Of a stretch of 64,000 nt of DNA, positions 1-64,000 are shown piece after piece (position 1 is the stretch's first letter; each line of letters begins with the position of its first letter). This stretch comes from Candidatus Marinacidobacterium sp. (GTDB lineage: Bacteria > Acidobacteriota > Vicinamibacteria > Marinacidobacterales > Marinacidobacteraceae): contig OZ242011.1 of assembly GCA_965204755.1 (NCBI GenBank), positions 3,040,001-3,104,000 of the forward strand, in the 5' to 3' direction. The position numbers and the translations under genes are program-made. The notes beneath the pieces are model-generated. The model was not told the origin of the DNA and ran no database searches. It saw only the letters and a list, made by a program, of their open reading frames with translations.

Positions 1-1264
1 AGGTTCGGAGACCATCCAGACCCACCTGCGCCGGGACATCCTCGACGAGTCCGGGTTCCGCCTCTCCCGGCTGCTTGACCTCGGCGACTGGATCGGGGTG
101 GAAGGCCCCGTCTTCCGGACCCGCGCCGGGGAGTTCACCGTCCGCGCCGACTCGCTCACGCTGCTGGCGAAGGCGCTGCTGCCGCTCCCGGAGAAGTGGC
201 ACGGGCTCGCCGACCGCGACCTCCGCTACCGCAAGCGCTACCTCGACCTGGCGGCGAACGCCTCGACCCGCCGGGTCTTCGAGCGGCGGGCGGCGACCGT
301 CCGGGCGCTCCGGGCCCACCTCGACGACGACGGGTTCCTCGAAGTGGAGACGCCGATGCTGCAGCCGCTGGCCACCGGAGCGGCGGCCCGGCCCTTCGTC
401 ACCCACCACCGGGCGCTCGATCTCGAACTCTTCCTGCGGGTCGCCCCCGAGTTGTACCTGAAGCGGCTGGTCGTCGGCGGCTTCCCCCGCGTGTACGAAA
501 TCAACCGCAACTTCCGCAACGAAGGCCTCTCCACCCGCCACAACCCGGAGTTCACCATGCTGGAGGCCTACCGCGCGTTCAGCGACTGCGCCGACATGAT
601 GGCCCTCACCGAACGGCTGGTGGCCGCCGCCGCGAGGGCGGTCCTCGGCGACGAACCGGCCCGGTTCGGAGACCGGGAGATCCGCTTCGAAGCCCCGTTC
701 CGCCGGGAGTCGCTGACCGGGGCGACCGTTTCCGCCCTCGCCGGGCGCGGGTTCGAGTTGGACCCGGCCCGCGCGCTCGAAGAGCCGGAGCGGCTCGCCG
801 AAGCCCACGAGAGGTTGGAAGTCGTCCTCCCCGAAGCGCGCACTCCGGGGAAACTCCTCGTGAGCCTCTTCGAGGCGCTGGTCGAAGATTCGCTGACGGA
901 ACCGACCTTCATCACCGGCTACCCGACCGAGGTCTCCCCGCTCTCGAAGGCCGACCCGAGAGATCCCCGCTACGCCGAGCGGTTCGAACTCTTCGCCGGC
1001 GGACTCGAAGTCGCGAACGGCTTCTCCGAACTCAACGATCCCGACGAACAGGAGTCCCGGTTCGGCGAGCAGATGGCGCGCCGGCAGCGCGGCGAGGAGC
1101 ACGCCATGGATCGCGACTACATCGAGGCGCTGCTCCACGGCCTCCCGCCCACCGGCGGCGTGGGCGTGGGCGTGGACCGGCTGGTCATGCTGTTCACCGA
1201 CTCGCCGGCCATCCGCGATGTGATCCTGTTCCCGCACCTGCGGCCTCGGAGCGCCGCCCCCTGA
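1..1264 (+). CDS. lysS: Lysyl-tRNA synthetase class II (5'-truncated by window edge)
   Basis: LPLPEKWHGL, FLEVETPM, APELYLKRL, NRNFRNEG, HNPEFTMLE, GLPPTGGVGVGVDRLVM, IRDVILFP motifs. Confidence 0.97.
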   Translation, partial: GSETIQTHLRRDILDESGFRLSRLLDLGDWIGVEGPVFRTRAGEFTVRADSLTLLAKALLPLPEKWHGLADRDLRYRKRYLDLAANASTRRVFERRAATVRALRAHLDDDGFLEVETPMLQPLATGAAARPFVTHHRALDLELFLRVAPELYLKRLVVGGFPRVYEINRNFRNEGLSTRHNPEFTMLEAYRAFSDCADMMALTERLVAAAARAVLGDEPARFGDREIRFEAPFRRESLTGATVSALAGRGFELDPARALEEPERLAEAHERLEVVLPEARTPGKLLVSLFEALVEDSLTEPTFITGYPTEVSPLSKADPRDPRYAERFELFAGGLEVANGFSELNDPDEQESRFGEQMARRQRGEEHAMDRDYIEALLHGLPPTGGVGVGVDRLVMLFTDSPAIRDVILFPHLRPRSAAP

Positions 1265-1338
1265 GCGCGGCGCCGGCGACCCCCGCCGCGTCGGGCGGCG
1301 GCCGCTCCTCCCGCCGCCCTCCGACCCGGTTCGGGCGG

Positions 1339-2574
1339 GTGTCCGCCAGGTTGCCGTTCGAACTGCAACTCGCCTCGCGCTACCTGATGGTGCACCGGCG
1401 GGGGCTGTTCATCTCGGTGATCTCCGCCGTCTCCGCCGTCGGCGTCGTCCTCGGCGTGGCGATCCTGCTGGTGGCGCTGGCCATCATGACCGGCTTCCAG
1501 GGCGAACTGCGTGAGCGCATCCTGGGCGCGCTCTCGCACCTCACCGTGTACAGCCGTTCGCAGGACGGCTTCACCGACTACCCGGAGGCGATCGCCCGGC
1601 TGGAGGCGGTGCCCGGCGTGGAGGCGGCCGCCCCGGTGATCTACGGCAAGGCGCTGGCGGTCGCCCGGCGGACCGCCTTGGTCACCCTGAAGGGCGTGGA
1701 CCCGGAACTCGAACCGGCGGTGAGCGAGTTCGCCGACCGCATGGTGTCCGGCCGGTTCGCCGACCTCGCGGAGTCGCCGGAGGGCGAGCCGCCGCCGGTC
1801 GTCCTGGGCGAGGAACTCGCGCTGGCGCTCGGGGTCGCCGCCGGGGACCCGGTGCGGCTCATCGTCCCGGAGGGCGACCTGACGCCGCTGGGGGTGATCC
1901 CGGCGAGCCGCCGGTTCCGGGTCGCCGGGACCTTCCGCCTGGGCCTGTTCGACTACGACAACGCCTGGGCGCTCCTCCCGCTCCGGGAGGCGCAGCGGCT
2001 CACCGGCCTCGCCGGCGAAGCGGGGCGCCTCGAGGCGCGCGCCGAGGACCTGTTCGCCGTCCGCGAAGTCGAAGCGGAGGCCGCCCGGGCGCTCGGCCCG
2101 GGGTTCTCCACCCTGAACTGGATCGACCTGAACACCACGCTGTTCTCGGCGTTCTGGCTGGAGAAACTGGCGGCGGCGCTCTTCGTGAGTTTCATCGTGG
2201 GCGTGGCGGCGCTCAACATCGTCGCCGGACAGATCGTCACCGTCATCGAAAAGACCCGCGACATCGCCGTCCTGCGGGCGATGGGCGCGACGCGCCGCTC
2301 GGTGATGGCGCTCTTCATGGCGCAGGGGGCGATCATCGGCCTCGCCGGGACCGCGCTCGGGGCCGCGCTCGGCGTCGCCGCCTGCAGCGCGCTCGACGGG
2401 CGGATCCGCATCCCGGAGGATGTCTACCAGATCACCGCGGTCCCGTTCACCCTGCTCCCCGGCGACCTGGCGCTGGTCTGCCTGTTCGCCCCGGTGGTCT
2501 GTTTCCTGGCCACCATCTACCCCGCCCGTCGGGCGGCGGCGCTCGTCATCACCGACGCGCTGCGATTCCAGTGA
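1339..2574 (+). CDS. lolE: Lipoprotein-releasing ABC transporter permease LolC/E family
   Basis: ISVISAVSAVGVVLGVA...AIMTGFQGELRERILG; EKTRDIAVLRAMGA; ATIYPARRAA; start (GTG 1339) estimated. Confidence 0.88.
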   Translation: MSARLPFELQLASRYLMVHRRGLFISVISAVSAVGVVLGVAILLVALAIMTGFQGELRERILGALSHLTVYSRSQDGFTDYPEAIARLEAVPGVEAAAPVIYGKALAVARRTALVTLKGVDPELEPAVSEFADRMVSGRFADLAESPEGEPPPVVLGEELALALGVAAGDPVRLIVPEGDLTPLGVIPASRRFRVAGTFRLGLFDYDNAWALLPLREAQRLTGLAGEAGRLEARAEDLFAVREVEAEAARALGPGFSTLNWIDLNTTLFSAFWLEKLAAALFVSFIVGVAALNIVAGQIVTVIEKTRDIAVLRAMGATRRSVMALFMAQGAIIGLAGTALGAALGVAACSALDGRIRIPEDVYQITAVPFTLLPGDLALVCLFAPVVCFLATIYPARRAAALVITDALRFQ

Positions 2575-3365
2575 CCGCCGCCGGCGACGGGGCCCGGCCG
2601 CTGCTCCGGGCCCGCGGCCTGGTGAAGGGTTTCGGCGCCGGCGCCGCCCGGATCCCGGTGCTCCGGGGCCTCGACTTCGACGCCGCCGCCGGGGAGATGG
2701 TGGCGGTGGTGGGCCGGAGCGGGGTGGGGAAGACCACGCTCCTCCAGGTGCTCGGCCTCCTCGACCGGCCGGAGGCCGGCTCGCTCGACTTCGCCGGGGA
2801 GGACGCGGCGGCGCTTCCCGAACGCGCCGCCGCCGCCTTCCGCAACCGCCGCGTGGGGTTCGTCTTCCAGCACCACCGCCTGCTCCCCGAACTGACCGCC
2901 GTGGAGAACGCCTCGCTCCCGCTCCGCATCCGGCGCGAGCCGAGAAGGCGCGCCGAGTCCCGGGCGGAGGCGCTCCTCGCCGACCTCGGGCTCGGCGACC
3001 GGCTCCACCACCGGGCGGAAGAACTGAGCGGCGGGGAGCAGCAGCGGGTGGCGGTGGCCCGCGCGCTCGCCGGCGAGCCCTCCCTGCTCCTCGCCGACGA
3101 ACCGACCGGGAACCTCGACGACGAATCCAGCGCCCTGCTCATGGATCTCCTGGTCCGGCTTCACCGGGCGCGGGGGCTCACCGCCGTCATCGCCACCCAC
3201 AGCGGAGCGGTCGCCGGGCGCTGCGGCCGGGCGCTCCGGCTGGAGGGCGGCGTCCTGCGCCCGGCCGGCGGCGGCCCCGGCCCGCTCCCGCCGGCAGCCG
3301 GTCGAGGGAGTCCGGGGAGCGCCCGCCCGGGCGAGGCGCGGGGCGCTTTTTCCGCGGGCTGCTAA
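2571..3365 (+). CDS. lolD: Lipoprotein-releasing ABC transporter ATP-binding protein
   Basis: GRSGVGKTT, GFVFQHHRLLPELTA, LSGGEQQRVAVARAL, LADEPTGNLD; overlaps lolE stop. Confidence 0.9.
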   Translation: MTAAGDGARPLLRARGLVKGFGAGAARIPVLRGLDFDAAAGEMVAVVGRSGVGKTTLLQVLGLLDRPEAGSLDFAGEDAAALPERAAAAFRNRRVGFVFQHHRLLPELTAVENASLPLRIRREPRRRAESRAEALLADLGLGDRLHHRAEELSGGEQQRVAVARALAGEPSLLLADEPTGNLDDESSALLMDLLVRLHRARGLTAVIATHSGAVAGRCGRALRLEGGVLRPAGGGPGPLPPAAGRGSPGSARPGEARGAFSAGC

Positions 3366-3405
3366 ATTCCGGCCCGGCAACCGATTCCCGACCCCCGGCC
3401 GGGGG

Positions 3406-5910
3406 ATGACTTCCATGTTCGAGCGTTATACGGAGAGCGCCAAGAGGGTCATCTTTTTCGCCCGCCACGACGCCTCGCAACTCGGCGGGGATGCCATCGA
3501 GGCCGAGCACCTGCTGCTCGGGGTGCTGCGCGAACCGGAGGGGCTGACCGCCTCCATCTTCAGCCGCCTCCACATCTCCCCGGACCAGGTCCGGCGCGAA
3601 GTCCGCAGCCATGTGCTGCTCCGCGACTCCGTCTCCACTTCGGTGGAGATCCCGCTCTCGGCGGAGTCGAAGAAGGTGCTGCAGACCGCCCGGGAAGAGG
3701 CCGACCGGATGCGGAGCGACGCCATCGGCACGGAACACCTCCTCCTCGGCCTGGTGGAAGCGGAGGGGACGGCGGCGGCCAAGATCCTGGCCCGCCAGGG
3801 AGTCCGCGCCCCGGTGGTCCGGGAAGCGCTGGACTCGCGGGCGCTCCGCCGCCCGGCCAAGAAGGCCCGCGAAACGCCGCTGCTGGCCGAATTCTCGGTG
3901 GACCTCACCCAGGCCGCCGCCGAAGGCAAACTCGATCCGCTGATCGGGCGCGGCCCGGAACTCGAGCGGGTGATCCAGGTGCTCTGCCGCCGCACCAAGA
4001 ACAACCCGGTGCTCATCGGCGAACCGGGGACCGGGAAGACCGCGATCGTCGAGGGGCTCGCCAGCCGGATCGCCGGCGGCGACTGCCCGATCTTCCTCTC
4101 CGACCGCCGCATCCGCTCGCTGGACATCTCGCTCGTCGTCGCCGGCACCAAGTACCGCGGCCAGTTCGAAGAGCGGCTGAAGGCGATCCTGAAGGAACTC
4201 CGGGAAGCCTCCGACTGCATCATCTTCGTGGACGAACTCCATACCCTGGTGGGCGCCGGCTCCGCCGAAGGCTCGCTCGACGCCGCGAACATCCTGAAGC
4301 CGGCGCTCTCCCGCGACGGCATCCAGTGCATCGGCGCCACCACGCCCGCCGAATACCGGATGCACATCGAGCGCGACCGCAGTCTGGAGCGCCGCTTCCA
4401 GGGCGTCCGGGTGAACGCGCCGAGCGACGAGGAGACCATCGTGATCCTCAAGGGCGTGAAGGAACGCTACGAGCGGTTCCACCGCGTGCGGTACGACGAC
4501 GAAGCGGTGGACGCCGCGGTCCGCCAGGCGCAGCGCTACCTGACCGACCGATTCCTCCCGGACAAGTCGGTGGACCTGCTCGACGAAGCCGGCAGCCGGG
4601 TCAAGTTGCGCGACAACCGGGTGTCCAACGAGTTCAGCGCGGTGCGGCGGCGCATCCGGGACATCCGCCGGAGGAAGGACCGCGCCTTCGGCGAGAACGA
4701 CCTCGAACGCGCCTCGCTGGCCCAGGACGAAGAAAACGGCGAGCGCGAGACCCTGCGGGCGTTGAAGCGCGAGTGGCAGGAGCGGGACGCCGATCCGCCG
4801 GCGGTCACCCGCCGGGACATAGACGAAGTCGTCGCGGACTGGACCGGGATCCCCATCGGTTCCATCGAAGAAGAGGAGAGCCGCAAACTGCTGAGGATCG
4901 AAGAAGTCCTGCACCGCCGCATCGTCGCCCAGAACGAAGCGGTCTCGCGGGTGGCGAAGGCCATCCGCCGGGCGCGGGCCGGAGTGGGGAGTCCGCACCG
5001 TCCCGGCGGCGTCTTCCTGTTCCTCGGGCCGTCGGGCGTCGGCAAGACGGAAGTGGCGCGCTCGCTCGCGGAGTTCCTGCTAGGAACGGAACAGGCGCTG
5101 CTGCGTTTCGACATGAGCGAGTACCTGGAGCGCCACTCGGTCTCGCGGTTCATCGGCTCCCCTCCGGGGTATGTCGGCTACGGCGAGGGAGGCCAACTCA
5201 CCGAGCGCGTCCGGCGAAACCCCTACTCCGTGCTCCTGCTCGACGAGATCGAAAAGGCCCATCCCGATGTCTGGAACCTGCTCCTCCAGGTCTTCGAGGA
5301 CGGCCGGCTCACCGACGGGCTCGGGAACACCGTGGACTTCAAGAACACGATCATCGTCATGACCAGCAACCTCGGCGCGCGGCACCTGCAAAAGCAGTCG
5401 GTGCCCGGATTCGCGCCTTCGGACCCGGCCGGGCGGAAGAGGGCGATGCGCGACCTCATCTCCGGCGAAGTGAAGAAGACCTTCACGCCGGAGTTCCTGA
5501 ACCGCCTCGACGCGACCGTCCTGTTCGACCCGCTGACCCGGGAGGACCTGGCGGCGATCCTGCGCCGGATGATCGCCCGGATGAACGAGGATCTCGAAGG
5601 ACGGCGGTTCACCGTGTCGCTGTCCCCCGAGGCCGAGGAGTTCCTGGTGCGGGTGACGCTGCGCGATCCGGCGTACGGCGCCCGGCCGCTGCGGCGGGCG
5701 ATCCAGAAGCATGTGGAGGACCCGCTCTCGGAGGCGGTGCTCGGCGGCGAAATCGAGCCGGGGGGGGAAGTGGCGCTCGACTACCGGGAGAAACCGGCGA
5801 TCCGCGCCGGCGCCTCCGGCGCGGAGGACGGGGCCGGCGGCGAGGAGGACGACGAAGCGGGCGGCGAACTCTTCGTCCGGGTAGCCGAGTTGGAGGCGGC
5901 GCTGGCGTAA
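3406..5910 (+). CDS. clpC: ATP-dependent Clp protease ATP-binding subunit
   Basis: MFERYTE ClpN repeats, [50 protein letters not shown]. Confidence 0.95.
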
Positions 5911-8450
5911 TGCGGCTCCGCTCGCTCTTCCGCTTCGCGCTCGCCGGGGCGCTCGGACTCGCCGCTCCGGTTTTCGCCGGCGCCGGTCTCGCAGAAACCG
6001 GTTTCGCCGCTCCCGGTTTCGCCGCTCCCGGTTTCGCCGCTCCCGGTTTTGCCGCTCCCGGTTTCGCCGAAGCCGCGCCCGAAGCGGCGCCCCAAGCCGC
6101 CGAGACCGTGGAGTCGGTGGTCATCGAAGGCAACGACCTGATCCCCGAGGACGCCTGGCTCGCGCACCTCACGGTGAAGGCCGGCGACCCGGTGGACCGG
6201 GAGGCGCTCCGCGCCGAGTTCCGGACGCTCTGGGACGCCGGTTTCGCCGATGACCTGCGGCTCGAACTGCGCGACGGGCCCGGCGGCGGCAAGGTGGTCG
6301 CGTTCGTCGTCCACGAGCGGCCCCGGATCGCCGCCGTGGAATTCCTCGGCTCGGAGGAACTCGACGACGACGAGATCCTCGAAAAACTCGAGGAAGAAGA
6401 CGCCCGGATGCCGCTCGACGCGCCCTACGACCCGGACAAGGTGGTGCGCGCGCGCGAAGTGATCGCCGAGATGCTGGTGGACAAGGGCCGCACCGAAGGC
6501 GCGGTCGAGAGCCAGATCCACGAGGACGAGGCCGGCGTCCGCATCGTCTTCCAGATCCGGGACGAACAGCAGGTGCGCATCCGCCGCGTCCGGTTCACCG
6601 GGGTCGAAGCGCTCGACGCATGGGTGCTCCGCTGGGCGATGAAGAAGACCCGCGAGAGCCACGCCCTCGGCGCGCTGCTCGGCGGCTCCACCTATACCGA
6701 GGAGCAGTACGGGGAAGACATCGAAAGCGTCCGGCAGGAATACCTGAAGCGCGGCTACCTCGATGTGTCCTTCGGCCCGCCGCAGATGAGTTACGAAGAC
6801 GGCCATTCCCGTTCGTTCCTCTTCTGGAAGCGGCCGAAGCGGTGGATGGACATCACCATCCCGGTGGTGGAAGGCGAGCAGTACCGGGTGGGCGAAGTCA
6901 CCGTCGAAGGCGCGGAAGTCCTCCCGGCGGAGATCGTCCGGGGTTTCTTCCCGCTCGTGGCGGGCGCGGTGTACGACGAATCGCAGGTGAACGACGGCCT
7001 GGAATCGCTCCGCGAGATCTACGGCGCCCGGGGGTATGTGCAGTTCACCGGTTTCCCGACCTGGCGCCGCCGGGAGGAGCCGGAGACCGGCGAGAAGATC
7101 GTGGATGTGGTGGTCAACCTCGCCGAGGAAGACCAGTTCCTGGTGAACCGGATCGAGTTCCGCGGCAACTCCACCACCAAGGACCGGGTGATCCGCCGCG
7201 AGATGTGGCTGAACGAGCAGGACATCATGAACATGGAACTGCTCAAGGCGTCCATCCAGCGCATCAACCAACTCGGCTACTTCCGGCCGATCGAGCAGCC
7301 GGAGATCCAGCCCAGCCCCGAAGACGAGACCAAACTGGACATCACCCTCGACCTGGTCGAAGAGAACCGGAACCAGTTGACCTTCGGCGCCGGCGTGTCC
7401 GGCCTCGAAGGCTTCTTCGCGAACGCTTCGTTCGGTACGACGAACTTCCTCGGGCGGGGAGAGACGGCGAACTTCACCATCCAGGCCGGCAACCGCACGC
7501 AGAACTACCAGATCGCCATCACCGATCCCTACTTCATGGACAAGCCGGTGACGCTCGGGTTCGATGTGTTCCGGCGGACGCTGAAGTTGCGCGAGTTCAC
7601 CCGGGACGACATCGGGGGCCGCATCGTGTTCGGCCTGCCGATCGGCCGGTGGTCGAGGGCCTTCCTGAACTACGGCTACTCGGTGATCACCGTCCGGGAA
7701 CCGGACCCGGACATCGTCCTGAACCTCTACGACCTCTACTACAACAGCACCTACCTCGATCCCCGGTTCTTCGGCCTCTCGGGCAACTTCCGCGAGAGCA
7801 AGATCAGCCCGACCTATGTGTACAACACCGTGGACCATCCGATCTTCCCGAGCACCGGGAGGAAACTCACCGCGTCCTTCGATGTGGCCGGCGGCCGGCT
7901 GGGCGGGAATGTCCACTACTACAAGCCGACGCTCGAGGGCGTGCTCCATACCCGGCTCATGGCCGGCACCTCGCTCGGACTCCGCGTGATGGGGAGTTAC
8001 CTCCACGGGTATGGCGGGGTGGCTCCGCCGGACGGCGAACCGATCGACATCTTCGATGTGGAGCAGACCGGCGTGCCTTACTACAACCGGTTCTTCATGG
8101 GCGGCGAGTACCAGATCCGCGGCTTCTACATCCGCTCCGTGGGCCCCCGGAACGAGGCCGGCCAGTTGCTCGGCGGGAACAAGATGCTGCTGTTCAACGC
8201 GGAGTACGCCATACCGCTCGCCGGGCCGCTGCGCGCCATCCTGTTCTTCGACGCCGGCAACGCCTTCGCCGAGGAGACCTCCTGGGGTTTCTCCATGCTC
8301 CAGAACTTCCGCACCTCGACCGGGATCGAGATGCGCGTCTTCATCCCGATGCTGAATGTGCCGTTCCGGCTCATCTTCGCCTACAATCCCCACCGGGACT
8401 ACTACCACCGGCCTACGGCGTTCGTCTTCGGGATCGGAACGACCTTCTAG
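5910..8450 (+). CDS. bamA: Outer membrane protein assembly factor BamA
   Basis: POTRA repeats (IEFRGNSTTKDRVIRRE), NFLGRG, FFMGGEYQIRGF, C-terminal FGIGTTF; ATG overlaps clpC TAA. Confidence 0.93.
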   Translation: MRLRSLFRFALAGALGLAAPVFAGAGLAETGFAAPGFAAPGFAAPGFAAPGFAEAAPEAAPQAAETVESVVIEGNDLIPEDAWLAHLTVKAGDPVDREALRAEFRTLWDAGFADDLRLELRDGPGGGKVVAFVVHERPRIAAVEFLGSEELDDDEILEKLEEEDARMPLDAPYDPDKVVRAREVIAEMLVDKGRTEGAVESQIHEDEAGVRIVFQIRDEQQVRIRRVRFTGVEALDAWVLRWAMKKTRESHALGALLGGSTYTEEQYGEDIESVRQEYLKRGYLDVSFGPPQMSYEDGHSRSFLFWKRPKRWMDITIPVVEGEQYRVGEVTVEGAEVLPAEIVRGFFPLVAGAVYDESQVNDGLESLREIYGARGYVQFTGFPTWRRREEPETGEKIVDVVVNLAEEDQFLVNRIEFRGNSTTKDRVIRREMWLNEQDIMNMELLKASIQRINQLGYFRPIEQPEIQPSPEDETKLDITLDLVEENRNQLTFGAGVSGLEGFFANASFGTTNFLGRGETANFTIQAGNRTQNYQIAITDPYFMDKPVTLGFDVFRRTLKLREFTRDDIGGRIVFGLPIGRWSRAFLNYGYSVITVREPDPDIVLNLYDLYYNSTYLDPRFFGLSGNFRESKISPTYVYNTVDHPIFPSTGRKLTASFDVAGGRLGGNVHYYKPTLEGVLHTRLMAGTSLGLRVMGSYLHGYGGVAPPDGEPIDIFDVEQTGVPYYNRFFMGGEYQIRGFYIRSVGPRNEAGQLLGGNKMLLFNAEYAIPLAGPLRAILFFDAGNAFAEETSWGFSMLQNFRTSTGIEMRVFIPMLNVPFRLIFAYNPHRDYYHRPTAFVFGIGTTF
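5998..6070 (+). repeat. 15-bp in-frame tandem repeat (GFAAP) near the N-terminus of bamA
   Basis: ccggtttcgccgctc repeated ~4-5 times. Confidence 0.9.
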
Positions 8451-8553
8451 GCCGCATTCGCGCGCGCCGGCCCGAAACGCCTCGGAGCGAACCCGGACGG
8501 GACGATCCGTGATCGAAGCGAGCGCCCGGCGCCCCCAGGAGTTGACTCTGGCC

Positions 8554-9156
8554 ATGAACCTTCCCGCGCGTACCGCGCTTCGCCCTTCCGCCCGCCGGCC
8601 CGCCCGGGCGCTTTCCGCCGCCCTCCTGGCCTGCGCCGCCCTCCTGGCCGGGGCCGCCTTCCCGGCCGCCGCGCTCGCGCAGACCGCCGAGCCCACCCGG
8701 GTCGCCGTGATCGACATAGACCGGATCGCCCAGGAGTCGGAGCGCGGCCAGGCGCTCATCGAGGAGTTCCAGGGCCTCCAGGAAGAGATCCTGCGCGGGC
8801 GGCAGACCCGGGAGCAGGAGATCCGCGACCTCACGAACCGCGCCGGGTCCCAACTCCTGTCCGCCGAGGCGCGCGCCGACATCACCCGCGACATCGAGCG
8901 CAAGCAGACCGACCTGCAGCGGTGGCTCGAAGACCAGCAGCGCGACTTCAACGAACGCCAGACCACCGGCTTCCAGGCGCTCGAACAGGAACTCGGCCCG
9001 GTGGTCGAGGAAGTGGCCCGCGAACGGGGAATCCAACTCATCTTCCGGGTCACGCCCGGCCTCACCTTCATCATGGACGCGGCCCTCGACATCTCCCCGG
9101 AAGTGATCCAGCGGTTCAACTCCCGCGCCGGGGGCGAAGGTTCGGAGCAGCCGTAA
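8554..9156 (+). CDS. skp: OmpH/Skp periplasmic chaperone
   Basis: Signal peptide, RVAVIDIDRI, coiled coil, LDISPEVIQRFN; follows bamA. Confidence 0.85.
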   Translation: MNLPARTALRPSARRPARALSAALLACAALLAGAAFPAAALAQTAEPTRVAVIDIDRIAQESERGQALIEEFQGLQEEILRGRQTREQEIRDLTNRAGSQLLSAEARADITRDIERKQTDLQRWLEDQQRDFNERQTTGFQALEQELGPVVEEVARERGIQLIFRVTPGLTFIMDAALDISPEVIQRFNSRAGGEGSEQP

Positions 9157-9193
9157 GGCGCGGCCGGCGCCCGGCGCGCCGGCGCCACGAGCG

Positions 9194-9607
9194 ATGACCC
9201 CCACCCCGGCGCCCCGGCCGCTCCTCGATCCCGACCCGACCGGGGGGGCCTTTCGCGGGCGGCGGTCGTTCCCCGCCGACGAACCCTTCTTCGCCGGGCA
9301 CTTTCCCGGCCTGCCGGTCGTTCCGGGCGTCTTCCTGCTCGAGGCGATGGCGGAGTGCGTCCGCGCCGGCCTCGCTGAGGGGAGCGCCGGCCCCGCCGGG
9401 GAAAGCACCGGTCCGGCGGGGGTGCTGCGGCTCCGCGGCGTGACCGGCGCGCGCTTCCGCCGGCGGATCGAGCCGGGGGACCGGGTGGACTTCGAGGCCC
9501 GCGAGTCGGAAGCGGACCCCGCTTCGCCGGCGGGCGGCCGCCGCTTCCGGGCGGAGGGCCTCGTGGACGGGCGACGGGCCGTCGAGGCGACGCTGGAGTT
9601 CGCGTGA
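9194..9607 (+). CDS. FabZ/FabA-like hotdog-fold dehydratase (short)
   Basis: EPFFAGHFPGLPVVPGVFLLEAMA and ARFRRRIEPGD motifs; lacks the usual N-terminal LPHR motif. Confidence 0.75.
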   Translation: MTPTPAPRPLLDPDPTGGAFRGRRSFPADEPFFAGHFPGLPVVPGVFLLEAMAECVRAGLAEGSAGPAGESTGPAGVLRLRGVTGARFRRRIEPGDRVDFEARESEADPASPAGGRRFRAEGLVDGRRAVEATLEFA

Positions 9608-9714
9608 ACCGGGTGCTGCCCGGCTCTTCGCCTCCGCGCGCCCGCCGGTTTCGGGACCTCCGGCGGCGGGCCGAGCGTTAGAGGCGCGCGAGGGAGCACC
9701 GGGACGCGCGCCGC

Positions 9715-11022
9715 ATGAGTTCGGAGTTGTTGGGGCTCCGGCCGCCCCCGGAGGAGACTTCCGGCGGGCGCGCGCCAAGCCGCCCGAAGCGCGCCGCCCC
9801 GCCGTTCCCCCGCCGGGCCGGCGCCCGGGCCCGGGCGGCCCGCCCCTCCGGGCCGCGCCCGCCGGCCCCGGCCCGCCCGGCGCTCGCCGGCCTGAGCCGG
9901 GGCGGGACGACCGATGTCCTCGTCCGGACGAGCCGCCGGCGGGCGCTGGGGGTGGCCGGCGGTTCCTTCGGCTTCCACCTCCTGCTGCTGCTCGCCCTCC
10001 TCGGCCGGTTGATCCCCCTGCCGGAGGGCCAACCGCTCCCGGTCGCCGCGGAGGAGGCCGAGCCGCTGCTCTACGCCTTCGAGGCCCCGCCGGACCTCGC
10101 GGTCGAGGAGCCGCCGCCCGCCGACCTCGTCCCGCTGACCCCGCCGACTCCCGAACCGGAACCGCCGCCGGAGGCGCCCGCCCCCCCGCCGGCCGCCGCG
10201 CTCGTCATCCCCGAAGCGCAGATCGCCGTCCCCTCGACCGGCTTCCAGAACGACCTCCCCTTCTCCGAGGGGGACACCGACGAGTTCTTCACCGACACCG
10301 AGGCCGGCGAGGACCCGGACGCCGCGCGCGAGAACGAGGAGCGGACGGCGCTCGCCGCGGCGGAGGCGGCGGAGGAGGCCGCCGCCGAAGCGATGCTCGC
10401 CGAGGCGCTCGCCGAAGAAATGCCCGAATCGGTCTCCGACCCGGAGCGCCCCTTCGCCTCTCCGCTCGACGACCGGCTGCGGTTCGACGAAGACGCCTTC
10501 CGGGAGCGGATCCGGGACCCGGCGGCGGAAGTGCGGCGGCTCGCCTCCGACCTGGCGCGCCGGAACGCCCGCCGCCAGGCGCGGGAAGAGGAGCGCCGGC
10601 GCGGCGCACCGACGGACATCTGGCGGTTCCTGGAAGGCAAGCGGTTCCGCAACCCCGAAGGAGGCCTGGTCTCCAACCGGAACAACACCCTCTACTACGA
10701 CGACCGGGGCGCGAACCTGGTCCCCTGGATCACCCGGCTCATCGCCGAAGTCCGCCGCAACTGGTATGTCCCCTACGCCGCCTCCTACCAGGCCGGCCAT
10801 GTGGCCATCGCCATCAGCGTGCTGCGGAGCGGCGAACTGGCCTGGCTGCAGGTGGTCATCCCCTCCGGCGTCCCCGGTTTCGACAACGCCGCCGTCGGCG
10901 CGCTGCAGGGAGCGCAACTGCTCCCGCTCCCCGACGACTACCCGGGCAACGACTTCGAGATCATGTTGGTCTTCTGGTACAACGAGCAGCCCTACGACCT
11001 CTTCGGTTCCTCGAAGCCCTGA
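9715..11022 (+). CDS. TonB C-terminal domain protein
   Basis: TM anchor (SFGFHLLLLL), Pro/Glu-rich linker, C-terminal VRRNWYVP...SGVPGFDNAAVGAL...PLPDDYP. Confidence 0.8.
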   Translation: MSSELLGLRPPPEETSGGRAPSRPKRAAPPFPRRAGARARAARPSGPRPPAPARPALAGLSRGGTTDVLVRTSRRRALGVAGGSFGFHLLLLLALLGRLIPLPEGQPLPVAAEEAEPLLYAFEAPPDLAVEEPPPADLVPLTPPTPEPEPPPEAPAPPPAAALVIPEAQIAVPSTGFQNDLPFSEGDTDEFFTDTEAGEDPDAARENEERTALAAAEAAEEAAAEAMLAEALAEEMPESVSDPERPFASPLDDRLRFDEDAFRERIRDPAAEVRRLASDLARRNARRQAREEERRRGAPTDIWRFLEGKRFRNPEGGLVSNRNNTLYYDDRGANLVPWITRLIAEVRRNWYVPYAASYQAGHVAIAISVLRSGELAWLQVVIPSGVPGFDNAAVGALQGAQLLPLPDDYPGNDFEIMLVFWYNEQPYDLFGSSKP

Positions 11023-11038
11023 CCGCCGGCCCGCGATT

Positions 11039-13309
11039 GTGACTGCGGCCGCCTTCCGTCCCTGCGCCGCCCGTTCCGGCGCCCTCCGCCGGCGACTGCT
11101 CGCCGCGGCGGCGCTCGGCCTGTTCCCGTCGGCGGCGGCGGCCCAGGACGCCGCGAACCGCGACATCCGGGTGGGCCTCGCCGACGGCGTCCCGGCGGCG
11201 CGCCTGGGCGCGGCGGCGCCCTTCCAACTCCGCGCCGGCGAACTCGCGATCGAGACCGCGTGGGTGCTCATCTCGCCGGAGGCCGGCCCGGCGGAACCGG
11301 CGCTCGCCCTCGGCTCCTTCGACTCCGAGGAAGGCGCGGAGCGGGCCGCGGAGTCCTACCGCGCCGCCGCCGGGACGGGCGGCGGGGCCTCCGTCCGCGT
11401 CCGGCGGAACCCGGCGGACGGCCGCTACCTGGCCGTCCTGCCGTCCGCCCGCGGCGAGCCGCCCTCCGCCGCCGTCCGGCGCCTCCGGGAAGGGGGATTC
11501 CCCGGCGCCGGGCTCTTCGACCTCCCGGAACCGGTCGGCGACGCGCTGGTCCTCCGTCCGGTCGGGGGCGCCCCCATCCGCATCCCCGGCGGGGTCGCGC
11601 TCACCGCCGCCCCGCCCGCCTCCGGCTTCCTCGAGTGGGAGGGCCGGCCGTACCGGGGCTCGCTCACCGTCTTCCGGAGCGGCGCCGGCGTTACCGTGGT
11701 GAACCGGCTGCCGCTCGAGGACTACCTTCTCGGCGTCGTCCCCCGCGAACTGCCGCCGGACCTCTTCCCCGAACTCGAAGCCCTGAAGGCGCAGGCGCTG
11801 GCGGCGCGGACCTACGCGCTCCGGCCCCGCGACGCCTACCTCGAACGCGGCTACGACCTCTGCAGCGGCCCGGCCTGCCAGGTGTACGGCGGCGTCGGCG
11901 CCGAGCGCCCGCTCTCCAGCCGGGCGGTGCGCGAGACCGCCGGCGAGGCGCTCTTCCACGACGGCGCGCTGATCGACGCGCTCTACACCGCGGCCTGCGG
12001 CGGCGCGACCGAGAACGCCGAGAACATCTTCACCACGAAGACTCCCTACCTGGTGAGCCGCGCCTGCATCCGGGACTCCGGCGGGCTCCGCCTCGAAACC
12101 TCCGGCGCCGCCCCGCTCGACGCCGCCCTCGTCCGCGCCGCGGGTCTGCTCCCCGCGGGCTGGGCCGACGCGGACGCCCTCGCCGCCCCGGCGGGCGCCG
12201 CCGAGTCGGAGCGCCTGCTCCGGGAGACCGCCCGGGGCCTCGGCGCGCCGGTCTGCGACCTCCCCGATGCTCCGCGGGGAGACGCGCCGCTCACCCTCGG
12301 CGCTTTCGCCGAGTCCGTCCGGGCGCTCCGCTGCCGCCCGGCGCCGTCCGAAGGCGCCGCCGGAGCGTCGGCGGTCTCCCCCTTCGGGCCGGGGACCGGG
12401 GAAATGCCCCCGGCGGTTCGCGCCCTCCTCGACGAGGGCCTGCTGGACGCCGGGGAGCGGGGCCTCGCCCCCGACCGGCCGGTGAGCCGCCGGGAAGTCC
12501 TGTTCGCCGCCGCCGCGCTCCTCCGCCGGGAGGCGCCCTCCTTCCGCCGCGGCCAGGTGCGCGGGATCGAAGGGGGAGCGCTGCTCGTCGAGGAAGACGG
12601 GGAGACCCCGCGGGGCGGCCCTTCGCCGGGCCCCTCCGCCGACCGGCCGCTGCTGCGCCTCACCCCGGCGGGGCGCCCCCCGGCCGAAGCGGAGGCCTGG
12701 CTCTACCGCGAGACGAGTTCGCGCCGGATTCCCGGGCGCGGCGACCCGGCGCCCACCGCCGCGCCGGTCCGCTCGCTGACCGCGCGCCTCGGCGACTTCG
12801 TCCGCTTCCTCGCCCCGGGGCCCGGAGGCGGCAGCCCCGCCGCCGACGGAGAGGCCCCGCCGCTCCGCTTCGAAGCGCTGATCCTCGAAGACCTCGGCGC
12901 GACCTGGGACCGCTTCTCCCGCCAGCGCTCCTGGCTCGTCCCGAAGGACGCCGCCTCGCTCGCCGAGGCCGCCGCCCGGCGGCGCCCCATCGGCGACCTG
13001 CTCGCCCTCGAGCCCCTCGAATACGGCGCTTCCGGGCGGATCGTCCGGCTCCGGCTGGTCGGGAGCGAAGGCAGCCTCGAAGTGCGCGGCCTCGGCGTCC
13101 GCCGCCTCCTCGGCCTCTCCGACAACCTCTTCTTCGCCGAACCCCGCCGCGACCCCGACGGCCGGCTGACCGGCTACTGGTTCATCGGGCGCGGCTGGGG
13201 CCACGGCCTCGGCCTCTGCCAGGCCGGGGCCTACGGGATGGCCGCCGCCGGCGCCGACTACCGGGAGATCCTGACCCACTACTACGCCGGCGTGGAGATC
13301 CGCCGGTGA
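11039..13309 (+). CDS. SpoIID/LytB domain protein with SPOR-like segment
   Basis: VNRLPLEDYLLGVVPRE, EALKAQALAARTYA, CQVYGG, GRGWGHGLGLCQAGAYGMA, YREILTHYY; start estimated. Confidence 0.88.
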   Translation: MTAAAFRPCAARSGALRRRLLAAAALGLFPSAAAAQDAANRDIRVGLADGVPAARLGAAAPFQLRAGELAIETAWVLISPEAGPAEPALALGSFDSEEGAERAAESYRAAAGTGGGASVRVRRNPADGRYLAVLPSARGEPPSAAVRRLREGGFPGAGLFDLPEPVGDALVLRPVGGAPIRIPGGVALTAAPPASGFLEWEGRPYRGSLTVFRSGAGVTVVNRLPLEDYLLGVVPRELPPDLFPELEALKAQALAARTYALRPRDAYLERGYDLCSGPACQVYGGVGAERPLSSRAVRETAGEALFHDGALIDALYTAACGGATENAENIFTTKTPYLVSRACIRDSGGLRLETSGAAPLDAALVRAAGLLPAGWADADALAAPAGAAESERLLRETARGLGAPVCDLPDAPRGDAPLTLGAFAESVRALRCRPAPSEGAAGASAVSPFGPGTGEMPPAVRALLDEGLLDAGERGLAPDRPVSRREVLFAAAALLRREAPSFRRGQVRGIEGGALLVEEDGETPRGGPSPGPSADRPLLRLTPAGRPPAEAEAWLYRETSSRRIPGRGDPAPTAAPVRSLTARLGDFVRFLAPGPGGGSPAADGEAPPLRFEALILEDLGATWDRFSRQRSWLVPKDAASLAEAAARRRPIGDLLALEPLEYGASGRIVRLRLVGSEGSLEVRGLGVRRLLGLSDNLFFAEPRRDPDGRLTGYWFIGRGWGHGLGLCQAGAYGMAAAGADYREILTHYYAGVEIRR

Positions 13310-13421
13310 CGCGCCGTTGAGCGGGCCGCTCGCCCGTTTCAGCGCCGGACAACTCCGCGCCGGCGCGATCCTCGTCGCCGCGCTCGCGCTCCTCGCCCTC
13401 CTCCGCCGGTGTTGACGGCCC

Positions 13422-14435
13422 GTGGAAGAAGCGCCTCGCCCGGTCCTGGCGCTGGTCGGGCCGACGGCTTCCGGCAAGTCCGGACTGGCCGTCCGGCTGG
13501 CGCTCGACCTCCCGTTCCCGGTGGAAGTGGTCTCCTGCGACGCGTTCCAGATCTACCGGGGGCTCGAGATCGGCGCCGGCGCGCCCTCCGAAGGAGCCCG
13601 CCGCGCCGTCCCCCACCACCTGCTGGGCGTCCTGGAGCCCGACGATCCGGCCACCGCCGGCCGATACGCCGGCCTCGCCGCCCGCGCCGTCCGCGCGACC
13701 TGGGCGCGCGGCGGCATCCCGCTGGTGGTCGGCGGAAGCGGGCTCTACTTCCGGGCGCTCCGCGAGGGCCTGTTCTCCGGTCCCGCCCCGGACCCCGCCC
13801 TCCGCCGCCGCCTCGACCGGCTGTTCGACCGCCCGCGGGGCGCGGTGTGGCTCCGCCGGCTGCTGGCCCGGCTCGACCCGGCGGCGCACCGGGCGATCCA
13901 CGGGAACGACCGCGTCCGCCTCGCCCGGGCACTGGAAGTCGCCGTCCTCGCCGGGGCGCCGATCTCGGCGCTCCGCGCCGCCCGCGCGGTTCCCCTCCCC
14001 GAAGCGCGGTGGCTCGTCGTCGGGCTCGACCCGGGCCCGGAAGCGCTGGATCGCCGCATCGCCCGTCGCGTCCGGGGCATGTTCGCTTCGGGGCTGGCCG
14101 GGGAGGCGGCCGCGATGGAGGAGCGTTTCGGCGAGAAGTGGCCCGGGCGGTCGGCGATCGGCTACCGGGAGGCGCTGGCCGCTCTCGCCGGGGATCCCGC
14201 CCCGGAAAACCTGCCCGCCCGGATCGAGGACGCGGAGGCCCGGACCGTGACCGCGACCCGCCGCTACGCGAAGCGCCAGCGCACCTGGTTCCGCGCCGAA
14301 CCGGGCGTCCGCTGGCGGCGCGGCGACCCGGGCGCCCCGGAGACCCTGGCGGAGATCCGGGCGGAATTCGTCCGCTTCGTCGAGGGGGAGGGCGGGGGCG
14401 GGGCGTCGGTTCCCGCTCCTAGAATTCCGGTGTGA
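13422..14435 (+). CDS. miaA: tRNA dimethylallyltransferase
   Basis: GPTASGKS, SCDAFQIYRGLEIG, VPHHLLG, VGGSGLY, AIGYRE, TRRYAKRQRTWFR. Confidence 0.95.
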   Translation: MEEAPRPVLALVGPTASGKSGLAVRLALDLPFPVEVVSCDAFQIYRGLEIGAGAPSEGARRAVPHHLLGVLEPDDPATAGRYAGLAARAVRATWARGGIPLVVGGSGLYFRALREGLFSGPAPDPALRRRLDRLFDRPRGAVWLRRLLARLDPAAHRAIHGNDRVRLARALEVAVLAGAPISALRAARAVPLPEARWLVVGLDPGPEALDRRIARRVRGMFASGLAGEAAAMEERFGEKWPGRSAIGYREALAALAGDPAPENLPARIEDAEARTVTATRRYAKRQRTWFRAEPGVRWRRGDPGAPETLAEIRAEFVRFVEGEGGGGASVPAPRIPV

Positions 14436-15103
14436 TGCGTTCGCCCGAAGCGTCCCGTCCGCCGCGGCCCCGGGGCCGCCGCTTCCCGCGGCGTTCGGCC
14501 CTCGCCGCCGCGCTGGCGGCCGTCGTCCTCGCCGCGCCGGGCGGCGCCGGCGCGGGAGTCGGCCCGGGAGTCGGCCAGACCGCCGCCGAAACCGCGGCCC
14601 TCGACGCCTGGATGAAACTGCTCGGGCTGCTGGGCGGCGCCGCGGCGGAACCGGTAACGCTCACCGAGGACGAGGCGAGCCTCCTGCTGGCGACCCCTCC
14701 CGCCGCCCCCATCCTCGCGGAGGAGGCCGGCCTCTCCTCGGTTTCCACGCGGTTCCGACCGGGCGAGGTCCGCTTCTCCGCCTCCGCCGAACCCGAAGCG
14801 CTCGCCGCCCTCCTGCCGCTCCCGCTCCCGCTCGGCGGCACCGCCGTCCCCCTGCGCGCGACGGTCCGGCTCGTCGGCGAAGACGGCCTCGGCCGGGCGA
14901 CCCTGGTCGAGGCGAGCGCCGGCGGCCTCCCCGTTCCCCCGGAGGCGGTCGCCGAAGCGCTGCTCGAACGCCTGCTGGCCGCGTTCTCGGTCGCCGAGGG
15001 CTCGCCGGAGGTCGAGGGCGCGACGGCGCGGTTCCCGCTGCCGGCCGGCCTCCGCGCCCTCGAAGTGGGCCCGGGGGAAGTCCGGCTGACTCCGGGCGGC
15101 TAG
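14432..15103 (+). CDS. Hypothetical exported protein
   Basis: ORF fills the miaA-recG gap, has a signal-like N-terminus and host-like codon usage. Confidence 0.6.
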   Translation: MMRSPEASRPPRPRGRRFPRRSALAAALAAVVLAAPGGAGAGVGPGVGQTAAETAALDAWMKLLGLLGGAAAEPVTLTEDEASLLLATPPAAPILAEEAGLSSVSTRFRPGEVRFSASAEPEALAALLPLPLPLGGTAVPLRATVRLVGEDGLGRATLVEASAGGLPVPPEAVAEALLERLLAAFSVAEGSPEVEGATARFPLPAGLRALEVGPGEVRLTPGG

Positions 15104-15154
15104 CGGACCGGCGGCGGACCGGGGGCCGGGCGTAACCCGAGCGGCGCGCCCGCG

Positions 15155-17344
15155 ATGCCGGAACTCGGCCCGGACACCGAAGTCCGCTTCGTCAAGGGCG
15201 TCGGCGAACGCCGCGCGAAGGCGCTGGCCGAAGCCGGCATCCGCCGGGTCTCCGACCTCCTGCTGCGGCTGCCGTACCGCTACGAGGACCGCAGCGCCGG
15301 CCGCCCGGCGTGCGAGGTCCGGGACGGGGAGTCGGCGTCGGTCGAAGTGGTCGTCGAGTCGCTGCGCGTCCGCCCCACCCGCCGGCGCAACCTGAAGATC
15401 GTCGAACTCCGCGCCCGGGACGACACCGGCCCGGTGCGCGCCACCTGGTTCAACCGGCAGCACCTGAAGCAGGTCCTCCGGCCGGGCCGCCGCCTCGTCC
15501 TCTTCGGCGCCGCCAAGGTCGCCTATCCCGGTGCGCCCCCCGAGTTCCAAAACCCGAAGTACGAACTCATCACCGGTCCCCCGCCGCCCCGGTTCGAATC
15601 CTCGAGCGGGGACGAGCCGCCCGGTCCCGACGCCACCGACTCCGGCCCCACCGACGCCGGCCCCGATCCCCTGCATGTCGGGCGCATCGTCCCCGTCTAT
15701 GAACGCCTCGGCGAGATCCACCCCCGCCAGTTCCGCCGGATCCTCCACGACCTGGTGGAGTCCGGCGCCGGCGCCGAAACGGGCTGCCTCCCGGAGGAAC
15801 TCATCACCCGACTCGCCCTCCCCACGCGAGAAGAAGCCCTCCGGGAAGTCCACTTCCCCGAACCGGACGCGGAACTCGAAGCCCTCGCCGGGCGCCGGTC
15901 ACCGGGACACCGCCGGCTCATCCTCGAGGAGTTCTTCTCCTTCGCCCTCGGCCTCCTGCTGCGCCGCCGGGAAGACCGCACCGGGCGCGCCGGCGGCGGC
16001 GTCTTCCCGGTCAGCGACGCCGTCCGCGGCCTGTTCCGCCGGGTCGTCCCCTTCCGGCTCACCGGCTCGCAGCGGGACACGCTCCGGACGATCGCCCGCG
16101 AGTTCGCCGGCCCGCTCCCCATGCGCCGGCTGCTCCAGGGCGATGTGGGGTCGGGGAAGACCATCGTCGCGGTCGTCGCCGCGCTCATCGTCATCGACAA
16201 CGGGGCGCAGGCGGCGCTCATGGCGCCGACGGAGGTGCTCGCCGAGCAGCACTACGCCACGATCCGGCGCCTGCTGGAGCCCCACCGCATCCGGGTGGCG
16301 CTGCTCACTTCCGGCCTCTCCGCCGCCGACCGCCGGGCCACCCTGACCGCGGTGGCCAGCGGCTGGGCGCAGTTCGTCATCGGCACCCACTCGCTGATCC
16401 AGGAGGGGGCGCAGTTCCGCAACCTGGGTTTCGCGGTCGTGGACGAGCAGCACCGGTTCGGCGTGGAGCAGCGCCAACTGCTGGTCGAACGGGGCGCCGG
16501 CTGCGACCTGCTGGTCATGACCGCGACGCCGATCCCCCGGACGCTGACCATGGCCCTCCACGGCGACCTCGACCTCTCCGAACTCACCGAACTCCCGCCC
16601 GGCCGCCAGCCGATCGAGACGATCGTCCGCAGTTTCGCCGAGTTGGACGGCGTACACGACGCCGTGCGCGAGGAAGTCCGGCGAGGCCGACAGGCGTTCT
16701 ATGTCTGCCCGTTCATCGAGGACTCCGAAGCGGTGGACGGCAGCGGCGTCGAGCGCCGCTTCGCCGAACTCGCCGAAGGGCCGTTCCGCGGCCTGCGGCT
16801 CGACCTGGTCCACGGCCGGGTCCCGGCCGCGCAGCGCGACCGGGTCATGACCGCCTTCGCCACCGGCGAGGTGGATGTGCTGGTCGCGACCACGGTGATC
16901 GAAGTCGGCGTGGACATCCCGAACGCGACGGTCATGGTGGTGGAGAACGCCGAGCGGTTCGGCCTCGCCCAACTCCACCAGTTGCGCGGCCGGGTGGGGC
17001 GCGGGCGGTTCCCGTCCACCGCGGCGCTGGTGCACGGCGACGAACTCACCGAGTCCGCGAAGCGGCGGCTGGAAGTCCTGAAAGAGACCGCCGACGGCTT
17101 CCGCATCGCCGAGGAGGACCTGGCGATCCGCGGGCCGGGCGAGTTCTTCGGCGCCCGCCAGCACGGAGTCCCCCCGTTCCGCGTCGCCGACCTGGAGCGC
17201 GACGCCGAGTTCCTGCGGCAGGCGCGCCGGGAGGCGCAGCGTTTCCTCGACTCCGGCGCCGAGGAGCGGGAGGAGGGGCGGCGCATCCTCGGGGAAGTTC
17301 GCGCCGCCTGGGGCGACCGCTTCGGGTTGACCAAGGGCGGCTGA
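15155..17344 (+). CDS. recG: ATP-dependent DNA helicase RecG
   Basis: RLLQGDVGSGKT, MAPTEVLAEQH, VVDEQHRFGV, ERFGLAQLHQLRGRVGRG, DGFRIAEEDLAIRGPGEFFG. Confidence 0.97.
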   Translation: MPELGPDTEVRFVKGVGERRAKALAEAGIRRVSDLLLRLPYRYEDRSAGRPACEVRDGESASVEVVVESLRVRPTRRRNLKIVELRARDDTGPVRATWFNRQHLKQVLRPGRRLVLFGAAKVAYPGAPPEFQNPKYELITGPPPPRFESSSGDEPPGPDATDSGPTDAGPDPLHVGRIVPVYERLGEIHPRQFRRILHDLVESGAGAETGCLPEELITRLALPTREEALREVHFPEPDAELEALAGRRSPGHRRLILEEFFSFALGLLLRRREDRTGRAGGGVFPVSDAVRGLFRRVVPFRLTGSQRDTLRTIAREFAGPLPMRRLLQGDVGSGKTIVAVVAALIVIDNGAQAALMAPTEVLAEQHYATIRRLLEPHRIRVALLTSGLSAADRRATLTAVASGWAQFVIGTHSLIQEGAQFRNLGFAVVDEQHRFGVEQRQLLVERGAGCDLLVMTATPIPRTLTMALHGDLDLSELTELPPGRQPIETIVRSFAELDGVHDAVREEVRRGRQAFYVCPFIEDSEAVDGSGVERRFAELAEGPFRGLRLDLVHGRVPAAQRDRVMTAFATGEVDVLVATTVIEVGVDIPNATVMVVENAERFGLAQLHQLRGRVGRGRFPSTAALVHGDELTESAKRRLEVLKETADGFRIAEEDLAIRGPGEFFGARQHGVPPFRVADLERDAEFLRQARREAQRFLDSGAEEREEGRRILGEVRAAWGDRFGLTKGG

Positions 17345-17646
17345 CCCCGGGCATGTGTCTTCGACCCGTGTCTTTCGCGGGAGCGACGCTTCGGACGAGT
17401 CGCCCGCGGGTTCGCGCGGCTCTGCCCATGCGGCTGCTGCCGGGCGATGCCGGGTCGGGGAGGACCGTCTTTACGAAGGACCTCTCGCGTTTGGCTGGGG
17501 CAGGTCCGCGATCCGCTGTCCGGTCATCGCTCGCCGGAAGAAACCGACCGGTTCGGTCTTGCCGGTCACCGGGTCGCGCTCCCCTACCGCTCCGCGGAAT
17601 CGGGCCGCGCCTGCACACCTGAACCGAGGAAGCCGGCGCCGATGTT

Positions 17647-17814
17647 GATCGTGCGCTATCCTCTGTTTCCAAGGGCCGCATCCTACTAGCTTTCCTATAA
17701 AAGGAGTGCCTGGCAACTCCCAGAACAGGGACTCGGCTTGCCGAGCGGCGGACAGTGCGCGGCGTCCGTCGGGCGGCCCCACGGGGACTACCAGGCGCAG
17801 TCCCTACCCCCGCT
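17647..17814 (-). ncRNA. Putative structured RNA family A, copy 4 (distal)
   Basis: GGGACU/AGUCCC, CUCGGC/GCCGAG and GGAGU/ACUCC hairpins; GGGCCGC/GCGGCCC long-range helix. Confidence 0.6.
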
Positions 17815-17997
17815 TCGGGGTTTGCGAAGGACCTCTCGCGTTTGGCTGAGGCAGGTCCGCGATCCGCTGTCCGGTCATCTCTCGCCGGGAGGAAGCGACC
17901 GGTTCGGCCTTGTCGGTCACCGGGTCGCGTTCCACCACCGCTCCGCGGAATCGAGCCGCGCCTGCACGCCCGAAACGAGGAAGCCGGCGCCGAGGTT

Positions 17998-18169
17998 GTT
18001 CGTGCGCTATCCTTGGCATCCAAGGGCCGCATCCTACTAGCCCTACCGAACGGTTGAGGAGTGCCTGGCAACTCCAAAACAAGGGACTCGGCTTGCCGAG
18101 CGGCGGACAGTGCGCGGCGTCCGTCGGGCGGCCCCACGGGGACTACCAAGCGCAGTCCCTACCCCCGCT
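17998..18169 (-). ncRNA. Putative structured RNA family A, copy 3
   Basis: Same scaffold; C-to-U change in loop 1 keeps the predicted kissing pair as G-U. Confidence 0.6.
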
Positions 18170-18352
18170 TCGGGGTTTGCGAAGGACCTCTCGCGTTTGG
18201 CCGAGGCAGGTCCGCGATCCGCTGTCGGGTCATCGCTCGCCGGAACGAACCGATTGGTTCGACCCTGCCGGTCACCGGGTCGCGCTCCGCCACCGACCCG
18301 CGGTATCGAGCCGCGCACGCCCACCCGAACCGAGGAAGATCGCACCGATGTC

Positions 18353-18520
18353 GATCGTGCGCTACCCTCACGCGCAAAGGCCGCATCCTACTAGCTGACC
18401 CAAAAGGTGAGGAGTGCCTGGCTACTCCAAGATCAGGGACTCGGCTTGCCGAGCGGCGGGCAGTCGCGGCGCCCCCGGGCGGCCCCACGGGGACTACCAG
18501 GCGCAGTCCCCACCCCCGCT
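18353..18520 (-). ncRNA. Putative structured RNA family A, copy 2
   Basis: Same scaffold; compensatory GGAC/GUCC to GGGC/GCCC. Confidence 0.6.
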
Positions 18521-18701
18521 TCAGGGTTTGCGAAGGACCTCTCGCGCTTGGCCGAGCAGGTTCGCCAGTTGCTTCTCGGTCATCTCTCGCCGGAAGAAAC
18601 TGATCAGATCGACCTCGTCGGTCGCCGGGTCGCGCTCCACCACCGCTCCGCGGTATCGAGGCCGCCCGCACACCCGAACTGAGGAAGCCGGCGCCGATGT
18701 T

Positions 18702-18870
18702 GATCGTGCGCTATCCTCACTCGTAAGGGCCGCATCCTACTAGCTAACCGAACGGTTGAGGAGTGCCTGGCAACTCCAAGAAAGGGGCTCGGCTTGCCGA
18801 GCGGCGGGCAGTGCGCGGCGTCCGTCGGGCGGCCCCACGGGGACTACCAGGCGCAGTCCCCACCCCCGCT
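18702..18870 (-). ncRNA. Putative structured RNA family A, copy 1 (starts at nuclease stop codon)
   Basis: Begins immediately after the TGA at 18873-18871; same scaffold. Confidence 0.62.
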
Positions 18871-19368
18871 TCAGGGTTTGCGAAGGACCTCTCGCGCTCG
18901 GTCAAGCAGGTTCGCGAGTTGCTGCTCGGTCATCTCTCGCCGGAAGAAACTGATCAGATCGACCTTGTCGGTCACCGGGTCGCGCTCCACCACCGCGAAG
19001 TAGAAAATCCCGTCGACTTCGCCCCACAGGCACAGGCGGTTGTCGAAGGCCTCCGGCGGCCGGTTCGCCGGCGGGCTGGGTCGGAATACGACCCTCGGCG
19101 CTTCCAACAGCGCCGGCAGCCGCCGGTAATCCTCGGTCCCAAGTTCGGGATGGCCCCTCTTCTTCCTCCTGGGTTGTGCGAGCCGTCCATCCTGTTTCTT
19201 CATGATGCGGTCGGGGAGTCGCACCACGGCGGTCCGGGCCCCGATCCAGTCGCGGACTTCGGGGTCCAGCGCGCCGGCGCGCAGGGCGCCCCGGGGTTCG
19301 GCTCGGAACCGGGCGAAGATCGGGCTCTCGAAGACGGAGCGGGCGAGTGTCCCGTTCAGGTCATCCAT
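18871..19368 (-). CDS. Stand-alone BECR-fold (PBECR2-like) putative ribonuclease 1
   Basis: VVRL...KKQ...HPELGTEDYRRLPALLEAP, then beta-strands ending LISFFR; pattern recalled from PBECR2 domains, not searched. Confidence 0.65.
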   Translation of the reverse strand: MDDLNGTLARSVFESPIFARFRAEPRGALRAGALDPEVRDWIGARTAVVRLPDRIMKKQDGRLAQPRRKKRGHPELGTEDYRRLPALLEAPRVVFRPSPPANRPPEAFDNRLCLWGEVDGIFYFAVVERDPVTDKVDLISFFRREMTEQQLANLLDRAREVLRKP

Positions 19369-19577
19369 CGGGCCCCGGCCCCGGCCTCTTTCCGGGAAGG
19401 GCGTTCGCCGGCGGGGATGGCCCGCCCGGGTCGGCGCGCGGGGCTCGTTCCGTCCGGCGGTCCGGAGGTTCGATCCGCCGATTACCGCGGCCCCGGCCTC
19501 CGGCGGCGCGAGCGTTCGCGCCTCCCGACGGTGCGGGAGTTCGCGCCTCCGGACATCCGCGTCGTTTGGTTATGGTT

Positions 19578-19698
19578 CCGGGTGGCGCATGTGACACGGT
19601 GAAATTCTCCCGGCCGTAACCGATCCCTTTCGGGATGAGAGTGCTATGTGGGGTTCCCGGCTCCGGCCGGATGGGAGGCCCCACCATGCGCCGCCCGG
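19578..19698 (-). ncRNA. Putative structured RNA family B, copy 0
   Basis: Closing stem CCGGGCGGCGCAUG/CAUGCGCCACCCGG, GUGGGG/CCCCAC, AUCCC-GAAA-GGGAU, CUCCC/GGGAG pseudoknot; 12 nt after nuclease 2 stop. Confidence 0.65.
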
Positions 19699-19710
19699 GT
19701 GGGCAGCGAG

Positions 19711-20361
19711 TCACCACCGGGGGGGAGGTCGCGTCGCCCGTCGCTTGGCGCGTCCGACATCCTTCTCGTGGATCCTCTGGAAGTTCGTGAGGAAGATTTC
19801 GTTGTTCACGGTCTGCTTTATGGCGGCCTTGTAGTGATGGCCTTCGCGCTCTCCGAGGAAGAGAGTGAGATGGCGTCCGCTCGGTTCGGTGATCACCGCT
19901 CCCCCTTCGATGACATCCGGAAGCCGGCGATAGTCGTCGAGCGTGAGGTCCGGGTGGCGAACCACCTGCTTCACTGCGCTTTCCGCTGACAGTCGCACGA
20001 CCCGCGCGGGAGGGAACCCCCCTTCCGGCAGGGGCTCCAAGCCGGCTCGCGCCTCGTCGGTCAGGACCGCAACCGGCAATTCGCCGATTCGCGCCTTGAT
20101 GGCGGCGTCCTCGATCTTTATGAACAGCGCCTTTCCGGCATCCGGCAGGACTTCCCGGTAGGCCTCCACTCGCTCGAAGAACCCGGGGAGGACGGGACTC
20201 CCTTCGCCGAGGAGCCGTCGCACCGTCGCGCGGGCGGTCTCCGGGTCGGTGTTCTCGACCCATTCGAGGAGGGCGAGCAGGGCCGCCGGGCCCCGACCCG
20301 TCCGCGGAGGTGAGGCCGCGGGCGGGGGTCGGCTCCTTCGGCGGGGCGGCGCCGGAGGCAT
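19711..20361 (-). CDS. Stand-alone BECR-fold (PBECR2-like) putative ribonuclease 2
   Basis: VVRLSAESAVKQVVRHPDLTLDDYRRLPDVIE...YKAAIKQT...EIFLTNFQR; ATG 20361 lies just past the upstream gene's stop. Confidence 0.68.
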   Translation of the reverse strand: MPPAPPRRRSRPPPAASPPRTGRGPAALLALLEWVENTDPETARATVRRLLGEGSPVLPGFFERVEAYREVLPDAGKALFIKIEDAAIKARIGELPVAVLTDEARAGLEPLPEGGFPPARVVRLSAESAVKQVVRHPDLTLDDYRRLPDVIEGGAVITEPSGRHLTLFLGEREGHHYKAAIKQTVNNEIFLTNFQRIHEKDVGRAKRRATRPPPRW

Positions 20362-20368
20362 CCGGATG

Positions 20369-21583
20369 TCAGCCGGCGCGGGCGGCCGCGGCGGGCGACT
20401 CCGACTCCGCCGACTCCTCCGCCGGAGGCAGGTCCACGCCGACCCCCAGCGGATGGAGGGCGTCGCCGTCCGCCGTCGGTTCCCGGAGGGCGCGAGCCAC
20501 GACATCGTCCGGGGCGCCGTCCGGGGCATCGTCCGGGGCGCGTTCCCGCGCCGAGTCGGCGGCGAGCAGGACCGGGCGGAGCGGCTCCGACAGCCGGCCC
20601 GCCTCCGGGGCCTGGCGGGAGATGCTGGCGTCGGCGGCCTCCCTGGTCAGGAAGTTCACGAACTCCCGCGAGCCGCCCTTCCAGCCGCTCAGGGTCTCGG
20701 CGAGCGCCATCGGGTGCCGCTCTTCGCGCTCGCCGAAGACGCAGCCGGGGTGGTAGGTCCGCACCGCGTTCCCGAAGACGCTGAACCGCCGTCCCACGCG
20801 GTCGCTCAGGACGAAGGTCATCGGCCCGGTGAGGACCGCGACATGGGCCAGCCCGACGGTCCGCCAGGCCAGGTCGGCGACATCGATGGCCGCGGTCTCC
20901 GGGTCGGTCTCGCCGATCTCCAGGCCGGTGAGGAACACCGGGCGCGTCCGCTCCGGGTCGGAGATCAGGTCGATGAGGCCGGCCACGCTCTCGGCGTCCT
21001 GCACCACCCAGGGCGTCGCGCGGAGCCGCCAGCCGTAGTCGGTCAGCCCCGGGGAGTCGGCCAGCCGGCGGACGATCTCCGGCGCGGCGGCCGTGTGCGC
21101 CGCCCTGCCGGTCAGCAGCGTGGCGGAGAGGCGGGTGCAGTCGGTGGTCTCCACCAGGAAGACCTCGACCCGCCAGGCGGCCCGCGGCCGCCGGCGGCGC
21201 TCCACCGCGGCGCCGAAGCACCGGCCGTCCGGGAACTCCCGCTCCTCGGTGACGACGGCGGGGCGCGCGTTCGGGCGGCGGGGCGGGCCGGCCGCCGTCG
21301 GCGTTTCGGGCCGCGCCGGCGGTTCGACGCGCTGCCCGCGGCCCCGGCGGGGGCCCTCCAGGAAGCGGAGGATGCGGTCCCGCGACGCGGCGAACTCGCC
21401 GCCGCGCCCGTCGCGCGCCACATCGGCGCAGACCGCGGCCGCCGGGGCGAGCGCCGCCCGCCCGGACCGGACGCGGCGCGCCGGGCGGCGGTCAGCCGCG
21501 GGAAGGGGATGCGGCGCCGGCTGGCGGGCCGGGAGGGGCAGGGGATTCGGTCGGGGTTGGGGTAGGGTCGGCGGATGGGGCAT
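20369..21583 (-). CDS. Conserved-looking hypothetical protein
   Basis: Globular core DPERTRPV...LAWRTVGLAHV...FSVFGNAVRTYHPG...HPM with host-like codon use; start uncertain. Confidence 0.65.
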   Translation of the reverse strand: MPHPPTLPQPRPNPLPLPARQPAPHPLPAADRRPARRVRSGRAALAPAAAVCADVARDGRGGEFAASRDRILRFLEGPRRGRGQRVEPPARPETPTAAGPPRRPNARPAVVTEEREFPDGRCFGAAVERRRRPRAAWRVEVFLVETTDCTRLSATLLTGRAAHTAAAPEIVRRLADSPGLTDYGWRLRATPWVVQDAESVAGLIDLISDPERTRPVFLTGLEIGETDPETAAIDVADLAWRTVGLAHVAVLTGPMTFVLSDRVGRRFSVFGNAVRTYHPGCVFGEREERHPMALAETLSGWKGGSREFVNFLTREAADASISRQAPEAGRLSEPLRPVLLAADSARERAPDDAPDGAPDDVVARALREPTADGDALHPLGVGVDLPPAEESAESESPAAAARAG

Positions 21584-21646
21584 CGAGCCTCCTGGGGTGG
21601 GGGATTTCCGATGGGGTCGGGGGGAGGTCTCCCGCGGGCGGCGGGT

Positions 21647-21790
21647 GGAGTTCGCCGGCCGGGGGCGGGTGGAGTTCGTCCGCCGGGGGCGGGCGGAGTT
21701 CGTCCGCCGGGGGCAATGGGAGTTCGCCGGCCGGGCGCGAGGGGAGTTCGCCGGCCGGGCGCAGTGGGAGTTCGCCCGGCGGGGGCGGGC
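21647..21790. repeat. 24-bp tandem repeat x6 with invariant GGAGTTCG core
   Basis: ggagttcg at 21647, 21671, 21695, 21719, 21743, 21767. Confidence 0.92.
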
Positions 21791-21801
21791 GGGGGCCGGG
21801 C

Positions 21802-22461
21802 GTGAGCGTCCGGGTCGGGAGCGGGCGGTTCGCGGGTCGGGAACTCCTCGGCCCGCCCCCGGAGCGGCGGCGGCGAGGGACCGCGGCTCCCGGCGGCGGG
21901 ACGCGGCCGACGGCGGCCCGCCTGAAGAAGAGCCTCTTCGCGGTCATCGGCGACGAACTCCCCGGCGCGCGGGTGCTCGATGTCTGCGCCGGGACCGGGG
22001 CGCTGGGCTTCGAGGCCATCTCCCGGGGCGCCGCCGGGTGCGTCTTCCTCGAACGGTCGCGGCCGATGGGGGAGCGGATCGGGAAGAACGCGGAGCGCCT
22101 GGGTCTCGACGGCGCCCGCCTCCTCGCCGGGGACGCCGCCCGCTCGCTCCGCGTCCTCGCCCGCCGCGGCGAGCGGTTCGACGCGGCCTTCTTCGATCCG
22201 CCCTGGAGCGAATGGGAAGAAGGCGGCGCGGCGGCCGCGCTGGCCGCGATCGCGCCTCTCGTTTCGCGCTTCGTCGCCGCCGTCCACCCGGCCGCCCGGA
22301 GCGCTCCGCCGGAAATCCTCACCCCGGAGTCCGCATCGTCCCCCGAAGTCCGCTTCCGGCGCGTCCGGGAGGTCGCGGCGGGGGACGGGGCCTTCTCGCT
22401 CTTCCGGCCCGCCGAGCCGCCGCCCACCGGGCAGGAACCGCCACTCACGCCGATTCCTTAA
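21802..22461 (+). CDS. rsmD: 16S rRNA m2G966 methyltransferase
   Basis: VRVGSGRFAGREL, TRPTAARLKKSLF, VLDVCAGTGALGFEAISRGA, FFDPPW; upstream of coaD. Confidence 0.88.
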   Translation: MSVRVGSGRFAGRELLGPPPERRRRGTAAPGGGTRPTAARLKKSLFAVIGDELPGARVLDVCAGTGALGFEAISRGAAGCVFLERSRPMGERIGKNAERLGLDGARLLAGDAARSLRVLARRGERFDAAFFDPPWSEWEEGGAAAALAAIAPLVSRFVAAVHPAARSAPPEILTPESASSPEVRFRRVREVAAGDGAFSLFRPAEPPPTGQEPPLTPIP

Positions 22462-22623
22462 CGGATGGCCAAGGTTTTCCGCCCACGAAAGCGCCCGGAA
22501 CGCGCCCGGTTCGGATAAGTCGCCTTTTCGCCGCCGAAAACGGCCCCGGAATCCGCCGCCGTCGGGGGCGGGGCGTGTGTTAGGTTTTTCGCCCGCGCCG
22601 GCGGCGCCCCGTTCCCCGACCCG

Positions 22624-23166
22624 TTGCAACCCGTCTCGCCCGAGGGCCGCGTCGCCATCTGCCCCGGGTCGTTCGACCCGCTGACGCTGGGCCATGTGGA
22701 CATCATCCGGCGCGCCGCCCGGATGTTCGACCGGGTGGTCGTGTCCGTGCTCGAGAACACCGAGAAGACGCCGCTCTTCGGCGTGGAGGAGCGGCTCGAC
22801 CTGATCCGCGCCACCTTCCGGGACGAAGACCGGGTGGAGGCGGCGGCGTTCTCCGGGCTCCTCGTGGACTACGCCCGCCGCTCCGGCGCCGGCGCCATCG
22901 TCCGCGGCATCCGCGCGCTCTCCGACTTCGAGTACGAGTTCCAGATGGCGCTCATGAACCGGCGGCTCGCGCCGGAACTCGAAACCGTGTTCCTGACTCC
23001 CGCCGAGGAGTTCTTCTATGTGAGTTCGCGGCTCATCAAGGAGATCGCGGCGCTCTCCGGCGATGTGTCCGGGCTCGTCCCCGAACCGGTGGCCGCCGGA
23101 CTCCGCGAGAAGTTCGCCGCCCGCGCGCCGGCCGCCGGGAGTGCGCCGCCGCCGCCCTCCGCCTGA
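22624..23166 (+). CDS. coaD: Phosphopantetheine adenylyltransferase
   Basis: CPGSFDPLTLGHVDII, RGIRALSDFEYEFQMALMNRRL, VSSRLIKEIA. Confidence 0.96.
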   Translation: MQPVSPEGRVAICPGSFDPLTLGHVDIIRRAARMFDRVVVSVLENTEKTPLFGVEERLDLIRATFRDEDRVEAAAFSGLLVDYARRSGAGAIVRGIRALSDFEYEFQMALMNRRLAPELETVFLTPAEEFFYVSSRLIKEIAALSGDVSGLVPEPVAAGLREKFAARAPAAGSAPPPPSA

Positions 23167-23180
23167 AGGAGACCCCGCCC

Positions 23181-24371
23181 ATGACCGGAAACAACCCGAA
23201 ACTCGCGGCGCGCGTCCGCGCCATCGCCCCCTCGCCCACGATGGCGGTCATGGCGGAGGCGCTGCGGCTCAAGGCCGCCGGCGAGGATGTGGTGGACTTC
23301 TCCGCCGGCCAGCCGGACTTCGACACGCCGGAAGTGGCCCGCGCCGCCGGCGTCGCCGCCATCGAGTCCGGCTACACCCGCTACACCCCGAACCCCGGCG
23401 CCCCGGAACTGCGCGAGGCGGTCGCGGAGAGTTACCGGCGCGACTTCGGCCTCGACTGCGACGCCCCCCAGGTGCTCATCACCAGCGGCGGCAAGCACGC
23501 CCTCACCGGGCTGCTGCTCGCCACCTGCGAGGAGGGTGACGAGGTCCTGGTCTCCACCCCCTACTGGCCGACCTTCCCGGAGCAGGTGAAGATCGTGGGC
23601 GCCACCCCGGTGATCGCCGAGACCTCGGCCGCCGACGGCTTCCGCCCCACCCGCCGGAGCATGGAGCCGGCGGTCACCGACCGCACCCGGCTCATCATCC
23701 TGAACATCCCGGGGAACCCGTCGGGCGTGGTGCTGCCCCCGGACGAGTTGGAGGCGGTGGCGAAGTTGGCGCTGGACGCGGACGCCTACCTCCTCTGGGA
23801 CGACACCTACGCCCGCCTGACCTTCGAGCCCGCCCCGGAAGGCGCCTACCGGCGGATGGCGGACATCCTGGGGCACCGCTTCCTCATCGCCGGCGGCGCG
23901 TCGAAGTCCTACGCGATGACCGGCTGGCGCCTCGGCTGGGCCATCGGCGACGCGGCCATCATCAAGGGCGCGGCGTCGCTCCAGAGCCAGATGACCTCGA
24001 ACGCCTGCTCCATCTCCCAGCGCGCGGCGCTCGCGGCGCTCCGGGAGGACCCGAAGGAGTTCGCCTGGATGAGCCGGGAGTTCGCCCGCCGCATGGAGCG
24101 GATGCGCGGCCTGCTCCTGGGGATCGAGGGCGTCCGCTGCGAGGCCCCGGACGGCGGCTTCTACCTGTTCCCGGACTTCGCGGCGCGTTTGGGGGAGGGC
24201 GAGGGCTCGCAGGCGCTGGCGACGGCGCTGTTGACTTCGGAGCGCGTGGCGACGGTGCCGGGGGCCGCTTTCGGGTGCGACACGCACCTGCGGTTCAGTT
24301 ACGCGACTTCGGACGAGCAGATCGACAAGGGCCTGGCCCGCGTCCACAACTTCTTCGCCCAGCGAGGCTGA
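23181..24371 (+). CDS. PLP-dependent aminotransferase class I/II (aspartate aminotransferase-like)
   Basis: AGQPDFDTP, NIPGNPSG, SKSYAMTGWRLGW, VPGAAFG, LRFSYATS. Confidence 0.92.
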   Translation: MTGNNPKLAARVRAIAPSPTMAVMAEALRLKAAGEDVVDFSAGQPDFDTPEVARAAGVAAIESGYTRYTPNPGAPELREAVAESYRRDFGLDCDAPQVLITSGGKHALTGLLLATCEEGDEVLVSTPYWPTFPEQVKIVGATPVIAETSAADGFRPTRRSMEPAVTDRTRLIILNIPGNPSGVVLPPDELEAVAKLALDADAYLLWDDTYARLTFEPAPEGAYRRMADILGHRFLIAGGASKSYAMTGWRLGWAIGDAAIIKGAASLQSQMTSNACSISQRAALAALREDPKEFAWMSREFARRMERMRGLLLGIEGVRCEAPDGGFYLFPDFAARLGEGEGSQALATALLTSERVATVPGAAFGCDTHLRFSYATSDEQIDKGLARVHNFFAQRG

Positions 24372-24413
24372 GACGGCGGCGCCGAGGAACGAGGTCCAGA
24401 CGGAGAGCGCGCC

Positions 24414-26945
24414 ATGAGAAACATGTACGCGTGGGTCCCGTGGTTTCGGCAACTCGCCGCACGGATCGCCGAAGGCGGCAAGGAGGGACTCATCGAGCGC
24501 GTCAAGAGCGTGGTGTGGGAGGAAAAGAGTCCAGCCCTTCTGGAGTTCGGCGACAAGTACATTGATCCGCTGTCATTCCTGAACCATCTTGCGTCCGTAG
24601 ATCTGGCGATGACATCCGTCAGCAGCGTGTTCGATGTGGATGCCGAAATTCCCCAAGACGACGACTGGGCGCTCATCTTTCCTACGGTCTTCCACTTGAA
24701 GGCGCCTCTGGGTGAGCAAGAGACCTATGACCCAGACCTTCTGTGGGCTCTCTTCCGGCAGGCCGTCCCGGACAAGGCGAAGATCGACGCGAACACCTTC
24801 GACTCTGTTCTGAACTTGCCGCAGGTGGGCGTCTTCAACCTCACGTCGGCTCTCTGTCTGACCAATGCTCACTCGTTCCTGCCCCTCGGAAAGAAAGCCA
24901 TCGCTCTGGGCAAGAAGGTGCAGACGCTGAGCGGGTTGGGAAAGTGCAAGAAGAAGACATTCACGCTCTCTACCTACGAAGCCATCATGCGCCAAGCCCG
25001 GAAAGCATTCCCCGGGTGCCGCATGTACGAGATCGGGAGGTTCCTGTACGAACACGGATCTTGGGACACAGGGCTCGTCTCCAAGGAATCATCGTCCTTC
25101 CACATCAGCACCAAACTCAAGGGGGACAAGGGGCCGGACTTCTGGAACGAATTCGAGCGGGACAATTCTGTCTGGACGGCTGGCAAGGCGTCCGCGATCG
25201 CATGGGACGTCCCGCTGCCATCGGGAAAGAAGCCCTACCCTGTGACTGAGCCGGAAGCGGGCGACATCATGCTCGTTCGGTGTGGTACCGGGCAGGGTCG
25301 CGGCATCGGGGTTGTCCTGCACAACGATTACGCGAAGGAGGGCGGCCTCCGGCCGAGCAGTCGCATTCATGTGGTCTGGATCAACAAGTCTCGAACCGTT
25401 CTGGCAAAGCCATCACCGAGATTCGCCATGGATCGTGCTGCGAGCGCGGATCGAGGCGCTCTCCCCGGATTTGGGAAGAGCGACGACTACCGGTCGTCCT
25501 TCGATCTGTTTCGCGATCTCGACGTTCCGGTTCCTAACGGGCATCCACTTCCGCGAAGGAAACAGCACTTGAACCAGATCCTCTACGGGCCACCCGGAAC
25601 CGGGAAGACTTGGAACACGGTGGCGTGCGCCGTTTCGATGATTGAAGGGCGCGAAGTTGCAGCGGAAGACCGGGGAGAAGTCAAGAAGCGGTTTGAGGAG
25701 TACCGCAGGGTGGGCCAAGTGGAGATGGTCACCTTCCACCAGAACTACGCCTACGAAGACTTCGTTGAGGGTATTCGCCCGACGGTGGAGGACGCATCCG
25801 CCGAGGGGGTCGGCTATGTGTTGCGTCCCGGTGTCTTTCGCGAAATGGTGGAGCGAGCAGCGCAGAATCTCAGAACATCGCAAACGGTGGAGAAGGACGC
25901 GTGGACGTCTCAGGAAGTCGTTCAGGGGTTCCTTGAGTGGATCAGGAGTGAGACTGCTTCCGGCGGAGCAAAGCGGCTGGCGAAGGGTGCCGGTGGTCGC
26001 GACATCCTCGTGTCGGGCGTGTACGAAAGCCGGGATGGAGACATCGCCGGAGTGCAGCTCGGCGGTACGACAAACCAGAAGCTGTTTCGACGCGTTCTGG
26101 ACCGGGATTACCGTGCCTTTCACGATGGGGGCATCACGGAGTACACGGAAATCGGCCGAACGAGGCCCGGGTCTTCGACATGGCACGGCCAAGCCGTCTA
26201 TTTCTTCGAACTCCTGAAGATGGTGAGGAAGTACCACAAGGATGTGTGGCGCCGGCCGGAGCGGAAGGCGATCGAGCGCAGGAACTTCGTTCTCATCCTC
26301 GATGAGATCAACCGAGGGAACATCGCGCGGATTTTCGGGGAACTCATCACGCTGGTGGAGGAATCCCGACGGATCGGGCGCGGGGATGAGACGAAGGTGA
26401 CGCTGCCAAACTCCGGGGACGAGTTCGGCGTTCCGGAGAACCTGTATCTCATCGGGACCATGAACACGGCGGACCGGTCGATCGCCTTGCTCGACACGGC
26501 GCTTCGGCGAAGGTTCGAGTTCGTGGAGATGATGCCGGACTCGTCGCTCTTGGACCGGGAAGTCGCCGAAGTCCACCTCGGCAGCCTGCTCGATGCCATG
26601 AACGAGCGGATTCGCTTCCTGCGCGACCGGGAACATCAGATCGGCCACACCTACTTCCTCGAAGTGTGCGACCTCGAGGGACTGAGGAGGGTGTTCCAGA
26701 ACCGTATCCTTCCGCTGCTGCAGGAGTACTTCTACGACGACTGGGCGAAGATCGAGGCGGTGCTGGGCAAGAACGGGTTCGTCGAGTCCGTGGAGCCCCC
26801 GCCGGGACTGGCCGGAGGGGACCTCGTGGACGCGGGCGCGAAGTCCTACGAACTGCTGTCGTTCGACGACGGGAAATGGGGAGAGCCGGCGTCATACCGG
26901 AAGATCTACGAGAAACCGGCAGGGGGCGGCGCGAAGGACGAATGA
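24414..26945 (+). CDS. mcrB: McrB-family AAA+ GTPase (type IV restriction) with uncharacterised N-terminal domains
   Basis: NQILYGPPGTGKT, VTFHQNYAYEDFVEG, LILDEINRGN, IGTMNTADRSIALLDTALRRRF, IGHTYF, ILPLLQEYFYDDW. Confidence 0.9.
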   Translation: MRNMYAWVPWFRQLAARIAEGGKEGLIERVKSVVWEEKSPALLEFGDKYIDPLSFLNHLASVDLAMTSVSSVFDVDAEIPQDDDWALIFPTVFHLKAPLGEQETYDPDLLWALFRQAVPDKAKIDANTFDSVLNLPQVGVFNLTSALCLTNAHSFLPLGKKAIALGKKVQTLSGLGKCKKKTFTLSTYEAIMRQARKAFPGCRMYEIGRFLYEHGSWDTGLVSKESSSFHISTKLKGDKGPDFWNEFERDNSVWTAGKASAIAWDVPLPSGKKPYPVTEPEAGDIMLVRCGTGQGRGIGVVLHNDYAKEGGLRPSSRIHVVWINKSRTVLAKPSPRFAMDRAASADRGALPGFGKSDDYRSSFDLFRDLDVPVPNGHPLPRRKQHLNQILYGPPGTGKTWNTVACAVSMIEGREVAAEDRGEVKKRFEEYRRVGQVEMVTFHQNYAYEDFVEGIRPTVEDASAEGVGYVLRPGVFREMVERAAQNLRTSQTVEKDAWTSQEVVQGFLEWIRSETASGGAKRLAKGAGGRDILVSGVYESRDGDIAGVQLGGTTNQKLFRRVLDRDYRAFHDGGITEYTEIGRTRPGSSTWHGQAVYFFELLKMVRKYHKDVWRRPERKAIERRNFVLILDEINRGNIARIFGELITLVEESRRIGRGDETKVTLPNSGDEFGVPENLYLIGTMNTADRSIALLDTALRRRFEFVEMMPDSSLLDREVAEVHLGSLLDAMNERIRFLRDREHQIGHTYFLEVCDLEGLRRVFQNRILPLLQEYFYDDWAKIEAVLGKNGFVESVEPPPGLAGGDLVDAGAKSYELLSFDDGKWGEPASYRKIYEKPAGGGAKDE

Positions 26946-28162
26946 CGGAGATCGTCGTTCGGGAGCACAAGGAGATCAGGGGACTCGACGACACCGAGAG
27001 CGAGGCATTGAGGCGCCTTGCTCAGGAGGCGGAGTGGGGCGGGCTCGCCGTGAGGCACGGCGGGCTGTACGCGACGAACTATGTCGGGATCGTGGAGGCG
27101 AGCAGGAAGACCAGCGTCGTCATTCTGCCGAAGGTGGACTTGGCGAAGCCGGACCCGAACCTCGAAGGAGCGAAGGCCGCGTTCCTCAAGATGTTGCGGG
27201 ATTGGCGCGGGCTCCACGAAGCGCAGTTTCCCGAGGCGTCTATCCGCGATCTCGAGCGCTTCGAGATGTGGGAGGCGTTCTACTACCTGTTCCTGCGCAG
27301 CGTCGTCCGGCTGGCGCAGCGCGGGTTGGCCCGGCGGTACCGCACGGTGGAGAACGACTTGCCGTTCCTCCGGGGCCGCATCCGGTTTCCGGAGCACCTG
27401 CGCCGCAACTTGGTGAACCGCGCCCGGTTCTTCGTCGGTTACGACGAGTTCTCGGCGAACCGGCCCTCGAACCGACTGATCCGGACGACTCTCGACGAAT
27501 TGGCGACGCGGGCGAAGCGGCCGAGGAACACGCAACTGCTCCACGGCCTGCGAGTGGTGTTCGCCGACATTCCACCCTCCGCGCAGCCCGCGGTGGATTG
27601 GGAGCGTCGGCTGGTGGATCGCTCGATGCGCCACTACGGCGAGGTGCTGCCCTGGGTCGGGCTCCTCCTGTTCCACCACGGCCTCGCCACTTTCGCCGGG
27701 AAGCACCGCAACCGCGCGCTCCTCTTCCCCATGGAGGAGGTCTTCGAGGACTTCGTTACCGCCTCCTTCCGGCGCCACCAGACGGACTACCGCGTTCATT
27801 CCCAAGGCCCGATGCGGCCCTTGGTCGAAACGGAGGACGGAAGAGGCGCCTTCCAAATGAAGCCGGATATCTCGCTCATGAAGGGGGGTAAGCCCTCGTT
27901 CATCCTCGACGCCAAGTGGAAGCGGCTCGCGGCCCCGGCTGCCGACCCGAAACTCGGTATCGTCCAAGCCGACCTCTACCAACTTTTCGCCTACGGCAAG
28001 AAGTACGGCGTCCCCGAAGTGGCGCTGATCTATCCGAAGTCGGAGGCGTTCTCGAAACCTGTCCGCTACCGTTTCGACAAGGACCTGTCGCTCGTTTGCT
28101 TTCCCTTCGATGTGGAGGCGCCCGGAAAGAGCGTGAACGATCTACTCGGCCATCTGCAGTAG
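26942..28162 (+). CDS. mcrC: McrC-family PD-(D/E)xK nuclease subunit
   Basis: NYVGIV, ILPKV, LLFPMEEVFEDFV, MKPDI, ILDAKWK, QADLYQLFAYG; ATGA overlap with mcrB. Confidence 0.9.
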   Translation: MTEIVVREHKEIRGLDDTESEALRRLAQEAEWGGLAVRHGGLYATNYVGIVEASRKTSVVILPKVDLAKPDPNLEGAKAAFLKMLRDWRGLHEAQFPEASIRDLERFEMWEAFYYLFLRSVVRLAQRGLARRYRTVENDLPFLRGRIRFPEHLRRNLVNRARFFVGYDEFSANRPSNRLIRTTLDELATRAKRPRNTQLLHGLRVVFADIPPSAQPAVDWERRLVDRSMRHYGEVLPWVGLLLFHHGLATFAGKHRNRALLFPMEEVFEDFVTASFRRHQTDYRVHSQGPMRPLVETEDGRGAFQMKPDISLMKGGKPSFILDAKWKRLAAPAADPKLGIVQADLYQLFAYGKKYGVPEVALIYPKSEAFSKPVRYRFDKDLSLVCFPFDVEAPGKSVNDLLGHLQ

Positions 28163-28194
28163 AACAGGCCGCGTGAACCGCGGCGGGCCGGGAG

Positions 28195-29301
28195 TCAGTC
28201 CGGTTTGGGCAGGCGGAGGGATCGGGCGGTGAAGAGGAAGCGGTAGTGGCCGTCCGGGGGAGAGGAGGCGGGGAGGAGCAGCGGGGAGTTGGTGATTTGG
28301 GCGGCGGCGGTGGCTTTCGTCATCTCGGTGGCGCGGAGGGCCTCGAGGATGCGGCGGCGGGGCAGGGCGTGGCCGGGGCGACGGGCGGCGAGTTCCGCGA
28401 TGGTTCGGTCGGCGGGGGACAGGGGTGGCCATTCGGGGCCGGGCTTGCGGTGGATGGCGCGGGGGGTGACTTCGAAGAGGCCGGACCCGGCGGCGATGCC
28501 GGCGAGCACCGGGGCGGGGATCGGGCGGCGGAGGCCGCGGGCGCGGGCGGCGGCGAGCGCTACGGACGGGCGCGGCGCGGCGTCGCCGAAGGCGAACTGG
28601 CGGCGGAGGGCGCGGAGCACCCGGTTGCGGTCCGCGGACGGCGCCATCGCCGAGCCGTCGCGCGGCCGATCCGGGAGGCGGCGGAAGTAGCGTTCGCCGG
28701 GGCCGAGGAAACTCCAGCGGAGGCTGCGGCGGACGACGGAGCGAACGACCGGCGCGCCCTTGCGCCGGGGCGCGGGGAGGAGCGCGGCGAGGTCGTGCCA
28801 AGGGGCGGAGGGGAGCGCGGCCAGCCATTCCAGTGCCCGGATGGACTCGGCTTGGCGGTCGCGTTCGTCGCTGACGACCCAGATTTCCGCGAACGGGCCG
28901 TCGAGGAAGGAGAACGGGAACTCCAGCGCCAGCAGCGACGCCGCCCGCGCGAGCCAGTGGCCGAGGCGGAGCGGGCGCGGCTCCTCCGGGGCGTAGCCGA
29001 AGAGCGCGAGGAAGTCCGGGAGCGGGAGCGGTGATTCGGCGCGCGCCCGGGCCACGGCGGGTTCCCAGTGGCGGAAGCGGACGCGGGGGGCGGCGGCGGC
29101 GAGGATCTCCCGGCCCTGGACCGCCGCCTGGCGCACGCGTTCCCGGCTCGGGCGGGTGCGCCGGCCGTGCTCGAAGGTGGTTTCGGCGATCGCCCGCGTG
29201 CTGCGGCTCGGGCCGCCGGCGAGGCCGGTGTTCTCGGCGAAGAGGGCGGCGACGGCCCGGCCGGCGTCCGGCTCGACGAACTCGGTGATGACCGCCGCCA
29301 T
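28195..29301 (-). CDS. Hypothetical protein with sigma70 region-4-like HTH
   Basis: STRAIAE...SRERVRQ motif near the N-terminus; start uncertain (29301 or 29433). Confidence 0.5.
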   Translation of the reverse strand: MAAVITEFVEPDAGRAVAALFAENTGLAGGPSRSTRAIAETTFEHGRRTRPSRERVRQAAVQGREILAAAAPRVRFRHWEPAVARARAESPLPLPDFLALFGYAPEEPRPLRLGHWLARAASLLALEFPFSFLDGPFAEIWVVSDERDRQAESIRALEWLAALPSAPWHDLAALLPAPRRKGAPVVRSVVRRSLRWSFLGPGERYFRRLPDRPRDGSAMAPSADRNRVLRALRRQFAFGDAAPRPSVALAAARARGLRRPIPAPVLAGIAAGSGLFEVTPRAIHRKPGPEWPPLSPADRTIAELAARRPGHALPRRRILEALRATEMTKATAAAQITNSPLLLPASSPPDGHYRFLFTARSLRLPKPD

Positions 29302-29624
29302 CTCCTCCCGGAAACTGGCGGCGGTCCCGGGAGCGGTGAACGGCGTCGGCCGCGCCGGAGGGGCGGGCGGCGGGTTCGCCTCGGCGGGAGGGCGGCGGCG
29401 GAGGAAGCCCGGCGGCGCGAGGCCGCAGTCCACGCCGAAGTCCGTTTCCTCCGGGCCCCGGAGCGCCGGATGACGGCGCGGCGGAACCGGAACACCGGGC
29501 GCGCGCCCCTCGTCCGACTCCGGGTCAGCCGGGACCGGCCCGCCCTCCGGCGTCCCGTAAACGCCCCGCTCCTCCCGGAGCGGGAACCCCGCGCCGGGAA
29601 CGCCCGCGGCCGCCCGCGGCGCGG

Positions 29625-30803
29625 CTACCGGCGTTTCTGCCATCTCCGCACCGCGTTGTTGTGTTCGCGGAGGGACCGCGAGAACTGGTGGGTGCCGTCG
29701 TTCCGGGAGACGAAGTAGAGGAAGTCCGTCTCCTCCGGGTCGAGCACGGCGTCGAGCGCCGCCGCGCCGAACGACGAGATCGGCCCCGGCGGAATCCCCC
29801 GCACCCGGTAGGTGTTGTAGGGCGATGCGATGTCCAGGTCGCGCACCCGGATGTTGTTGCCGTAGTCCCCGGCGCGGCGCATGGCGAAGAGCACCGTCGG
29901 GTCGGATTGCAGCGGCATCCCGATCCGCAGGCGGTTCCGGAACACCGACCCCACCCGCCGCCGCTCGCCGGCGCTCCCGGTCTCCTTCTCCACGATGGAG
30001 GCGAGCGCGGCGGCTTCGGCGATGGTGAGCCCGGCGGCCTCCGCCAGTTGCCGCCGTTCCTCGTTCCACAGCGCCCGGAACTGCCCCACCAGGATCCCGG
30101 CGATCACCTGCGGGGCGGCTTCCGGCGGGAGTTCGTAGGTGCTCGGGAACAGGTAGCCCTCGAGGGTCCCCGCCGCCGGGTCGAGGTCGCCGACCAGCCG
30201 CCGGGCCGCTTCCGGGTCGGCGAAGAAGGCCGCCAGCGCCTCCTCTTCGCCGGCGCCCTGCTCGGCAAGGCGGCGGGCGGTCTCTTCGAGGTCGAGCCCC
30301 TCCGGGATCGTCACCCGCCGGGTCGCGACGCGCCCCCCGGCCAGCCGCTCGATGACTTCCGTCGGGGTAACCGCGCCGGCGAACCGGTAGAGCCCCGCCT
30401 GCAGCCGGGCGCCGAGTTCCCGCTCGCGGACGCCGTAGAGGAAGACCTCCCGGTCGGCGATGACGCCGGAGGCCTCGAGGCGGGCGGCGATGGAGTCCGC
30501 CGTGGAGCCGCGCCCCACCCGGAAGAGGACGCTCTCGCGGTGGCCGCGATGGGGCGCCGCGAGCGCGCTCTCCATGCGCCGGGCGTGGACGGCCTGCCAG
30601 CCGAGCCCGGCGGCCGCCGCGCCGACCAGCGAGAGCCCGGCCACCGCCGCGAAGCGCCGGCCGCCCCATCGAGAAGGCTGTCGGGAACGCTGTTGGGAAC
30701 GCCGACGAGCGGCCCCGCCGCCTCCCGGTTCGTCGGTCGGTTCGCCGGCCGGTTCGTCGGTCGGTTCGTCGGTCGGCGGCGGGGTCTTTGGCGCCGACGC
30801 CAC
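29625..30803 (-). CDS. mltG: Endolytic murein transglycosylase
   Basis: VTIPEG, LEGYLFPSTY, LASIVEKET, VFRNRLRIGMPLQSDPTV, SPYNTY, GIPPGPI, FLYFVS. Confidence 0.95.
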   Translation of the reverse strand: MASAPKTPPPTDEPTDEPAGEPTDEPGGGGAARRRSQQRSRQPSRWGGRRFAAVAGLSLVGAAAAGLGWQAVHARRMESALAAPHRGHRESVLFRVGRGSTADSIAARLEASGVIADREVFLYGVRERELGARLQAGLYRFAGAVTPTEVIERLAGGRVATRRVTIPEGLDLEETARRLAEQGAGEEEALAAFFADPEAARRLVGDLDPAAGTLEGYLFPSTYELPPEAAPQVIAGILVGQFRALWNEERRQLAEAAGLTIAEAAALASIVEKETGSAGERRRVGSVFRNRLRIGMPLQSDPTVLFAMRRAGDYGNNIRVRDLDIASPYNTYRVRGIPPGPISSFGAAALDAVLDPEETDFLYFVSRNDGTHQFSRSLREHNNAVRRWQKRR

Positions 30804-30807
30804 GCCG

Positions 30808-32160
30808 CTACCGGATCGCTGCTTCGACCGTCGGCGCCCCGGCGCGCTGGCGGCGCGCCGCCCGGAGCGCGAAGTCGAGTTCCGGGTCGTCCTCGTCGAG
30901 GTCGGAACCGCGGAGATCCAGGTCCTCCGGCGTCAGCGTGGGCGCGACCCCGGCGCCGAGGAGGTCGTCCCCCTCCGGGCCGAGCAGGTGCGAGGAGGAC
31001 ATCAGGATCGAGTCGCCGTCGGGCAGGGGAATGAGTTCCCCCCGGCCGGTGCGCCCCGCCGTGCGTCCGCCCACGACTTCGCCGTTCGGGAGCGGCCCGA
31101 CGGCGGCGGCCACGACTTCCCCCGGCCCGGCGGTGCTCGCGTTCACGAGCGCGGTGATCCTCAGCCCCGCGCCGACCGGCTCCCGGTCCGCCGTCAGGTC
31201 TTCCAGCACCCGCTCCCCCTCCTCGGCGCGTTCCGCCCGCCGGGCGACGACGCCCTCCCGGAACAGCGAGGCGGTGGCCACGCCGAGGAGCGGATCGGCG
31301 GCCGCCCGGTTCCCGGCCGGCCGGCTCCCGCGCAGGTCGAGCACCAGCGACTCCGCCCCCGACGCGCGGAGCGACTCCACCGCCGCCGCCACCTGCTCCG
31401 CCGTCTCCGGGGAGAACCGGCGGACGCGGACCAGCCCGACGCCCGGCTCGGGTTCGCTCGCCTCCACCGGCGGCGGGGCGATGCGGCGGCGCTCCAGGGT
31501 GAGGACGGTCGGCGCCGTTTCCGCCGCGCTCTTCCGCACCGCGAGTTCCACGGTGGTTCCGGGCGGGCCGGAGAGCAGCAGGCGGCCGATCGGCGTCCGC
31601 ACTTGCCGGGTGCCGCGACCGTCTATCGCGGCGATCGCGTCGCCGCGCTCGATCCCCGCTTCCGCCGCCGGGGAGCCCGGCAGCACATCGTCCACATGGA
31701 GGTAGTAGCGCTTCTCCAGCCCGATCCCGACCGCGCCCTCCGCGTCCGCGCGTTCGTGGAACAGCGCGGTTTCTTCGGGGTCGAGGTAGGCGCTGTCCGA
31801 GTCGAGCGCCTCGAAGATGCCCCGGACCGCTCCGTCCATCAGCGTTTCTTCCTCGACCGGCTCGAGGTAGTGGTCGCGGATCAGCGCCAGCGCGTTCGAG
31901 AAGACATCGAGCGTCTGGTAGGTGTCTTCCTGGATCGCGGCGGGACTGCCGCCGGCCCCGCGCGCGGCGGCGGCGAGCAGTTGCTCCGCGCCGGCCCGGC
32001 TCCAGTACCGCCCGGAGGCCCGGTCCACGCCGCGGTCCACGAGGACGGAGACCGCCGCGGCGGCGGCGAGGACGAGGAGCGCCTGCTTCAGCCGCCGGCG
32101 TCCGCCGCCGCCGGTCGAACCGGGCGGGCCGGGCGGGGGCGCGGCGCCGATCGTGTTCAC
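30808..32160 (-). CDS. S41 family C-terminal processing peptidase-like protein with PDZ domain (catalytic motifs degenerate)
   Basis: DGAVRGIFEALDSDSAY, PGSPAAEAGIERGD, LVLDLRG, LVNASTAGPGEVVA, GGRTAGR; start estimated. Confidence 0.8.
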   Translation of the reverse strand: MNTIGAAPPPGPPGSTGGGGRRRLKQALLVLAAAAAVSVLVDRGVDRASGRYWSRAGAEQLLAAAARGAGGSPAAIQEDTYQTLDVFSNALALIRDHYLEPVEEETLMDGAVRGIFEALDSDSAYLDPEETALFHERADAEGAVGIGLEKRYYLHVDDVLPGSPAAEAGIERGDAIAAIDGRGTRQVRTPIGRLLLSGPPGTTVELAVRKSAAETAPTVLTLERRRIAPPPVEASEPEPGVGLVRVRRFSPETAEQVAAAVESLRASGAESLVLDLRGSRPAGNRAAADPLLGVATASLFREGVVARRAERAEEGERVLEDLTADREPVGAGLRITALVNASTAGPGEVVAAAVGPLPNGEVVGGRTAGRTGRGELIPLPDGDSILMSSSHLLGPEGDDLLGAGVAPTLTPEDLDLRGSDLDEDDPELDFALRAARRQRAGAPTVEAAIR

Positions 32161-32240
32161 TTCGCGGTCGCCTTGCTCGATACGGGAGGGGGTGGCCGGG
32201 AGCGTCCGATGGCGCCCCCGGCCGAAGTCGCGGGAAACCG

Positions 32241-33860
32241 TCAGGAGCCCGAGACCGAGAACGGGATGACCTGGGAGACGGACTGGCCGGTGACCAGGTC
32301 GTTCACGGTGATTTCGGCGGTGTAGTCGCCGGGCTCGAAGTCTTCCCGGCGTCCGTCCGAGAACAGCCGGGCGAGCGGGATGTCCACGATGGCGATGGAG
32401 AGTTCGGCGGAAGCCAGGTTGAACGCGGTCGGGTTGTAGCGGAGGTAACGCGTCCCGTCCTTCTCGAAGGCGATCTGCCAATTCAAACTCGGCTCGCCGT
32501 CGCCGCCGACGCCGTAGCCGTAGGCGTTGAACACCACGCGGAACTCGCTGCCCGGCTCGTACACCGACGAAACGCGCGGCGTGAAGTGGAAGCCGCCGAC
32601 GAGGAGCGCGCGGCCCGGCACCGGGGAGAAGTCCTCGATCCGGGTTCCGTCGGAGAAACGCGCCATCGTGGACACCATGAGTTCCTCGCCGCCGAAGTCC
32701 GGGCTTTCGAGGTCCACATTCATCGTGCCCACCATGTCGGTGGAAGGGTCGCGCAGTCCCAGCCGCACCGTGTACATCCCCGGAGGCATCTGCATCGGGA
32801 GTTCCAGGATCGCGTCGCCGTCGTCGGCCGCCACGAGTTCCACTTCCTCCTCGGCCTGTCCGATCACGGTGCCGAGCGCGTCTTCGACGCTGTAGAACGC
32901 CTGCATGGTCTTGCCGGCCATCGCCTCCCCGCCGTCCACTTCGATCAGGACCGCGACATAGGTGTCCATCGTGTTCGAGCGGAAGAACGAGAAGTTCGGT
33001 TCGAGCGCGATGGCGTCGCTGGTTTCGCCGCCCTCGCGGAGCGCGTTCAGGATCTGCTTCGCCGGGCTGTTCGGGTCGAAGAGGTCCTCGAGTTCGCGCA
33101 GCCGACCCTCCTCGTCCACCGAGTAGTTGATGCTGGGCCAGGCGATCTGCCGCCGGCGGGCGCGATCGATCGCGGCCTCCAACTCGTCGTTCCGGACCAT
33201 CCGCATTCCCAGGTTCGTCGAGCGGAATTCGATGTCCAGCCCCTCCGGCAACCCGGCGTCCGGGTTCGGGACCCAGGTCATCTTCATGCCGCCGCCGCCG
33301 GGCCCGCCGAAGCCGCCCGCGCCGCCGCGGCCTCCGCCTCCGCCTCCGCCGCCGACGCCCGCGCCGGGGCCGCCTCCGCCCTCAGCGACCGGGTTGTTGC
33401 CGGTCGCGCCGGCCGGGGGGCCGCCGCCTCCGGGGCCGGCGCTTCTTCCGCCGGTGCGCTCCCGGTTGTCCGGCGGGCCGAACAGCAGCATCACCAGCGC
33501 CATGTCGGTCCGCGACCCCTTCTGCCCCCGGCGGCCGAACTGCTCGTCCGCCTGCTTGCGCCAGTTCTCGAAGCCGTCCTTCGCCTCGTTGTTCCGGTTG
33601 GTGGGGGTCGGGTCGCGCCGCGCCCAGAACAACTCCCGGAACAGGTCGCGGTCGCGCCGCTGGATCTCCATGAACTTCTGGCGCTCGTCGGCGGTCATGA
33701 TCGGCTCGACCTCTTCCAGCCAGCGCCGGTCGCCCCGGCTGAGGTCGTCCTGGGCGAGGGCCGGGGCCGCTCCGGCGAGCAGCGCGAGGGCCGCCAGGGA
33801 CGGGATCCACCGTCCTCCGGAGATGGGGGCGAAGGGCGTCTGGGGGGCGGGGGTGCTCAT
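32241..33860 (-). CDS. GWxTD-domain protein
   Basis: WLEEVEPIMT, FRELFWARRDPTP, GSRTDMALVMLLFGPPD; GGAGG RBS before ATG 33860. Confidence 0.8.
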   Translation of the reverse strand: MSTPAPQTPFAPISGGRWIPSLAALALLAGAAPALAQDDLSRGDRRWLEEVEPIMTADERQKFMEIQRRDRDLFRELFWARRDPTPTNRNNEAKDGFENWRKQADEQFGRRGQKGSRTDMALVMLLFGPPDNRERTGGRSAGPGGGGPPAGATGNNPVAEGGGGPGAGVGGGGGGGGRGGAGGFGGPGGGGMKMTWVPNPDAGLPEGLDIEFRSTNLGMRMVRNDELEAAIDRARRRQIAWPSINYSVDEEGRLRELEDLFDPNSPAKQILNALREGGETSDAIALEPNFSFFRSNTMDTYVAVLIEVDGGEAMAGKTMQAFYSVEDALGTVIGQAEEEVELVAADDGDAILELPMQMPPGMYTVRLGLRDPSTDMVGTMNVDLESPDFGGEELMVSTMARFSDGTRIEDFSPVPGRALLVGGFHFTPRVSSVYEPGSEFRVVFNAYGYGVGGDGEPSLNWQIAFEKDGTRYLRYNPTAFNLASAELSIAIVDIPLARLFSDGRREDFEPGDYTAEITVNDLVTGQSVSQVIPFSVSGS

Positions 33861-34191
33861 GGGTTCCTCCGGAGGAGCGGTGTCCTGCGGCGTGTTCGCA
33901 TCGGTGCGGAAGGGGGTCGGCGGGCGGCGGACGCCGGCGTCCGGGCCCGCCGCCTCCGGGGCCCGGGCCGGCCGGGTCGGGGCGCCGGGGGCAACGGTTT
34001 CCCCCGGAGCGGAACGGGAAAGAATACGCCCGCGGGAACCGCCCCGCAAATCGGCAGGAACTTCCCGCCCGGCCCCGCCGTAACTTCCCGAAAGTCCCCG
34101 CCGCGGCGCCCCGCGCGAGCGCCCGAAAAGGCGCCTCCGTACCCGCGCTATACTCGATTTCGACCCTCCCGTCCAGAGGCCGCCACCCTCG

Positions 34192-35421
34192 ATGAACCGC
34201 TCCCGAACGCTCCGCTCCGTCCTCCCGCCGCTCGCCGCCCTCGGGCTGCTCGCCGCCTCGGCCTGCGGGACCGCCGCCAAGCGGGCGTGGACGGTGGACG
34301 AGATCCGCGCCGACCTGAACCACCGGATCACCCCGGAGATGCTGGCGCGGGTGGAGATCCCGTTCGAGATCGACGACGAGATCCGGGAACTGGCGTACCG
34401 GGTCACCGAGAACCTGCGCACCGACAAGGAGAAGATGCGGGCCATCGTCCGCGCCATCCGCCAGCACACCGGCGGCTCGATCTCCTACGACTGGCTCTCG
34501 AACAAGACCGCGAAGAGCGTCTTCCGGGAAGGGCGGGGGAACTGCCTCGCCTACACCAACCTGTTCGTCGGCATGTCGCGCGCGGTGGGCGTCGAAGCGG
34601 TCTATGTGGATGTGACCACGATCGAGAAAGTCACGAAGGAAGCGGAAGTCATCGTGAACAGCGGCCACATCACCGGCGGCATCAAGGACGGCCCGGACCT
34701 CATCTTCGTGGACTTCACCGCGAACCCCGAGCGCGAATACGGCGGCGCGAAGATCATCGACGACTTCGAAGCCATCGCCAACTTCTACAACAACCAGGGA
34801 TTCCTCTACGGCTACTTTGCCGAAGCGCTCCAGGACCAGGGCGGTTTCGACCCGCTCTCCCGCGAGATCGAGATGTACGAGTTGGCGCTTTCGGTGCGGC
34901 CGGCGTTCAACCGGGCGCGGAACAACCTCGGCGTGGCGTTCAAGCGGCGCGGCCGGGTGGAGGACGCCATCGAGCAATACCGCCTGGCGCTGGACATCGA
35001 CCCCGACTTCACCGAGGCGCGGTCGAACCTGGGGAGCGCCTACTACTCGCAGGGCGCCACCGACCGGGCGATGACCGAGTTCCGCCTCGCCGCGAGGAAC
35101 GACGACGGCAACGCCTATGTCCACTACCACCTCGGCGTCCTGCACTACCACCGGGGCGAATACGACCGGGCGGCGGGTTCCTTCCGCCGGGCGCTCTCGC
35201 GCGACCGCAAACTGGTGGACGCGCGGTTCTTCCTCGGCGAGACCCTGCTGAAACTCGGCGAGGAAGCCCAGGCGATGCGCGAGTACGAACGCGCCATCGA
35301 AATCGATCCCAACTACATCTCGGCGCGCGCGAAGTTGGACCTCCTGCGGGATTCGCAGAGCCGGAAGGTCTCCGAAGATTCCGGAGACGGCCCCGCCCCG
35401 GAGGGCGCGACTTCCCGCTGA
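34192..35421 (+). CDS. Lipoprotein with transglutaminase-like domain and TPR repeats
   Basis: Lipobox ASAC, GRGNCLAYTNLF (Cys), SGHI, VDF; C-terminal TPRs (ARNNLG, ARSNLG). Confidence 0.8.
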   Translation: MNRSRTLRSVLPPLAALGLLAASACGTAAKRAWTVDEIRADLNHRITPEMLARVEIPFEIDDEIRELAYRVTENLRTDKEKMRAIVRAIRQHTGGSISYDWLSNKTAKSVFREGRGNCLAYTNLFVGMSRAVGVEAVYVDVTTIEKVTKEAEVIVNSGHITGGIKDGPDLIFVDFTANPEREYGGAKIIDDFEAIANFYNNQGFLYGYFAEALQDQGGFDPLSREIEMYELALSVRPAFNRARNNLGVAFKRRGRVEDAIEQYRLALDIDPDFTEARSNLGSAYYSQGATDRAMTEFRLAARNDDGNAYVHYHLGVLHYHRGEYDRAAGSFRRALSRDRKLVDARFFLGETLLKLGEEAQAMREYERAIEIDPNYISARAKLDLLRDSQSRKVSEDSGDGPAPEGATSR

Positions 35422-35492
35422 CTCTCCCGCCCGGGCGGCCCGCCCGCCCGACCGCGTAGCCGCGCGGAAACGAGGGCTTCGGGGCGAACGCC

Positions 35493-37397
35493 TTGCGCGT
35501 CCAGGGGAACACCTCCGGGCTGAAGACGCGCGAGCGCCGGGCGCTCGACCGCCTGGCCGACCGGCGGCTCCCGCCGGCGGCGCTGGTCACCCGCGAGTTC
35601 GCCCGGCAGATCGCCGCGGTCTCCCGCGCCGTCCGGCGGCAGGTCGGCGTGCTGGTGGACCGGCGCGGCGCGGTCACCTGGGTCGGGGTCGGCGACGCCC
35701 ACGGGATCGAACTCCCCGACCTGAAGCGGCAGCGCGTGGCCGGCGTCCGGCTCCGGGGCCTGCGCTGCCTCCACACCCACCTCGCCGGCGAAGGCCTGAC
35801 CCGCGACGACCTCACGGACCTGGTGCTCCTCCGGCTCGACCTGATGGCGGCGCTGACCGTGGGGGAGGACGGCCTCCCCGGCGTCCTCCACGCCGCCCAC
35901 CTGCGGGTTCCCGGCGGCGCCGGGGAAGACGCGGAGGGCGTCGAACCTTGGGAGCGGCTGCCGCCGACGCTCCCGGGCCGGCTCGACCCGCTGCTCGACC
36001 TGGACTGCCTGGAGATCGCCTCGGAGATCGAGCGCGGTTTCGCCCGCCTCCTGCCCGAACGGCCTTCGCGCCGGTTCGCCGGGCGGGCGGTGCTGGTCGG
36101 GGCGGTCGAGGGCGCGGTTCCGCTGCCGGAAGCGATGGACGAACTCGCCGAACTGGCGGCGGACGCCGGGCTCGAAGTCGCCGACCGGGTCATCCAGCGC
36201 CGCTCCCGGCCCGACCCGCGGACGCTGCTCGGGCGGGGGAAGTTGGAGGCGCTGGTGATCCGGGCGCTCGACCGGGGGGCGGACGCGCTCCTCTTCTCCT
36301 CGGACCTCTCCCCCTCGCAGGCGCGGAACATCTCCGCCGCCACCGACCTGAAGGTGCTCGACCGGACGCAACTCATCCTCGATGTCTTCTCCCGGCGGGC
36401 GCGGAGCCGGGAAGGCCGGCTGCAGGTGGAACTCGCGCAGTTGCGGTACCGGCTGCCGCGGCTGACCCGGCAGGACACTTCGCTCTCGCGGCTCGGGGGC
36501 GGCATCGGCGGGCGCGGGCCGGGGGAGACCCGGCTGGAGGTGGACCGGCGGCGGACGCGCGACCGGATCGCCCGGCTGGAGCGCGACCTGCGCGGCGTCG
36601 CCGGGGTCCGGGAACTGCGGCGCAAGCGGCGCGGCGCGCGGGGGCTGCCGGTCGTCTCGCTGGTGGGCTACACCAACGCCGGCAAGTCCACGCTGCTCAA
36701 CCGGCTGACCCGCAGCGAAGTCGCCGCCGGCGACCGGATGTTCGAGACGCTGGAACCGGCCAGCCGCCGGCTGAGGGTCCCGGTGGAGCGCGAAGTGCTG
36801 CTCGCGGACACCGTGGGCTTCATCCACGACCTGCCGGAGTCGCTGATCGAGGCCTTCCGGGCGACCCTCGAAGAGATCTCCGCCGCCTCGCTGCTGCTCC
36901 ATGTGGTGGACGCGGGCAGCGAGCGGCTGGAAACCCGGATGCGCGCGGTGGACGGCCTGCTCGCGGAACTCGGCTACGCCGGGATCCCGCGCCTGGTGCT
37001 GCTGAACAAGGTGGACCTGCTGTCGCCCGGCGATCTCGCCGCGCTGGAGCGGCGGCTGGCCGCGGCGGAACCGGGTGTCCGCTCCGCGGCGGGCGAGTCC
37101 GCCCCGGAGGCGATCGGGATCTCCGCCGCCACCGGCGCGGGGCTCGACGAGGTCGTTCGCGCGGTCGCCCGGCTGATTCCCCGGGCCGCGTCGGCGCGGC
37201 GGCACGCGCCGGCGGCCTTCGCCCCCGCCGCGCCGGGCGCTCCCGCCGCGCCGGGTGTCGCGGTCGCGCCGGGTGTCGCGGTCGCGCCGGATGTCGCGGT
37301 CGCGCCGGACGCCCCTGCTGCGCCGGATGCTCCCGTCGCGCCGGACGCTCCCGCCGTGCCGGCTGTCGCGCTCGCCGCGCGCGCCGCTTCCGGCTGA
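35493..37397 (+). CDS. hflX: GTPase HflX (N-terminally extended form)
   Basis: DRTQLILDVF, GGIGGRGPGETRLEVDRR, LVGYTNAGKSTL, DTVGFI, NKVD. Confidence 0.95.
   Translation: MRVQGNTSGLKTRERRALDRLADRRLPPAALVTREFARQIAAVSRAVRRQVGVLVDRRGAVTWVGVGDAHGIELPDLKRQRVAGVRLRGLRCLHTHLAGEGLTRDDLTDLVLLRLDLMAALTVGEDGLPGVLHAAHLRVPGGAGEDAEGVEPWERLPPTLPGRLDPLLDLDCLEIASEIERGFARLLPERPSRRFAGRAVLVGAVEGAVPLPEAMDELAELAADAGLEVADRVIQRRSRPDPRTLLGRGKLEALVIRALDRGADALLFSSDLSPSQARNISAATDLKVLDRTQLILDVFSRRARSREGRLQVELAQLRYRLPRLTRQDTSLSRLGGGIGGRGPGETRLEVDRRRTRDRIARLERDLRGVAGVRELRRKRRGARGLPVVSLVGYTNAGKSTLLNRLTRSEVAAGDRMFETLEPASRRLRVPVEREVLLADTVGFIHDLPESLIEAFRATLEEISAASLLLHVVDAGSERLETRMRAVDGLLAELGYAGIPRLVLLNKVDLLSPGDLAALERRLAAAEPGVRSAAGESAPEAIGISAATGAGLDEVVRAVARLIPRAASARRHAPAAFAPAAPGAPAAPGVAVAPGVAVAPDVAVAPDAPAAPDAPVAPDAPAVPAVALAARAASG
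37231..37365 (+). repeat. 18-bp in-frame tandem repeats (APGVAV/APDAPA) at the hflX C-terminus
   Basis: cgccgggtgtcgcggtcg variants repeated. Confidence 0.8.
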
Positions 37398-37426
37398 TCC
37401 GTCTCGGCCTCGGCGGCCGCCCCGAC

Positions 37427-38398
37427 TCAGAACTCCGGGACGCGGTCGTCGTCCGCGGCTTCGGCGGCTTCCTCCAGGAGCAGCAGCAGGCTCTCGTACC
37501 GCTCCTCGGGGACCGTCCCGTCCTCCACGGCGGCCTTCACCGCGCAGTCGGGCTCCCGGTCGTGCGAGCAGCCGGCGAACCGGCACCCCTCGGCCAGCCC
37601 GGCGAGGTCCGGGTAGGCGGCCAGCACCCGCTCCGGGGTGAGCCCGTCGAGTCCCAGCGCCCGCACGCCCGGCGTGTCCACGATCTCGCCGCCGCCGGGG
37701 ACTTCCAGGATCTCCGCCGCGGTAGTGGTGTGGCGGCCCCGGTTCCTCCGGTCGAGCCCGCCCCGCCGCCGCTCCGCCACGCCGAGCGCGGACAGGAGTT
37801 CCGTCTTGCCGACGCCGGAATGGCCGAAGAGCAGGGAGCGCTTCCCCGCGAGACCCTCCCGCAGGGGTTCGACCGCCTCCCCGGTGAGCGCGCTCACCGG
37901 ATAGATCGGGAGTTCGAGGCGCCGGTACTGCGCCAGGTCGTCGGCGAGGCCCCCGAGGTCGGGGGCGTCCGCCAGGTCCGCCTTGTTGAAGACCAGCGCC
38001 GGAGCGATCCCCGCGTCGTACGCGAGCGCCAGCGCCCGGTCGAGCAGGCCGGTGCGGTACGGGGGCTCCCGGAACGCGGAGACGATGAGGAACCGGTCGA
38101 GGTTCGCGGCCACCGTCCGCATCTCCCGGCGCTCCGCCGGCCCGGTGGCCCGCTTCAACTCGTTCCGCCGGGGGAGGACCGCGGTGATCCGCCCGCCGCC
38201 GTCCGCCGCCTCCACTTCCACTTCGTCGCCCACCGCCACCGCCTGCGCGTCCGTCCGGCGGCGGGAACCGTCGAACAGCCGGCCCCCGAGCGCGACCCGA
38301 ACCGCCCCGCCGGAGACTTCGCCGCCGGAGGAAATCCGCACCAGCGCCGCCTTCCGGGTGAGCCGGACCACGACGCCCCTCGCGGTCTCGCCGGCCAT
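37427..38398 (-). CDS. rsgA: Small ribosomal subunit biogenesis GTPase
   Basis: AVGDEV, NKADL, GHSGVGKT, GRHTTT, DTPG, CRFAGCSHDREPDCAV. Confidence 0.95.
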   Translation of the reverse strand: MAGETARGVVVRLTRKAALVRISSGGEVSGGAVRVALGGRLFDGSRRRTDAQAVAVGDEVEVEAADGGGRITAVLPRRNELKRATGPAERREMRTVAANLDRFLIVSAFREPPYRTGLLDRALALAYDAGIAPALVFNKADLADAPDLGGLADDLAQYRRLELPIYPVSALTGEAVEPLREGLAGKRSLLFGHSGVGKTELLSALGVAERRRGGLDRRNRGRHTTTAAEILEVPGGGEIVDTPGVRALGLDGLTPERVLAAYPDLAGLAEGCRFAGCSHDREPDCAVKAAVEDGTVPEERYESLLLLLEEAAEAADDDRVPEF

Positions 38399-38456
38399 GC
38401 CCCGATGCTATCCGTCCGCCGGTCGAATCGGCGGTTTCTGCTAACTTAGGAAGGTT

Positions 38457-39086
38457 GTGAACCGGCCCCCATCGGCGAGAGGAATGGCGACGCGGACGGC
38501 GAAGCGCGTTTCGGCCGTCGTCTTCGTTGCGGCAATGGGCGCCGGCGTGTTCGCCACGGGCGCGGTCGAGGCCTCGACGGTGCGTTACCTGGCGCTCGAC
38601 GAGATGGCGCGGGAAGCCCACTCGGTCTTCACCGGCGAAGTCGTCGGCGTGAAGAGCCAGTGGAACGCGAGAAGGAGCCGCATCCATACCTTCGTCACCG
38701 TTCGCGTGAGCCGTTTCCTGAAGGGCGGCCGCGGCGGCCGGTTGGTGACGCTGCGGGTGCTCGGCGGCGAGGCGGAGGGCTACCGCCTGCTGGTCTCCGG
38801 CGCGCCTTCGTTCCGCCTCCGGGAGCGCGTCCTCGTGTTCTCCGAAGGCGGCGCCGGGCGCGTGCCCACCGTGCTCGGGCTCGCCGCCGGCAAATTCACG
38901 ATCCGCGAGGATCCGGAGACCGGCGAGGAGACGCTCCACCGCTCGCTCAAGGGCCTGACCCTGCGCGGCGCCGAGGGCGTCCTCCGGAGTTCCGTGGCCT
39001 TTCCCCGGGAGCGGCTGTCGCTTCCCGAGTTGGAGCGCGCGGTCGAGTCCGCCCTCTCCCCCCGACCGCGGGGGAGATCCGGATGA
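38457..39086 (+). CDS. Hypothetical exported protein (propeptide-like)
   Basis: Signal peptide, LDEMAREAHSVFTGEV, LGGE...VSGAPSF...ERVLVF; coupled to the downstream protease. Confidence 0.65.
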   Translation: MNRPPSARGMATRTAKRVSAVVFVAAMGAGVFATGAVEASTVRYLALDEMAREAHSVFTGEVVGVKSQWNARRSRIHTFVTVRVSRFLKGGRGGRLVTLRVLGGEAEGYRLLVSGAPSFRLRERVLVFSEGGAGRVPTVLGLAAGKFTIREDPETGEETLHRSLKGLTLRGAEGVLRSSVAFPRERLSLPELERAVESALSPRPRGRSG

Positions 39087-40117
39087 CCGCCGGGGCGCGC
39101 CGCCGTTCCCGCGGGCCGGCCGGGGCGCCCGCCGTCCTCGCGCTGTCGCTCGGCCTGGCGTTCCCCTTCGGGGTTCCGGCGCCGGCGCCGGCGTACCAGT
39201 TCCTTCCCGACGAGGCGTTCCGGTGGCCGGAGGAGTTGCGGCCGGTGCCGTTCTGGGTGGCGAACCGCGGGGACAACCAGATGACCGTGTTCAAGGTCGT
39301 CACCGAAACCCGCGCCGCCTTCGCCGCCTGGGAGCGACCGGACGAAGTCGGGATCGAGTTCCTTTACCGCGGCCTCACGAATCTGGAGCCGTTCGAGTTC
39401 CTCGACGACACGAACACCGTCGGGTACACGCCCACTTCGCGGATGGTGGAACTCGGTCTCTCCCGCACCGCGCTCGCCGTAACCGGTTGGCTCACCCAGG
39501 TGGAGACCGGGGAGATCGCCGAGTCGGACATCGCGGTGAACCCCGGCTACAGTTGGAACGACAACCCGGTTCGCGGCGGTTGGGACTTCCGCTCGATGAT
39601 GGTGCACGAGGTCGGGCACTTCCTCGGGCTGGGCCACTCGAATGTGGGGCGCGCCGCGGACGGCGAACTGCTGACCGGTTCGGCGATCATGTGGCCCTTC
39701 AGTTTCGGCGAGGGCAAGACCACCGGCCGGACGCTCACCGCCGACGACATCGCCGGCGCCTCGGTCCTCTACCCGGGGCCGGCCGCCGAAGGGGCGCTGA
39801 TCCGCGGGCGCGTGCTCCGGCCCTCCGGGCTCGGCGTCTCCTTCGCGCATGTGACGGCGTTCGAGCCGGTGCGGAACCACCTGGTGGGCGCTTGGGCGGA
39901 CATCGGCGGGAACTTCGAAATCCGCGGCATTCCGCCCGGTCGGTACCTGTTGCGGGTGAACCCGCTGCCGGAGGAGCACTCCGCCGCCGACTACTTCCTC
40001 CGGGAGTCGGAGGTGGAGACCGACTTCCGGGTGACGATCCTGCCCCGGCTGGTCGCGGTCCCGGCGGACGGCGCGGTCGAGGCCGACATCGAGGTGCTCC
40101 GGGAAGCCCCCCGGTGA
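39083..40117 (+). CDS. Matrixin/M10-like zinc metalloprotease with carboxypeptidase-regulatory-like domain
   Basis: HEVGHFLGLGHS, Met-turn SAIMWP, LTADDIAG. Confidence 0.88.
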   Translation: MTAGARRRSRGPAGAPAVLALSLGLAFPFGVPAPAPAYQFLPDEAFRWPEELRPVPFWVANRGDNQMTVFKVVTETRAAFAAWERPDEVGIEFLYRGLTNLEPFEFLDDTNTVGYTPTSRMVELGLSRTALAVTGWLTQVETGEIAESDIAVNPGYSWNDNPVRGGWDFRSMMVHEVGHFLGLGHSNVGRAADGELLTGSAIMWPFSFGEGKTTGRTLTADDIAGASVLYPGPAAEGALIRGRVLRPSGLGVSFAHVTAFEPVRNHLVGAWADIGGNFEIRGIPPGRYLLRVNPLPEEHSAADYFLRESEVETDFRVTILPRLVAVPADGAVEADIEVLREAPR

Positions 40118-40190
40118 CGCCGCTCCGACAGACCGCCCGCCTCCCGGCCGCCGCTTCCTGAACCGCGGGTTCCCGGCGATTCCGCAGCGC

Positions 40191-40997
40191 GTGGGCCGCC
40201 GCCGTCCGACCGCGCCGGTCGGGCCCGTCGGTTTTGTCGCACTCCTGCTCGCCGCCGCCGGCGCTGCGGGTGGCGAACCGCGCTGCCCCGAAGACCCGCC
40301 GCCGGCCCCCGGGGCCTGCCCGAGCGAATCCCCTTCGGGGAATTCCGCCGAGTCCGCCCCGGTCGGCGGAAGCCAGCCGACGCCGGTGCGGGCCGGGCCG
40401 GTGTTCACCCCCGGCGGCGGGTGGTCGCGCGCCGAGGTCGGGCTGCTCATCGGCAGCCAGCGGGTGAACGAGGACCTCGGCTTCTCCACGAACATCTTCC
40501 AGACCGTTTCCGCCGCCGCGCAGGATGTGGGGTTCGGCGAGCACTACGGGGCGCGGGGCTCGGTCTTCTTCAACCGCTACTTGGGCGTCGAGGGCGCGTT
40601 CACCCGCACCCGCACCTCCTTCGAGTTCTCGATCTCCGACGAGGAGGCGGGCGTGAACATCCTCGCGGAGAGCCTGGTGCGGAGCAGCACCGAGTTCGCC
40701 GGCGCGCTCGTCGGGCAGTTCCCGCTCTCCGCGATGACCCCCTACGCCGCCCTCGGCTACGGCTCGGGGAACGCCTCGGTGGGGGACGGGGACGACTTCC
40801 GCAGCGGGGCGTTCGTCCTCGGCGGCGGCGTCAAGGTGCCGTTTCCCCAACTCCCGTTCCTCCTCACCCTCGACTTCCGCTTCTTCCGCTACCGGGAGGC
40901 GAACGCCGCGCTCCAACTCGCCGAAGGCGGCCGCCCCCCCTCCGCCACCGTCCTCACCGTCGGCGTGATGTTCCGCCTCGGGCCGTCTTCCTCCTGA
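40191..40997 (+). CDS. Outer membrane beta-barrel protein
   Basis: Amphipathic strands, TPYAALGYG, GGGVKV, terminal VGVMFRL. Confidence 0.7.
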   Translation: MGRRRPTAPVGPVGFVALLLAAAGAAGGEPRCPEDPPPAPGACPSESPSGNSAESAPVGGSQPTPVRAGPVFTPGGGWSRAEVGLLIGSQRVNEDLGFSTNIFQTVSAAAQDVGFGEHYGARGSVFFNRYLGVEGAFTRTRTSFEFSISDEEAGVNILAESLVRSSTEFAGALVGQFPLSAMTPYAALGYGSGNASVGDGDDFRSGAFVLGGGVKVPFPQLPFLLTLDFRFFRYREANAALQLAEGGRPPSATVLTVGVMFRLGPSSS

Positions 40998-41106
40998 GGG
41001 CGCGCCGTCCCCGGACGACTCCGGACCGCGGGGCCGCCCGGCGCGGCTAGAATCGGTTTCCCCCGGCGCTCCGTCCGCGCCGGGCCCGGGGCGGGGCGTT
41101 GCGAAA

Positions 41107-41178
41107 GCCGGTGTAGCTCAGGGGTAGAGCAGCTGATTCGTAATCAGCAGGTCGGTGGTTCGAATCCACTCGCCGGCT
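41107..41178 (+). tRNA. tRNA-Thr(CGT)
   Basis: Cloverleaf; GCTGA-TTCGTAA-TCAGC anticodon arm; GGTTCGAATCC T-arm; CCA not encoded. Confidence 0.96.
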
Positions 41179-41231
41179 CCGCGCGGCCCCCCCCTCCCGC
41201 CGCGCCCGACGGGGGCCTCCGCCGCGGGCGG

Positions 41232-42269
41232 TCAGGGCTCGTCGCTCACCAGTTCGCGGTCGGTGATGCCGCCGAGTTCGTGCACATCGTCGGCGCGGCC
41301 GATCAGGATCAGCGTGTCGTTCGCCCGGATGCGGTGGTCGCCGGTGGGAGCGAAGACGAAGCCGCCGTCGTCGCGCTGGATGGCGAGGACCAGCACATTC
41401 CGCCCGGGGTTGATGGCGGCCTGCGACAGGGTCCGGCCGTCGTGTTCCGAGCCCGGCGCCACATGGAGCCGCCCGCCGTCGAAACCCTCCCGGACCATCT
41501 GTTCGATCCCCCGGAACACCCGGGCCATGTGCACCCCGCTGAGGCTGTGGAGCACCCACTTGCCGGCGGTGGTGTAGGGGGACACCACATCCTGCGGTTG
41601 CGCTCCGGCCCGGTGCAGGTTGTTCCGCGACCGCTCGTCCTCGGAACGGGCGACGATCCGGATGTCCCCGTTCAGCGCGCGGGCGGTCATGGCGATGGAG
41701 AGGTTGTCGGGGTCCGAAGGGAGGAGCGCCGCGATCGCCTCCGCGCGCTTCAGGCCCGCTTCGACGAGCACCTCCTCGGCGGTCGCGTCCCCGGCGATCG
41801 CGGCCACGCCCCGTTCGCGGAACTGCGCGACCTTCTCCGCGGACTTCTCGATCACCACGAACTCCCGGTCCTGCGCGATGAGTCCTTCGACGACCGGCCG
41901 GGCGATGCGCCCGCCGCTGCAGATGATGGTGTGGTCTTGCATCCGACGAATCCTCCGTAGGTGGCGGCGGCCGTGTCCGGTGACGATGCGGTCGCCGAGT
42001 TCGCGCAGCGCGAATCCCAGCGTGGCGACGCCGCCGAGGATGAGGAAGGCGGCGAACATCCTCCCCCCCTCGCTGAGCGGGCGGACCTCGCCGAAGCCGA
42101 CGGTGGAGAGCGTGATCACCGTCATGTAGAACGCTTCGCGCAGCCCCCAGCCCTCGATCACCATGAACCCGGCGGTGCCGGCGAGGAAGACCAGCGCCGC
42201 CGCGCCGACGAGCGCCCGCTGCGGGCGCGAACTCTTCGCCGTTCGCGGCGGAAGGGGAAAGGCGGTCAA
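41232..42269 (-). CDS. Potassium channel protein with TrkA-N/TrkA-C (RCK) domains
   Basis: YMTVITLSTVGFGE pore motif, HTIIC, GDATAEEVL. Confidence 0.9.
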   Translation of the reverse strand: MTAFPLPPRTAKSSRPQRALVGAAALVFLAGTAGFMVIEGWGLREAFYMTVITLSTVGFGEVRPLSEGGRMFAAFLILGGVATLGFALRELGDRIVTGHGRRHLRRIRRMQDHTIICSGGRIARPVVEGLIAQDREFVVIEKSAEKVAQFRERGVAAIAGDATAEEVLVEAGLKRAEAIAALLPSDPDNLSIAMTARALNGDIRIVARSEDERSRNNLHRAGAQPQDVVSPYTTAGKWVLHSLSGVHMARVFRGIEQMVREGFDGGRLHVAPGSEHDGRTLSQAAINPGRNVLVLAIQRDDGGFVFAPTGDHRIRANDTLILIGRADDVHELGGITDRELVSDEP

Positions 42270-42329
42270 GACCCGGCGGTCCCGGCCCGGTTCTCAACGG
42301 GCCGTAAACAAAATCCCTCCCCGGTCCGG

Positions 42330-42402
<73 letters not shown>

Positions 42403-42567
42403 TCCGGACCGGGGAAGGAACCGGGAATACTAGGCCGCCTCCCGTTCTTCGTCAACTCGCGCGGGCGTCGGCGAGCCCCTCCGGCAAGCGTTAGCATCCG
42501 CGCCGCCGCGCCGGCCTTTCCTCCTTTCCGGAGTCTTGAGTCGAGGCCTCCGCCGCGGCCTGAGTCC

Positions 42568-43596
42568 GTGCCCGATACCGCGCCCCCTTCCCCGTCACTG
42601 TCCCCGTCCGAGGTCGAGGCCGCCCTCGAAGCCCTCGCCGCGCTGACCGACGACGCCGGGATCGAGGCCTGGCGGACGAAGCACCTGGGCCGGAAGTCCC
42701 GGCTGCAGACCGCGCTCAAGGGCCTCTCCGCGCTCGACCCGGCCGACCGGGCCGCCGCCGGGCGCGCGCTCAACGAGGCGAAGACCCGGCTACGCGCCGC
42801 CCTCGACCGGAAGCGGGCCGAGGAAGAGGCCCGCCGCCTCGAGAGCCGGCCGCCGCTCGATGTCACCCTGCCCGGCCGCCCGCTCCCCTCCGGCCGGCTC
42901 CACCCGATCACCCTCACGGAACGCGCCATCGTTTCCTCGTTCGCCCGGATGGGCTTTTCGGTGATCGAAGGGCCGGAGGTGGAACTCGACTACTACAACT
43001 TCGAGGCGCTGCGCATCCCCGCCGACCACCCGGCCCGCGAGGCCATGGACACCTTCTACCTGGCTCCCGGCGCGGGCCGCGGGGACGCCGCCGGGCCGCC
43101 GCTCCTGCTCCGCACCCACACCTCGCCGAACCAGATCCGCTTCATGGAGCGGAACGCGCCGCCGATCCGCCTGGTCTCGCCGGGCCGCACCTACCGGAAC
43201 GAAGCCACCGACGCGACCCACGAATGGATGATCACCCAGACCGAGGTGCTCGCGGTGGACCGGGGGCTGACGCTCGCGCACCTGAAGGGGACGCTCTACG
43301 AGTTCGCGCGCCACCTGTTCGGCGAGGACCGGGAGATCCGGTTCCGCTGCGACTACTTCCCGTTCGTCGAGCCGGGCGTGGAAGTGGCGGTGAGCAGCCC
43401 CGGCGGCTGGATCGAGATCCTCGGCGCCGGGATGGTGCACCCGGAGATCCTGGAGCGCATGGGTTTCGACCCCGAGGAATACACCGGCTTCGCCGCCGGG
43501 CTGGGCGTGGAGCGGATCGCCATGCTGCGTCACGGCATCGACGACATCCGCCGCTTCTACGAGAACGACCTCCGCTTCCTGGAGCAGTTCCGGTGA
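42568..43596 (+). CDS. pheS: Phenylalanyl-tRNA synthetase alpha subunit
   Basis: [53 protein letters not shown]. Confidence 0.97.
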
Positions 43597-43621
43597 CCGG
43601 GCCCGGCGGCCCTCCGGCGTA

Positions 43622-46132
43622 GTGCGCGTCCCGCTTTCCTGGCTCGGGGAATTCGTCCCGCTGCCGGCGGACCGCGAGGCCCTGGCGCAGCGCCTGACCT
43701 CCGCCGGCGTCGAAGTCACCGCCGTCGAGCGCATCGGCGGGGACTGGGAGGGGGTGGTCGCGGGCCGGGTGCTCGAGGTGGCGCCCCACCCGAACGCCGA
43801 CCGCCTGCGGCTGGTCACCGTGGCCGTCGGCGGCGAGGAACCGCCTCCGCCGGTGATCTGCGGCGCCCCGAATGTGGCCGCCGGGCAAATGATCGCCTTC
43901 GCCGGGGAAGGGGCGGTCCTCGCCGACCCGGCCACCGGCAAACCGCGCAAGTTGAAGAAGTCCCGCATCCGGGGGGTGGTCTCCGCCGGGATGGTCTGCT
44001 CCGAGGCGGAACTCGGCCTCTCCGGCGAGCACGCCGGGATCCTGGTCCTCGACGACATCCTCGACGCCGGGGCCGAGCCGGGGACGCCGCTCCGGGAAGT
44101 CCTCGGCGATCAGGTCTTCGTCCTCGACCTGACGCCGAACCGGGCGGACGCGCTCTCGATGGTCGGCCTCGCCCGCGAGGTCTCGGCGCTCACCGGCGCG
44201 CCGCTCGCGCCCTGGCCTACCGAACCGGAAGCCGCGGGGCCGGGGATCGCCGGGCGGGCGTCCGCGGAAATCGCGGACCCGCGGCTCTGCCGGCGATTCA
44301 CCCTCGCGCTCATCGAGGGCGTCGAAGTCGGCCCGTCGCCGGAGTGGATGCAGGCCCGGCTGACCGCCGCCGGGCTCCGGCCCATCAACAACCTGGTGGA
44401 CATCACGAACTATGTGATGCTCGAATGCGGGCAGCCGGTCCACGCGTTCGACTACGACCGGGTGGCGGAGCACCGGATCATCGTCCGGCGGGCGGAGGCC
44501 GGCGAGACGCTGGTCACGCTGGACGGGAAGGAGCGCGAACTCGACCCGGAGCGGCTGGTGATCGCCGACCCGTCGGGGCCCGTCGCCCTCGCCGGGGTCA
44601 TGGGCGGCCGCGACACCGAGATCACCGGGGACACGCGCAACCTGCTGCTGGAGGCGGCGAACTTCGACCCGGTGAGCGTCCGGCGCACCGCCCGCCGCTA
44701 CGACCTGTTCACCGACGCGGCGCGCCGCTTCGCCTGGGGGCTGCCGCCGGAGTCGGCGCCGATCGCCTCCGCCCGGGTCTGCCGGCTCCTCGAACGCCAC
44801 GCCGGGGGGCGGGTGGCCGCCGGCCGGGTGGATGCGTGGCCGGCGCCCGAACCGAGCCATGCGATCCGCCTCCGCCGCTCGCGGATCCCGCAGGTGCTGG
44901 GGATGGCCCCGTCGGACGAGGCCGTCGAAGGGGCGCTCACCCGCTTGGGTTTCGGGGTCGAGCGGGAGGAGGGGGCGGACGGGGCGAGTGGCGGCGCGGA
45001 GGAAGCGGGGCTCTCGGTGACCGTCCCCCGGTGGCGGCGCGATGTGCGGTTGCCGGACGACCTGGTCGAGGAAGTCGCGCGGGTCCTCGGCTACGACGAC
45101 CTCCCGGCGGCGCCGCTCGCCGGCGCCATCCCCCACCACTCGCCGCTCCCCGCGCGGGCGCTGCGGGAGCGGGTGCGGGACCTGGGCGCGGCGGCGGGGC
45201 TCAGCGAAGTGATGACCTACTCGCTGGTCTCGGACGCGGACCTCGCGGCGGTGCTCTCCGAGGACGCCCGCCGCGCCTCGCCGGCGCTGCGGGTGGCGAA
45301 TCCCCTGGGCGAGGCGCGCGACTCGCTGCGCACTTCGCTCCGTCCGGGAGTGCTGCGCGCCGCCGCGCTGAACTTCGACCGGGGCGCCTCGAGCGTGGCG
45401 CTGTTCGAGGTCTCCCGCGTCTATCGGCCGGGGGCCGACGGAGGCGACGGCCGGCCCGAAGAGGCGGAGTGCGCGGCGGCGGTGGTCGCCGGCGCCCGGC
45501 TCGACCGGTTCGGGCATCCCGTCGCGGAGCGGCTGGACTTCTTCGACGCGAAGGCGACCCTGGAGCGGGTGCTCGCCGGGCTGGGACTCTCGCCGGAGTT
45601 CCGGGCGGTCGAGGAGTTCGGGTATGTCCCCGGACGGACGGCGGAAGCGCGGATCCCGCTCGGCGGCGGCGGGAAGTCGGTCCGGGTCGGGACGATCGGG
45701 CAGGCGGCCCCGGCGTCCGCGGCGGCGTTCGGGTTGGAGGAAGAGGCCTTCGCCTGGGAACTCGACCTCGCCGCGCTGCTCCGCGCCGAACCGGACGGTC
45801 TCACCGCGCCGGCCGCCGCCTCCCCGCTGCCGCGGTTCCCGGCGGCGGCGGAAGACTTCGCGTTCCTGGTCCCGGAGGACACTCCGGCCGGGGCGCTCGC
45901 GCGGGAGGCGGAGAGCCACCCGCTCGTCGTCGAGGCGCGGGTCTTCGACGACTACCGACTCACCGAGGGGCAGGGCGCAGAAGCCGCCCCCGGTTCGCGT
46001 TCCCTGGGTCTCCGCGTGCTCTACCGCGCGCCGAACCGGACGCTGAACGAGAACGACATTGCCAAAGTCCGAAGGACGATCTTGAAGCGGTTGAAGTCGA
46101 GTCTCGGTGCAGTCGTTCGGGACCGCGCCTGA
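43622..46132 (+). CDS. pheT: Phenylalanyl-tRNA synthetase beta subunit
   Basis: HPNADRL, CGAPNV, LTPNRADALS, RPINNLVDITNYVMLE, DLVEEVARVLGYD, YRAPNRTL. Confidence 0.97.
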   Translation: MRVPLSWLGEFVPLPADREALAQRLTSAGVEVTAVERIGGDWEGVVAGRVLEVAPHPNADRLRLVTVAVGGEEPPPPVICGAPNVAAGQMIAFAGEGAVLADPATGKPRKLKKSRIRGVVSAGMVCSEAELGLSGEHAGILVLDDILDAGAEPGTPLREVLGDQVFVLDLTPNRADALSMVGLAREVSALTGAPLAPWPTEPEAAGPGIAGRASAEIADPRLCRRFTLALIEGVEVGPSPEWMQARLTAAGLRPINNLVDITNYVMLECGQPVHAFDYDRVAEHRIIVRRAEAGETLVTLDGKERELDPERLVIADPSGPVALAGVMGGRDTEITGDTRNLLLEAANFDPVSVRRTARRYDLFTDAARRFAWGLPPESAPIASARVCRLLERHAGGRVAAGRVDAWPAPEPSHAIRLRRSRIPQVLGMAPSDEAVEGALTRLGFGVEREEGADGASGGAEEAGLSVTVPRWRRDVRLPDDLVEEVARVLGYDDLPAAPLAGAIPHHSPLPARALRERVRDLGAAAGLSEVMTYSLVSDADLAAVLSEDARRASPALRVANPLGEARDSLRTSLRPGVLRAAALNFDRGASSVALFEVSRVYRPGADGGDGRPEEAECAAAVVAGARLDRFGHPVAERLDFFDAKATLERVLAGLGLSPEFRAVEEFGYVPGRTAEARIPLGGGGKSVRVGTIGQAAPASAAAFGLEEEAFAWELDLAALLRAEPDGLTAPAAASPLPRFPAAAEDFAFLVPEDTPAGALAREAESHPLVVEARVFDDYRLTEGQGAEAAPGSRSLGLRVLYRAPNRTLNENDIAKVRRTILKRLKSSLGAVVRDRA

Positions 46133-47258
46133 CCCTCCGGGTCGGGCCGTCCGCCGCTCCGCCGCCGGCGGGCGCCCCCGCCCGCGGCCCCGCGAACGCT
46201 CCGGCGGGCGTTCGTCGGGCGGGCGCCCAACCGACGGACATCCCGCCGACGGACATCCTGCCGGCGAACATCCCGCCGGCGGGGCGGCGCTGTCGGGCGA
46301 CCTCATCGCCGCCTCCCCCCGGATGCGGGCGCTCCTCCGGGACGCCGCCCGGATCGCGCGTTTCGATGTCCCGGTCCTGATCGAAGGGGAGACCGGGGCC
46401 GGGAAGGAACTGCTGGCGCGGTTCCTCCACCGGGAGAGCCCCCGGCGCCGCCGGGCGCTGGTCGCCGTGAACTGCGGCGCGGTCCCGGACGACCTCCTCG
46501 AGGCGGAGTTCTTCGGCCACGCCCGCGGCGCGTTCACCGGGGCCGCCGAGGCCCGCGCCGGGCTGGTCGAGGCGGCGGACGGGGGCACGCTCTTCCTCGA
46601 CGAAGTCGGCGAACTCTCGCCGAGGGCCCAGGCGCTGCTGCTGCGCGTCCTGCAGGAGCGCGAGTACCGGCGCGTCGGCGAAACCCGCGTCCGCCGCTCC
46701 GACTTCCGGCTGGTTTCGGCCACCCACCGCGCGCTGGCCGACCTCGTTGCCGCCGGGTCGTTCCGGGCCGACCTGTTCTACCGGCTGGCGGTGGCGCGCG
46801 TCCGCATCCCGCCGCTCCGGGAGCGCTGCGACGAGTTCGGGGAGATCGCGGCGGGCCTGCTCGCCCGCCTCTCCCGGCGCTACCGGATCCCGGTGCCGGA
46901 GGTCTCCCCGGAGGCGCTCTCCGCCCTCGCCGCCCGCCCCTGGCCGGGCAACATCCGCGAACTCGAGTCCGCGCTCGCCGCCGCCGTCCTCTCCCGCCCC
47001 GGCGCTGCCCGGCTGGAACCGGAGGACTTCTCCGCCGCGCCGCCGCCCGAAGCGGCGCCGACCGGGGAATCCCGCCCCGCCGCCGCAGCGCCGGCGGCGG
47101 ACGGACGGGCCCTCTCCGAAGCCCTCGCCGCGTTCGAGCGCCTGTTCCTGCTCGCCGCGCTCCGGCGCGCCTCCGGCAGCCGCGCGGCGGCGGCGAGATC
47201 GCTCGGCATCACCCGCCAGGGGCTCTGGCGAAAACTCCGCCGCCACGGCATCCGCTGA
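46107..47258 (+). CDS. Sigma-54-dependent transcriptional activator (AAA+ and Fis-HTH, no evident sensor domain)
   Basis: GETGAGKE, FFGHARGAFTGA, LFLDEVGE, FRADLFYRL, WPGNIREL, HTH; true start probably after pheT stop. Confidence 0.9.
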   Translation: MQSFGTAPDPPGRAVRRSAAGGRPRPRPRERSGGRSSGGRPTDGHPADGHPAGEHPAGGAALSGDLIAASPRMRALLRDAARIARFDVPVLIEGETGAGKELLARFLHRESPRRRRALVAVNCGAVPDDLLEAEFFGHARGAFTGAAEARAGLVEAADGGTLFLDEVGELSPRAQALLLRVLQEREYRRVGETRVRRSDFRLVSATHRALADLVAAGSFRADLFYRLAVARVRIPPLRERCDEFGEIAAGLLARLSRRYRIPVPEVSPEALSALAARPWPGNIRELESALAAAVLSRPGAARLEPEDFSAAPPPEAAPTGESRPAAAAPAADGRALSEALAAFERLFLLAALRRASGSRAAAARSLGITRQGLWRKLRRHGIR

Positions 47259-47269
47259 CCGGCCTCGAA

Positions 47270-47860
47270 ATGCGGAGGGAGCCGGGCCCGGTCGCGACGG
47301 AAGACCACCTCGAAGAGGCCGCCGGCGCCGACTACGCCCTCGCCCGCCGCCGCGTCCGCTCCATCGTCGGGGGCCCGGCGTTCGACCGCTTCCTTCGCCA
47401 AGTGAGGGACTACCGCAACCGAACCTACCCGCCGGAGGCGAAGAGAGTCCACCGGGTACGGATGAAAGACGAAGACAAGGCTCGCATCGGACATCTCTTC
47501 GTCGCCGCGCTGGGCGATTCGGCGCGCCAAGTCCTGCCGCCGCCTCCGGGCCTCGGGGCTACGCCGACCCGCCTGGTGCGGCTGTCCCCGGAAACTGCGG
47601 TCAAACAGGTACTCCACCACGGAGACCTGACGCCGGCCGACTACCGACGGATCCCCGACCTCATCGAAGACGAACGCTTCCAGAAGACGGGCGACCGTAA
47701 ACTGGCCTTCTTCGGCTACTACGATGGCCAATGGCGCCGCGCCATCGTGAAGCAAGCCACGAGCGCCGACGAGCTCTATCTCGCCAGTTACCACAAGGCT
47801 CGCCCGAACCAAGTCCCCGAGTCCGTCCGCACGGAACGGGAGCAGTCACAACGGGACTAG
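47270..47860 (+). CDS. Stand-alone BECR-fold (PBECR2-like) putative ribonuclease 3, paralog of 19711..20361
   Basis: KARIGHLFVAAL, LVRLSPETAVKQVLHHGDLTPADYRRIPDLIE, AIVKQA, ELYLASYHK. Confidence 0.68.
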   Translation: MRREPGPVATEDHLEEAAGADYALARRRVRSIVGGPAFDRFLRQVRDYRNRTYPPEAKRVHRVRMKDEDKARIGHLFVAALGDSARQVLPPPPGLGATPTRLVRLSPETAVKQVLHHGDLTPADYRRIPDLIEDERFQKTGDRKLAFFGYYDGQWRRAIVKQATSADELYLASYHKARPNQVPESVRTEREQSQRD

Positions 47861-47977
47861 GTGGCGCACGGTGGGGCCCGCAATCCGAGCAACGCTCGGC
47901 AACCCCACGTAACGCGCTGTCCCCGTAAGGGGAACTGGCTACGGCTTGCGGAGTATTACCGTGTCACGTGCGCCGCC
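47860..47977 (+). ncRNA. Putative structured RNA family B, copy 1 (subtype x)
   Basis: Abuts TAG; GGCGCAC/GUGCGCC, CCGAGC/GCUCGG, UCCCC-GUAA-GGGGA, CCGCAA/UUGCGG pseudoknot. Confidence 0.68.
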
Positions 47978-48086
47978 GAGAATGCTAGCACGCCACGCCC
48001 CGTGCGTCGGCGCCACTTGTCGGGCCGGGGCATCCGGTCGGAAGCCGCCCGCGGCGAAGGTCGGCGAGGCCGATGACTCCGTTGAT

Positions 48087-48212
48087 CCGGTGTGGCGCAC
48101 ACGGTGGGGCCTCCTGTCCAGCCGAGGCTGGCAACCCCACATTTCACCGGTCATTCCCGAAGGAACGGGCCACGGGTAGGAGAATGTCACCGTCCGTCGC
48201 GTGCGCCACCGG
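48087..48212 (+). ncRNA. Putative structured RNA family B, copy 2 (subtype y)
   Basis: CCAGCC/GGCUGG, UUCC-CGAA-GGAA, CUCCUG/UAGGAG pseudoknot. Confidence 0.65.
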
Positions 48213-48379
48213 GAAGTATAGCGGCGCCGGGGTCGCCTGCCGGGGGCGGGTCGAACCGGGGGCGCCGGTGGGCGGGGAGCCTCCGGATGGCCGAGAGGCG
48301 CCCGAACTCTCACCGCCGGAAACTCCATGGTCCGGAGGAACTCGTCTTGGGAGCGCGGGTACGCCACTCCGGTACCCGA

Positions 48380-48503
48380 CCGGTGTGGCGCACGGTGGGG
48401 CCCGCAATCCGAGCAACGCTCGGCAACCCCACATAACGCTCTGTCCCCGTGAGGGGAACTGGCTACGGCTTGCGGAGTATTACCGTGTCACATGCGCCAC
48501 CGG
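48380..48503 (+). ncRNA. Putative structured RNA family B, copy 3 (subtype x)
   Basis: Near-identical to copy 1; GUAA to GUGA keeps a GNRA loop. Confidence 0.65.
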
Positions 48504-48611
48504 GGACATTAGCGCCCCGGATGTCGCGCGTCAGCGCCACCTGTCTCGCTCGGGGCATCGGGTCGGAAGCCGCCTGCGGCGAAGGTCGGCGAGGCCGATG
48601 ACTCCGTTGAT

Positions 48612-48735
48612 CCGGGGTGGCGCACGGTGGGGCCTCCCATCCGGTTGAAGCCGGCAACCCCACATTTCACCTGTCATTCCCGAAGGAACGGGCCACGGGC
48701 GGGAGAATGTCACCGTGCGTCGCGTGCGCCGACGG
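48612..48735 (+). ncRNA. Putative structured RNA family B, copy 4 (subtype y)
   Basis: CCGGUU/AGCCGG, CUCCC/GGGAG pseudoknot. Confidence 0.65.
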
Positions 48736-48949
48736 GAGCGTAGCGCTTTCACTACGCGCCGCCCGGCCGGCCAGCCGGCCCGAGGAGCGAGAGAATCGCC
48801 GGACCGGCGAGGCGCGGATCGCGGATGAGGGCGTCGGCCGGCGGCTCCGGGCCGCCGAAGGCGGGGAGGCCTCCCGCCCGTAGAATCGCCGCCCAACCGG
48901 AATTGCCCGATACGCCCTGCGAAATCCACCCGGACGGAGGGAGTCCGTC

Positions 48950-51900
48950 GTGAGCGGGACGGGGAAGCGGCTGATCGAGGTCGCGTTCCCGTTGGAGCAG
49001 GTGTCCAAGGACTCCGTCCACGAGAAGAATGTGCGGCACGGGCATATCTCGACCCTGCACATCTGGCCGGCGCGGAGGCCGCTGGCGGCGAGTCGGGGGG
49101 TGGTTCTCTCGACGCTGTTGCCGGACCCGGGGGCCTCCGACCGGCGGCGGGTGCTGGAGCGGATGGCGGGGCATTGGACGGTGATCCGGGACGAGGACGG
49201 GGAGGTCGTCGACCGGGTGTGGAAGGACGGGATCTTCCATTGGGGGAAGGAGAACCGGCGGGAACTGGACGCCTTCCGGGAGGAAGTCCGCGAGGTGTTC
49301 GGGGGGCGGGCGCCGCGGGTGCTGGATCCGTTCGCGGGGGGCGGGGCGATTCCGTTGGAGGCGATGCGGCTGGGGTGCGAGGTGGAGGCGGCGGACCTGA
49401 ACCCGGTGGCCTGGTTCATCCTGCGGTGCGCGCTCCACTACCCGCGGCTCGCTTCGGGGGAGCGGCGGCTGCCGGAGTCCCTGTCGGCGTATCCGGCGTT
49501 CGGGGAGGCGCTTGGGTGGGCGGCCGACCGGGAGGCGGCGAGTCTCGGCGGGCGGCGGCGGGGGAGGAAGAGGAAGGCGGGCCCGGAGGCCGGCTCGGAG
49601 GCGGGGCCGGCGCTGCTGACACCCGGTCGGGCGGGCGCGCCGGCGGTTCCGTTCGCGTGGCACCTGCGGGCGTGGGGGGAGCGCGTTCTCGCGGGGGCGC
49701 GGCGGGAGGTCGCGGCGCGGTATCCGGTGTATGCGGACTTCGAGCCGAAACGGCGGAAGGGGCGGGGCTACGACTCGCCGGAGGTCGGTTTCGAGCCGCG
49801 GCCCATGCGGCAGTTGGAACCGGACGCCGAAGGGCTGGTTTCGGTGGAGGAGTTGAACCGGGAGTTCGGCGAGGAATACCTGGAGGACGAGCGGAATCCC
49901 CGGTGGGTGGCGAAACCGCCGGTGGCCTACCTGTGGGCGAGGACCGCGAAGTGCGCGGGGTGCCGGGCGGAAGTGCCGTTGTTGAAGACGCGATGGCTTT
50001 GCCGGAAACCCGAGGGCGCGAATCGGCCGGCGAAGCGCGTGCTCCTCGAGATGACGCCGCGGGCGGACGGGAGCGGGGTGGACTTCGGGCTCGATCTCGA
50101 AGTTCCGGAGGAAGCGGAGACTCCGGCGGCGCGGCGCGAGAGCGACCGGAAATTGGGCGCCGGGACGATGACCCGGCGGGGCGCGACCTGCCCGTGCTGC
50201 GGCGCGATCGCCACGATGGCCGACCTGCGGCTGGAAGGGCGGGCCGGGCGGCTCGGGGAGCGGATGACCGCGGTGGTGGTGGACGGCCAGCGGGGGAAGG
50301 AGTACCGGTTGCCTACGGAGGCGGAGTTCGCGGCGGCGGAGGTGGGCGAGGAGGAGTTGGAGGGGTTGTATGCGGGTATCCCGTTCGGACTTCCCGACGA
50401 GCCCACTCCGAGACCGGGGATGGGCGCGTCGCGCGCGTTTTCGGTGCGGGGTTACGGCTTCGACACCTGGCGGCGCCTGTTCACGAATCGGCAGTTGCTC
50501 GCCATCGGCATCCTGCTACGGGAGATCCGGGTCTGCGCCGAAGAGATGGACGGGTATCCCGAAGCGTGGCGCGAAGCGTTGTGGGTGACTCTCTCCGGCG
50601 CGCTGAGCAAGTTCACGGACTACAGCAGCGCCATCTGCTCCTGGCACAACAGCGGAGAAAAACTGAGGAGCACTTTCGCCCGCTTCGCGCTGCCGATCGT
50701 GTGGGACTACTGCGAAGTCAACACCCTGGCGGCGACTACCGGGGGATTCCTCGCCTCCGTCGAATGGGTGGCGCGGGTCATGGCGCACCTGACGGAGATC
50801 GAGAGCGCGAGTGCGCCTTCGGTGCAGCGGCGGTCGGCGATCGAGGCGATTCCCGGCGAGTTCGATCTCATCTGCACCGACCCGCCGTACTACGACGCGA
50901 TTCCCTACTCCGACCTGATGGACTTCTTCCACCTCTGGCTTCGCCGCGCGCTCCACGGCGTCTCGGAGGAAACCGACCGCGCGCTCGCCTCGGCGCTCGG
51001 CCCGAAGTGGGACGCGGACGCGAACGACGGGGAACTCATAGACGACGCCAACCGGTTCGACGGCAGCCGCGAAGCCTCGAAACGGAACTACGAGGACGGC
51101 ATGGCGCGGTGCTTCGCGCGGTTCCGCGACGCGCTGCGGGACGACGGCCGGTTCGTGGTCGTCTTCGCCAGCAAGGACCCGAACGCCTGGGAGACGCTGG
51201 TCTCCGCGATCATCCGCTCCGGTTTCGTGGTTTCCGCTTCGTGGCCGATCCAGACCGAGATGGCGACGCGCCAGCGGGGCCGGGCGTCGGCGGCGCTCGC
51301 CTCTTCGATCTGGCTGGTGTGCGGGAAGCGGCCGGCGGCCGCGAGGCGCGGCTGGGACCGCCAGGTGCTCCGGGCGATGCGCCGGAACATCCGGGAACAG
51401 TTGCATCGGTTCTGGGACGCGGGGATTCGCGGGCCGGACTTCGTATGGGCGGCCACCGGGCCGGCGCTCGAAGCGTTCAGCCGTCACCCGTTCGTCGAAA
51501 AGGCGGACGAAGAAGGCGAACGAATGGGCGTGGCGGAGTTCCTCGGGCAGGTCCGGCGCGAAGTCGTGGGCTTCGCGGTGAGCCGGGTGCTCGCCCGCGA
51601 AGAGGGAGGAGCGGATTCTTCCCTCGTCGAAGGCCTCGACGACCCGACCACCTACTACCTGCTGCACCGGAAGGACTTCGGGCTCGACCCGGCGCCGGCC
51701 GGCGCCTGCATCCTCTACTCGCTCTCCTGCGGCGTCTCCGACTCCGACCTCACCGGCCGCCTCGACTTCCTGGCCCGCAAGGAGTCTCGCGGCGGGAGCG
51801 AAGCGGAGGCCGAAGCGGACGACGACGACGGCGGCGCCGCCGGAGGCCGGATGCGGCTCAAACCGTGGGCCCGCCGCCGTCGGTCCGTCGGCGATCCCGG

Positions 51901-52225
51901 GGCGGACGGTTCGCCCCCGCCGTTGATCGACGCGCTGCATCGGACGATGCGCCTCTGGAGGGAGGGCGACCAGGGGAAGGTGGACGCCTACATCGCGCAA
52001 ACCGGGATCGCGGAGAGCGAACTGTTCGGGCGCGTCCTCCAGGCGGTGATCGAGATGGCGGAACCGGACTCGGAAGAACGCAGCCTGCTGGAATCCATCC
52101 GCAACCATGTCCCGGCATTCCGCGCCGCGGCCCCCGCGCCTTCGGGACCGCGGCCGGCGAGTCTGCCCTTCGCCGCGCCGGACGCTCCGGAACCATCCAC
52201 CCGATCCGCCGCCTCCGAGTCCTGA
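48950..52225 (+). CDS. DUF1156-family adenine-specific DNA methyltransferase
   Basis: KRLIEVAFPL, STLHIWPARRPLAASR, VLDPFAGGGAIPLEAMRLG, CxxC Zn ribbons, TDPPYYDAIPYSDL. Confidence 0.9.
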   Translation: MSGTGKRLIEVAFPLEQVSKDSVHEKNVRHGHISTLHIWPARRPLAASRGVVLSTLLPDPGASDRRRVLERMAGHWTVIRDEDGEVVDRVWKDGIFHWGKENRRELDAFREEVREVFGGRAPRVLDPFAGGGAIPLEAMRLGCEVEAADLNPVAWFILRCALHYPRLASGERRLPESLSAYPAFGEALGWAADREAASLGGRRRGRKRKAGPEAGSEAGPALLTPGRAGAPAVPFAWHLRAWGERVLAGARREVAARYPVYADFEPKRRKGRGYDSPEVGFEPRPMRQLEPDAEGLVSVEELNREFGEEYLEDERNPRWVAKPPVAYLWARTAKCAGCRAEVPLLKTRWLCRKPEGANRPAKRVLLEMTPRADGSGVDFGLDLEVPEEAETPAARRESDRKLGAGTMTRRGATCPCCGAIATMADLRLEGRAGRLGERMTAVVVDGQRGKEYRLPTEAEFAAAEVGEEELEGLYAGIPFGLPDEPTPRPGMGASRAFSVRGYGFDTWRRLFTNRQLLAIGILLREIRVCAEEMDGYPEAWREALWVTLSGALSKFTDYSSAICSWHNSGEKLRSTFARFALPIVWDYCEVNTLAATTGGFLASVEWVARVMAHLTEIESASAPSVQRRSAIEAIPGEFDLICTDPPYYDAIPYSDLMDFFHLWLRRALHGVSEETDRALASALGPKWDADANDGELIDDANRFDGSREASKRNYEDGMARCFARFRDALRDDGRFVVVFASKDPNAWETLVSAIIRSGFVVSASWPIQTEMATRQRGRASAALASSIWLVCGKRPAAARRGWDRQVLRAMRRNIREQLHRFWDAGIRGPDFVWAATGPALEAFSRHPFVEKADEEGERMGVAEFLGQVRREVVGFAVSRVLAREEGGADSSLVEGLDDPTTYYLLHRKDFGLDPAPAGACILYSLSCGVSDSDLTGRLDFLARKESRGGSEAEAEADDDDGGAAGGRMRLKPWARRRRSVGDPGADGSPPPLIDALHRTMRLWREGDQGKVDAYIAQTGIAESELFGRVLQAVIEMAEPDSEERSLLESIRNHVPAFRAAAPAPSGPRPASLPFAAPDAPEPSTRSAASES

Positions 52226-52292
52226 ACTACGGGGGCTCCGGTATCCGGCCCCCCGGCCGGCATGACCGGTTGGGCGAAGGGGACTGACTCGG

Positions 52293-52414
52293 CGGGGTGG
52301 CGCGCGGTGGGGCCTCCCTTCCGGCCGGAACCGGCAACCCCGCCTATCACCAAGCATCCCGAAGGAACGGGTCACGGGCGGGAGAATTTCGCCGTGCGTC
52401 GCGCGCGCCGCCCG
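52293..52414 (+). ncRNA. Putative structured RNA family B, copy 5 (not next to a nuclease gene)
   Basis: GGCGCGC/GCGCGCC compensatory closing stem, GGUGGGG/CCCCGCC, CUCCC/GGGAG. Confidence 0.6.
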
Positions 52415-52542
52415 GAGCCGAAGCCAAGCCGGGAGTGATTCGCGGCGAGGGGGGCTCGCTGCCCGCCGCCCCCTACTATTTCCCTTCCACTTTCCTTCCC
52501 CGTCGGGCCCTCCGCCGGTCCGGCCGTTCGCCGGGAGGCCCG

Positions 52543-55500
52543 ATGGCACACGACACTTCGACAACGACGCCGCCGGAGCGGCGGCCCGCTTCCCGGGCGC
52601 GGCTGCCGCTCCTCCTCGCCCTGTGCGCCCTCGCCGCTCCCGGCGCGCCGGCAACCGCGCAGGAAACCGCGCCGCCGGTCTTCGACGACCTCCGGCTGCG
52701 CTCCATCGGCCCGGCGGTGATGGCCGGACGGGTCTCCGCGCTGGAAGTCGTTCCCGGCCGTCCGCACGAGTTCTACATCGGGACGGCGTCCGGCGGCCTC
52801 TTCCGGACGCGGAACAACGGCGCGACCTGGGACGCGCTCTTCGAGCGCTACACCACGACCTCCATCGGGGCGCTGGCGCTCGCGCCTTCCGACCCGGCGA
52901 CGGTCTGGGTGGGAACCGGCGAGCCGGCGAACCGCCAGAGTTCCTCTTTCGGCGACGGCGTATACCTCTCGTTCGACGCCGGGGAGAGTTTCACCCGAGT
53001 CGGGCTCGAAGAGAGCGAACACATCGGCCGCATCGTGGTGGACCCGCAGCGGCCGCGCCGCGCGTTCGTGGCCGCGCTCGGCCCGCTCTGGCGCTCCGGC
53101 GGCGACCGGGGCGTCTTCCTCACCGAAGACGGCGGCGCGACTTGGCGGCATTCGCTCGCCATCTCGGAAGACACCGGCGCGGTGGACCTGGAGATGGACC
53201 CGACGAATCCCTCGATCCTCTACGCCGCGGCCTATACCCGCCGAAGAACTCCCTGGGGTTTCAACGGCGGCGGGCCGGAAGGCGGCATCTACCGCACCAC
53301 CGACGGCGGCGCCACCTGGTCGCGCCTCGCCGGGGGTTTGCCGGAAGGCCCGGTCGGCCGCATCGGCCTGGAGATCGTGGAATCGAACCCGACGGTGGTG
53401 TACGCGACGGTGGAGCACGCCACCGAGTCGGGAACCTGGCGCTCGGAGGATCGGGGCGGGACCTGGGAGCGGATCTCCGACCTGAACCCCCGCCCGATGT
53501 ACTACTCGCACATCGAAGTGGATCCGGCGGATCCGCGCCGGGTGTATGTCCTCGGCGCGCAGTTCCACCTGTCGGACGACGGCGGACGCACCTTCCGCGA
53601 AAACCGCGACATGACGCCGACCTACGACATCGGCGTGCACGGCGACCACCACGCCCTGTGGATGGATCCGGAGAACGGTGACCACCTGCTGCTCGGCGGC
53701 GACGGCGGCGTGTACGAGTCCTGGGACCGCGCGGTCTCCTGGCGCAAGATCAACAACCTCCCGCTCACCCAGTACTACGCGATCTCGCTGGATATGGAAA
53801 CTCCGTACAACATCTACGGCGGCGCGCAGGACACCCATTCCTGGGTCGGCCCGTCGGCCACGCGCAACCAGGCCGGCATCCTGAACTCGGACTGGAAGCA
53901 GACGAACTTCGGCGACGGCATGGACCAGGCCGCCGCGCCCGACGAACCGGGTCTCGCGTTCACTTCGTCGCAGAACGGGAACATCGTCCGCATCGACACG
54001 GCGAACGGGCAGCGCCTGACCGCGCGTCCGTTCCCCGAGGAGGACGAAGACCGCTACCGCTTCCATTGGCTATCGCCGATGGACACTTCGCCGCACCGCG
54101 CCGGCCGGGTGTACTTCGGCGGCAACCGGATGTTCCTCTCGGACGACTTCGGCGCGGTCTGGCGCGCCACCGAAGACCTGACGCTCCGGGAAGACCGGAG
54201 CGAGTTGCCCATCCTCGGCGTCCTACCGGCGGAAGGAATCCTCTCGATGCACGACGGCGTGTCGCACTGGGGAACGCTCACCACGCTGGCGGAATCCCCG
54301 CTGGTTCCCGGCCTGCTCTACGCGGGCTCGGACGACGGCCGGGTATCGCGGTCCGACGACGACGGCGCGACCTGGGTGTTCCTCGAAGACAACCTGCCGA
54401 CGGAGACCCTCCGAGCCACGATCAGCCGGGTCACGCCGTCCTCCCACGAACCGGACCGGCTCTATGTCGCGGTGGACCGCCACCATTCGGGTGACTTCGC
54501 GCCGCTGGCGTTCGTTTCCGAGGATCGCGGCGAAACCTTCCGGGAGATCGGCGGCGGCCTGCCGCGCGGCTGGGTGAACGACCTGGTGGAGCACCCGGAC
54601 GGCGCCGACCTGCTCGTGGCCGGGACGGAAGTCGGGGCTTTCGTTTCGTTCGACCGGGGCGGTTCGTGGATGCGGCTGGGCGGCGGGCTGCCCCATGCGC
54701 CGGTGGACGACATCGAAATCCACCCGCGCGACCGGGACCTGGTGCTCGGCACGCACGGCCGGTCGATCTACATCCTCGACGACAGCGCCCCGCTCGCCCG
54801 GCATGATCCGGACGCCGGCGTCCAACTCTTCGAGCCGCGCCCGGCGCTCGTGTACCTCCCCTGGAAGCACGAGAGTTACGAGGCGCAGGCGCGCTACGCC
54901 GGGGAGAACCCGCCGGCGGGCGCGCTGCTGACGGTGTTCCTGCCCGAGGGCGCCGTCGCGGGGACGCCGCCGGAGATGGAAGTCCGGAACTCCGGGAAGG
55001 TGGTGGCCCGCCCGACCGTCGAGGCGCGGGCGGGCTTCCAGCGCGTCGTCTGGGACTTGGCCGCCGCTCCCGAAGACACCGCGTCCGGGTCGGCGGAATC
55101 CGGAGGCGAAGACGACTGCGCCATCCCCGGCCCGCGCGCCGCCGTCGGCCGCTATACCGTCCGGTTGACCGCGGGCGGCGTGGAACGGGAAGCGCCGCTC
55201 GAAGTGCGCCTCGACCCCTCGGTTACCGTGAGCGAAGCGGCCTACGCCGAGCGGACGGGTTTCCTGCTGGACATCCGCAACACGCTGGTGGAGGCCTGCC
55301 GCGCCGCCGCGCCGTTCGCCGACGCGAACGAAGACGAGTTCACCGAGGCGCAGCGCTCTGCGCTCACGGACCTCCGCTCCGGCGGCGGCTTCCGCAACCC
55401 TTCCGCCCGCTCCCGCCTCGCCCGCCTCTACTCCGAGTTCACCGGCGACCGCGTCCGCCAGGGCACGCTCGACGCCCCCACCCCGGTGCATCGCCGCCGC

Positions 55501-55557
55501 TTCGCCTCCCTCCGTTCGCGCCTCCTCGCCGCCGCCGGCCTCCTCGAATCCCGCTGA
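52543..55557 (+). CDS. Secreted BNR/Asp-box (VPS10/sortilin-like) beta-propeller glycosyl hydrolase-like protein
   Basis: RSIGPAVMAGRV, repeated S/TxDGGxTW Asp-boxes, HGDHHALW, GTHGRSIYILDD; GGAGG RBS before ATG 52543. Confidence 0.88.
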   Translation: MAHDTSTTTPPERRPASRARLPLLLALCALAAPGAPATAQETAPPVFDDLRLRSIGPAVMAGRVSALEVVPGRPHEFYIGTASGGLFRTRNNGATWDALFERYTTTSIGALALAPSDPATVWVGTGEPANRQSSSFGDGVYLSFDAGESFTRVGLEESEHIGRIVVDPQRPRRAFVAALGPLWRSGGDRGVFLTEDGGATWRHSLAISEDTGAVDLEMDPTNPSILYAAAYTRRRTPWGFNGGGPEGGIYRTTDGGATWSRLAGGLPEGPVGRIGLEIVESNPTVVYATVEHATESGTWRSEDRGGTWERISDLNPRPMYYSHIEVDPADPRRVYVLGAQFHLSDDGGRTFRENRDMTPTYDIGVHGDHHALWMDPENGDHLLLGGDGGVYESWDRAVSWRKINNLPLTQYYAISLDMETPYNIYGGAQDTHSWVGPSATRNQAGILNSDWKQTNFGDGMDQAAAPDEPGLAFTSSQNGNIVRIDTANGQRLTARPFPEEDEDRYRFHWLSPMDTSPHRAGRVYFGGNRMFLSDDFGAVWRATEDLTLREDRSELPILGVLPAEGILSMHDGVSHWGTLTTLAESPLVPGLLYAGSDDGRVSRSDDDGATWVFLEDNLPTETLRATISRVTPSSHEPDRLYVAVDRHHSGDFAPLAFVSEDRGETFREIGGGLPRGWVNDLVEHPDGADLLVAGTEVGAFVSFDRGGSWMRLGGGLPHAPVDDIEIHPRDRDLVLGTHGRSIYILDDSAPLARHDPDAGVQLFEPRPALVYLPWKHESYEAQARYAGENPPAGALLTVFLPEGAVAGTPPEMEVRNSGKVVARPTVEARAGFQRVVWDLAAAPEDTASGSAESGGEDDCAIPGPRAAVGRYTVRLTAGGVEREAPLEVRLDPSVTVSEAAYAERTGFLLDIRNTLVEACRAAAPFADANEDEFTEAQRSALTDLRSGGGFRNPSARSRLARLYSEFTGDRVRQGTLDAPTPVHRRRFASLRSRLLAAAGLLESR

Positions 55558-55599
55558 CCCTTCGTTCGCTTGCGCCCCGACCTTCGCCGAAGCCCCGAC

Positions 55600-57390
55600 A
55601 TGAAGATCCTCCACTACCTCGAGATCGAGAACTTCAAGCGGTTCGGCGAGCGCCAACGCATCGAACTCGACCACCCGACCGTCCTGATCGGCCCGAACGA
55701 CTGCGGCAAGACCACCGCCCTCCAGGCCATCGCCCTCTGGTCGCACGCCGTCCGCCACTGGTGGGACGCGAAGGGAGCGAACGCTCGCCGGGACGCGCCC
55801 GCCTCGCTGGTCCGGTCGGAGATCGTCTCGGTTCCGGTGCGTCGGACGCGCCACTACTGGCGCAACCTCGTCGCAAGGAAGGGCAACCGCGAGGTCCCGC
55901 TGCGTATCGCCGTGGGAATGGAGCAGGACGGCAAGGTCGAACCCGTGGCGATGCGGTTTCGCAGCCACGGAGACGACCTCGTGTACTGCGTTCCCGAAGA
56001 GGAGACCCTGGCGAACCGCGATCTGCTCCGTTCCGCCTCGCGGGTGAAGGTGGACCTGCTGTATCCCATGTCGGGACTCGAAATGGACGAGCCGGTGCTC
56101 CTGCCGCGGCGCATCGACGCGTTGCTGGGGCAGGGACAGACCGCCTCGATCCTCCGAAATGTCTGCCTGGAGGCGCGCGGCTCCTCGGAGGACGACTGGC
56201 GCGAGGTCACGCATCGGATGCGGCGCCTGTTCGCAGTCGAACTCGGTGAACCGGTGGCGAACGCTCGCGGAGGCATCACGCTCGAGTATCGCCGGGCCGG
56301 AGCCCGCGAACCGCTCGATGTCTCCTCGGCCGGCCGCGGACTGCAGCAGGTACTGCTGCTCCTCGCTTATCTCTACTCCGATCGTGGTCGAGTCCTCCTG
56401 ATCGACGAACCGGACGCCCACCTGGAACTGCTCCGCCAGAGGCAGGTGCATGTGCTGCTCCGGGATCTCGCCGCGAAGCGCGGCACCCAGATCGTGCTGG
56501 CCACGCATTCCGAAGAAGTGTTGCGGGAGGCGCTCGACCACAACCTCACGCTCCTGCTCGACGGCCGCGCGGAGTCGTTGGCCGGTAAGGGCGAAATCGT
56601 CGACGCGCTGCGCCACTTCGGGGCGGAGCACTATGTCCGGGCGCGGCAGAGCGGGTATGTGCTCTATCTCGAAGGGCGGACCGACCTCGACCTCCTGCGG
56701 GCGCTCGCGGAACACTCGGGGCATGCGGTCCTCGACCGCTGGGACGAGATGCCCAATGTGTTCTTCGTCCGCGACAACTACCCCGATCCCGACGCGGACT
56801 CCGAGTTGGAACGGGTGGAGGGAGGCTACGGCGTCACGCCGCGGAAGCACTTCTTCGGCATCCGCGACATGGCGCGGGGCCTTCCTGGACTCGCGATCCT
56901 CGACAGCAAGGGCCGTTCCCCCAGCGACACGGACGACGGCGGCCTTCGTATCGCCTACTGGCGGCGCTACGAGATCGAGAACTACTTCATCACGCCCGCG
57001 GTGCTGGAGGCATATGCGCTCTCCCGTTACGGGGACGCGACCCTCTTCGCCGGGTTCCGTACCGAGATCGAGTCCGTCTTGGACACGGTGGTCCGGGAGC
57101 GCGTGTTCGGGGGCAACGAACGCGACTTTCTCACTTGGAAGGGTCTCGCCGAAGACGCCGCCCGGCTCCTGTGGGAAGCCCGGACCGAACGACTGAAGGT
57201 CAGCGCGGTGGCGGAAGCGTTCTTCGAGGCCTTGGCGGAGCGCCTGAACCGCCCGGTCCTGCTGCGCAAGCGCGACTTCCGCGACTTGGTTCCGTTCGCT
57301 TCCCGCGAGGCGATTCCGGCAGAGGTCGGAGAGAAGTTGGATCTGCTGAAGAGCCTCTTCGAACGCGCAGAACCCGGGATCGTGGAGTAG
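55600..57390 (+). CDS. ABC-type ATPase fused to a TOPRIM-like domain (OLD/PARIS-like)
   Basis: IENFKRF, IGPNDCGKTT, SSAGRG, LIDEPDAHL, LATHS; LYLEGRTD, ILDS, RYEIENYF. Confidence 0.75.
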   Translation: MKILHYLEIENFKRFGERQRIELDHPTVLIGPNDCGKTTALQAIALWSHAVRHWWDAKGANARRDAPASLVRSEIVSVPVRRTRHYWRNLVARKGNREVPLRIAVGMEQDGKVEPVAMRFRSHGDDLVYCVPEEETLANRDLLRSASRVKVDLLYPMSGLEMDEPVLLPRRIDALLGQGQTASILRNVCLEARGSSEDDWREVTHRMRRLFAVELGEPVANARGGITLEYRRAGAREPLDVSSAGRGLQQVLLLLAYLYSDRGRVLLIDEPDAHLELLRQRQVHVLLRDLAAKRGTQIVLATHSEEVLREALDHNLTLLLDGRAESLAGKGEIVDALRHFGAEHYVRARQSGYVLYLEGRTDLDLLRALAEHSGHAVLDRWDEMPNVFFVRDNYPDPDADSELERVEGGYGVTPRKHFFGIRDMARGLPGLAILDSKGRSPSDTDDGGLRIAYWRRYEIENYFITPAVLEAYALSRYGDATLFAGFRTEIESVLDTVVRERVFGGNERDFLTWKGLAEDAARLLWEARTERLKVSAVAEAFFEALAERLNRPVLLRKRDFRDLVPFASREAIPAEVGEKLDLLKSLFERAEPGIVE

Positions 57391-57399
57391 CCTTCCCGA

Positions 57400-58635
57400 A
57401 TGCTCTTCCACGAACTGCGCCTTTCCGGTCTGCTCTCCTTCGGTCCGGACGGCGTCTCGCTGCCGATGAAGCCGCTCAATGTGCTGATCGGCCCGAACGG
57501 TTCCGGCAAGTCCAACTTCCTGGAAGCGATCTCCTTGTTCCGCGCGGCGCCGGGGGAAGTCACCGCGCCGATATCGCGCAGCGGAGGCATCCGCGAGTGG
57601 CGTTGGAAGGGGGACGGTCCCGGGGCCAACCTGAGACTCCACGCCCGTTTGGATGTGCCGGGCGTCGGTGAAGTGCAGCACGAAATCGCGTTCGGTGAAC
57701 GCGAGGGCGCCACGGTCGTTACGGAAGAGATGCTTCGGTGTTGCGGACCGGATGACCCGGAGAACTTGCAGAGCCGCTATTCCCGCCCTCCGTGGTCGAC
57801 GATTCTCGTGCGGCGCATCGCGCGGCTCACAGAAGCGAAAGGAGAGGATGCCACGAAGAATCCGGAAACAGCCGATCGTGTTTCCCGAGAGTCCCGGGAA
57901 ACCGCACGATCGGTGGACTACGCGGAGGACTTGCGTCCAAGGGAGTCCATCCTGTGCTTGGCTGCCACGCCCGACCATCCGGTGCCGTGGCGCGTGAAGG
58001 AGCAATACGAAGGCATCCGGATGTATCGCAACTGGTCGTTCGGCCCGAACGCCGAGGTGCGTGTTCCGGCCAGCGCTCACGACCGCAGCGACTTTCTCGA
58101 GGAAGACGCCGGTAATTTGGCGCTCGTTCTGTCGCACCTGCAAGGAGAGCGGAAGAGGAAGTTTCTGGGGGCCGCCGGCCGATTGTTCGAGGGGATCGTG
58201 GACTTCCGCTGTCCGGTTACCGGCGGCGTCGTCTCGCTGTTCCTCGAGGAGGGCGACGGACGGATCATCCCGGCGAGCCGTCTGTCGGGCGGGACACTGC
58301 GCTACCTGAGCCTCCTCGCGATCCTCCTCCACCCGGAGCCGCCGCCCGTCATCTGCATCGAAGAACCGGAATTGGGTCTGCACCCGGACCTGTTGCCGAC
58401 CCTGTGCGACCTGATGCGGGAGGCTTCGGCGCACAGTCAGTTGATCGTCACGACCCACTCCGACATCTTGGTGGATGCGTTGACCGAGGAGCCGGAGGCC
58501 GTCGTCGTCGTCGAGAAGGAGGAAGGGCAGTCCACCATGCGCCGGCTCGACGGCGAGAACCTCGCGAAGTGGATCGAGAACTACGGACTGGGCGAACTGT
58601 GGATTTCCGGCGAGTTGGGCGGGAATCGCTGGTGA
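57400..58635 (+). CDS. AAA_21-type ABC ATPase
   Basis: LIGPNGSGKSN, LSGGTLRYL, IEEPELGLHP, TTHS, C-terminal LGELWISGELGG. Confidence 0.88.
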   Translation: MLFHELRLSGLLSFGPDGVSLPMKPLNVLIGPNGSGKSNFLEAISLFRAAPGEVTAPISRSGGIREWRWKGDGPGANLRLHARLDVPGVGEVQHEIAFGEREGATVVTEEMLRCCGPDDPENLQSRYSRPPWSTILVRRIARLTEAKGEDATKNPETADRVSRESRETARSVDYAEDLRPRESILCLAATPDHPVPWRVKEQYEGIRMYRNWSFGPNAEVRVPASAHDRSDFLEEDAGNLALVLSHLQGERKRKFLGAAGRLFEGIVDFRCPVTGGVVSLFLEEGDGRIIPASRLSGGTLRYLSLLAILLHPEPPPVICIEEPELGLHPDLLPTLCDLMREASAHSQLIVTTHSDILVDALTEEPEAVVVVEKEEGQSTMRRLDGENLAKWIENYGLGELWISGELGGNRW

Positions 58636-59261
58636 AGGTCACCCTCTACATCGAAGGCGGCGGAGAGGGCAAGAGGAACTCCTTCCGGTTCCGGGAGGCG
58701 TGGCGTTCGTTCTTCGAGGCCGCCGGCTTGGGCGGCCGGCTGCCGAAAGTGATTCGATGCGGATCCCGCAACGAGACCTATCGGCGTTTCTCCACGGCCG
58801 TAGAGGACGAGGACTCCGAACGAGTCCCGATCCTCTTGGTGGACAGCGAAGCGTCGGTGGCGTCGGGGCATTCGGTCTGGCGGCACCTGAGGGATCGGGA
58901 CGGCTGGACCCGCCCCGCGGGAGCGGGGGACGATTGCGCCTTCCTGATGGTGCAGTTCATGGAGACTTGGCTCGTCGCCGACCGGGCCGCGCTCCGGAGT
59001 TACTTCGGAAAGGATTTCCGACCGAACGCGATTCCGTCGTGGCCCCGGTTGGAGGATGTTCCGAAGTCGGATGTCATGAAGGCGTTGAAGAGCGCCACGG
59101 CAGCGTGCCCGAGCCCGTACGCCAAAGGGCGAGTCTCCTTCGAACTCCTGACGAGGACGGACCCGTCCATCGTGGAGCGGGAGTGTCCGAACGCGCGGCG
59201 ACTTCTCGAACATCTTCGGGGTTCGACCAGCGGGTCATCGGGCGACTCCGCGGCCCCGTAG
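58632..59261 (+). CDS. DUF4276-family (TOPRIM-like) protein
   Basis: LYIEGGG, CGSR, LLVDSE, MVQFMETWLVAD, YAKG; GTGA overlap with the ATPase. Confidence 0.8.
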   Translation: MKVTLYIEGGGEGKRNSFRFREAWRSFFEAAGLGGRLPKVIRCGSRNETYRRFSTAVEDEDSERVPILLVDSEASVASGHSVWRHLRDRDGWTRPAGAGDDCAFLMVQFMETWLVADRAALRSYFGKDFRPNAIPSWPRLEDVPKSDVMKALKSATAACPSPYAKGRVSFELLTRTDPSIVERECPNARRLLEHLRGSTSGSSGDSAAP

Positions 59262-59347
59262 TCGTCGGGACCCGCCGCCGGCCCGGCAGCGCGACGGGTG
59301 GAGAGCGGCAACGGTGCTCGCCTCATCGAAGGCGCCGTACTGACGCC

Positions 59348-60547
59348 GTGACTTCGACCGCTTCCCGGCGAACGGTTCGGGTACCGGTGAGGCCGGCGCT
59401 GCTTCGGTGGGCTTGCCGCCGGTCCGGGATCGAGAGCGGCGCGGTCGGGAAGCGCTTTCCGAAGTTTCCGGAGTGGGAGCGCGGAGAAACGCAGCCGACG
59501 CTGCGGCAGGTCGAGGAGTTCGCGCGGTTCACCCGCGCGGCGGTCGGTTACCTGTTCCTCCGCGAGCCGCCCGAGGAGACGGTCCCGATCCCCGACTTTC
59601 GCTCGGTCGCCGACCGCCCGCTGCGCCGGCCGAGCCCCGACCTTCTGGACACGATCTTCCTCTGCCAGGAGCGTCAGTACTGGTATCGCCAACACGCGGC
59701 GGCGTCGGGAGAAGCCGCCTCGCGCCTGGTCGGGATGCTCCGCCGGTCGGACGGGCCGGTCGCGGCGGCGGCGAAACTTCGGGAGGCGTTGCGCTTCGGT
59801 TTGGAGGAACGAGCGGAGTGCCCGACCTGGACCGAAGCGCTGCGAAGTTTCCGGGACCGGTGCGAGGACGCGGGCGCGCTGGTGATGACGAGCGGCATCG
59901 TCGGCAGCAACACCCGGAGGAAACTCGATCCGACCGAGTTTCGCGGGTTCGCCCTGTCCGACCCCTCGGCGCCGCTGGTCTTCGTGAACGGCGCCGACGC
60001 GAAAGCGGCGCAGATGTTCACGCTCGCCCATGAGATGGCCCACATCGCGCTCGACGAAACCGCGCTCTCCGACAGTCCGCTCGAACACGAGCCGGATGAT
60101 GCGACGGAGCGCTGGTGCAGCCGGGTCGCGGCCGAATTCCTCGTCCCCTCGGCCGCGCTGCGGAAGAACTACGACGCCCGCATCGGACTCCGGGAAACGC
60201 TGCGGCGGCTGACGCGGCGATTCAAGGTGAGCGCGCTCGTCGCGCTTCGCCGGCTCCGGGACGCGGACCTGGTGCCCGTTTCGACTTACCGGGAACGGTG
60301 GGCGGAAGAAATGGGGCGACTGCGCGCTTCCAAGGGCGGAGGCGGCGACTTCTGCGCGACCCCGGGCTCACGCGCCGGACGCCGATTCGCGCGCTCTCTC
60401 GTCGTGAGCACCCTGGAGGGCCGAACCACCTATTCGGAGGCATTTCGGCTGCTCGGCATTCGCCGGGCGGAGACTTTCCGAAAGGTGGCGGACGGGCGGC
60501 TCGCCCCCGTCAGGAGAACGGAGGGATGCGGGCGAGGACGGCGGTGA
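59348..60547 (+). CDS. Xre-HTH + ImmA/IrrE (M78) metallopeptidase
   Basis: LLRWA...WERGETQPTLRQ, IPDFR, EFRGFAL, FTLAHEMAHI, AAEFLVP, FKVS. Confidence 0.88.
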   Translation: MTSTASRRTVRVPVRPALLRWACRRSGIESGAVGKRFPKFPEWERGETQPTLRQVEEFARFTRAAVGYLFLREPPEETVPIPDFRSVADRPLRRPSPDLLDTIFLCQERQYWYRQHAAASGEAASRLVGMLRRSDGPVAAAAKLREALRFGLEERAECPTWTEALRSFRDRCEDAGALVMTSGIVGSNTRRKLDPTEFRGFALSDPSAPLVFVNGADAKAAQMFTLAHEMAHIALDETALSDSPLEHEPDDATERWCSRVAAEFLVPSAALRKNYDARIGLRETLRRLTRRFKVSALVALRRLRDADLVPVSTYRERWAEEMGRLRASKGGGGDFCATPGSRAGRRFARSLVVSTLEGRTTYSEAFRLLGIRRAETFRKVADGRLAPVRRTEGCGRGRR

Positions 60548-61319
60548 GGTAACCCGGTCTCGACGCCGGGGGCAGGGAGGCGAGTTCCCGGCGGAGGCGG
60601 GCGAGGTCTTCCGGGCGGTCCACATCCCACGACCCCGGCGTCCGGAAGAGATCGACCCCGGCGGCGGCGGCGTTTCGGGAGACGGCGGCGAGGACGCCGT
60701 CGCTTCCCCACGGGACGGCGCGGAAGAGGGAAGACGCCGCCGGGCGCGGCAAACGGCCGACGGCGAGGCCGAGCAGCACGAAGCCGCCGTCCTCGGCGGG
60801 GGCGATGACGGCTTCGCGCTCGGCGAGAGCGGCGAACGCGCCCTCCACCGCCGAGAGCGGGAGCAGCGGGGAGTCGGCGCCGACGACGACCAGGCGCTCG
60901 ACGCCCGCCGCGGCCGCCGCCCCCGCCGCGCGCGAGAGGCGGGCGCCGAGGTCGCCGTCCCCCTGCGGGGCCGGGTTCCAGCCGTCCGGAACGACGAGGC
61001 GCGGGCCGTCCGCGTCGCCCGAACGCTCGTCCGCCTCCCGCGCGGGCCGTTCCCCGGAGCAGCGGAGTTCGAGTTCCACCGGCGGCCCGTCGCCATCCCC
61101 GAGAGCGCTGCCCGTCCGCGACCACCGCGAGAGCCGCCCCAGCAGCGCGTCCGCCATGGCGAACGACAGCGCGGCGGCCTGCGCCGGAGTGAGCGGCGGG
61201 ACGAGGCGCGTCTTCATCCGCCCCGGCGCCTCGTTCCGGGCGAAGACGACCAGCCGCCGCCCCGGCGCCCGCCCCGGATCCCGACGCGGCGCCCGCCCCG
61301 GCGCCCGCCCCGGCGACAA
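60510..61319 (-). CDS. DUF2064/TIGR04282-like glycosyltransferase
   Basis: VFAR...PGRMKTRL, QGDGDLGARL, VGADSP, PAEDGGFVLLG, WDVDRPEDL. Confidence 0.85.
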   Translation of the reverse strand: MSPGRAPGRAPRRDPGRAPGRRLVVFARNEAPGRMKTRLVPPLTPAQAAALSFAMADALLGRLSRWSRTGSALGDGDGPPVELELRCSGERPAREADERSGDADGPRLVVPDGWNPAPQGDGDLGARLSRAAGAAAAAGVERLVVVGADSPLLPLSAVEGAFAALAEREAVIAPAEDGGFVLLGLAVGRLPRPAASSLFRAVPWGSDGVLAAVSRNAAAAGVDLFRTPGSWDVDRPEDLARLRRELASLPPASRPGYLTAVLARIPPFS

Positions 61320-61338
61320 CGACGCGCCGCCCGCGGAC

Positions 61339-63549
61339 CTAGCGACCGACGGCGGCCTCCCCCGCGGCGCGGTTCCCCGGATCGTCCTCCACGCGCACCA
61401 CCACCGTCGCCGCGCCCGCCGGGAAATCCGGGATCACCCCCCCGTACTCCTCCGTCAGCGAGTCCGCGATCCCGTCCAGCGGGCGGAGCACCTGCGGCTC
61501 GCCGCCGTCCACCGAGACATCCGCCCGGCGGATGGGGCTGCCGGCGTCCGTCGCGGTGAACCGCACCGAGCCGTCGCCGCCCACCGTGAGCCCGGAGATC
61601 GTCGGCGGGGTGTTGTCCACCACGAACGGCCGGCTGACCCGCGTCCCGGTGAGCGCCTCGTCGGGCGGGTTGTCCGGGGCGTCCCCGGCCTCCACCCGCA
61701 ACTCGTAGCGGCCGTCCGCCATCGCCGAGGTGTCCCAGGCGACCACCCGCTCCCGGAGCCCGGAGCGCAGCACCCGCCACTCGACTTCGCCGGCGAGTCG
61801 CACGGAGACCCGGTAGCGGAGCCGGTCGCCGTTCGGGTCCGCCGCCTCGAAGGTCGCGGTCCGGATTCCCGGACGGAACAGCCGCCGCCCGCCGCCGAAC
61901 GAGGCCCCGGCGCCGCCGTTCTCCCGCTGCGCCTGCGTGGTCTCCGGCTGCCCCTCCATGCCCTGGAGGCGCGGCGCGGAGGGGTTCAACATCTCCTCGA
62001 ACACCCGGCCCGGCGGGTGCAGCGTGATCGAAGCCACCCGGGGGGCGAGGTTCTCCGGCAGGTAGGCCGCGGTGAGCCCGGTGAGTTCGGGACTCGCCAT
62101 GCCGTCCGACCGGAGCACCGCCCGCCACTGGAGGAACCGCGCCGCCGGGCTCGCGACGGACGCCCCGCTCTCGGCGGCGGCCCAGTCGCTCCAGGTGTCG
62201 TCGGGCTCCTCCGAGTTCCCGGCGCGGGTCTCGACGGCTACGGCGGTCCCCGGCGGCGTGCGGGCCTCCCACTCGATCCGGCCGAACCGCGCGGCGCCGC
62301 CGGCGTCCAGCACCCGCGAGCGGTACCGCCCCTCGGTGCGCGGCCCCGGGCCGAGCGCCAGCACCCGGCCGGGGTTGGACGCGCCGAGGAAGACCGTCTC
62401 GCCATCGGCCACCGCCGCCGTGACCTGCTCCGAGTCCACCCGGAGGACGAGCGCGGCGTCGCCGTCGCGGGAGACCCGGTAGAGCCGCCCCCGGTCGCCG
62501 GTTCCCAGCAGCAGCCGCTCGTCGCGCTGCATGGCGAGCGCCAGCGGGCGGTCCTGGTCCGACTCCCAGATCGCGGTCGCCGCGCCGTTCGGGGCGATCC
62601 GGTAGAGCGCGTTCTTCGCCCCCCCGTTCCCGCCGCCCGACCCGCGCCCGCTCCGGCCGGCCGCCGCAGCCGCAGCCGCCGCCGCGGCGCCGGCGAAGGC
62701 GCGGAAGGAGACCGTGGTGGTCACCCCGGCGGCCGCCGGCGGGGCCTCCGGCGGCCGCGCGGCCGCGGCGCCCGCGGCGTCCCCGCCCTCGCCCTCCGCG
62801 ACCGCCGCGGCGAACACCTCCCCGGCGGCGTTCACCGCGAGCCCCCGGATCTCCGCCTGCGGCGTGTCGTAGAGCGCCATCGCGTCGCCGTCCGCGCCGA
62901 TGCGGAACACGATCCCGGAGGGCTCGACCCCGGCGTGCAGGACGCCGTCGGCGCTCCGGTGGAGCGCGGTCACATTCTCCTCGCGCGCGGAGAAGACCGT
63001 CGCGACCTCCCCGGTCGCCCCGACCCGCAGCACCGCGCCCGGCATCCCGGTGGCGACCAGCACGCCGCCGCCCGGCTCCGGCACGATCGCCCACACATAG
63101 CGCGCTTCCGTCTCGGCGAGCACCGCGCGCTCCCCGCCCGGGGACACGCGCTGCAGGCTTCCGCCGGGAGAGGCGGCGAAATAGACCGAGCCGTCGGCCC
63201 CGACCGCCGCCGCGTGGACGGCCGATTCCCCGGTGTCCGCCAACCGCCGGGGCTCACCGCTCCCGGCGCGGAGCAGCCCGTCGGCGCCGCTGCCGCCGGC
63301 GACCACGCCGCCGGAACCGTCGCTCGCCACGGCCCAGACGAAGGGCTGCTCCGAGTCGTGGAGCGGGCGGAGCGCCGGCGCGAGCCGGACCCGCGCCTCC
63401 GGGCCGACGCTCACGCCCTCGCTCTCGCCGGAGAGGAAGTCGCCGCCGGTCTCGAACCGCCAGAAGTCCCGGCCCCCGGCGAAGGCCAGCCCGGCGAGGG
63501 CGAGTCCGGCGGGGAGCAGCAGCGCCCGCCGCGCCCGAACCCGGCTCAT
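61339..63549 (-). CDS. Secreted beta-propeller protein with C-terminal beta-sandwich
   Basis: Signal peptide, repeated propeller blades, TRAGNS...WSDW...SPAARFLQW, DGRYELRV, VDNTPP. Confidence 0.7.
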   Translation of the reverse strand: MSRVRARRALLLPAGLALAGLAFAGGRDFWRFETGGDFLSGESEGVSVGPEARVRLAPALRPLHDSEQPFVWAVASDGSGGVVAGGSGADGLLRAGSGEPRRLADTGESAVHAAAVGADGSVYFAASPGGSLQRVSPGGERAVLAETEARYVWAIVPEPGGGVLVATGMPGAVLRVGATGEVATVFSAREENVTALHRSADGVLHAGVEPSGIVFRIGADGDAMALYDTPQAEIRGLAVNAAGEVFAAAVAEGEGGDAAGAAAARPPEAPPAAAGVTTTVSFRAFAGAAAAAAAAAAGRSGRGSGGGNGGAKNALYRIAPNGAATAIWESDQDRPLALAMQRDERLLLGTGDRGRLYRVSRDGDAALVLRVDSEQVTAAVADGETVFLGASNPGRVLALGPGPRTEGRYRSRVLDAGGAARFGRIEWEARTPPGTAVAVETRAGNSEEPDDTWSDWAAAESGASVASPAARFLQWRAVLRSDGMASPELTGLTAAYLPENLAPRVASITLHPPGRVFEEMLNPSAPRLQGMEGQPETTQAQRENGGAGASFGGGRRLFRPGIRTATFEAADPNGDRLRYRVSVRLAGEVEWRVLRSGLRERVVAWDTSAMADGRYELRVEAGDAPDNPPDEALTGTRVSRPFVVDNTPPTISGLTVGGDGSVRFTATDAGSPIRRADVSVDGGEPQVLRPLDGIADSLTEEYGGVIPDFPAGAATVVVRVEDDPGNRAAGEAAVGR

Positions 63550-64000
63550 CGGGCCTCCACTTCGATCTCGAGCCGCCTCGTCCCGCTCACCGCCGCGTCG
63601 AAGTCCAGGTGTCCCTCCCAGAGCACGGAACTCGAGAGCGACCGGGTGAAGCCGCCCGAGGAGTCCCTCGACAGCACCGAGCGGACGCTCGGGGGCAGGG
63701 AAGGCAGGTACTCCCCGCCCACCACCGCGGCGGTCCGCCCGGTTCCGGCCAGCCGCACATAGAGCCGGCTCTGCCGACGGTGGCGGCTGATGACCCGGAA
63801 GATCTGCTCCACGCGCCGGGGCGCGCTCCCGGCCCCCTCCGCCCGGTCGGCGGCGGCGGCGGCGCGGGAATCGCCGACCAGCAGTTCCAGCCGCTGGCCG
63901 GCGGCGCTCGCCGGGATCGGGACCGCCAACTCCTTCACCCGCTCCTCCCCCCGGTAGTCGCGGGTGGCCACCTGGAGGGTGACCGTCTCCCCCGGCCGGA
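63546..64000 (-). CDS. C-terminus of a SpoIVB peptidase S55-type protein (truncated by window edge)
   Basis: V.GEYLPSLPPSV motif; overlaps the start of the propeller gene. Confidence 0.55.
   Translation of the reverse strand, partial: RPGETVTLQVATRDYRGEERVKELAVPIPASAAGQRLELLVGDSRAAAAADRAEGAGSAPRRVEQIFRVISRHRRQSRLYVRLAGTGRTAAVVGGEYLPSLPPSVRSVLSRDSSGGFTRSLSSSVLWEGHLDFDAAVSGTRRLEIEVEAR

Follow-up and report, generated by a model that had tools for sequence, protein, structure and literature searches.

The stretch of DNA analyzed here, referred to below as the window, is 64,000 nt of a Candidatus Marinacidobacterium sp. genome (G000; GenBank assembly GCA_965204755.1, contig OZ242011.1, positions 3,040,001 to 3,104,000). 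It includes three small genes for predicted RNases of one family: P1 (positions 18871–19368, minus strand), a stand-alone domain of 165 aa; P2 (19711–20361, minus strand), where the longest ORF begins at 20529; and P3 (47270–47860, plus strand), of 196 aa. A preliminary description, made from the sequence alone, had grouped the three by a shared motif, and they are indeed homologous: they can be aligned with one another and with their paralogues. Seven residues are invariant across the family (V103, K112, Q113, L120, Y125, P129, and E133, in P3 numbering) and four more are nearly so (R104, L105, H117, and R126); phage members have an invariant H69, an invariant S126, and an almost invariant T116. 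By alignment and tree, P1 belongs to a clade partnered by one class of RNA (L1, described below) and P2 to the type partnered by another (t2); P3, also of the t2 type, is placed in the family by its alignment, predicted structure, and structural matches.

P1–P3 are divergent PBECR3-like domains with a BECR fold, the fold the preliminary description had expected. In the AF2 model of P3 (pLDDT 86.7, pTM 0.82), approximately residues 100–185 form two helices (107–116 and 122–133) and then four strands, which corresponds to the BECR core (an N-terminal helix followed by a four- to five-stranded sheet, as in RelE, colicin D, and barnase). Structural matches to this region include RelE/ParE-type toxins, BrnT, CdiA-CT, and colicin D, with Z scores of 3.5–5.8 (for example 7vd7_A at 5.8, 3u97 at 5.3, and 5i4q_A at 4.9), and the top Foldseek match is BrnT (E = 0.019, probability 0.99). 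These similarities are modest, since every Z score is below 8 and there are no Foldseek matches at E ≤ 1e-3. The family's conserved helix histidine and last-strand serine or threonine agree with the PBECR active site as described in PMC5512222; active-site residues of the BECR/PBECR type thus appear to be present, and the family is predicted to consist of RNases.

None of the three proteins matches anything in Pfam at E ≤ 1, or in the PADLOC and PHROGs libraries. Their connection to PBECR3 (PF18812) is transitive: a profile search with the family recovers 991 cluster representatives at E ≤ 1e-3, and PBECR3 is matched by four of 20 relatives scanned, with only P0145 reaching the gathering score (30.5 vs. 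30 bits). The family can be placed as a divergent sister or sub-branch of PBECR3. Among ten long relatives from the profile search, Phage_Mu_F is found in nine, PT-TG in one, and PBECR3 in two (one of these at the cut-off). The yield of other searches varied with method: a first protein search with P3 was limited by its word prefilter to 10 close relatives; a pattern scan with family alignment A5 gave five loci in genome_contigs and none in viral_contigs or metagenome_contigs, the blanks stemming from the pattern step; and a later scan with a phage-derived alignment gave 148 relatives. The window's genome has a MuF gene of its own (G000:3967468–3968781, matching phrog_220 at E = 2.2e-84); a GC3 filter applied around it did not separate real genes. 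Outside this lineage, the domain occurs chiefly as the C-terminal tip of MuF head proteins in phages. The designation of P1–P3 as stand-alone RNases holds in part: the window ORFs have no MuF part, but this is a local derivative of a module that is mainly a MuF C-terminal tip plus RNA, and P2 has a conserved gene resembling the N-terminal part of the defence protein HEC-07 directly upstream.

There are two classes of RNA element at these loci: t2, about 123 nt long and pseudoknotted, after P2 and P3, and L1, about 130 nt long, after P1. Copies in G000 were located by covariance-model search, with model R1 for t2 and R2 for L1. P2 is followed by a single t2 (19573–19696, minus strand, 130.1 bits), and P3 by four on the plus strand, alternating between variants A and B: 47859–47985 (A, 120.6 bits), which begins at the P3 stop codon, 48090–48218 (B, 113.8 bits), 48383–48509 (A, 120.1 bits), and 48615–48741 (B, 127.9 bits). 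After P1, on the minus strand, are four L1 copies, at 18744–18872 (132.1 bits; also defined by alignment A4), which begins at the P1 stop codon, 18395–18522 (124.9 bits), 18042–18171 (136.5 bits), and 17690–17816 (124.6 bits). As the preliminary description had it, then, a structured same-strand element starts at the stop codon of each of the three genes or just beyond it. A further t2 (52295–52420, plus strand, 103.6 bits) is an orphan, between hmaB (48950–52225; PADLOC HmaB, E = 1.2e-108) and the next gene.

The two four-copy arrays are real, but the repeated units are whole duplicated segments, not amplified elements alone as had been supposed. The L1 array (17470–18996, minus strand) comprises 4.3 tandem units of 351/355 nt, each containing the 3′-terminal ~125 nt of the P1 ORF, one L1 element, and a tail of ~95 nt. 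Between units, the L1 part is 93–96% conserved and the ORF-derived part 75–91%. The copying of the 3′ end of the P1 ORF into every unit is an addition to the preliminary description. The t2 array after P3 consists of two units of ~524 nt, with two diverged t2 copies in each; overall, array copies are 70–96% identical. In total, G000 has 13 t2 and 15 L1 copies, and its sister genome (G001) 34 and 33, one G001 array reaching seven L1 copies. The elements are not confined to RNase genes, contrary to the initial expectation: besides the t2 after hmaB, G000 carries, outside the window, two orphan t2 downstream of a TcmP gene as well as several orphan L1. Contigs from four DNA runs place the locus in other samples too; short-read contigs break within the arrays.

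The proposed t2 structure is well supported by covariation. Among the 13 genomic copies, compensatory double changes occur in 11 of 27 proposed pairs, and among 39 phage copies in 16 of 24; in neither set was the observed score reached by any of 500 shuffles. In the phage copies, 96.7% of cells are paired, vs. 39–50% in slid controls. The architecture is a nested pseudoknot with invariant junction nucleotides, a strongly conserved single-stranded core, and freely covarying, variable outer helices; the variable parts are paired internally, in helices P1, P2, and P4. It is conserved, compensatory changes included, from ~50% to 74% GC. An HDV-like topology was also considered, by eye: t2 resembles it in the order of its strands, but not in the lengths of its helices and junctions. 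The L1 structure is less well supported than that of t2, with double changes in three of 20 pairs and most pairs invariant.

Neither class matches an Rfam 15 family, and t2 is non-coding. Most elements contain at least one open frame, as GC content predicts; no frame is conserved across elements, and the t2 inter-core spacing has no triplet periodicity (mod 3 = 20/13/33, for the 66 of 100 distinct sequences with all anchors found). At the gathering threshold, Rfam 15 identifies only two tRNAs in the window; the window elements match nothing in it at E ≤ 5, and eight phage or acidobacterial loci nothing at E ≤ 0.1. Thus t2 and L1 are RNAs outside Rfam 15, which supports the preliminary description on this point. 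A terminator scan matched only L1 hairpin H3, with its U-tract; a scan for sigma-70-like promoters found none, and is uninformative for this phylum.

MuF, the minor head and DNA-pilot protein, occurs in temperate phages as a polymorphic toxin with a variable C-terminal tip, and it is after MuF tips of the present family that the association with RNA can be surveyed most widely. In IMG/VR loci chosen by protein pattern alone, t2 lies just downstream on the same strand in 74 of 80 (60.8–99.3 bits). Two of the other six have no flanking sequence, leaving four of 78 flanked loci without a detectable t2. Conversely, in 32 of 39 phage loci found by their RNA, the element lies between −33 and +42 nt from the stop codon of a family ORF, these ORFs being mostly 367–426 aa long. 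In G001, t2 or L1 follows 13 of 14 family ORFs, and in distant Acidobacteriota, a low-GC genome among them, t2 is kept after MuF-CT, with compensatory changes. The expectation that homologues would share a downstream structure is therefore borne out, and this tip is almost always accompanied by a cognate structured RNA, encoded in the same orientation and beginning at the stop codon. Two-domain family proteins are followed by no RNA, either at G000:1183765–1185057 or at locus L027 in G001; nor is there a gap or an RNA after MuF genes with other tips or none, in phages JBD67 and vB_ThpS-P1.

The class of RNA follows the class of protein. A single split in the family tree (support 100/99) separates 12 tips partnered by t2 from 15 partnered by L1, with no exceptions; this pattern represents one evolutionary split, not many independent events. 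At locus L024, two adjacent MuF genes (b and c) are near-identical for 247 residues, to 'DPAWATNPGKHR', after which they part into the two tip types, and the RNA behind each is of the corresponding class. An exact L1 hairpin pattern has no match in viral_contigs; when contigs were scanned with proteins of the P1 type, a single locus emerged, which is followed by a t2-like match and shows only a weak and partial hairpin resembling L1. From these comparisons, the pairing of RNase and RNA is a real, cognate, and conserved module.

The combination of a conserved MuF N-terminal part with a swappable C-terminal effector, joined at a sharp junction, is that of the MuF polymorphic toxins, work on which is mentioned in PMC11806420. 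The tip here is likewise a predicted BECR-fold RNase of PBECR type (for PBECR domains, see Iyer et al. 2017; PMC5512222), and solo tips exist in both cases. Unlike those toxins, the window proteins reach no Pfam PBECR model and have no MuF part, and the genes of this lineage lie outside head-gene modules. A further difference is in the slot after the tip, which holds a structured RNA rather than an immunity protein gene. In phages, the next gene past the RNA is Mu gpG-like or a protease gene; of 31 loci with an identified next ORF, 22 have it starting no more than 35 nt beyond the element. The RNA thus sits where polymorphic-toxin loci keep their immunity gene, and no protein immunity ORF fits the gap; the absence of a small immunity or antitoxin ORF had been remarked on from the window alone. 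Structured RNAs at fixed positions in phage structural-gene operons are known from Rfam phage RNA motifs; t2 and L1 share the setting without belonging to any of these families.

The modules have a defence setting here (a HEC-07-like gene, HmaB, and HEC-01A). Upstream of P2 is a 404-aa gene (20369–21583, minus strand) resembling the N-terminal two thirds of HEC-07 (PADLOC, E = 2.5e-43, profile positions 104–301 of 553), and a HEC-07-like gene upstream of the RNase gene is found in loci from five other genomes as well. HEC-07 (Hma-embedded candidate 07) is described (bioRxiv 10.1101/2024.01.29.577857) as a single polypeptide with AdoMetDC-like, thioredoxin-like, and RelE-family domains. The P2 locus resembles it in having a match to the N-terminal and middle parts followed by a RelE-superfamily-like RNase, in an Hma-type neighbourhood. 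It differs in that the RNase, which is PBECR3-like, has a gene of its own in another frame, together with an RNA partner; the PADLOC HEC-07 profile does not match P2.

The closest functional parallel may be with type III toxin–antitoxin systems (ToxIN, CptIN, and TenpIN), in which an endoRNase is paired with a cognate pseudoknotted ncRNA that can be tandemly repeated, in a setting of phage defence or abortive infection. Type III antitoxins are short repeats of ~36–45 nt, upstream of the toxin and behind a terminator, and the fold of ToxN is Kid-like (ToxN/AbiQ, a Kid/CcdB-like endoRNase). The preliminary description had set the present loci apart from these on fold and RNA position, and both distinctions remain. 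The fold here matches BECR/RelE rather than ToxN, and the RNA is 3′ of the gene, from the stop codon on, and ~123–130 nt long (351–524 nt as duplicated segments); it is single-copy in phages, and copies in arrays are diverged rather than near-identical.

The most probable role for the RNA, at roughly 45%, is as an immunity factor or antitoxin for the RNase domain, by the logic of type III systems. Its position after the RNase gene suggests that it may keep the enzyme in check, in what would be the layout of a polymorphic-toxin cassette with RNA in the immunity position. The RNase mRNA would end in the RNA, which would fold once the terminating ribosome has cleared it; the RNA would then bind the new RNase domain and keep it inactive, possibly after excision by the same RNase. 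In phages, the tip would thereby stay harmless in the producer cell up to the time when MuF has been packaged and injected. In the Vicinamibacteria lineage, the tip would have been freed from MuF, or multiplied, and moved into defence islands (with the HEC-07-like gene and the Hma system), and amplification of the RNA into arrays would provide an excess of inhibitor; upon infection, a falling RNA supply could release the RNase. Action in trans is plausible, given the arrays and the orphan copies that have no gene after them. A 3′-UTR element, on the other hand, yields at most one RNA per mRNA, a poor antitoxin stoichiometry unless the RNA outlasts the message. Also counting against inhibition are the downstream position of the RNA (type III antitoxins being upstream), the two-domain proteins and the 4 of 78 flanked phage loci without RNA, as well as other MuF-PBECR proteins, which seem to be neutralizer-free (the MuF gene of JBD67 is not followed by a gap). 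A broader version is more tentative: a new toxin–antitoxin class, widespread in Mu-like phages, in which a MuF-borne BECR-fold RNase tip is neutralized by a co-swapped pseudoknotted RNA. It would share the logic of type III systems but differ from them in toxin fold and in the order of toxin and RNA. Bacteria would have captured it in two forms: an abortive-infection module (a HEC-07-like gene with RNase and RNA) and diverged arrays forming an "immunity island" against injected tips.

Since the RNA fills the gap between phage genes F and G, a role in cis is the natural alternative, if an unlikely one. The element could be the RNase's dedicated substrate or a translational operator in the phage late operon, with cleavage or binding setting the balance of portal and MuF vs. 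gpG, protease, and capsid, or autoregulating the RNase mRNA. The F–G space is exactly filled, with the next gene mostly within 35 nt; the stop codon abuts helix P1 of t2, which would couple termination to folding; strict cognate pairing is equally expected for an enzyme and its own site; and T4 RegB, a phage RNase with a BECR fold and phage mRNAs as its targets, is a precedent (PMC5512222). Arrays of four to seven copies and orphans with no gene to regulate are harder to accommodate, as are stand-alone forms in defence islands outside late operons, and there is no evident reason to fuse a processing enzyme to a packaged head protein. Somewhat more doubtful is a cofactor or scaffold, in which RNA and tip form a stable RNP for folding, targeting, or packaging that may ride in the virion with MuF. 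Near-obligate co-occurrence and a conserved single-stranded core within variable outer helices would suit this, and Iyer et al. (PMC5512222) proposed that in phage Mu the MuF-C domain, which is inactive, binds RNA; yet the internal pairing of the variable parts of t2 leaves no evident free guide-like segment, and arrays of diverged copies behind one gene better suit a dosage or decoy role.

Two further possibilities would make the link to the RNase indirect or accidental. Several classes of self-cleaving ribozyme are, like t2, found in phages and arranged in tandem, and the nested pseudoknot of t2, with its invariant junctions, and covarying peripheral helices could be those of a ribozyme cutting the transcript at the gene end. 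This is very improbable: no Rfam ribozyme family is matched, and the tie to one protein domain, with a swap to L1 in the other clade, points to a protein partner. A reading of the elements as selfish DNA or as generic repeats between genes (of the REP or MITE kind, terminators, or recombination sites), near the RNase genes by chance or shared mobility, is close to refuted. They are multi-copy in both genomes, some orphans lie behind unrelated genes, and L1 hairpin H3 is terminator-like; but the fixed place and strand of t2 in protein-selected phage loci, the tracking of protein clade by RNA type, the persistence of the motif with compensatory changes over a wide GC range, and single-copy phage loci with no sign of repeat spread all argue otherwise. 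The original interpretation, an RNase–ncRNA module distinct from known systems, is thus partly supported.

Of the predicted effectors in phage virions, PBECR domains are some of the most common, and one large PBECR3-like family now has a near-obligate, co-evolving RNA from outside Rfam, which gives a concrete handle on the control of PBECR-type RNases. Should the RNA prove to be a cis-acting site or a cofactor, t2 would still stand, with good support, as an RNA motif new to phages whose protein partner is defined. If it is an inhibitor, RNA antitoxins would extend to the RelE/BECR superfamily and to polymorphic toxins, the candidate defence module with the HEC-07-like gene would gain an explanation, and bacteria may be stockpiling RNA decoys against injected phage enzymes.

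The predicted RNase genes of the window (P1, P2, and P3) and the RNA elements that follow them form a conserved, cognate, co-transcribable module of phage origin, without a protein immunity gene. The genome is a single contig of 3.98 Mb with 71.7% GC. The three small ORFs, P1 (18871-19368, -), P2 (19711-20361, -; the longest ORF at this site begins at 20529), and P3 (47270-47860, +), are present and related as the preliminary description had it: they align with one another, with five additional same-genome paralogues, and with relatives from databases. In the family alignment (P3 numbering), V103, K112, Q113, L120, Y125, P129, and E133 are fully conserved, with H117 and R126 nearly invariant. 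None of the three is recognized by Pfam, PADLOC, or PHROGs.

Searching 1.84 billion representatives with a profile yielded a family of 991 proteins at E ≤ 1e-3. Nine of ten long matches begin with Phage_Mu_F, one of the ten has a pre-toxin PT-TG domain, and two touch Pfam PBECR3, one of these at the cut-off. One same-genome paralogue (3967468-3968781) is also a MuF fusion (phrog_220, E 2.2e-84). The family is best described as a divergent PBECR3-like tip (C-terminal RNase domain) of MuF polymorphic toxins; “stand-alone,” as the RNases were first called, fits P1-P3 as separate ORFs but not the wider family. Such domains were described by Iyer et al. (PMC5512222); the accessible portions of that paper and of a 2026 BECR classification preprint do not mention an RNA partner for them.

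The structure that AlphaFold2 predicts for P3 from the family alignment has high confidence (pLDDT 86.7). By structure comparison its C-terminal half (residues ~100-185) resembles RelE/ParE-type toxins, BrnT, CdiA-CT domains, and colicin D; the leading matches, 7vd7_A (Z 5.8), 3u97 (Z 5.3), and 5i4q_A (Z 4.9), belong to a coherent list, though the scores are modest. Foldseek ranks BrnT first (probability 0.99), with no match at E ≤ 1e-3. The predicted fold is consistent with the BECR assignment originally proposed.

Two classes of RNA element, t2 (about 123 nt) and L1 (about 130 nt), lie 3′ of these genes. One t2 follows P2 (19573-19696), four follow P3 (47859-48741), and a sixth window copy lies after hmaB (52295-52420); P1 is followed by four L1 copies. 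Every RNase ORF has its element, and two loci carry four copies, as first reported. Genome-wide there are 13 copies of t2 and 15 of L1. The L1 array is a tandem repeat of 351/355 nt in 4.3 units, each of which also includes a copy of the final ~125 nt of the P1 ORF. Conservation between units is highest in the L1 part (93-96%) and lower in the ORF-derived part (75-91%), which has frameshifts in units 3-5. The t2 array consists of two ~524-nt units with two diverged t2 copies each. In each 351-nt unit (17941-18296 and adjoining units, -), the ~95-nt tail contains further conserved blocks, GCUAGUAGGAUGCGGCCC and GGAUAGCGCACGA, found again at 2042083-2042224 and 1840681-1840834 of the genome; these may be a second RNA element. 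At locus L002 (1990491-1991741), which lacks a family RNase in the vicinity, an orphan t2 pair follows a gene for the three-Cys-motif partner protein TcmP (TIGR04474, E 4.3e-47).

Comparative evidence indicates that t2 is a structured RNA. Its helices P1, P2, P3, and P4 (labels unrelated to the ORFs) have compensatory changes among the 13 genomic copies, with double changes in 11 of 27 proposed pairs, a score reached by none of 500 shuffles. Among 39 phage copies, double changes occur in 16 of 24 pairs (again 0/500 shuffles), and 96.7% of cells are paired versus 39-50% with partners slid, in an alignment fitted to the model and so biased towards that structure; the slid controls, together with the freedom of helices P1 and P4 to vary, speak for a real signal. 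A nearly invariant GUGGGG/CCCCAC helix crosses helix P2 to form a pseudoknot, and its variants in distant genomes, GUAGGG/CCCUAC and GUGGA/UCCAC, are compensatory. The strongly conserved core comprises GGUGGGGCC, ACCCCACA, CUACGGCC, and UCACCGUGUC, whose spacing is not in triplets, so t2 does not code for protein. Structural support for L1 is weaker: its four hairpins are 84.6-100% paired, with most pairs invariant and double changes in 3 of 20. Neither class matches any family in Rfam 15, in line with the novelty initially suggested. After the L1 hairpin GCUCGGCAAGCCGAG(C/U) (18787-18802 and 18086-18101, -) comes a tract rich in U, which is unusual for a GC content of 72%; the hairpin is terminator-like, and L1 RNAs may therefore end there.

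In the sister genome, G001, the family numbers 14 ORFs (15 domain matches), of which 13 have a t2 or L1 at or overlapping the stop, and arrays are common, with up to seven L1 copies in one. Two-domain proteins with the RNase domain in tandem duplicate, one in each genome (1183765-1185057 in the window's genome, L007; L027 in G001), have no t2 or L1 downstream and are the only RNA-less family genes in the two. Among 61 relatives t2 is restricted to the window's own family (7 genomes, its own included); L1 is present in 5 of 41. Of 301 Acidobacteriota genomes sampled, only 4 encode a family protein, and all three non-self cases, two of them MuF fusions after a portal gene and one in a low-GC genome, have a t2-like RNA immediately 3′ of the stop. 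An acidobacterial prophage with the MuF-tip and t2 module also carries a C4 antisense RNA (Rfam RF01695, 56.9 bits; L044 3217-3295, -).

Phage genomes were surveyed in IMG/VR from both directions. Starting from the RNA, a loose DNA pattern gave at least 80 loci, with strong model matches in 39 of those listed; in 32 of the 39, the RNA is placed -33 to +42 nt relative to a stop codon that ends a family ORF (in most cases of 367-426 aa), and of the seven others at least three are too near the locus edge to judge. Starting from the protein pattern alone, 74 of the best 80 of 148 loci have a same-strand t2 just downstream. Two of the other six have no flank, and the remaining four are near-identical, with no t2 even with filters off. 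The pairing is not confined to the window's genome. The next gene encodes a Mu gpG-like protein or a protease; of the 31 loci in which a next ORF could be identified, 22 have its start no more than 35 nt from where the RNA ends. The RNA itself is non-coding, and no immunity-protein gene follows the RNase, as was first noted for the window's three ORFs. In the cultured phages JBD67 (MuF with another tip) and vB_ThpS-P1 (MuF without a tip), the MuF gene abuts the next gene and lacks a t2. Ochrobactrum phage POA1180 has a MuF protein spanning the whole query and a 308-nt gap after its gene (L175 2713-3020), holding only a weak, reduced t2-like fold (12.9 bits) with a predicted folding energy no better than shuffled (z = 0.41); this may be a third RNA variant. 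One IMG/VR contig (L272) may be intermediate between the classes: it encodes a phage protein related to the L1-type tip (31% identity), downstream of which is a t2-like match (40 bits), while a weak, L1-like first hairpin is present upstream.

Tip and RNA type go together. In a maximum-likelihood tree of 27 tips, the 12 partnered with t2 and the 15 with L1 fall on opposite sides of one branch (support 100/99), a single split and not many independent events. Stronger evidence for cognate pairing comes from recombination among three tandem MuF genes in G001: b and c are near-identical over 247 residues up to “DPAWATNPGKHR,” then diverge to the two tip types, with t2 after b and L1 after c. Such a joint switch is the signature of polymorphic toxins, in which tip and immunity travel together; here an RNA occupies the immunity slot. 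The MuF-tip fusion at 3965500-3970500 of the window's genome (L004) is flanked by a DNA methyltransferase gene (phrog_67) and a convergent CI/LexA-like repressor gene, not by portal or head genes; judging from this locus and the G001 tandem (L024), MuF in this lineage has apparently been removed from its phage-head context.

The RNA may bind and restrain the RNase, a reading we hold tentatively, at a probability of about 0.45. As the tip is translated last and the RNA starts at the stop codon, the RNA could fold beside the emerging domain once the ribosome departs. Arrays and orphan copies suggest action in trans, with an excess needed, and diverged copies within one array could broaden specificity or merely resist recombination. 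Against restraint, an element in the 3′ UTR would give an antitoxin poor stoichiometry, a neutralizer is missing from other MuF-PBECR genes, and the RNA is absent from the two-domain paralogues. A cis-acting processing or regulatory site is an unlikely alternative to restraint, and an RNP cofactor slightly less likely again; a ribozyme is improbable, and a generic repeat very hard to credit.

The setting in the window is one of defence genes. P2 is directly preceded by a 404-aa gene (20369-21583, -) matching only the N-terminal and middle parts of HEC-07 (PADLOC E 2.5e-43). HEC-07 is described as one polypeptide with a RelE-family RNase at its end and is among candidates reported as reducing plaquing (bioRxiv 10.1101/2024.01.29.577857). 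Because loci from five other genomes (L026, L035, L036, L037/L042, L013/L040) also have a HEC-07-like gene (44-57% identity) upstream of their RNase gene, P2 seems to be the effector, now detached, of a HEC-07-like system that has been split, apparently a variant with its RNase swapped. Just upstream of the HEC-07-like gene is a 24-nt tandem repeat (7.4 copies, 21613-21792). P3 and its t2 array are directly upstream of hmaB (48950-52225, E 1.2e-108), in a Hma-type island (48950-63762) that continues, after the orphan t2, with a ~1043-aa ORF without a PADLOC match, an AriA/GajA-like ABC ATPase (55570-57390), HEC-01A (57400-58635, E 2.4e-125), and a gene with weak RmrA/CapP matches (58700-60547).

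In its proposed way of working, the module is similar both to toxin-antitoxin systems of type III, as a pair of RNase and RNA, and to polymorphic toxin-immunity cassettes. It lacks defining features of both: toxin fold and gene order differ from those of type III, and the immunity protein expected of MuF toxins is absent. The open-access full-text literature searched contained no description of an RNA that partners PBECR or MuF tips.

Follow-up and report, generated by a model that had tools for sequence, protein, structure and literature searches.

Several described systems bring together pieces of what is reported here. The Rfam motif Mu-gpT-DE is a phage-associated structured RNA found just downstream of head gene T in Mu-like phages and prophages. 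On the protein side, the PBECR/MuF-C domain occurs fused to the C terminus of MuF proteins and also in solo versions, and consists of a helix and strands, the helix carrying a His and the final strand an S/T (Iyer, Burroughs, Anand, de Souza, Aravind 2017, PMC5512222). The portions of that paper used here predict RNA cleavage or binding only and mention no partner RNA. MuF polymorphic toxins join a MuF N-terminal part to a variable, effector-like C-terminal domain, encode an immunity protein directly downstream, and leave displaced or orphan modules in tandem, as far as the excerpts used from Jamet et al. (2017, PMC5576092) describe them. Finally, HEC-07 is, in the accessible part of its description, an Hma-embedded candidate defense protein that carries AdoMetDC-like, thioredoxin-like, and C-terminal RelE RNase domains on a single polypeptide (bioRxiv 10.1101/2024.01.29.577857).

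We analyzed a 64,000-nucleotide stretch of DNA from Candidatus Marinacidobacterium sp. (the window), in which three genes, nuc1 to nuc3, encode related small proteins and are each followed by RNA of one of two families, A and B. The features concerned are listed below.

17351..18864, minus strand: tandem array behind nuc1, with a period of ~351 nt and a unit made up of the 3'-terminal ~120 nt of the nuc1 frame plus a family A RNA.
18698-18864, 18349-18514, 17994-18163, and 17643-17808, minus strand: full A copies behind nuc1 (R2 matches of 156-169 bits).
18871..19368, minus strand: nuc1, 165 aa, A-type free-standing domain protein without KARIG and with a basic insert before the His.
19581..19695, minus strand: single family B RNA behind nuc2, 15 nt past the stop codon (R1 match of 121.7 bits, and alignment).
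19711..20361, minus strand: nuc2, 216 aa from the ATG at 20361 (longest ORF to 20529), B-type free-standing MuF-C/PBECR-like domain protein.
20369..21583, minus strand: HEC-07-like protein, 404 aa (PADLOC HEC-07, E 2.5e-43, HMM positions 104-301 of 553).
46107..47258, plus strand: sigma-54 activator with AAA+ and Fis HTH and without a sensor domain (Pfam), 12 nt upstream of nuc3.
47270..47860, plus strand: nuc3, 196 aa, B-type free-standing domain protein with an AF2 model and fold matches.
47860..48733, plus strand: family B array behind nuc3, four RNAs of two alternating subtypes, with a repeat unit of ~524 nt.
47860-47977, 48091-48210, 48384-48501, and 48616-48733, plus strand: B copies behind nuc3.
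52296..52412, plus strand: orphan family B RNA between a DUF1156 methylase gene and a BNR-repeat protein gene (R1 match of 99.8 bits).

The initial annotation, made from the sequence of the window, had nuc2 and nuc3 aligning along their length, and tblastn bore this out: identity was 38-39% across 176-182 aa, with E values of 4e-24 and 3e-24. The motifs that it named (KARIG, VRLS, AVKQV, and DYRR) were all located where it had placed them. Identity of nuc1 to nuc2 (33% over 72 aa, E 0.002-0.004) and to nuc3 (28% over 71 aa, E 0.01) was lower in the same type of search, and nuc1 appears to be a distant paralog of the other two. In the alignment, the ~25-aa KARIG segment is missing from nuc1, and an R/K-rich insert separates its conserved KQ from the His. 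Both features had been noted before, together with the family A RNA behind nuc1, and alignment and RNA matches agree; family B RNA likewise stands behind nuc2 (one copy) and nuc3 (four copies), as claimed. The nuc2 start lies 7 nt past the stop of the gene upstream, and a 216-aa representative (P0012) was recovered by profile search. All three genes are free-standing (starts at 19368, 20361, and 47270), with no N-terminal MuF domain on the polypeptide.

[quoted passage not shown] The MuF part that the window genes lack is present in paralogs: the 422-aa protein L002 of genome G000 matches Phage_Mu_F at E 2.8e-15 and, at E 2e-84, phrog_220 ("minor head protein and DNA pilot"), carries an A-type domain at its C terminus, and is encoded behind terminase and portal genes. 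The MuF part was also in frame in 9 of the 14 genes examined in G001, a genome of the same genus as the window, and in G021_3394k. A profile search for the domain returned 748 representatives at E<=1e-3, and 10 long ones were scanned; 8 had Phage_Mu_F, 1 had the pre-toxin domain PT-TG, and 2 had weak PBECR3 matches. The domain was C-terminal in MuF proteins at 5 metagenome and 61 viral loci as well.

The AF2 model of nuc3 (pLDDT 92.8) shows a helix (107-116) and then a four-stranded sheet (137-141, 144-151, 154-162, and 169-177). Its best PDB match was the RelE-family RNase toxin BrnT (prob 0.99, TM 0.61 on target), a match that is weak by its E value of 0.022, and the second was a chain of a CDI toxin complex; the BFVD matches (best E 3.5e-6) were to minor capsid, "MuF C-terminal domain," and polyvalent proteins. 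In the alignments K112 and Q113 hardly vary, with the His next in the consensus (KQxxxHP) and the S/T in the last strand ("L.SFHR"). The family thus resembles PBECR/MuF-C in its C-terminal MuF fusion and solo forms, its BECR layout, the helix His and last-strand S/T, and its structure matches, but it falls below the Pfam cutoff for PBECR3 (15.5-19.3 bits against 30, in 4 proteins only) and leaves other PBECR models unmatched. For the three window proteins themselves, no Pfam family was matched at E<=1, PBECR models included. Membership in the ToxN/CptN/TenpN toxin families was rejected on that result and on the RelE/BECR-type fold. Y, R, or F stands in place of the last-strand His in the phage MuF proteins examined and in 11 of 17 A-type proteins. 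The sections used of a 2026 preprint count this His as a conserved position of colicin-like BECR proteins, and because of its replacement some family members may bind RNA without cutting it. The "nuclease" of the gene names denotes an activity predicted at the level of the fold.

The genomic setting of the genes is partly conserved. The N-terminal part alone of the protein encoded upstream of nuc2 matches HEC-07; it has no RelE domain, and its last ~80 aa are of low complexity. As in HEC-07 an RNase-fold module comes next, but here it is a separate gene of another family, accompanied by RNA, and the match covers only the HMM positions listed above. This HEC-07-like gene is a conserved upstream neighbor of the cassette (synteny in G001, G014, G021, G024, and G027), and the free-standing genes keep their place behind it in 7 genomes of two genera. 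The sigma-54 activator before nuc3 matches the PADLOC model RtcR_PspF2 (positions 166-480 of 481), and its G001 ortholog stands before an A-type cassette. A gene-fragment orphan was seen at genome position 2042k, and G027 carries one frameshifted gene.

The first RNA behind each of the three genes lies on the same strand as the gene and no more than ~15 nt from the stop codon. The units measure ~115 nt (B) and ~170 nt (A) and are separated by spacers that vary from 82 to 279 nt. Behind nuc1, the repeat search and the sequence show that the final unit is partial, and the repeat search and tblastn of the nuc1 C terminus show the 351-nt repeat taking in the end of the nuc1 frame. A and B are structured RNAs with strong covariation, well above controls. 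The 42 distinct B copies were 95.5% paired, compared with at most 48% with partners slid, and both sides change in 13 of 24 pairs; the 50 A copies were 94.6% paired, compared with at most 55% in the control, with both sides changing in 14 of 30 pairs. In A, three G-U pairs are nearly constant (49/49, 46/50, and 36/50 copies), which assigns this RNA to the gene strand. The two families had been said to share only the GUGGGGCC start of a helix; they also have in common a motif of the 3' tail, GRR..UAGCRC, that lies about 15-25 nt past the closing helix and follows the phage copies too, so that claim does not hold.

A gathering-cutoff scan of the whole window with Rfam 15 gave only 2 tRNAs, and scans of both RNA regions at E<=5, which included HDV-like and other small ribozymes, gave noise matches only. 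Like Mu-gpT-DE, the A/B-type RNA is a conserved structured RNA just past a Mu-like (pro)phage head gene, but it follows F/gp30 rather than T and has no Rfam 15 match even at E up to 5. A small immunity ORF directly downstream was also considered and rejected, as 47861-48750 contains no frame with gene-like codon bias and indels of 1-2 nt separate the RNA copies. The A array has only weak antisense frames (GC3 0.73). No terminator-like site was found in 46000-49200. Of the recorded sequencing runs that contain the region, none is listed as RNA.

We then compared the pairing across related genomes. Of the 31 such genes, which occur in 8 of 101 related genomes, 28 have RNA directly downstream, and RNA type equals protein type in 28/28 cases (five to seven genomes). 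In 27 of the 28 the RNA start is at most 94 nt inside the frame or 15 nt past the stop, the reading frame of some genes extending into it. Two double-domain paralogs and one G003 gene have no RNA behind them, which counts against the pairing. At two conserved loci (pheT-bEBP and RecG/HEC-07-like), some genomes have an A pair and others a B pair. Arrays reach 7 RNAs, orphan RNAs occur, and in G014, G021, and G001 mixed arrays have A and then B behind an A-type protein. When the protein tree was annotated with the downstream RNA family, the RNA type was not random: all 18 A-followed proteins, nuc1 among them, fell in one clade (SH-aLRT 98), which points to the A/B split as one evolutionary event, and the A pair seems to be derived and specific to its lineage. 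It had been proposed that protein and RNA co-evolve as cognate pairs. The matching of types stands, but with a single split co-inheritance fits it equally well; cassettes moving as units would yield the same picture, and linkage alone could suffice.

One might read these loci as decaying Mu-like prophage remnants, that is, gene fragments and 3' untranslated regions that were copied by chance, are now functionless, and match in type through shared descent. One copy inside a truncated Mu-like head module beside a transposase gene would fit, as would the frameshifted gene, the frames that run into RNA, the gene-fragment orphan, and the single A/B split. We consider this very improbable. The free-standing genes have open reading frames (GC3 of 0.82) and retain the conserved residues of the domain family, their position behind the HEC-07-like gene is shared by 7 genomes, the tree has long, separately evolving branches, and the changes between RNA copies are compensatory rather than random decay.

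The same pairing was found in Mu-like phages, where it is common and apparently undescribed. B-like RNA was present in 64 of 80 seed-selected loci of phage contigs, with a domain protein upstream on the same strand in 61 of the 64 and the protein gene ending within -60 to +150 nt of the RNA in 60. Metagenome copies were directly behind full MuF genes in 5 of 6 cases. The phage MuF proteins with B-like RNA have neither the KARIG insert nor the basic insert, and therefore the KARIG insert does not decide RNA type, contrary to the link that the initial annotation drew between the two. Its argument against generic intergenic repeats is upheld by RNAs that are structured, on the gene strand, and at the stop codon, by the match in type and the two exchanged loci, and by 60 of the 64 phage copies.

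Each phage locus has one copy of the RNA, placed after the MuF gene and before the head gene that follows. Of 10 cases scanned, 4 had a Mu G-like gene (phrog_26) beginning 11-24 nt past the RNA, and 4 had a head protease gene beginning 198-324 nt past it; in several phages the ribosome-binding site and the conserved 3' tail (e.g., GGAAGAUAGCC-AUG) overlap. This layout is what would be expected if the RNA acted in cis within the phage late operon, as an operator or processing site that the MuF C-terminal domain binds or cuts to control how strongly the downstream genes (Mu G-like, protease/scaffold, capsid), or its own gene, are expressed, with the acidobacterial copies keeping an autoregulatory pair or being remnants. 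A BECR-fold phage protein that cuts phage mRNAs, RegB, is known from the part of PMC5512222 used here. The window genome, however, offers no downstream gene to regulate, since its arrays end against convergent recG or unrelated genes; the RNAs there nonetheless keep invariant motifs and compensatory changes in up to 7-fold copies, and orphan copies and mixed arrays would have no obvious role. On balance, we regard an operator as unlikely.

Alternatively, the RNA could be the working part and the protein its maturase or carrier, which would trim array transcripts into units or deliver the RNA to the capsid and on to the next host as a decoy, an anti-defense RNA, or a structural cofactor, the role of pRNA in phi29. 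MuF is annotated as a virion protein and DNA pilot, a predicted metal-independent RNase with arrays of unit RNAs behind it recalls layouts in which a precursor is encoded together with its processing enzyme, and many A-type proteins lack the last-strand His. The inactive MuF-C of phage Mu is predicted to bind RNA in the relevant part of Iyer et al. (PMC5512222). We nevertheless find this quite improbable, as the variable spacers showed no processing signal in common, free-standing copies have no MuF part for capsid entry, and no RNA target was suggested by any search.

Our preferred explanation, which we hold as a whole with a little less than even confidence, is that the domain came from the MuF protein of Mu-like phages and was cut loose and copied together with a cognate RNA that is its specific ligand and likely its inhibitor. 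The part on origin is well supported: the pair derives from Mu-like phages, in which B-like RNA separates the MuF gene from the head gene that follows. In the acidobacterial lineage it has been separated from MuF and copied to several chromosomal loci, some beside defense-type genes, while the RNAs multiplied into arrays and two matched types arose, B being ancestral and A derived through change in both protein and RNA. The part on mechanism is tentative. The RNA most likely would silence the RNase-like domain, much as immunity genes or type III antitoxin RNAs do with their toxins. Because the RNA would be made from the same transcript as the protein, the domain, translated last, would meet it first. 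Arrays might raise RNA dose, orphan and mixed arrays might protect against incoming MuF proteins in the way that orphan immunity genes do, and the clade-specific protein inserts are candidate determinants of RNA recognition.

That the RNA probably inhibits in the manner of a type III antitoxin is suggested by the domain's occurrence behind a pre-toxin domain (PT-TG), by its replacing here the RelE RNase domain of HEC-07, by the RNA's occupying the position of MuF-toxin immunity ORFs (PMC5576092, in the excerpts used), and by arrays and orphans of RNA where no gene-like ORF stands. As in MuF polymorphic toxins, the partner is encoded directly downstream, but it is an RNA rather than an immunity protein, the window copies mostly lack the MuF part, and toxicity is putative. 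The likeness to ToxIN, CptIN, and TenpIN, insofar as the passages used from PMC3401426 and PMC8860590 describe them, lies in a predicted metal-independent endoRNase-type protein beside folded, family-specific RNA repeats on the same strand, in cognate protein and RNA families, and in links with phages and defense. Gene order, unit length, and spacing nevertheless speak against the inhibitor reading: the RNA of those systems is upstream and forms head-to-tail repeats of 34-45 nt (PMC3401426, in part), whereas in the window it is downstream, with no terminator between, in units of 115-170 nt with variable spacers. Several window-type loci are also single-copy, the protein is of another fold and family (RelE/BECR-type, not ToxN), and the inhibition is inferred here. 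The phage layout, with a single RNA in the operon, often 11-24 nt before the next start and with its tail as a ribosome-binding site, fits a regulatory or processing site equally.

A broader form of the inhibitor reading, which we think possible if somewhat unlikely, would make the RNA an "immunity factor" for a phage-delivered RNase domain. The pairs would then represent a new, widespread class of protein toxin and RNA antitoxin, with pseudoknotted RNAs of 115-170 nt, born in Mu-like head modules and domesticated beside defense genes, and the arrays would be an immunity repertoire. If this is true, these bacteria would hold an RNase effector with an RNA safety catch, and their diverse RNA arrays would be directed against incoming phage MuF proteins.

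Genes for the MuF C-terminal domain (BECR/RelE-like and PBECR-related; MuF is a phage minor head protein) are specifically coupled, in both phages and bacteria, to a structured RNA that starts from their stop codon, and two types of this coupling, with RNA families A and B, are found here. The window has a G+C content of 72%, lies at positions 3040001-3104000 in a host genome of 3.98 Mb on a single contig, and contains three free-standing genes of this kind:

18871-19368, minus strand: nuc1, a distant paralogue of nuc2 and nuc3
19711-20529, minus strand: nuc2, longest open reading frame; the probable start is the ATG at 20361, 7 nt past the stop of the upstream gene
47270-47860, plus strand: nuc3

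About nine paralogues are present in the genome. The nuc2 and nuc3 products are 38-39% identical over 176-182 aa (E about 1e-24), and nuc1 matches them with E values of 0.002-0.01. The protein motifs quoted in the initial annotation lie exactly where it placed them, and our alignment bears out its view that nuc1 lacks the ~25-aa KARIG segment and carries a basic insert. This R/K-rich insert falls past the conserved KQ, and nuc1 has a second insert between strands.

Four ~115-nt B copies, in which two subtypes alternate, lie behind nuc3, and a single B copy follows nuc2. Behind nuc1 is a ~351-nt tandem repeat with four full ~170-nt A copies, every repeat also containing the final ~120 nt of the nuc1 frame. 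We built covariance models for both families (R1 for B and R2 for A). For B, 95.5% pairing was seen over 42 distinct copies from several genomes, compared to at most 48% when the partners were slid, and 13 of 24 pairs showed changes on both sides. The corresponding values for A were 94.6% over 50 copies, at most 55%, and 14 of 30 pairs. Three G-U pairs in A are nearly fixed (49/49, 46/50, and 36/50 copies); because these would be C-A on the opposite strand, A is read on the strand of the gene. No family in Rfam 15 matched A or B, even at E values up to 5. The two families had been said to share only the start of a helix; the GUGGGGCC start is indeed common to both, but so is a 3' tail motif.

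Other identities for these elements were considered. A small protein in place of the RNA was ruled out, as indels of 1-2 nt separate the copies and no frame in 47861-48750 has gene-like codon bias. For B, an HDV-like ribozyme was rejected: the nested strand order matches only if a putative pairing of GGGG (columns 16-19) with CCCC (columns 46-49) exists, and the loop and joiner lengths of B do not fit the layout of such ribozymes. This candidate pseudoknot would cross a well-supported helix at columns 21-25/93-97, and its GGGG and CCCC bases are invariant. Integron attC-like DNA sites were also rejected, given the fixed G-U pairs in A, the several helices, and the repetition of units without genes between them; no integrase was found among the neighboring genes scanned.

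Some further features of the A copies are worth recording. A hairpin, GCUCGGCAAGCCGAG, occurs at 18787-18802 and 18086-18101 (minus strand), inside A copies, and is followed by a U-rich run that scores as terminator-like and is unusual for a G+C-rich host genome; the other aligned A copies have a similar pyrimidine/U-rich stretch behind the hairpin. The A array contains four terminator-like sites compared to 2.0 expected, all inside A copies or repeat units. Scans for sigma-70 promoters found none, and none of the 17 sequencing runs listed with this region is registered as RNA. Another locus of this genome (L004, 2041874-2042221) has a pair of A copies that face opposite ways with 12 nt between them, one of them preceded by a 38-aa fragment from the 3' end of an A-type gene. 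At five loci in related genomes (G001 at 1520k, 3833k, and 3542k, L047, L066, and L068; G021 at 2400k, L049; G014 at 3912k, L045), the frame extends 67-94 nt into the first A hairpin, which adds a common "G(T/A)APGSP" tail and makes the 3' end of the gene overlap the RNA.

Of 101 related genomes, 8 carry the protein, 7 carry B, and 5 carry A, and these carriers all belong to one family-level group. The exceptions were G003, where the gene sits on a 1.5-kb contig with no RNA, and G007, whose B copy lies 437 nt from the end of its contig and has no upstream match to the protein. Of the 31 genes, 28 are followed immediately by an RNA on their own strand, which starts in 27 of the 28 from 94 nt inside the frame to 15 nt past the stop; the other three are the G003 gene and two genes with double domains. 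The latter encode both domains in one frame (L006, host genome 1183771-1184397, minus strand; L070, G001 1769124-1769957, plus strand) and are followed by neither A nor B RNA. A third RNA family at these loci was rejected, as the conserved stretch there resembles a convergent coding gene.

The RNA type fits the protein type in every one of the 28 cases. The KARIG-type insert is present in 10/10 proteins followed by B and 0/18 followed by A (G024 and G027 sequences included). A tree of the proteins annotated with their downstream RNA had been proposed as a check, and in our quick maximum likelihood version (39 rows) the 18 proteins followed by A group in one clade (SH-aLRT 98), and the B-followed proteins are basal, with no resolved order, together with the double-domain forms. 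Protein and RNA also change together on exchange of cassettes, as seen at two loci, which strengthens the match beyond what the tree shows. Where the host genome has nuc3 and four B copies at the pheT/sigma-54-activator locus, G001 has an A-type gene and four A copies. The locus between recG and a gene like that for HEC-07, a candidate defense protein, carries B pairs in G001, G024, and G027; in G014 and G021 it has an A-type gene with an A and next a B RNA behind it, and in the host genome it has a B pair with an A pair behind it. Mixed arrays and orphan RNAs are also present. Thus, the co-assortment put forward in the initial annotation stands, but its extension to coevolution of cognate pairs does not follow: since the A-followed proteins form one clade, the A/B difference amounts to a single split, and cassettes moving as units would yield the same match with no selection for matching needed.

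We selected viral and metagenome loci with an RNA seed in which the motifs GGUGGGGCC and CCCCAC are fixed. This loose B seed found 97 stretches in IMG/VR viral contigs, and R1 matched 64 of the 80 scanned, with scores of 67-105 bits. A gene of the same family lies upstream on the same strand in 61 of these 64, and in 60 the gene ends -60 to +150 nt from the RNA; one of the three remaining copies has just 33 nt of upstream sequence. Covariation was strongest among the 55 distinct phage copies in this set, with changes on both sides in 19 of 24 pairs and 93.7% pairing. From at least 119 metagenome stretches, 80 were scanned and 6 contained a true B-like RNA, 5 of them behind full MuF genes (394-420 aa) with a gap of -5 to +22 nt. 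These MuF proteins have neither KARIG nor the basic insert, which means that KARIG is not the specifier of B, and its role as the companion of B is lost. From these sequences, the insert-free domain with a B-like RNA looks like the ancestral form.

Several other searches gave little. The A-RNA seed found two stretches in viral contigs, neither a full A RNA, and the exact A hairpin seed, searched in species genomes, was found only in the same-genus genome G001. A B-type alignment (A8) gave 72 pattern matches in metagenome contigs but no relative, and a phage RNA copy had no blastn match among GenBank phages. Haemophilus phage SuMu, a cultured phage, has a weak R1 match exactly at its MuF stop (16.8 bits, E 0.024 in 6.2 kb); this is suggestive only. 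The SuMu MuF and G-like genes are separated by 570 nt (L308, 1992-2565), in which the sole annotated open reading frame is a 66-aa hypothetical.

Pfam, PHROGs, and PADLOC contained no match for nuc1, nuc2, or nuc3. One 422-aa paralogue in the host genome matches Phage_Mu_F as well as phrog_220 ("minor head protein and DNA pilot") and bears an A-type domain at its C terminus; it lies behind terminase and portal genes, with an A RNA next. In G001, 9 of 14 genes examined are in-frame MuF fusions, of both types and some in tandem. A truncated Mu-like head module (L084, host genome 3956000-3975858) has the order terminase, portal, DNA-methyltransferase-like stretch, MuF with an A-type tail, and A RNA, followed by a Mu-type transposase gene (phrog_310) rather than protease and capsid genes. 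A search of 1.84 billion proteins with a profile built from the paralogues matched 748 representatives at E<=1e-3. Ten long representatives were scanned: eight have Phage_Mu_F at the N terminus, one has a PT-TG pre-toxin domain directly ahead of the MuF-C-type domain, and two have weak PBECR3 matches.

An AlphaFold2 model of nuc3 (pLDDT 92.8, 106-sequence alignment; a single-sequence model with pLDDT 39 was set aside) predicts an N-terminal half made of helices, with a further helix and a four-stranded sheet after it. In the PDB, BrnT, a RelE-family RNase toxin, matches it best (probability 0.99 but E 0.022), and one chain of a contact-dependent inhibition toxin complex comes second; the best viral matches are minor capsid, "MuF C-terminal domain," and polyvalent proteins. 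A K-Q...H motif of the helix and an S/T of the last strand are conserved in the family, in agreement with the active site of PBECR domains as described in PMC5512222. It is reasonable to call the three proteins predicted nucleases at the level of fold. Colicin-like BECR proteins have a second His in the last strand, according to a 2026 preprint; most B-type proteins keep this His, and 11 of 17 A-type proteins, like the phage proteins examined, have another residue in its place. Its partial loss leaves room for a domain that purely binds RNA.

The gene upstream of nuc2 matches HEC-07 in PADLOC (E 2.5e-43), over its N-terminal region only. HEC-07 has its own RelE-family RNase domain at the C-terminal end, according to its preprint (bioRxiv 10.1101/2024.01.29.577857); the window has a separate RNase-fold gene and RNA in that place. 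This arrangement is kept in seven genomes of two genera, and the HEC-07-like neighbor suggests that the pair has been reused as a defense effector.

McrBC and a DUF1156 methylase cluster also lie near the cassettes. The McrB-like AAA_5 ATPase (843 aa) and McrC (498 aa) at 24414-28162 (plus strand) have a G+C content of 62-64%, compared to ~72%, and are probably an acquired type IV restriction module. At 48950-58635 (plus strand), a DUF1156 methylase (1,091 aa) is followed by an orphan B RNA, a BNR/sortilin-repeat protein (52420-55557), and AAA_21/AAA_15 ATPases (55558-57390 and 57391-58635), and this stretch may be a defense island with embedded genes. A sigma-54 activator (46107-47258, plus strand) directly behind pheT has only ~65 low-complexity residues before its AAA+ domain and no receiver or CARF domain; its PADLOC RtcR_PspF2 match is confined to the AAA+ and HTH part. 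Its G001 orthologue likewise precedes a nuclease-RNA cassette.

We infer that the RNA is a ligand of the MuF-C domain, and we favor an inhibitor role, antitoxin- or immunity-like. The domain is found both after a pre-toxin domain and where a RelE toxin domain would otherwise stand, and the RNA occupies the position of the immunity genes of MuF toxins (as described in PMC5576092). Moreover, the arrays look like a dosage pattern and the orphans like orphan immunity, and the bacterial loci have no downstream gene to regulate. Alternatively, the RNA could be an operator or processing site, which fits the phage layout equally well, as the RNA there lies between MuF and the next head gene. In 10 phage loci scanned, that gene was Mu G-like, 11-24 nt on, in 4 and a head protease, 198-324 nt on, in another 4, and in some copies the common 3' tail motif overlaps its predicted ribosome-binding site.

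By the criteria of Blower et al. 2012 (PMC3401426), the pair falls outside the known type III families. Our literature search found no description of the A or B RNAs, which the supplementary motif lists of large RNA-discovery papers could contain, and no named RNA partner of the MuF C-terminal (PBECR-type) domain. This domain is common in phages and has so far been predicted to cut or bind RNA; a conserved, covarying RNA right behind it gives this prediction a definite substrate or partner that can be tested. Should the RNA be an inhibitor, RNA antitoxins would reach beyond the three known type III families, and an RNA would stand where polymorphic-toxin-like systems have their "immunity gene." As an operator or cleavage site, it would be a new regulatory element of Mu-like head operons. 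Whichever role is true, A and B in one genome provide two natural cognate pairs and thus a ready-made specificity experiment.
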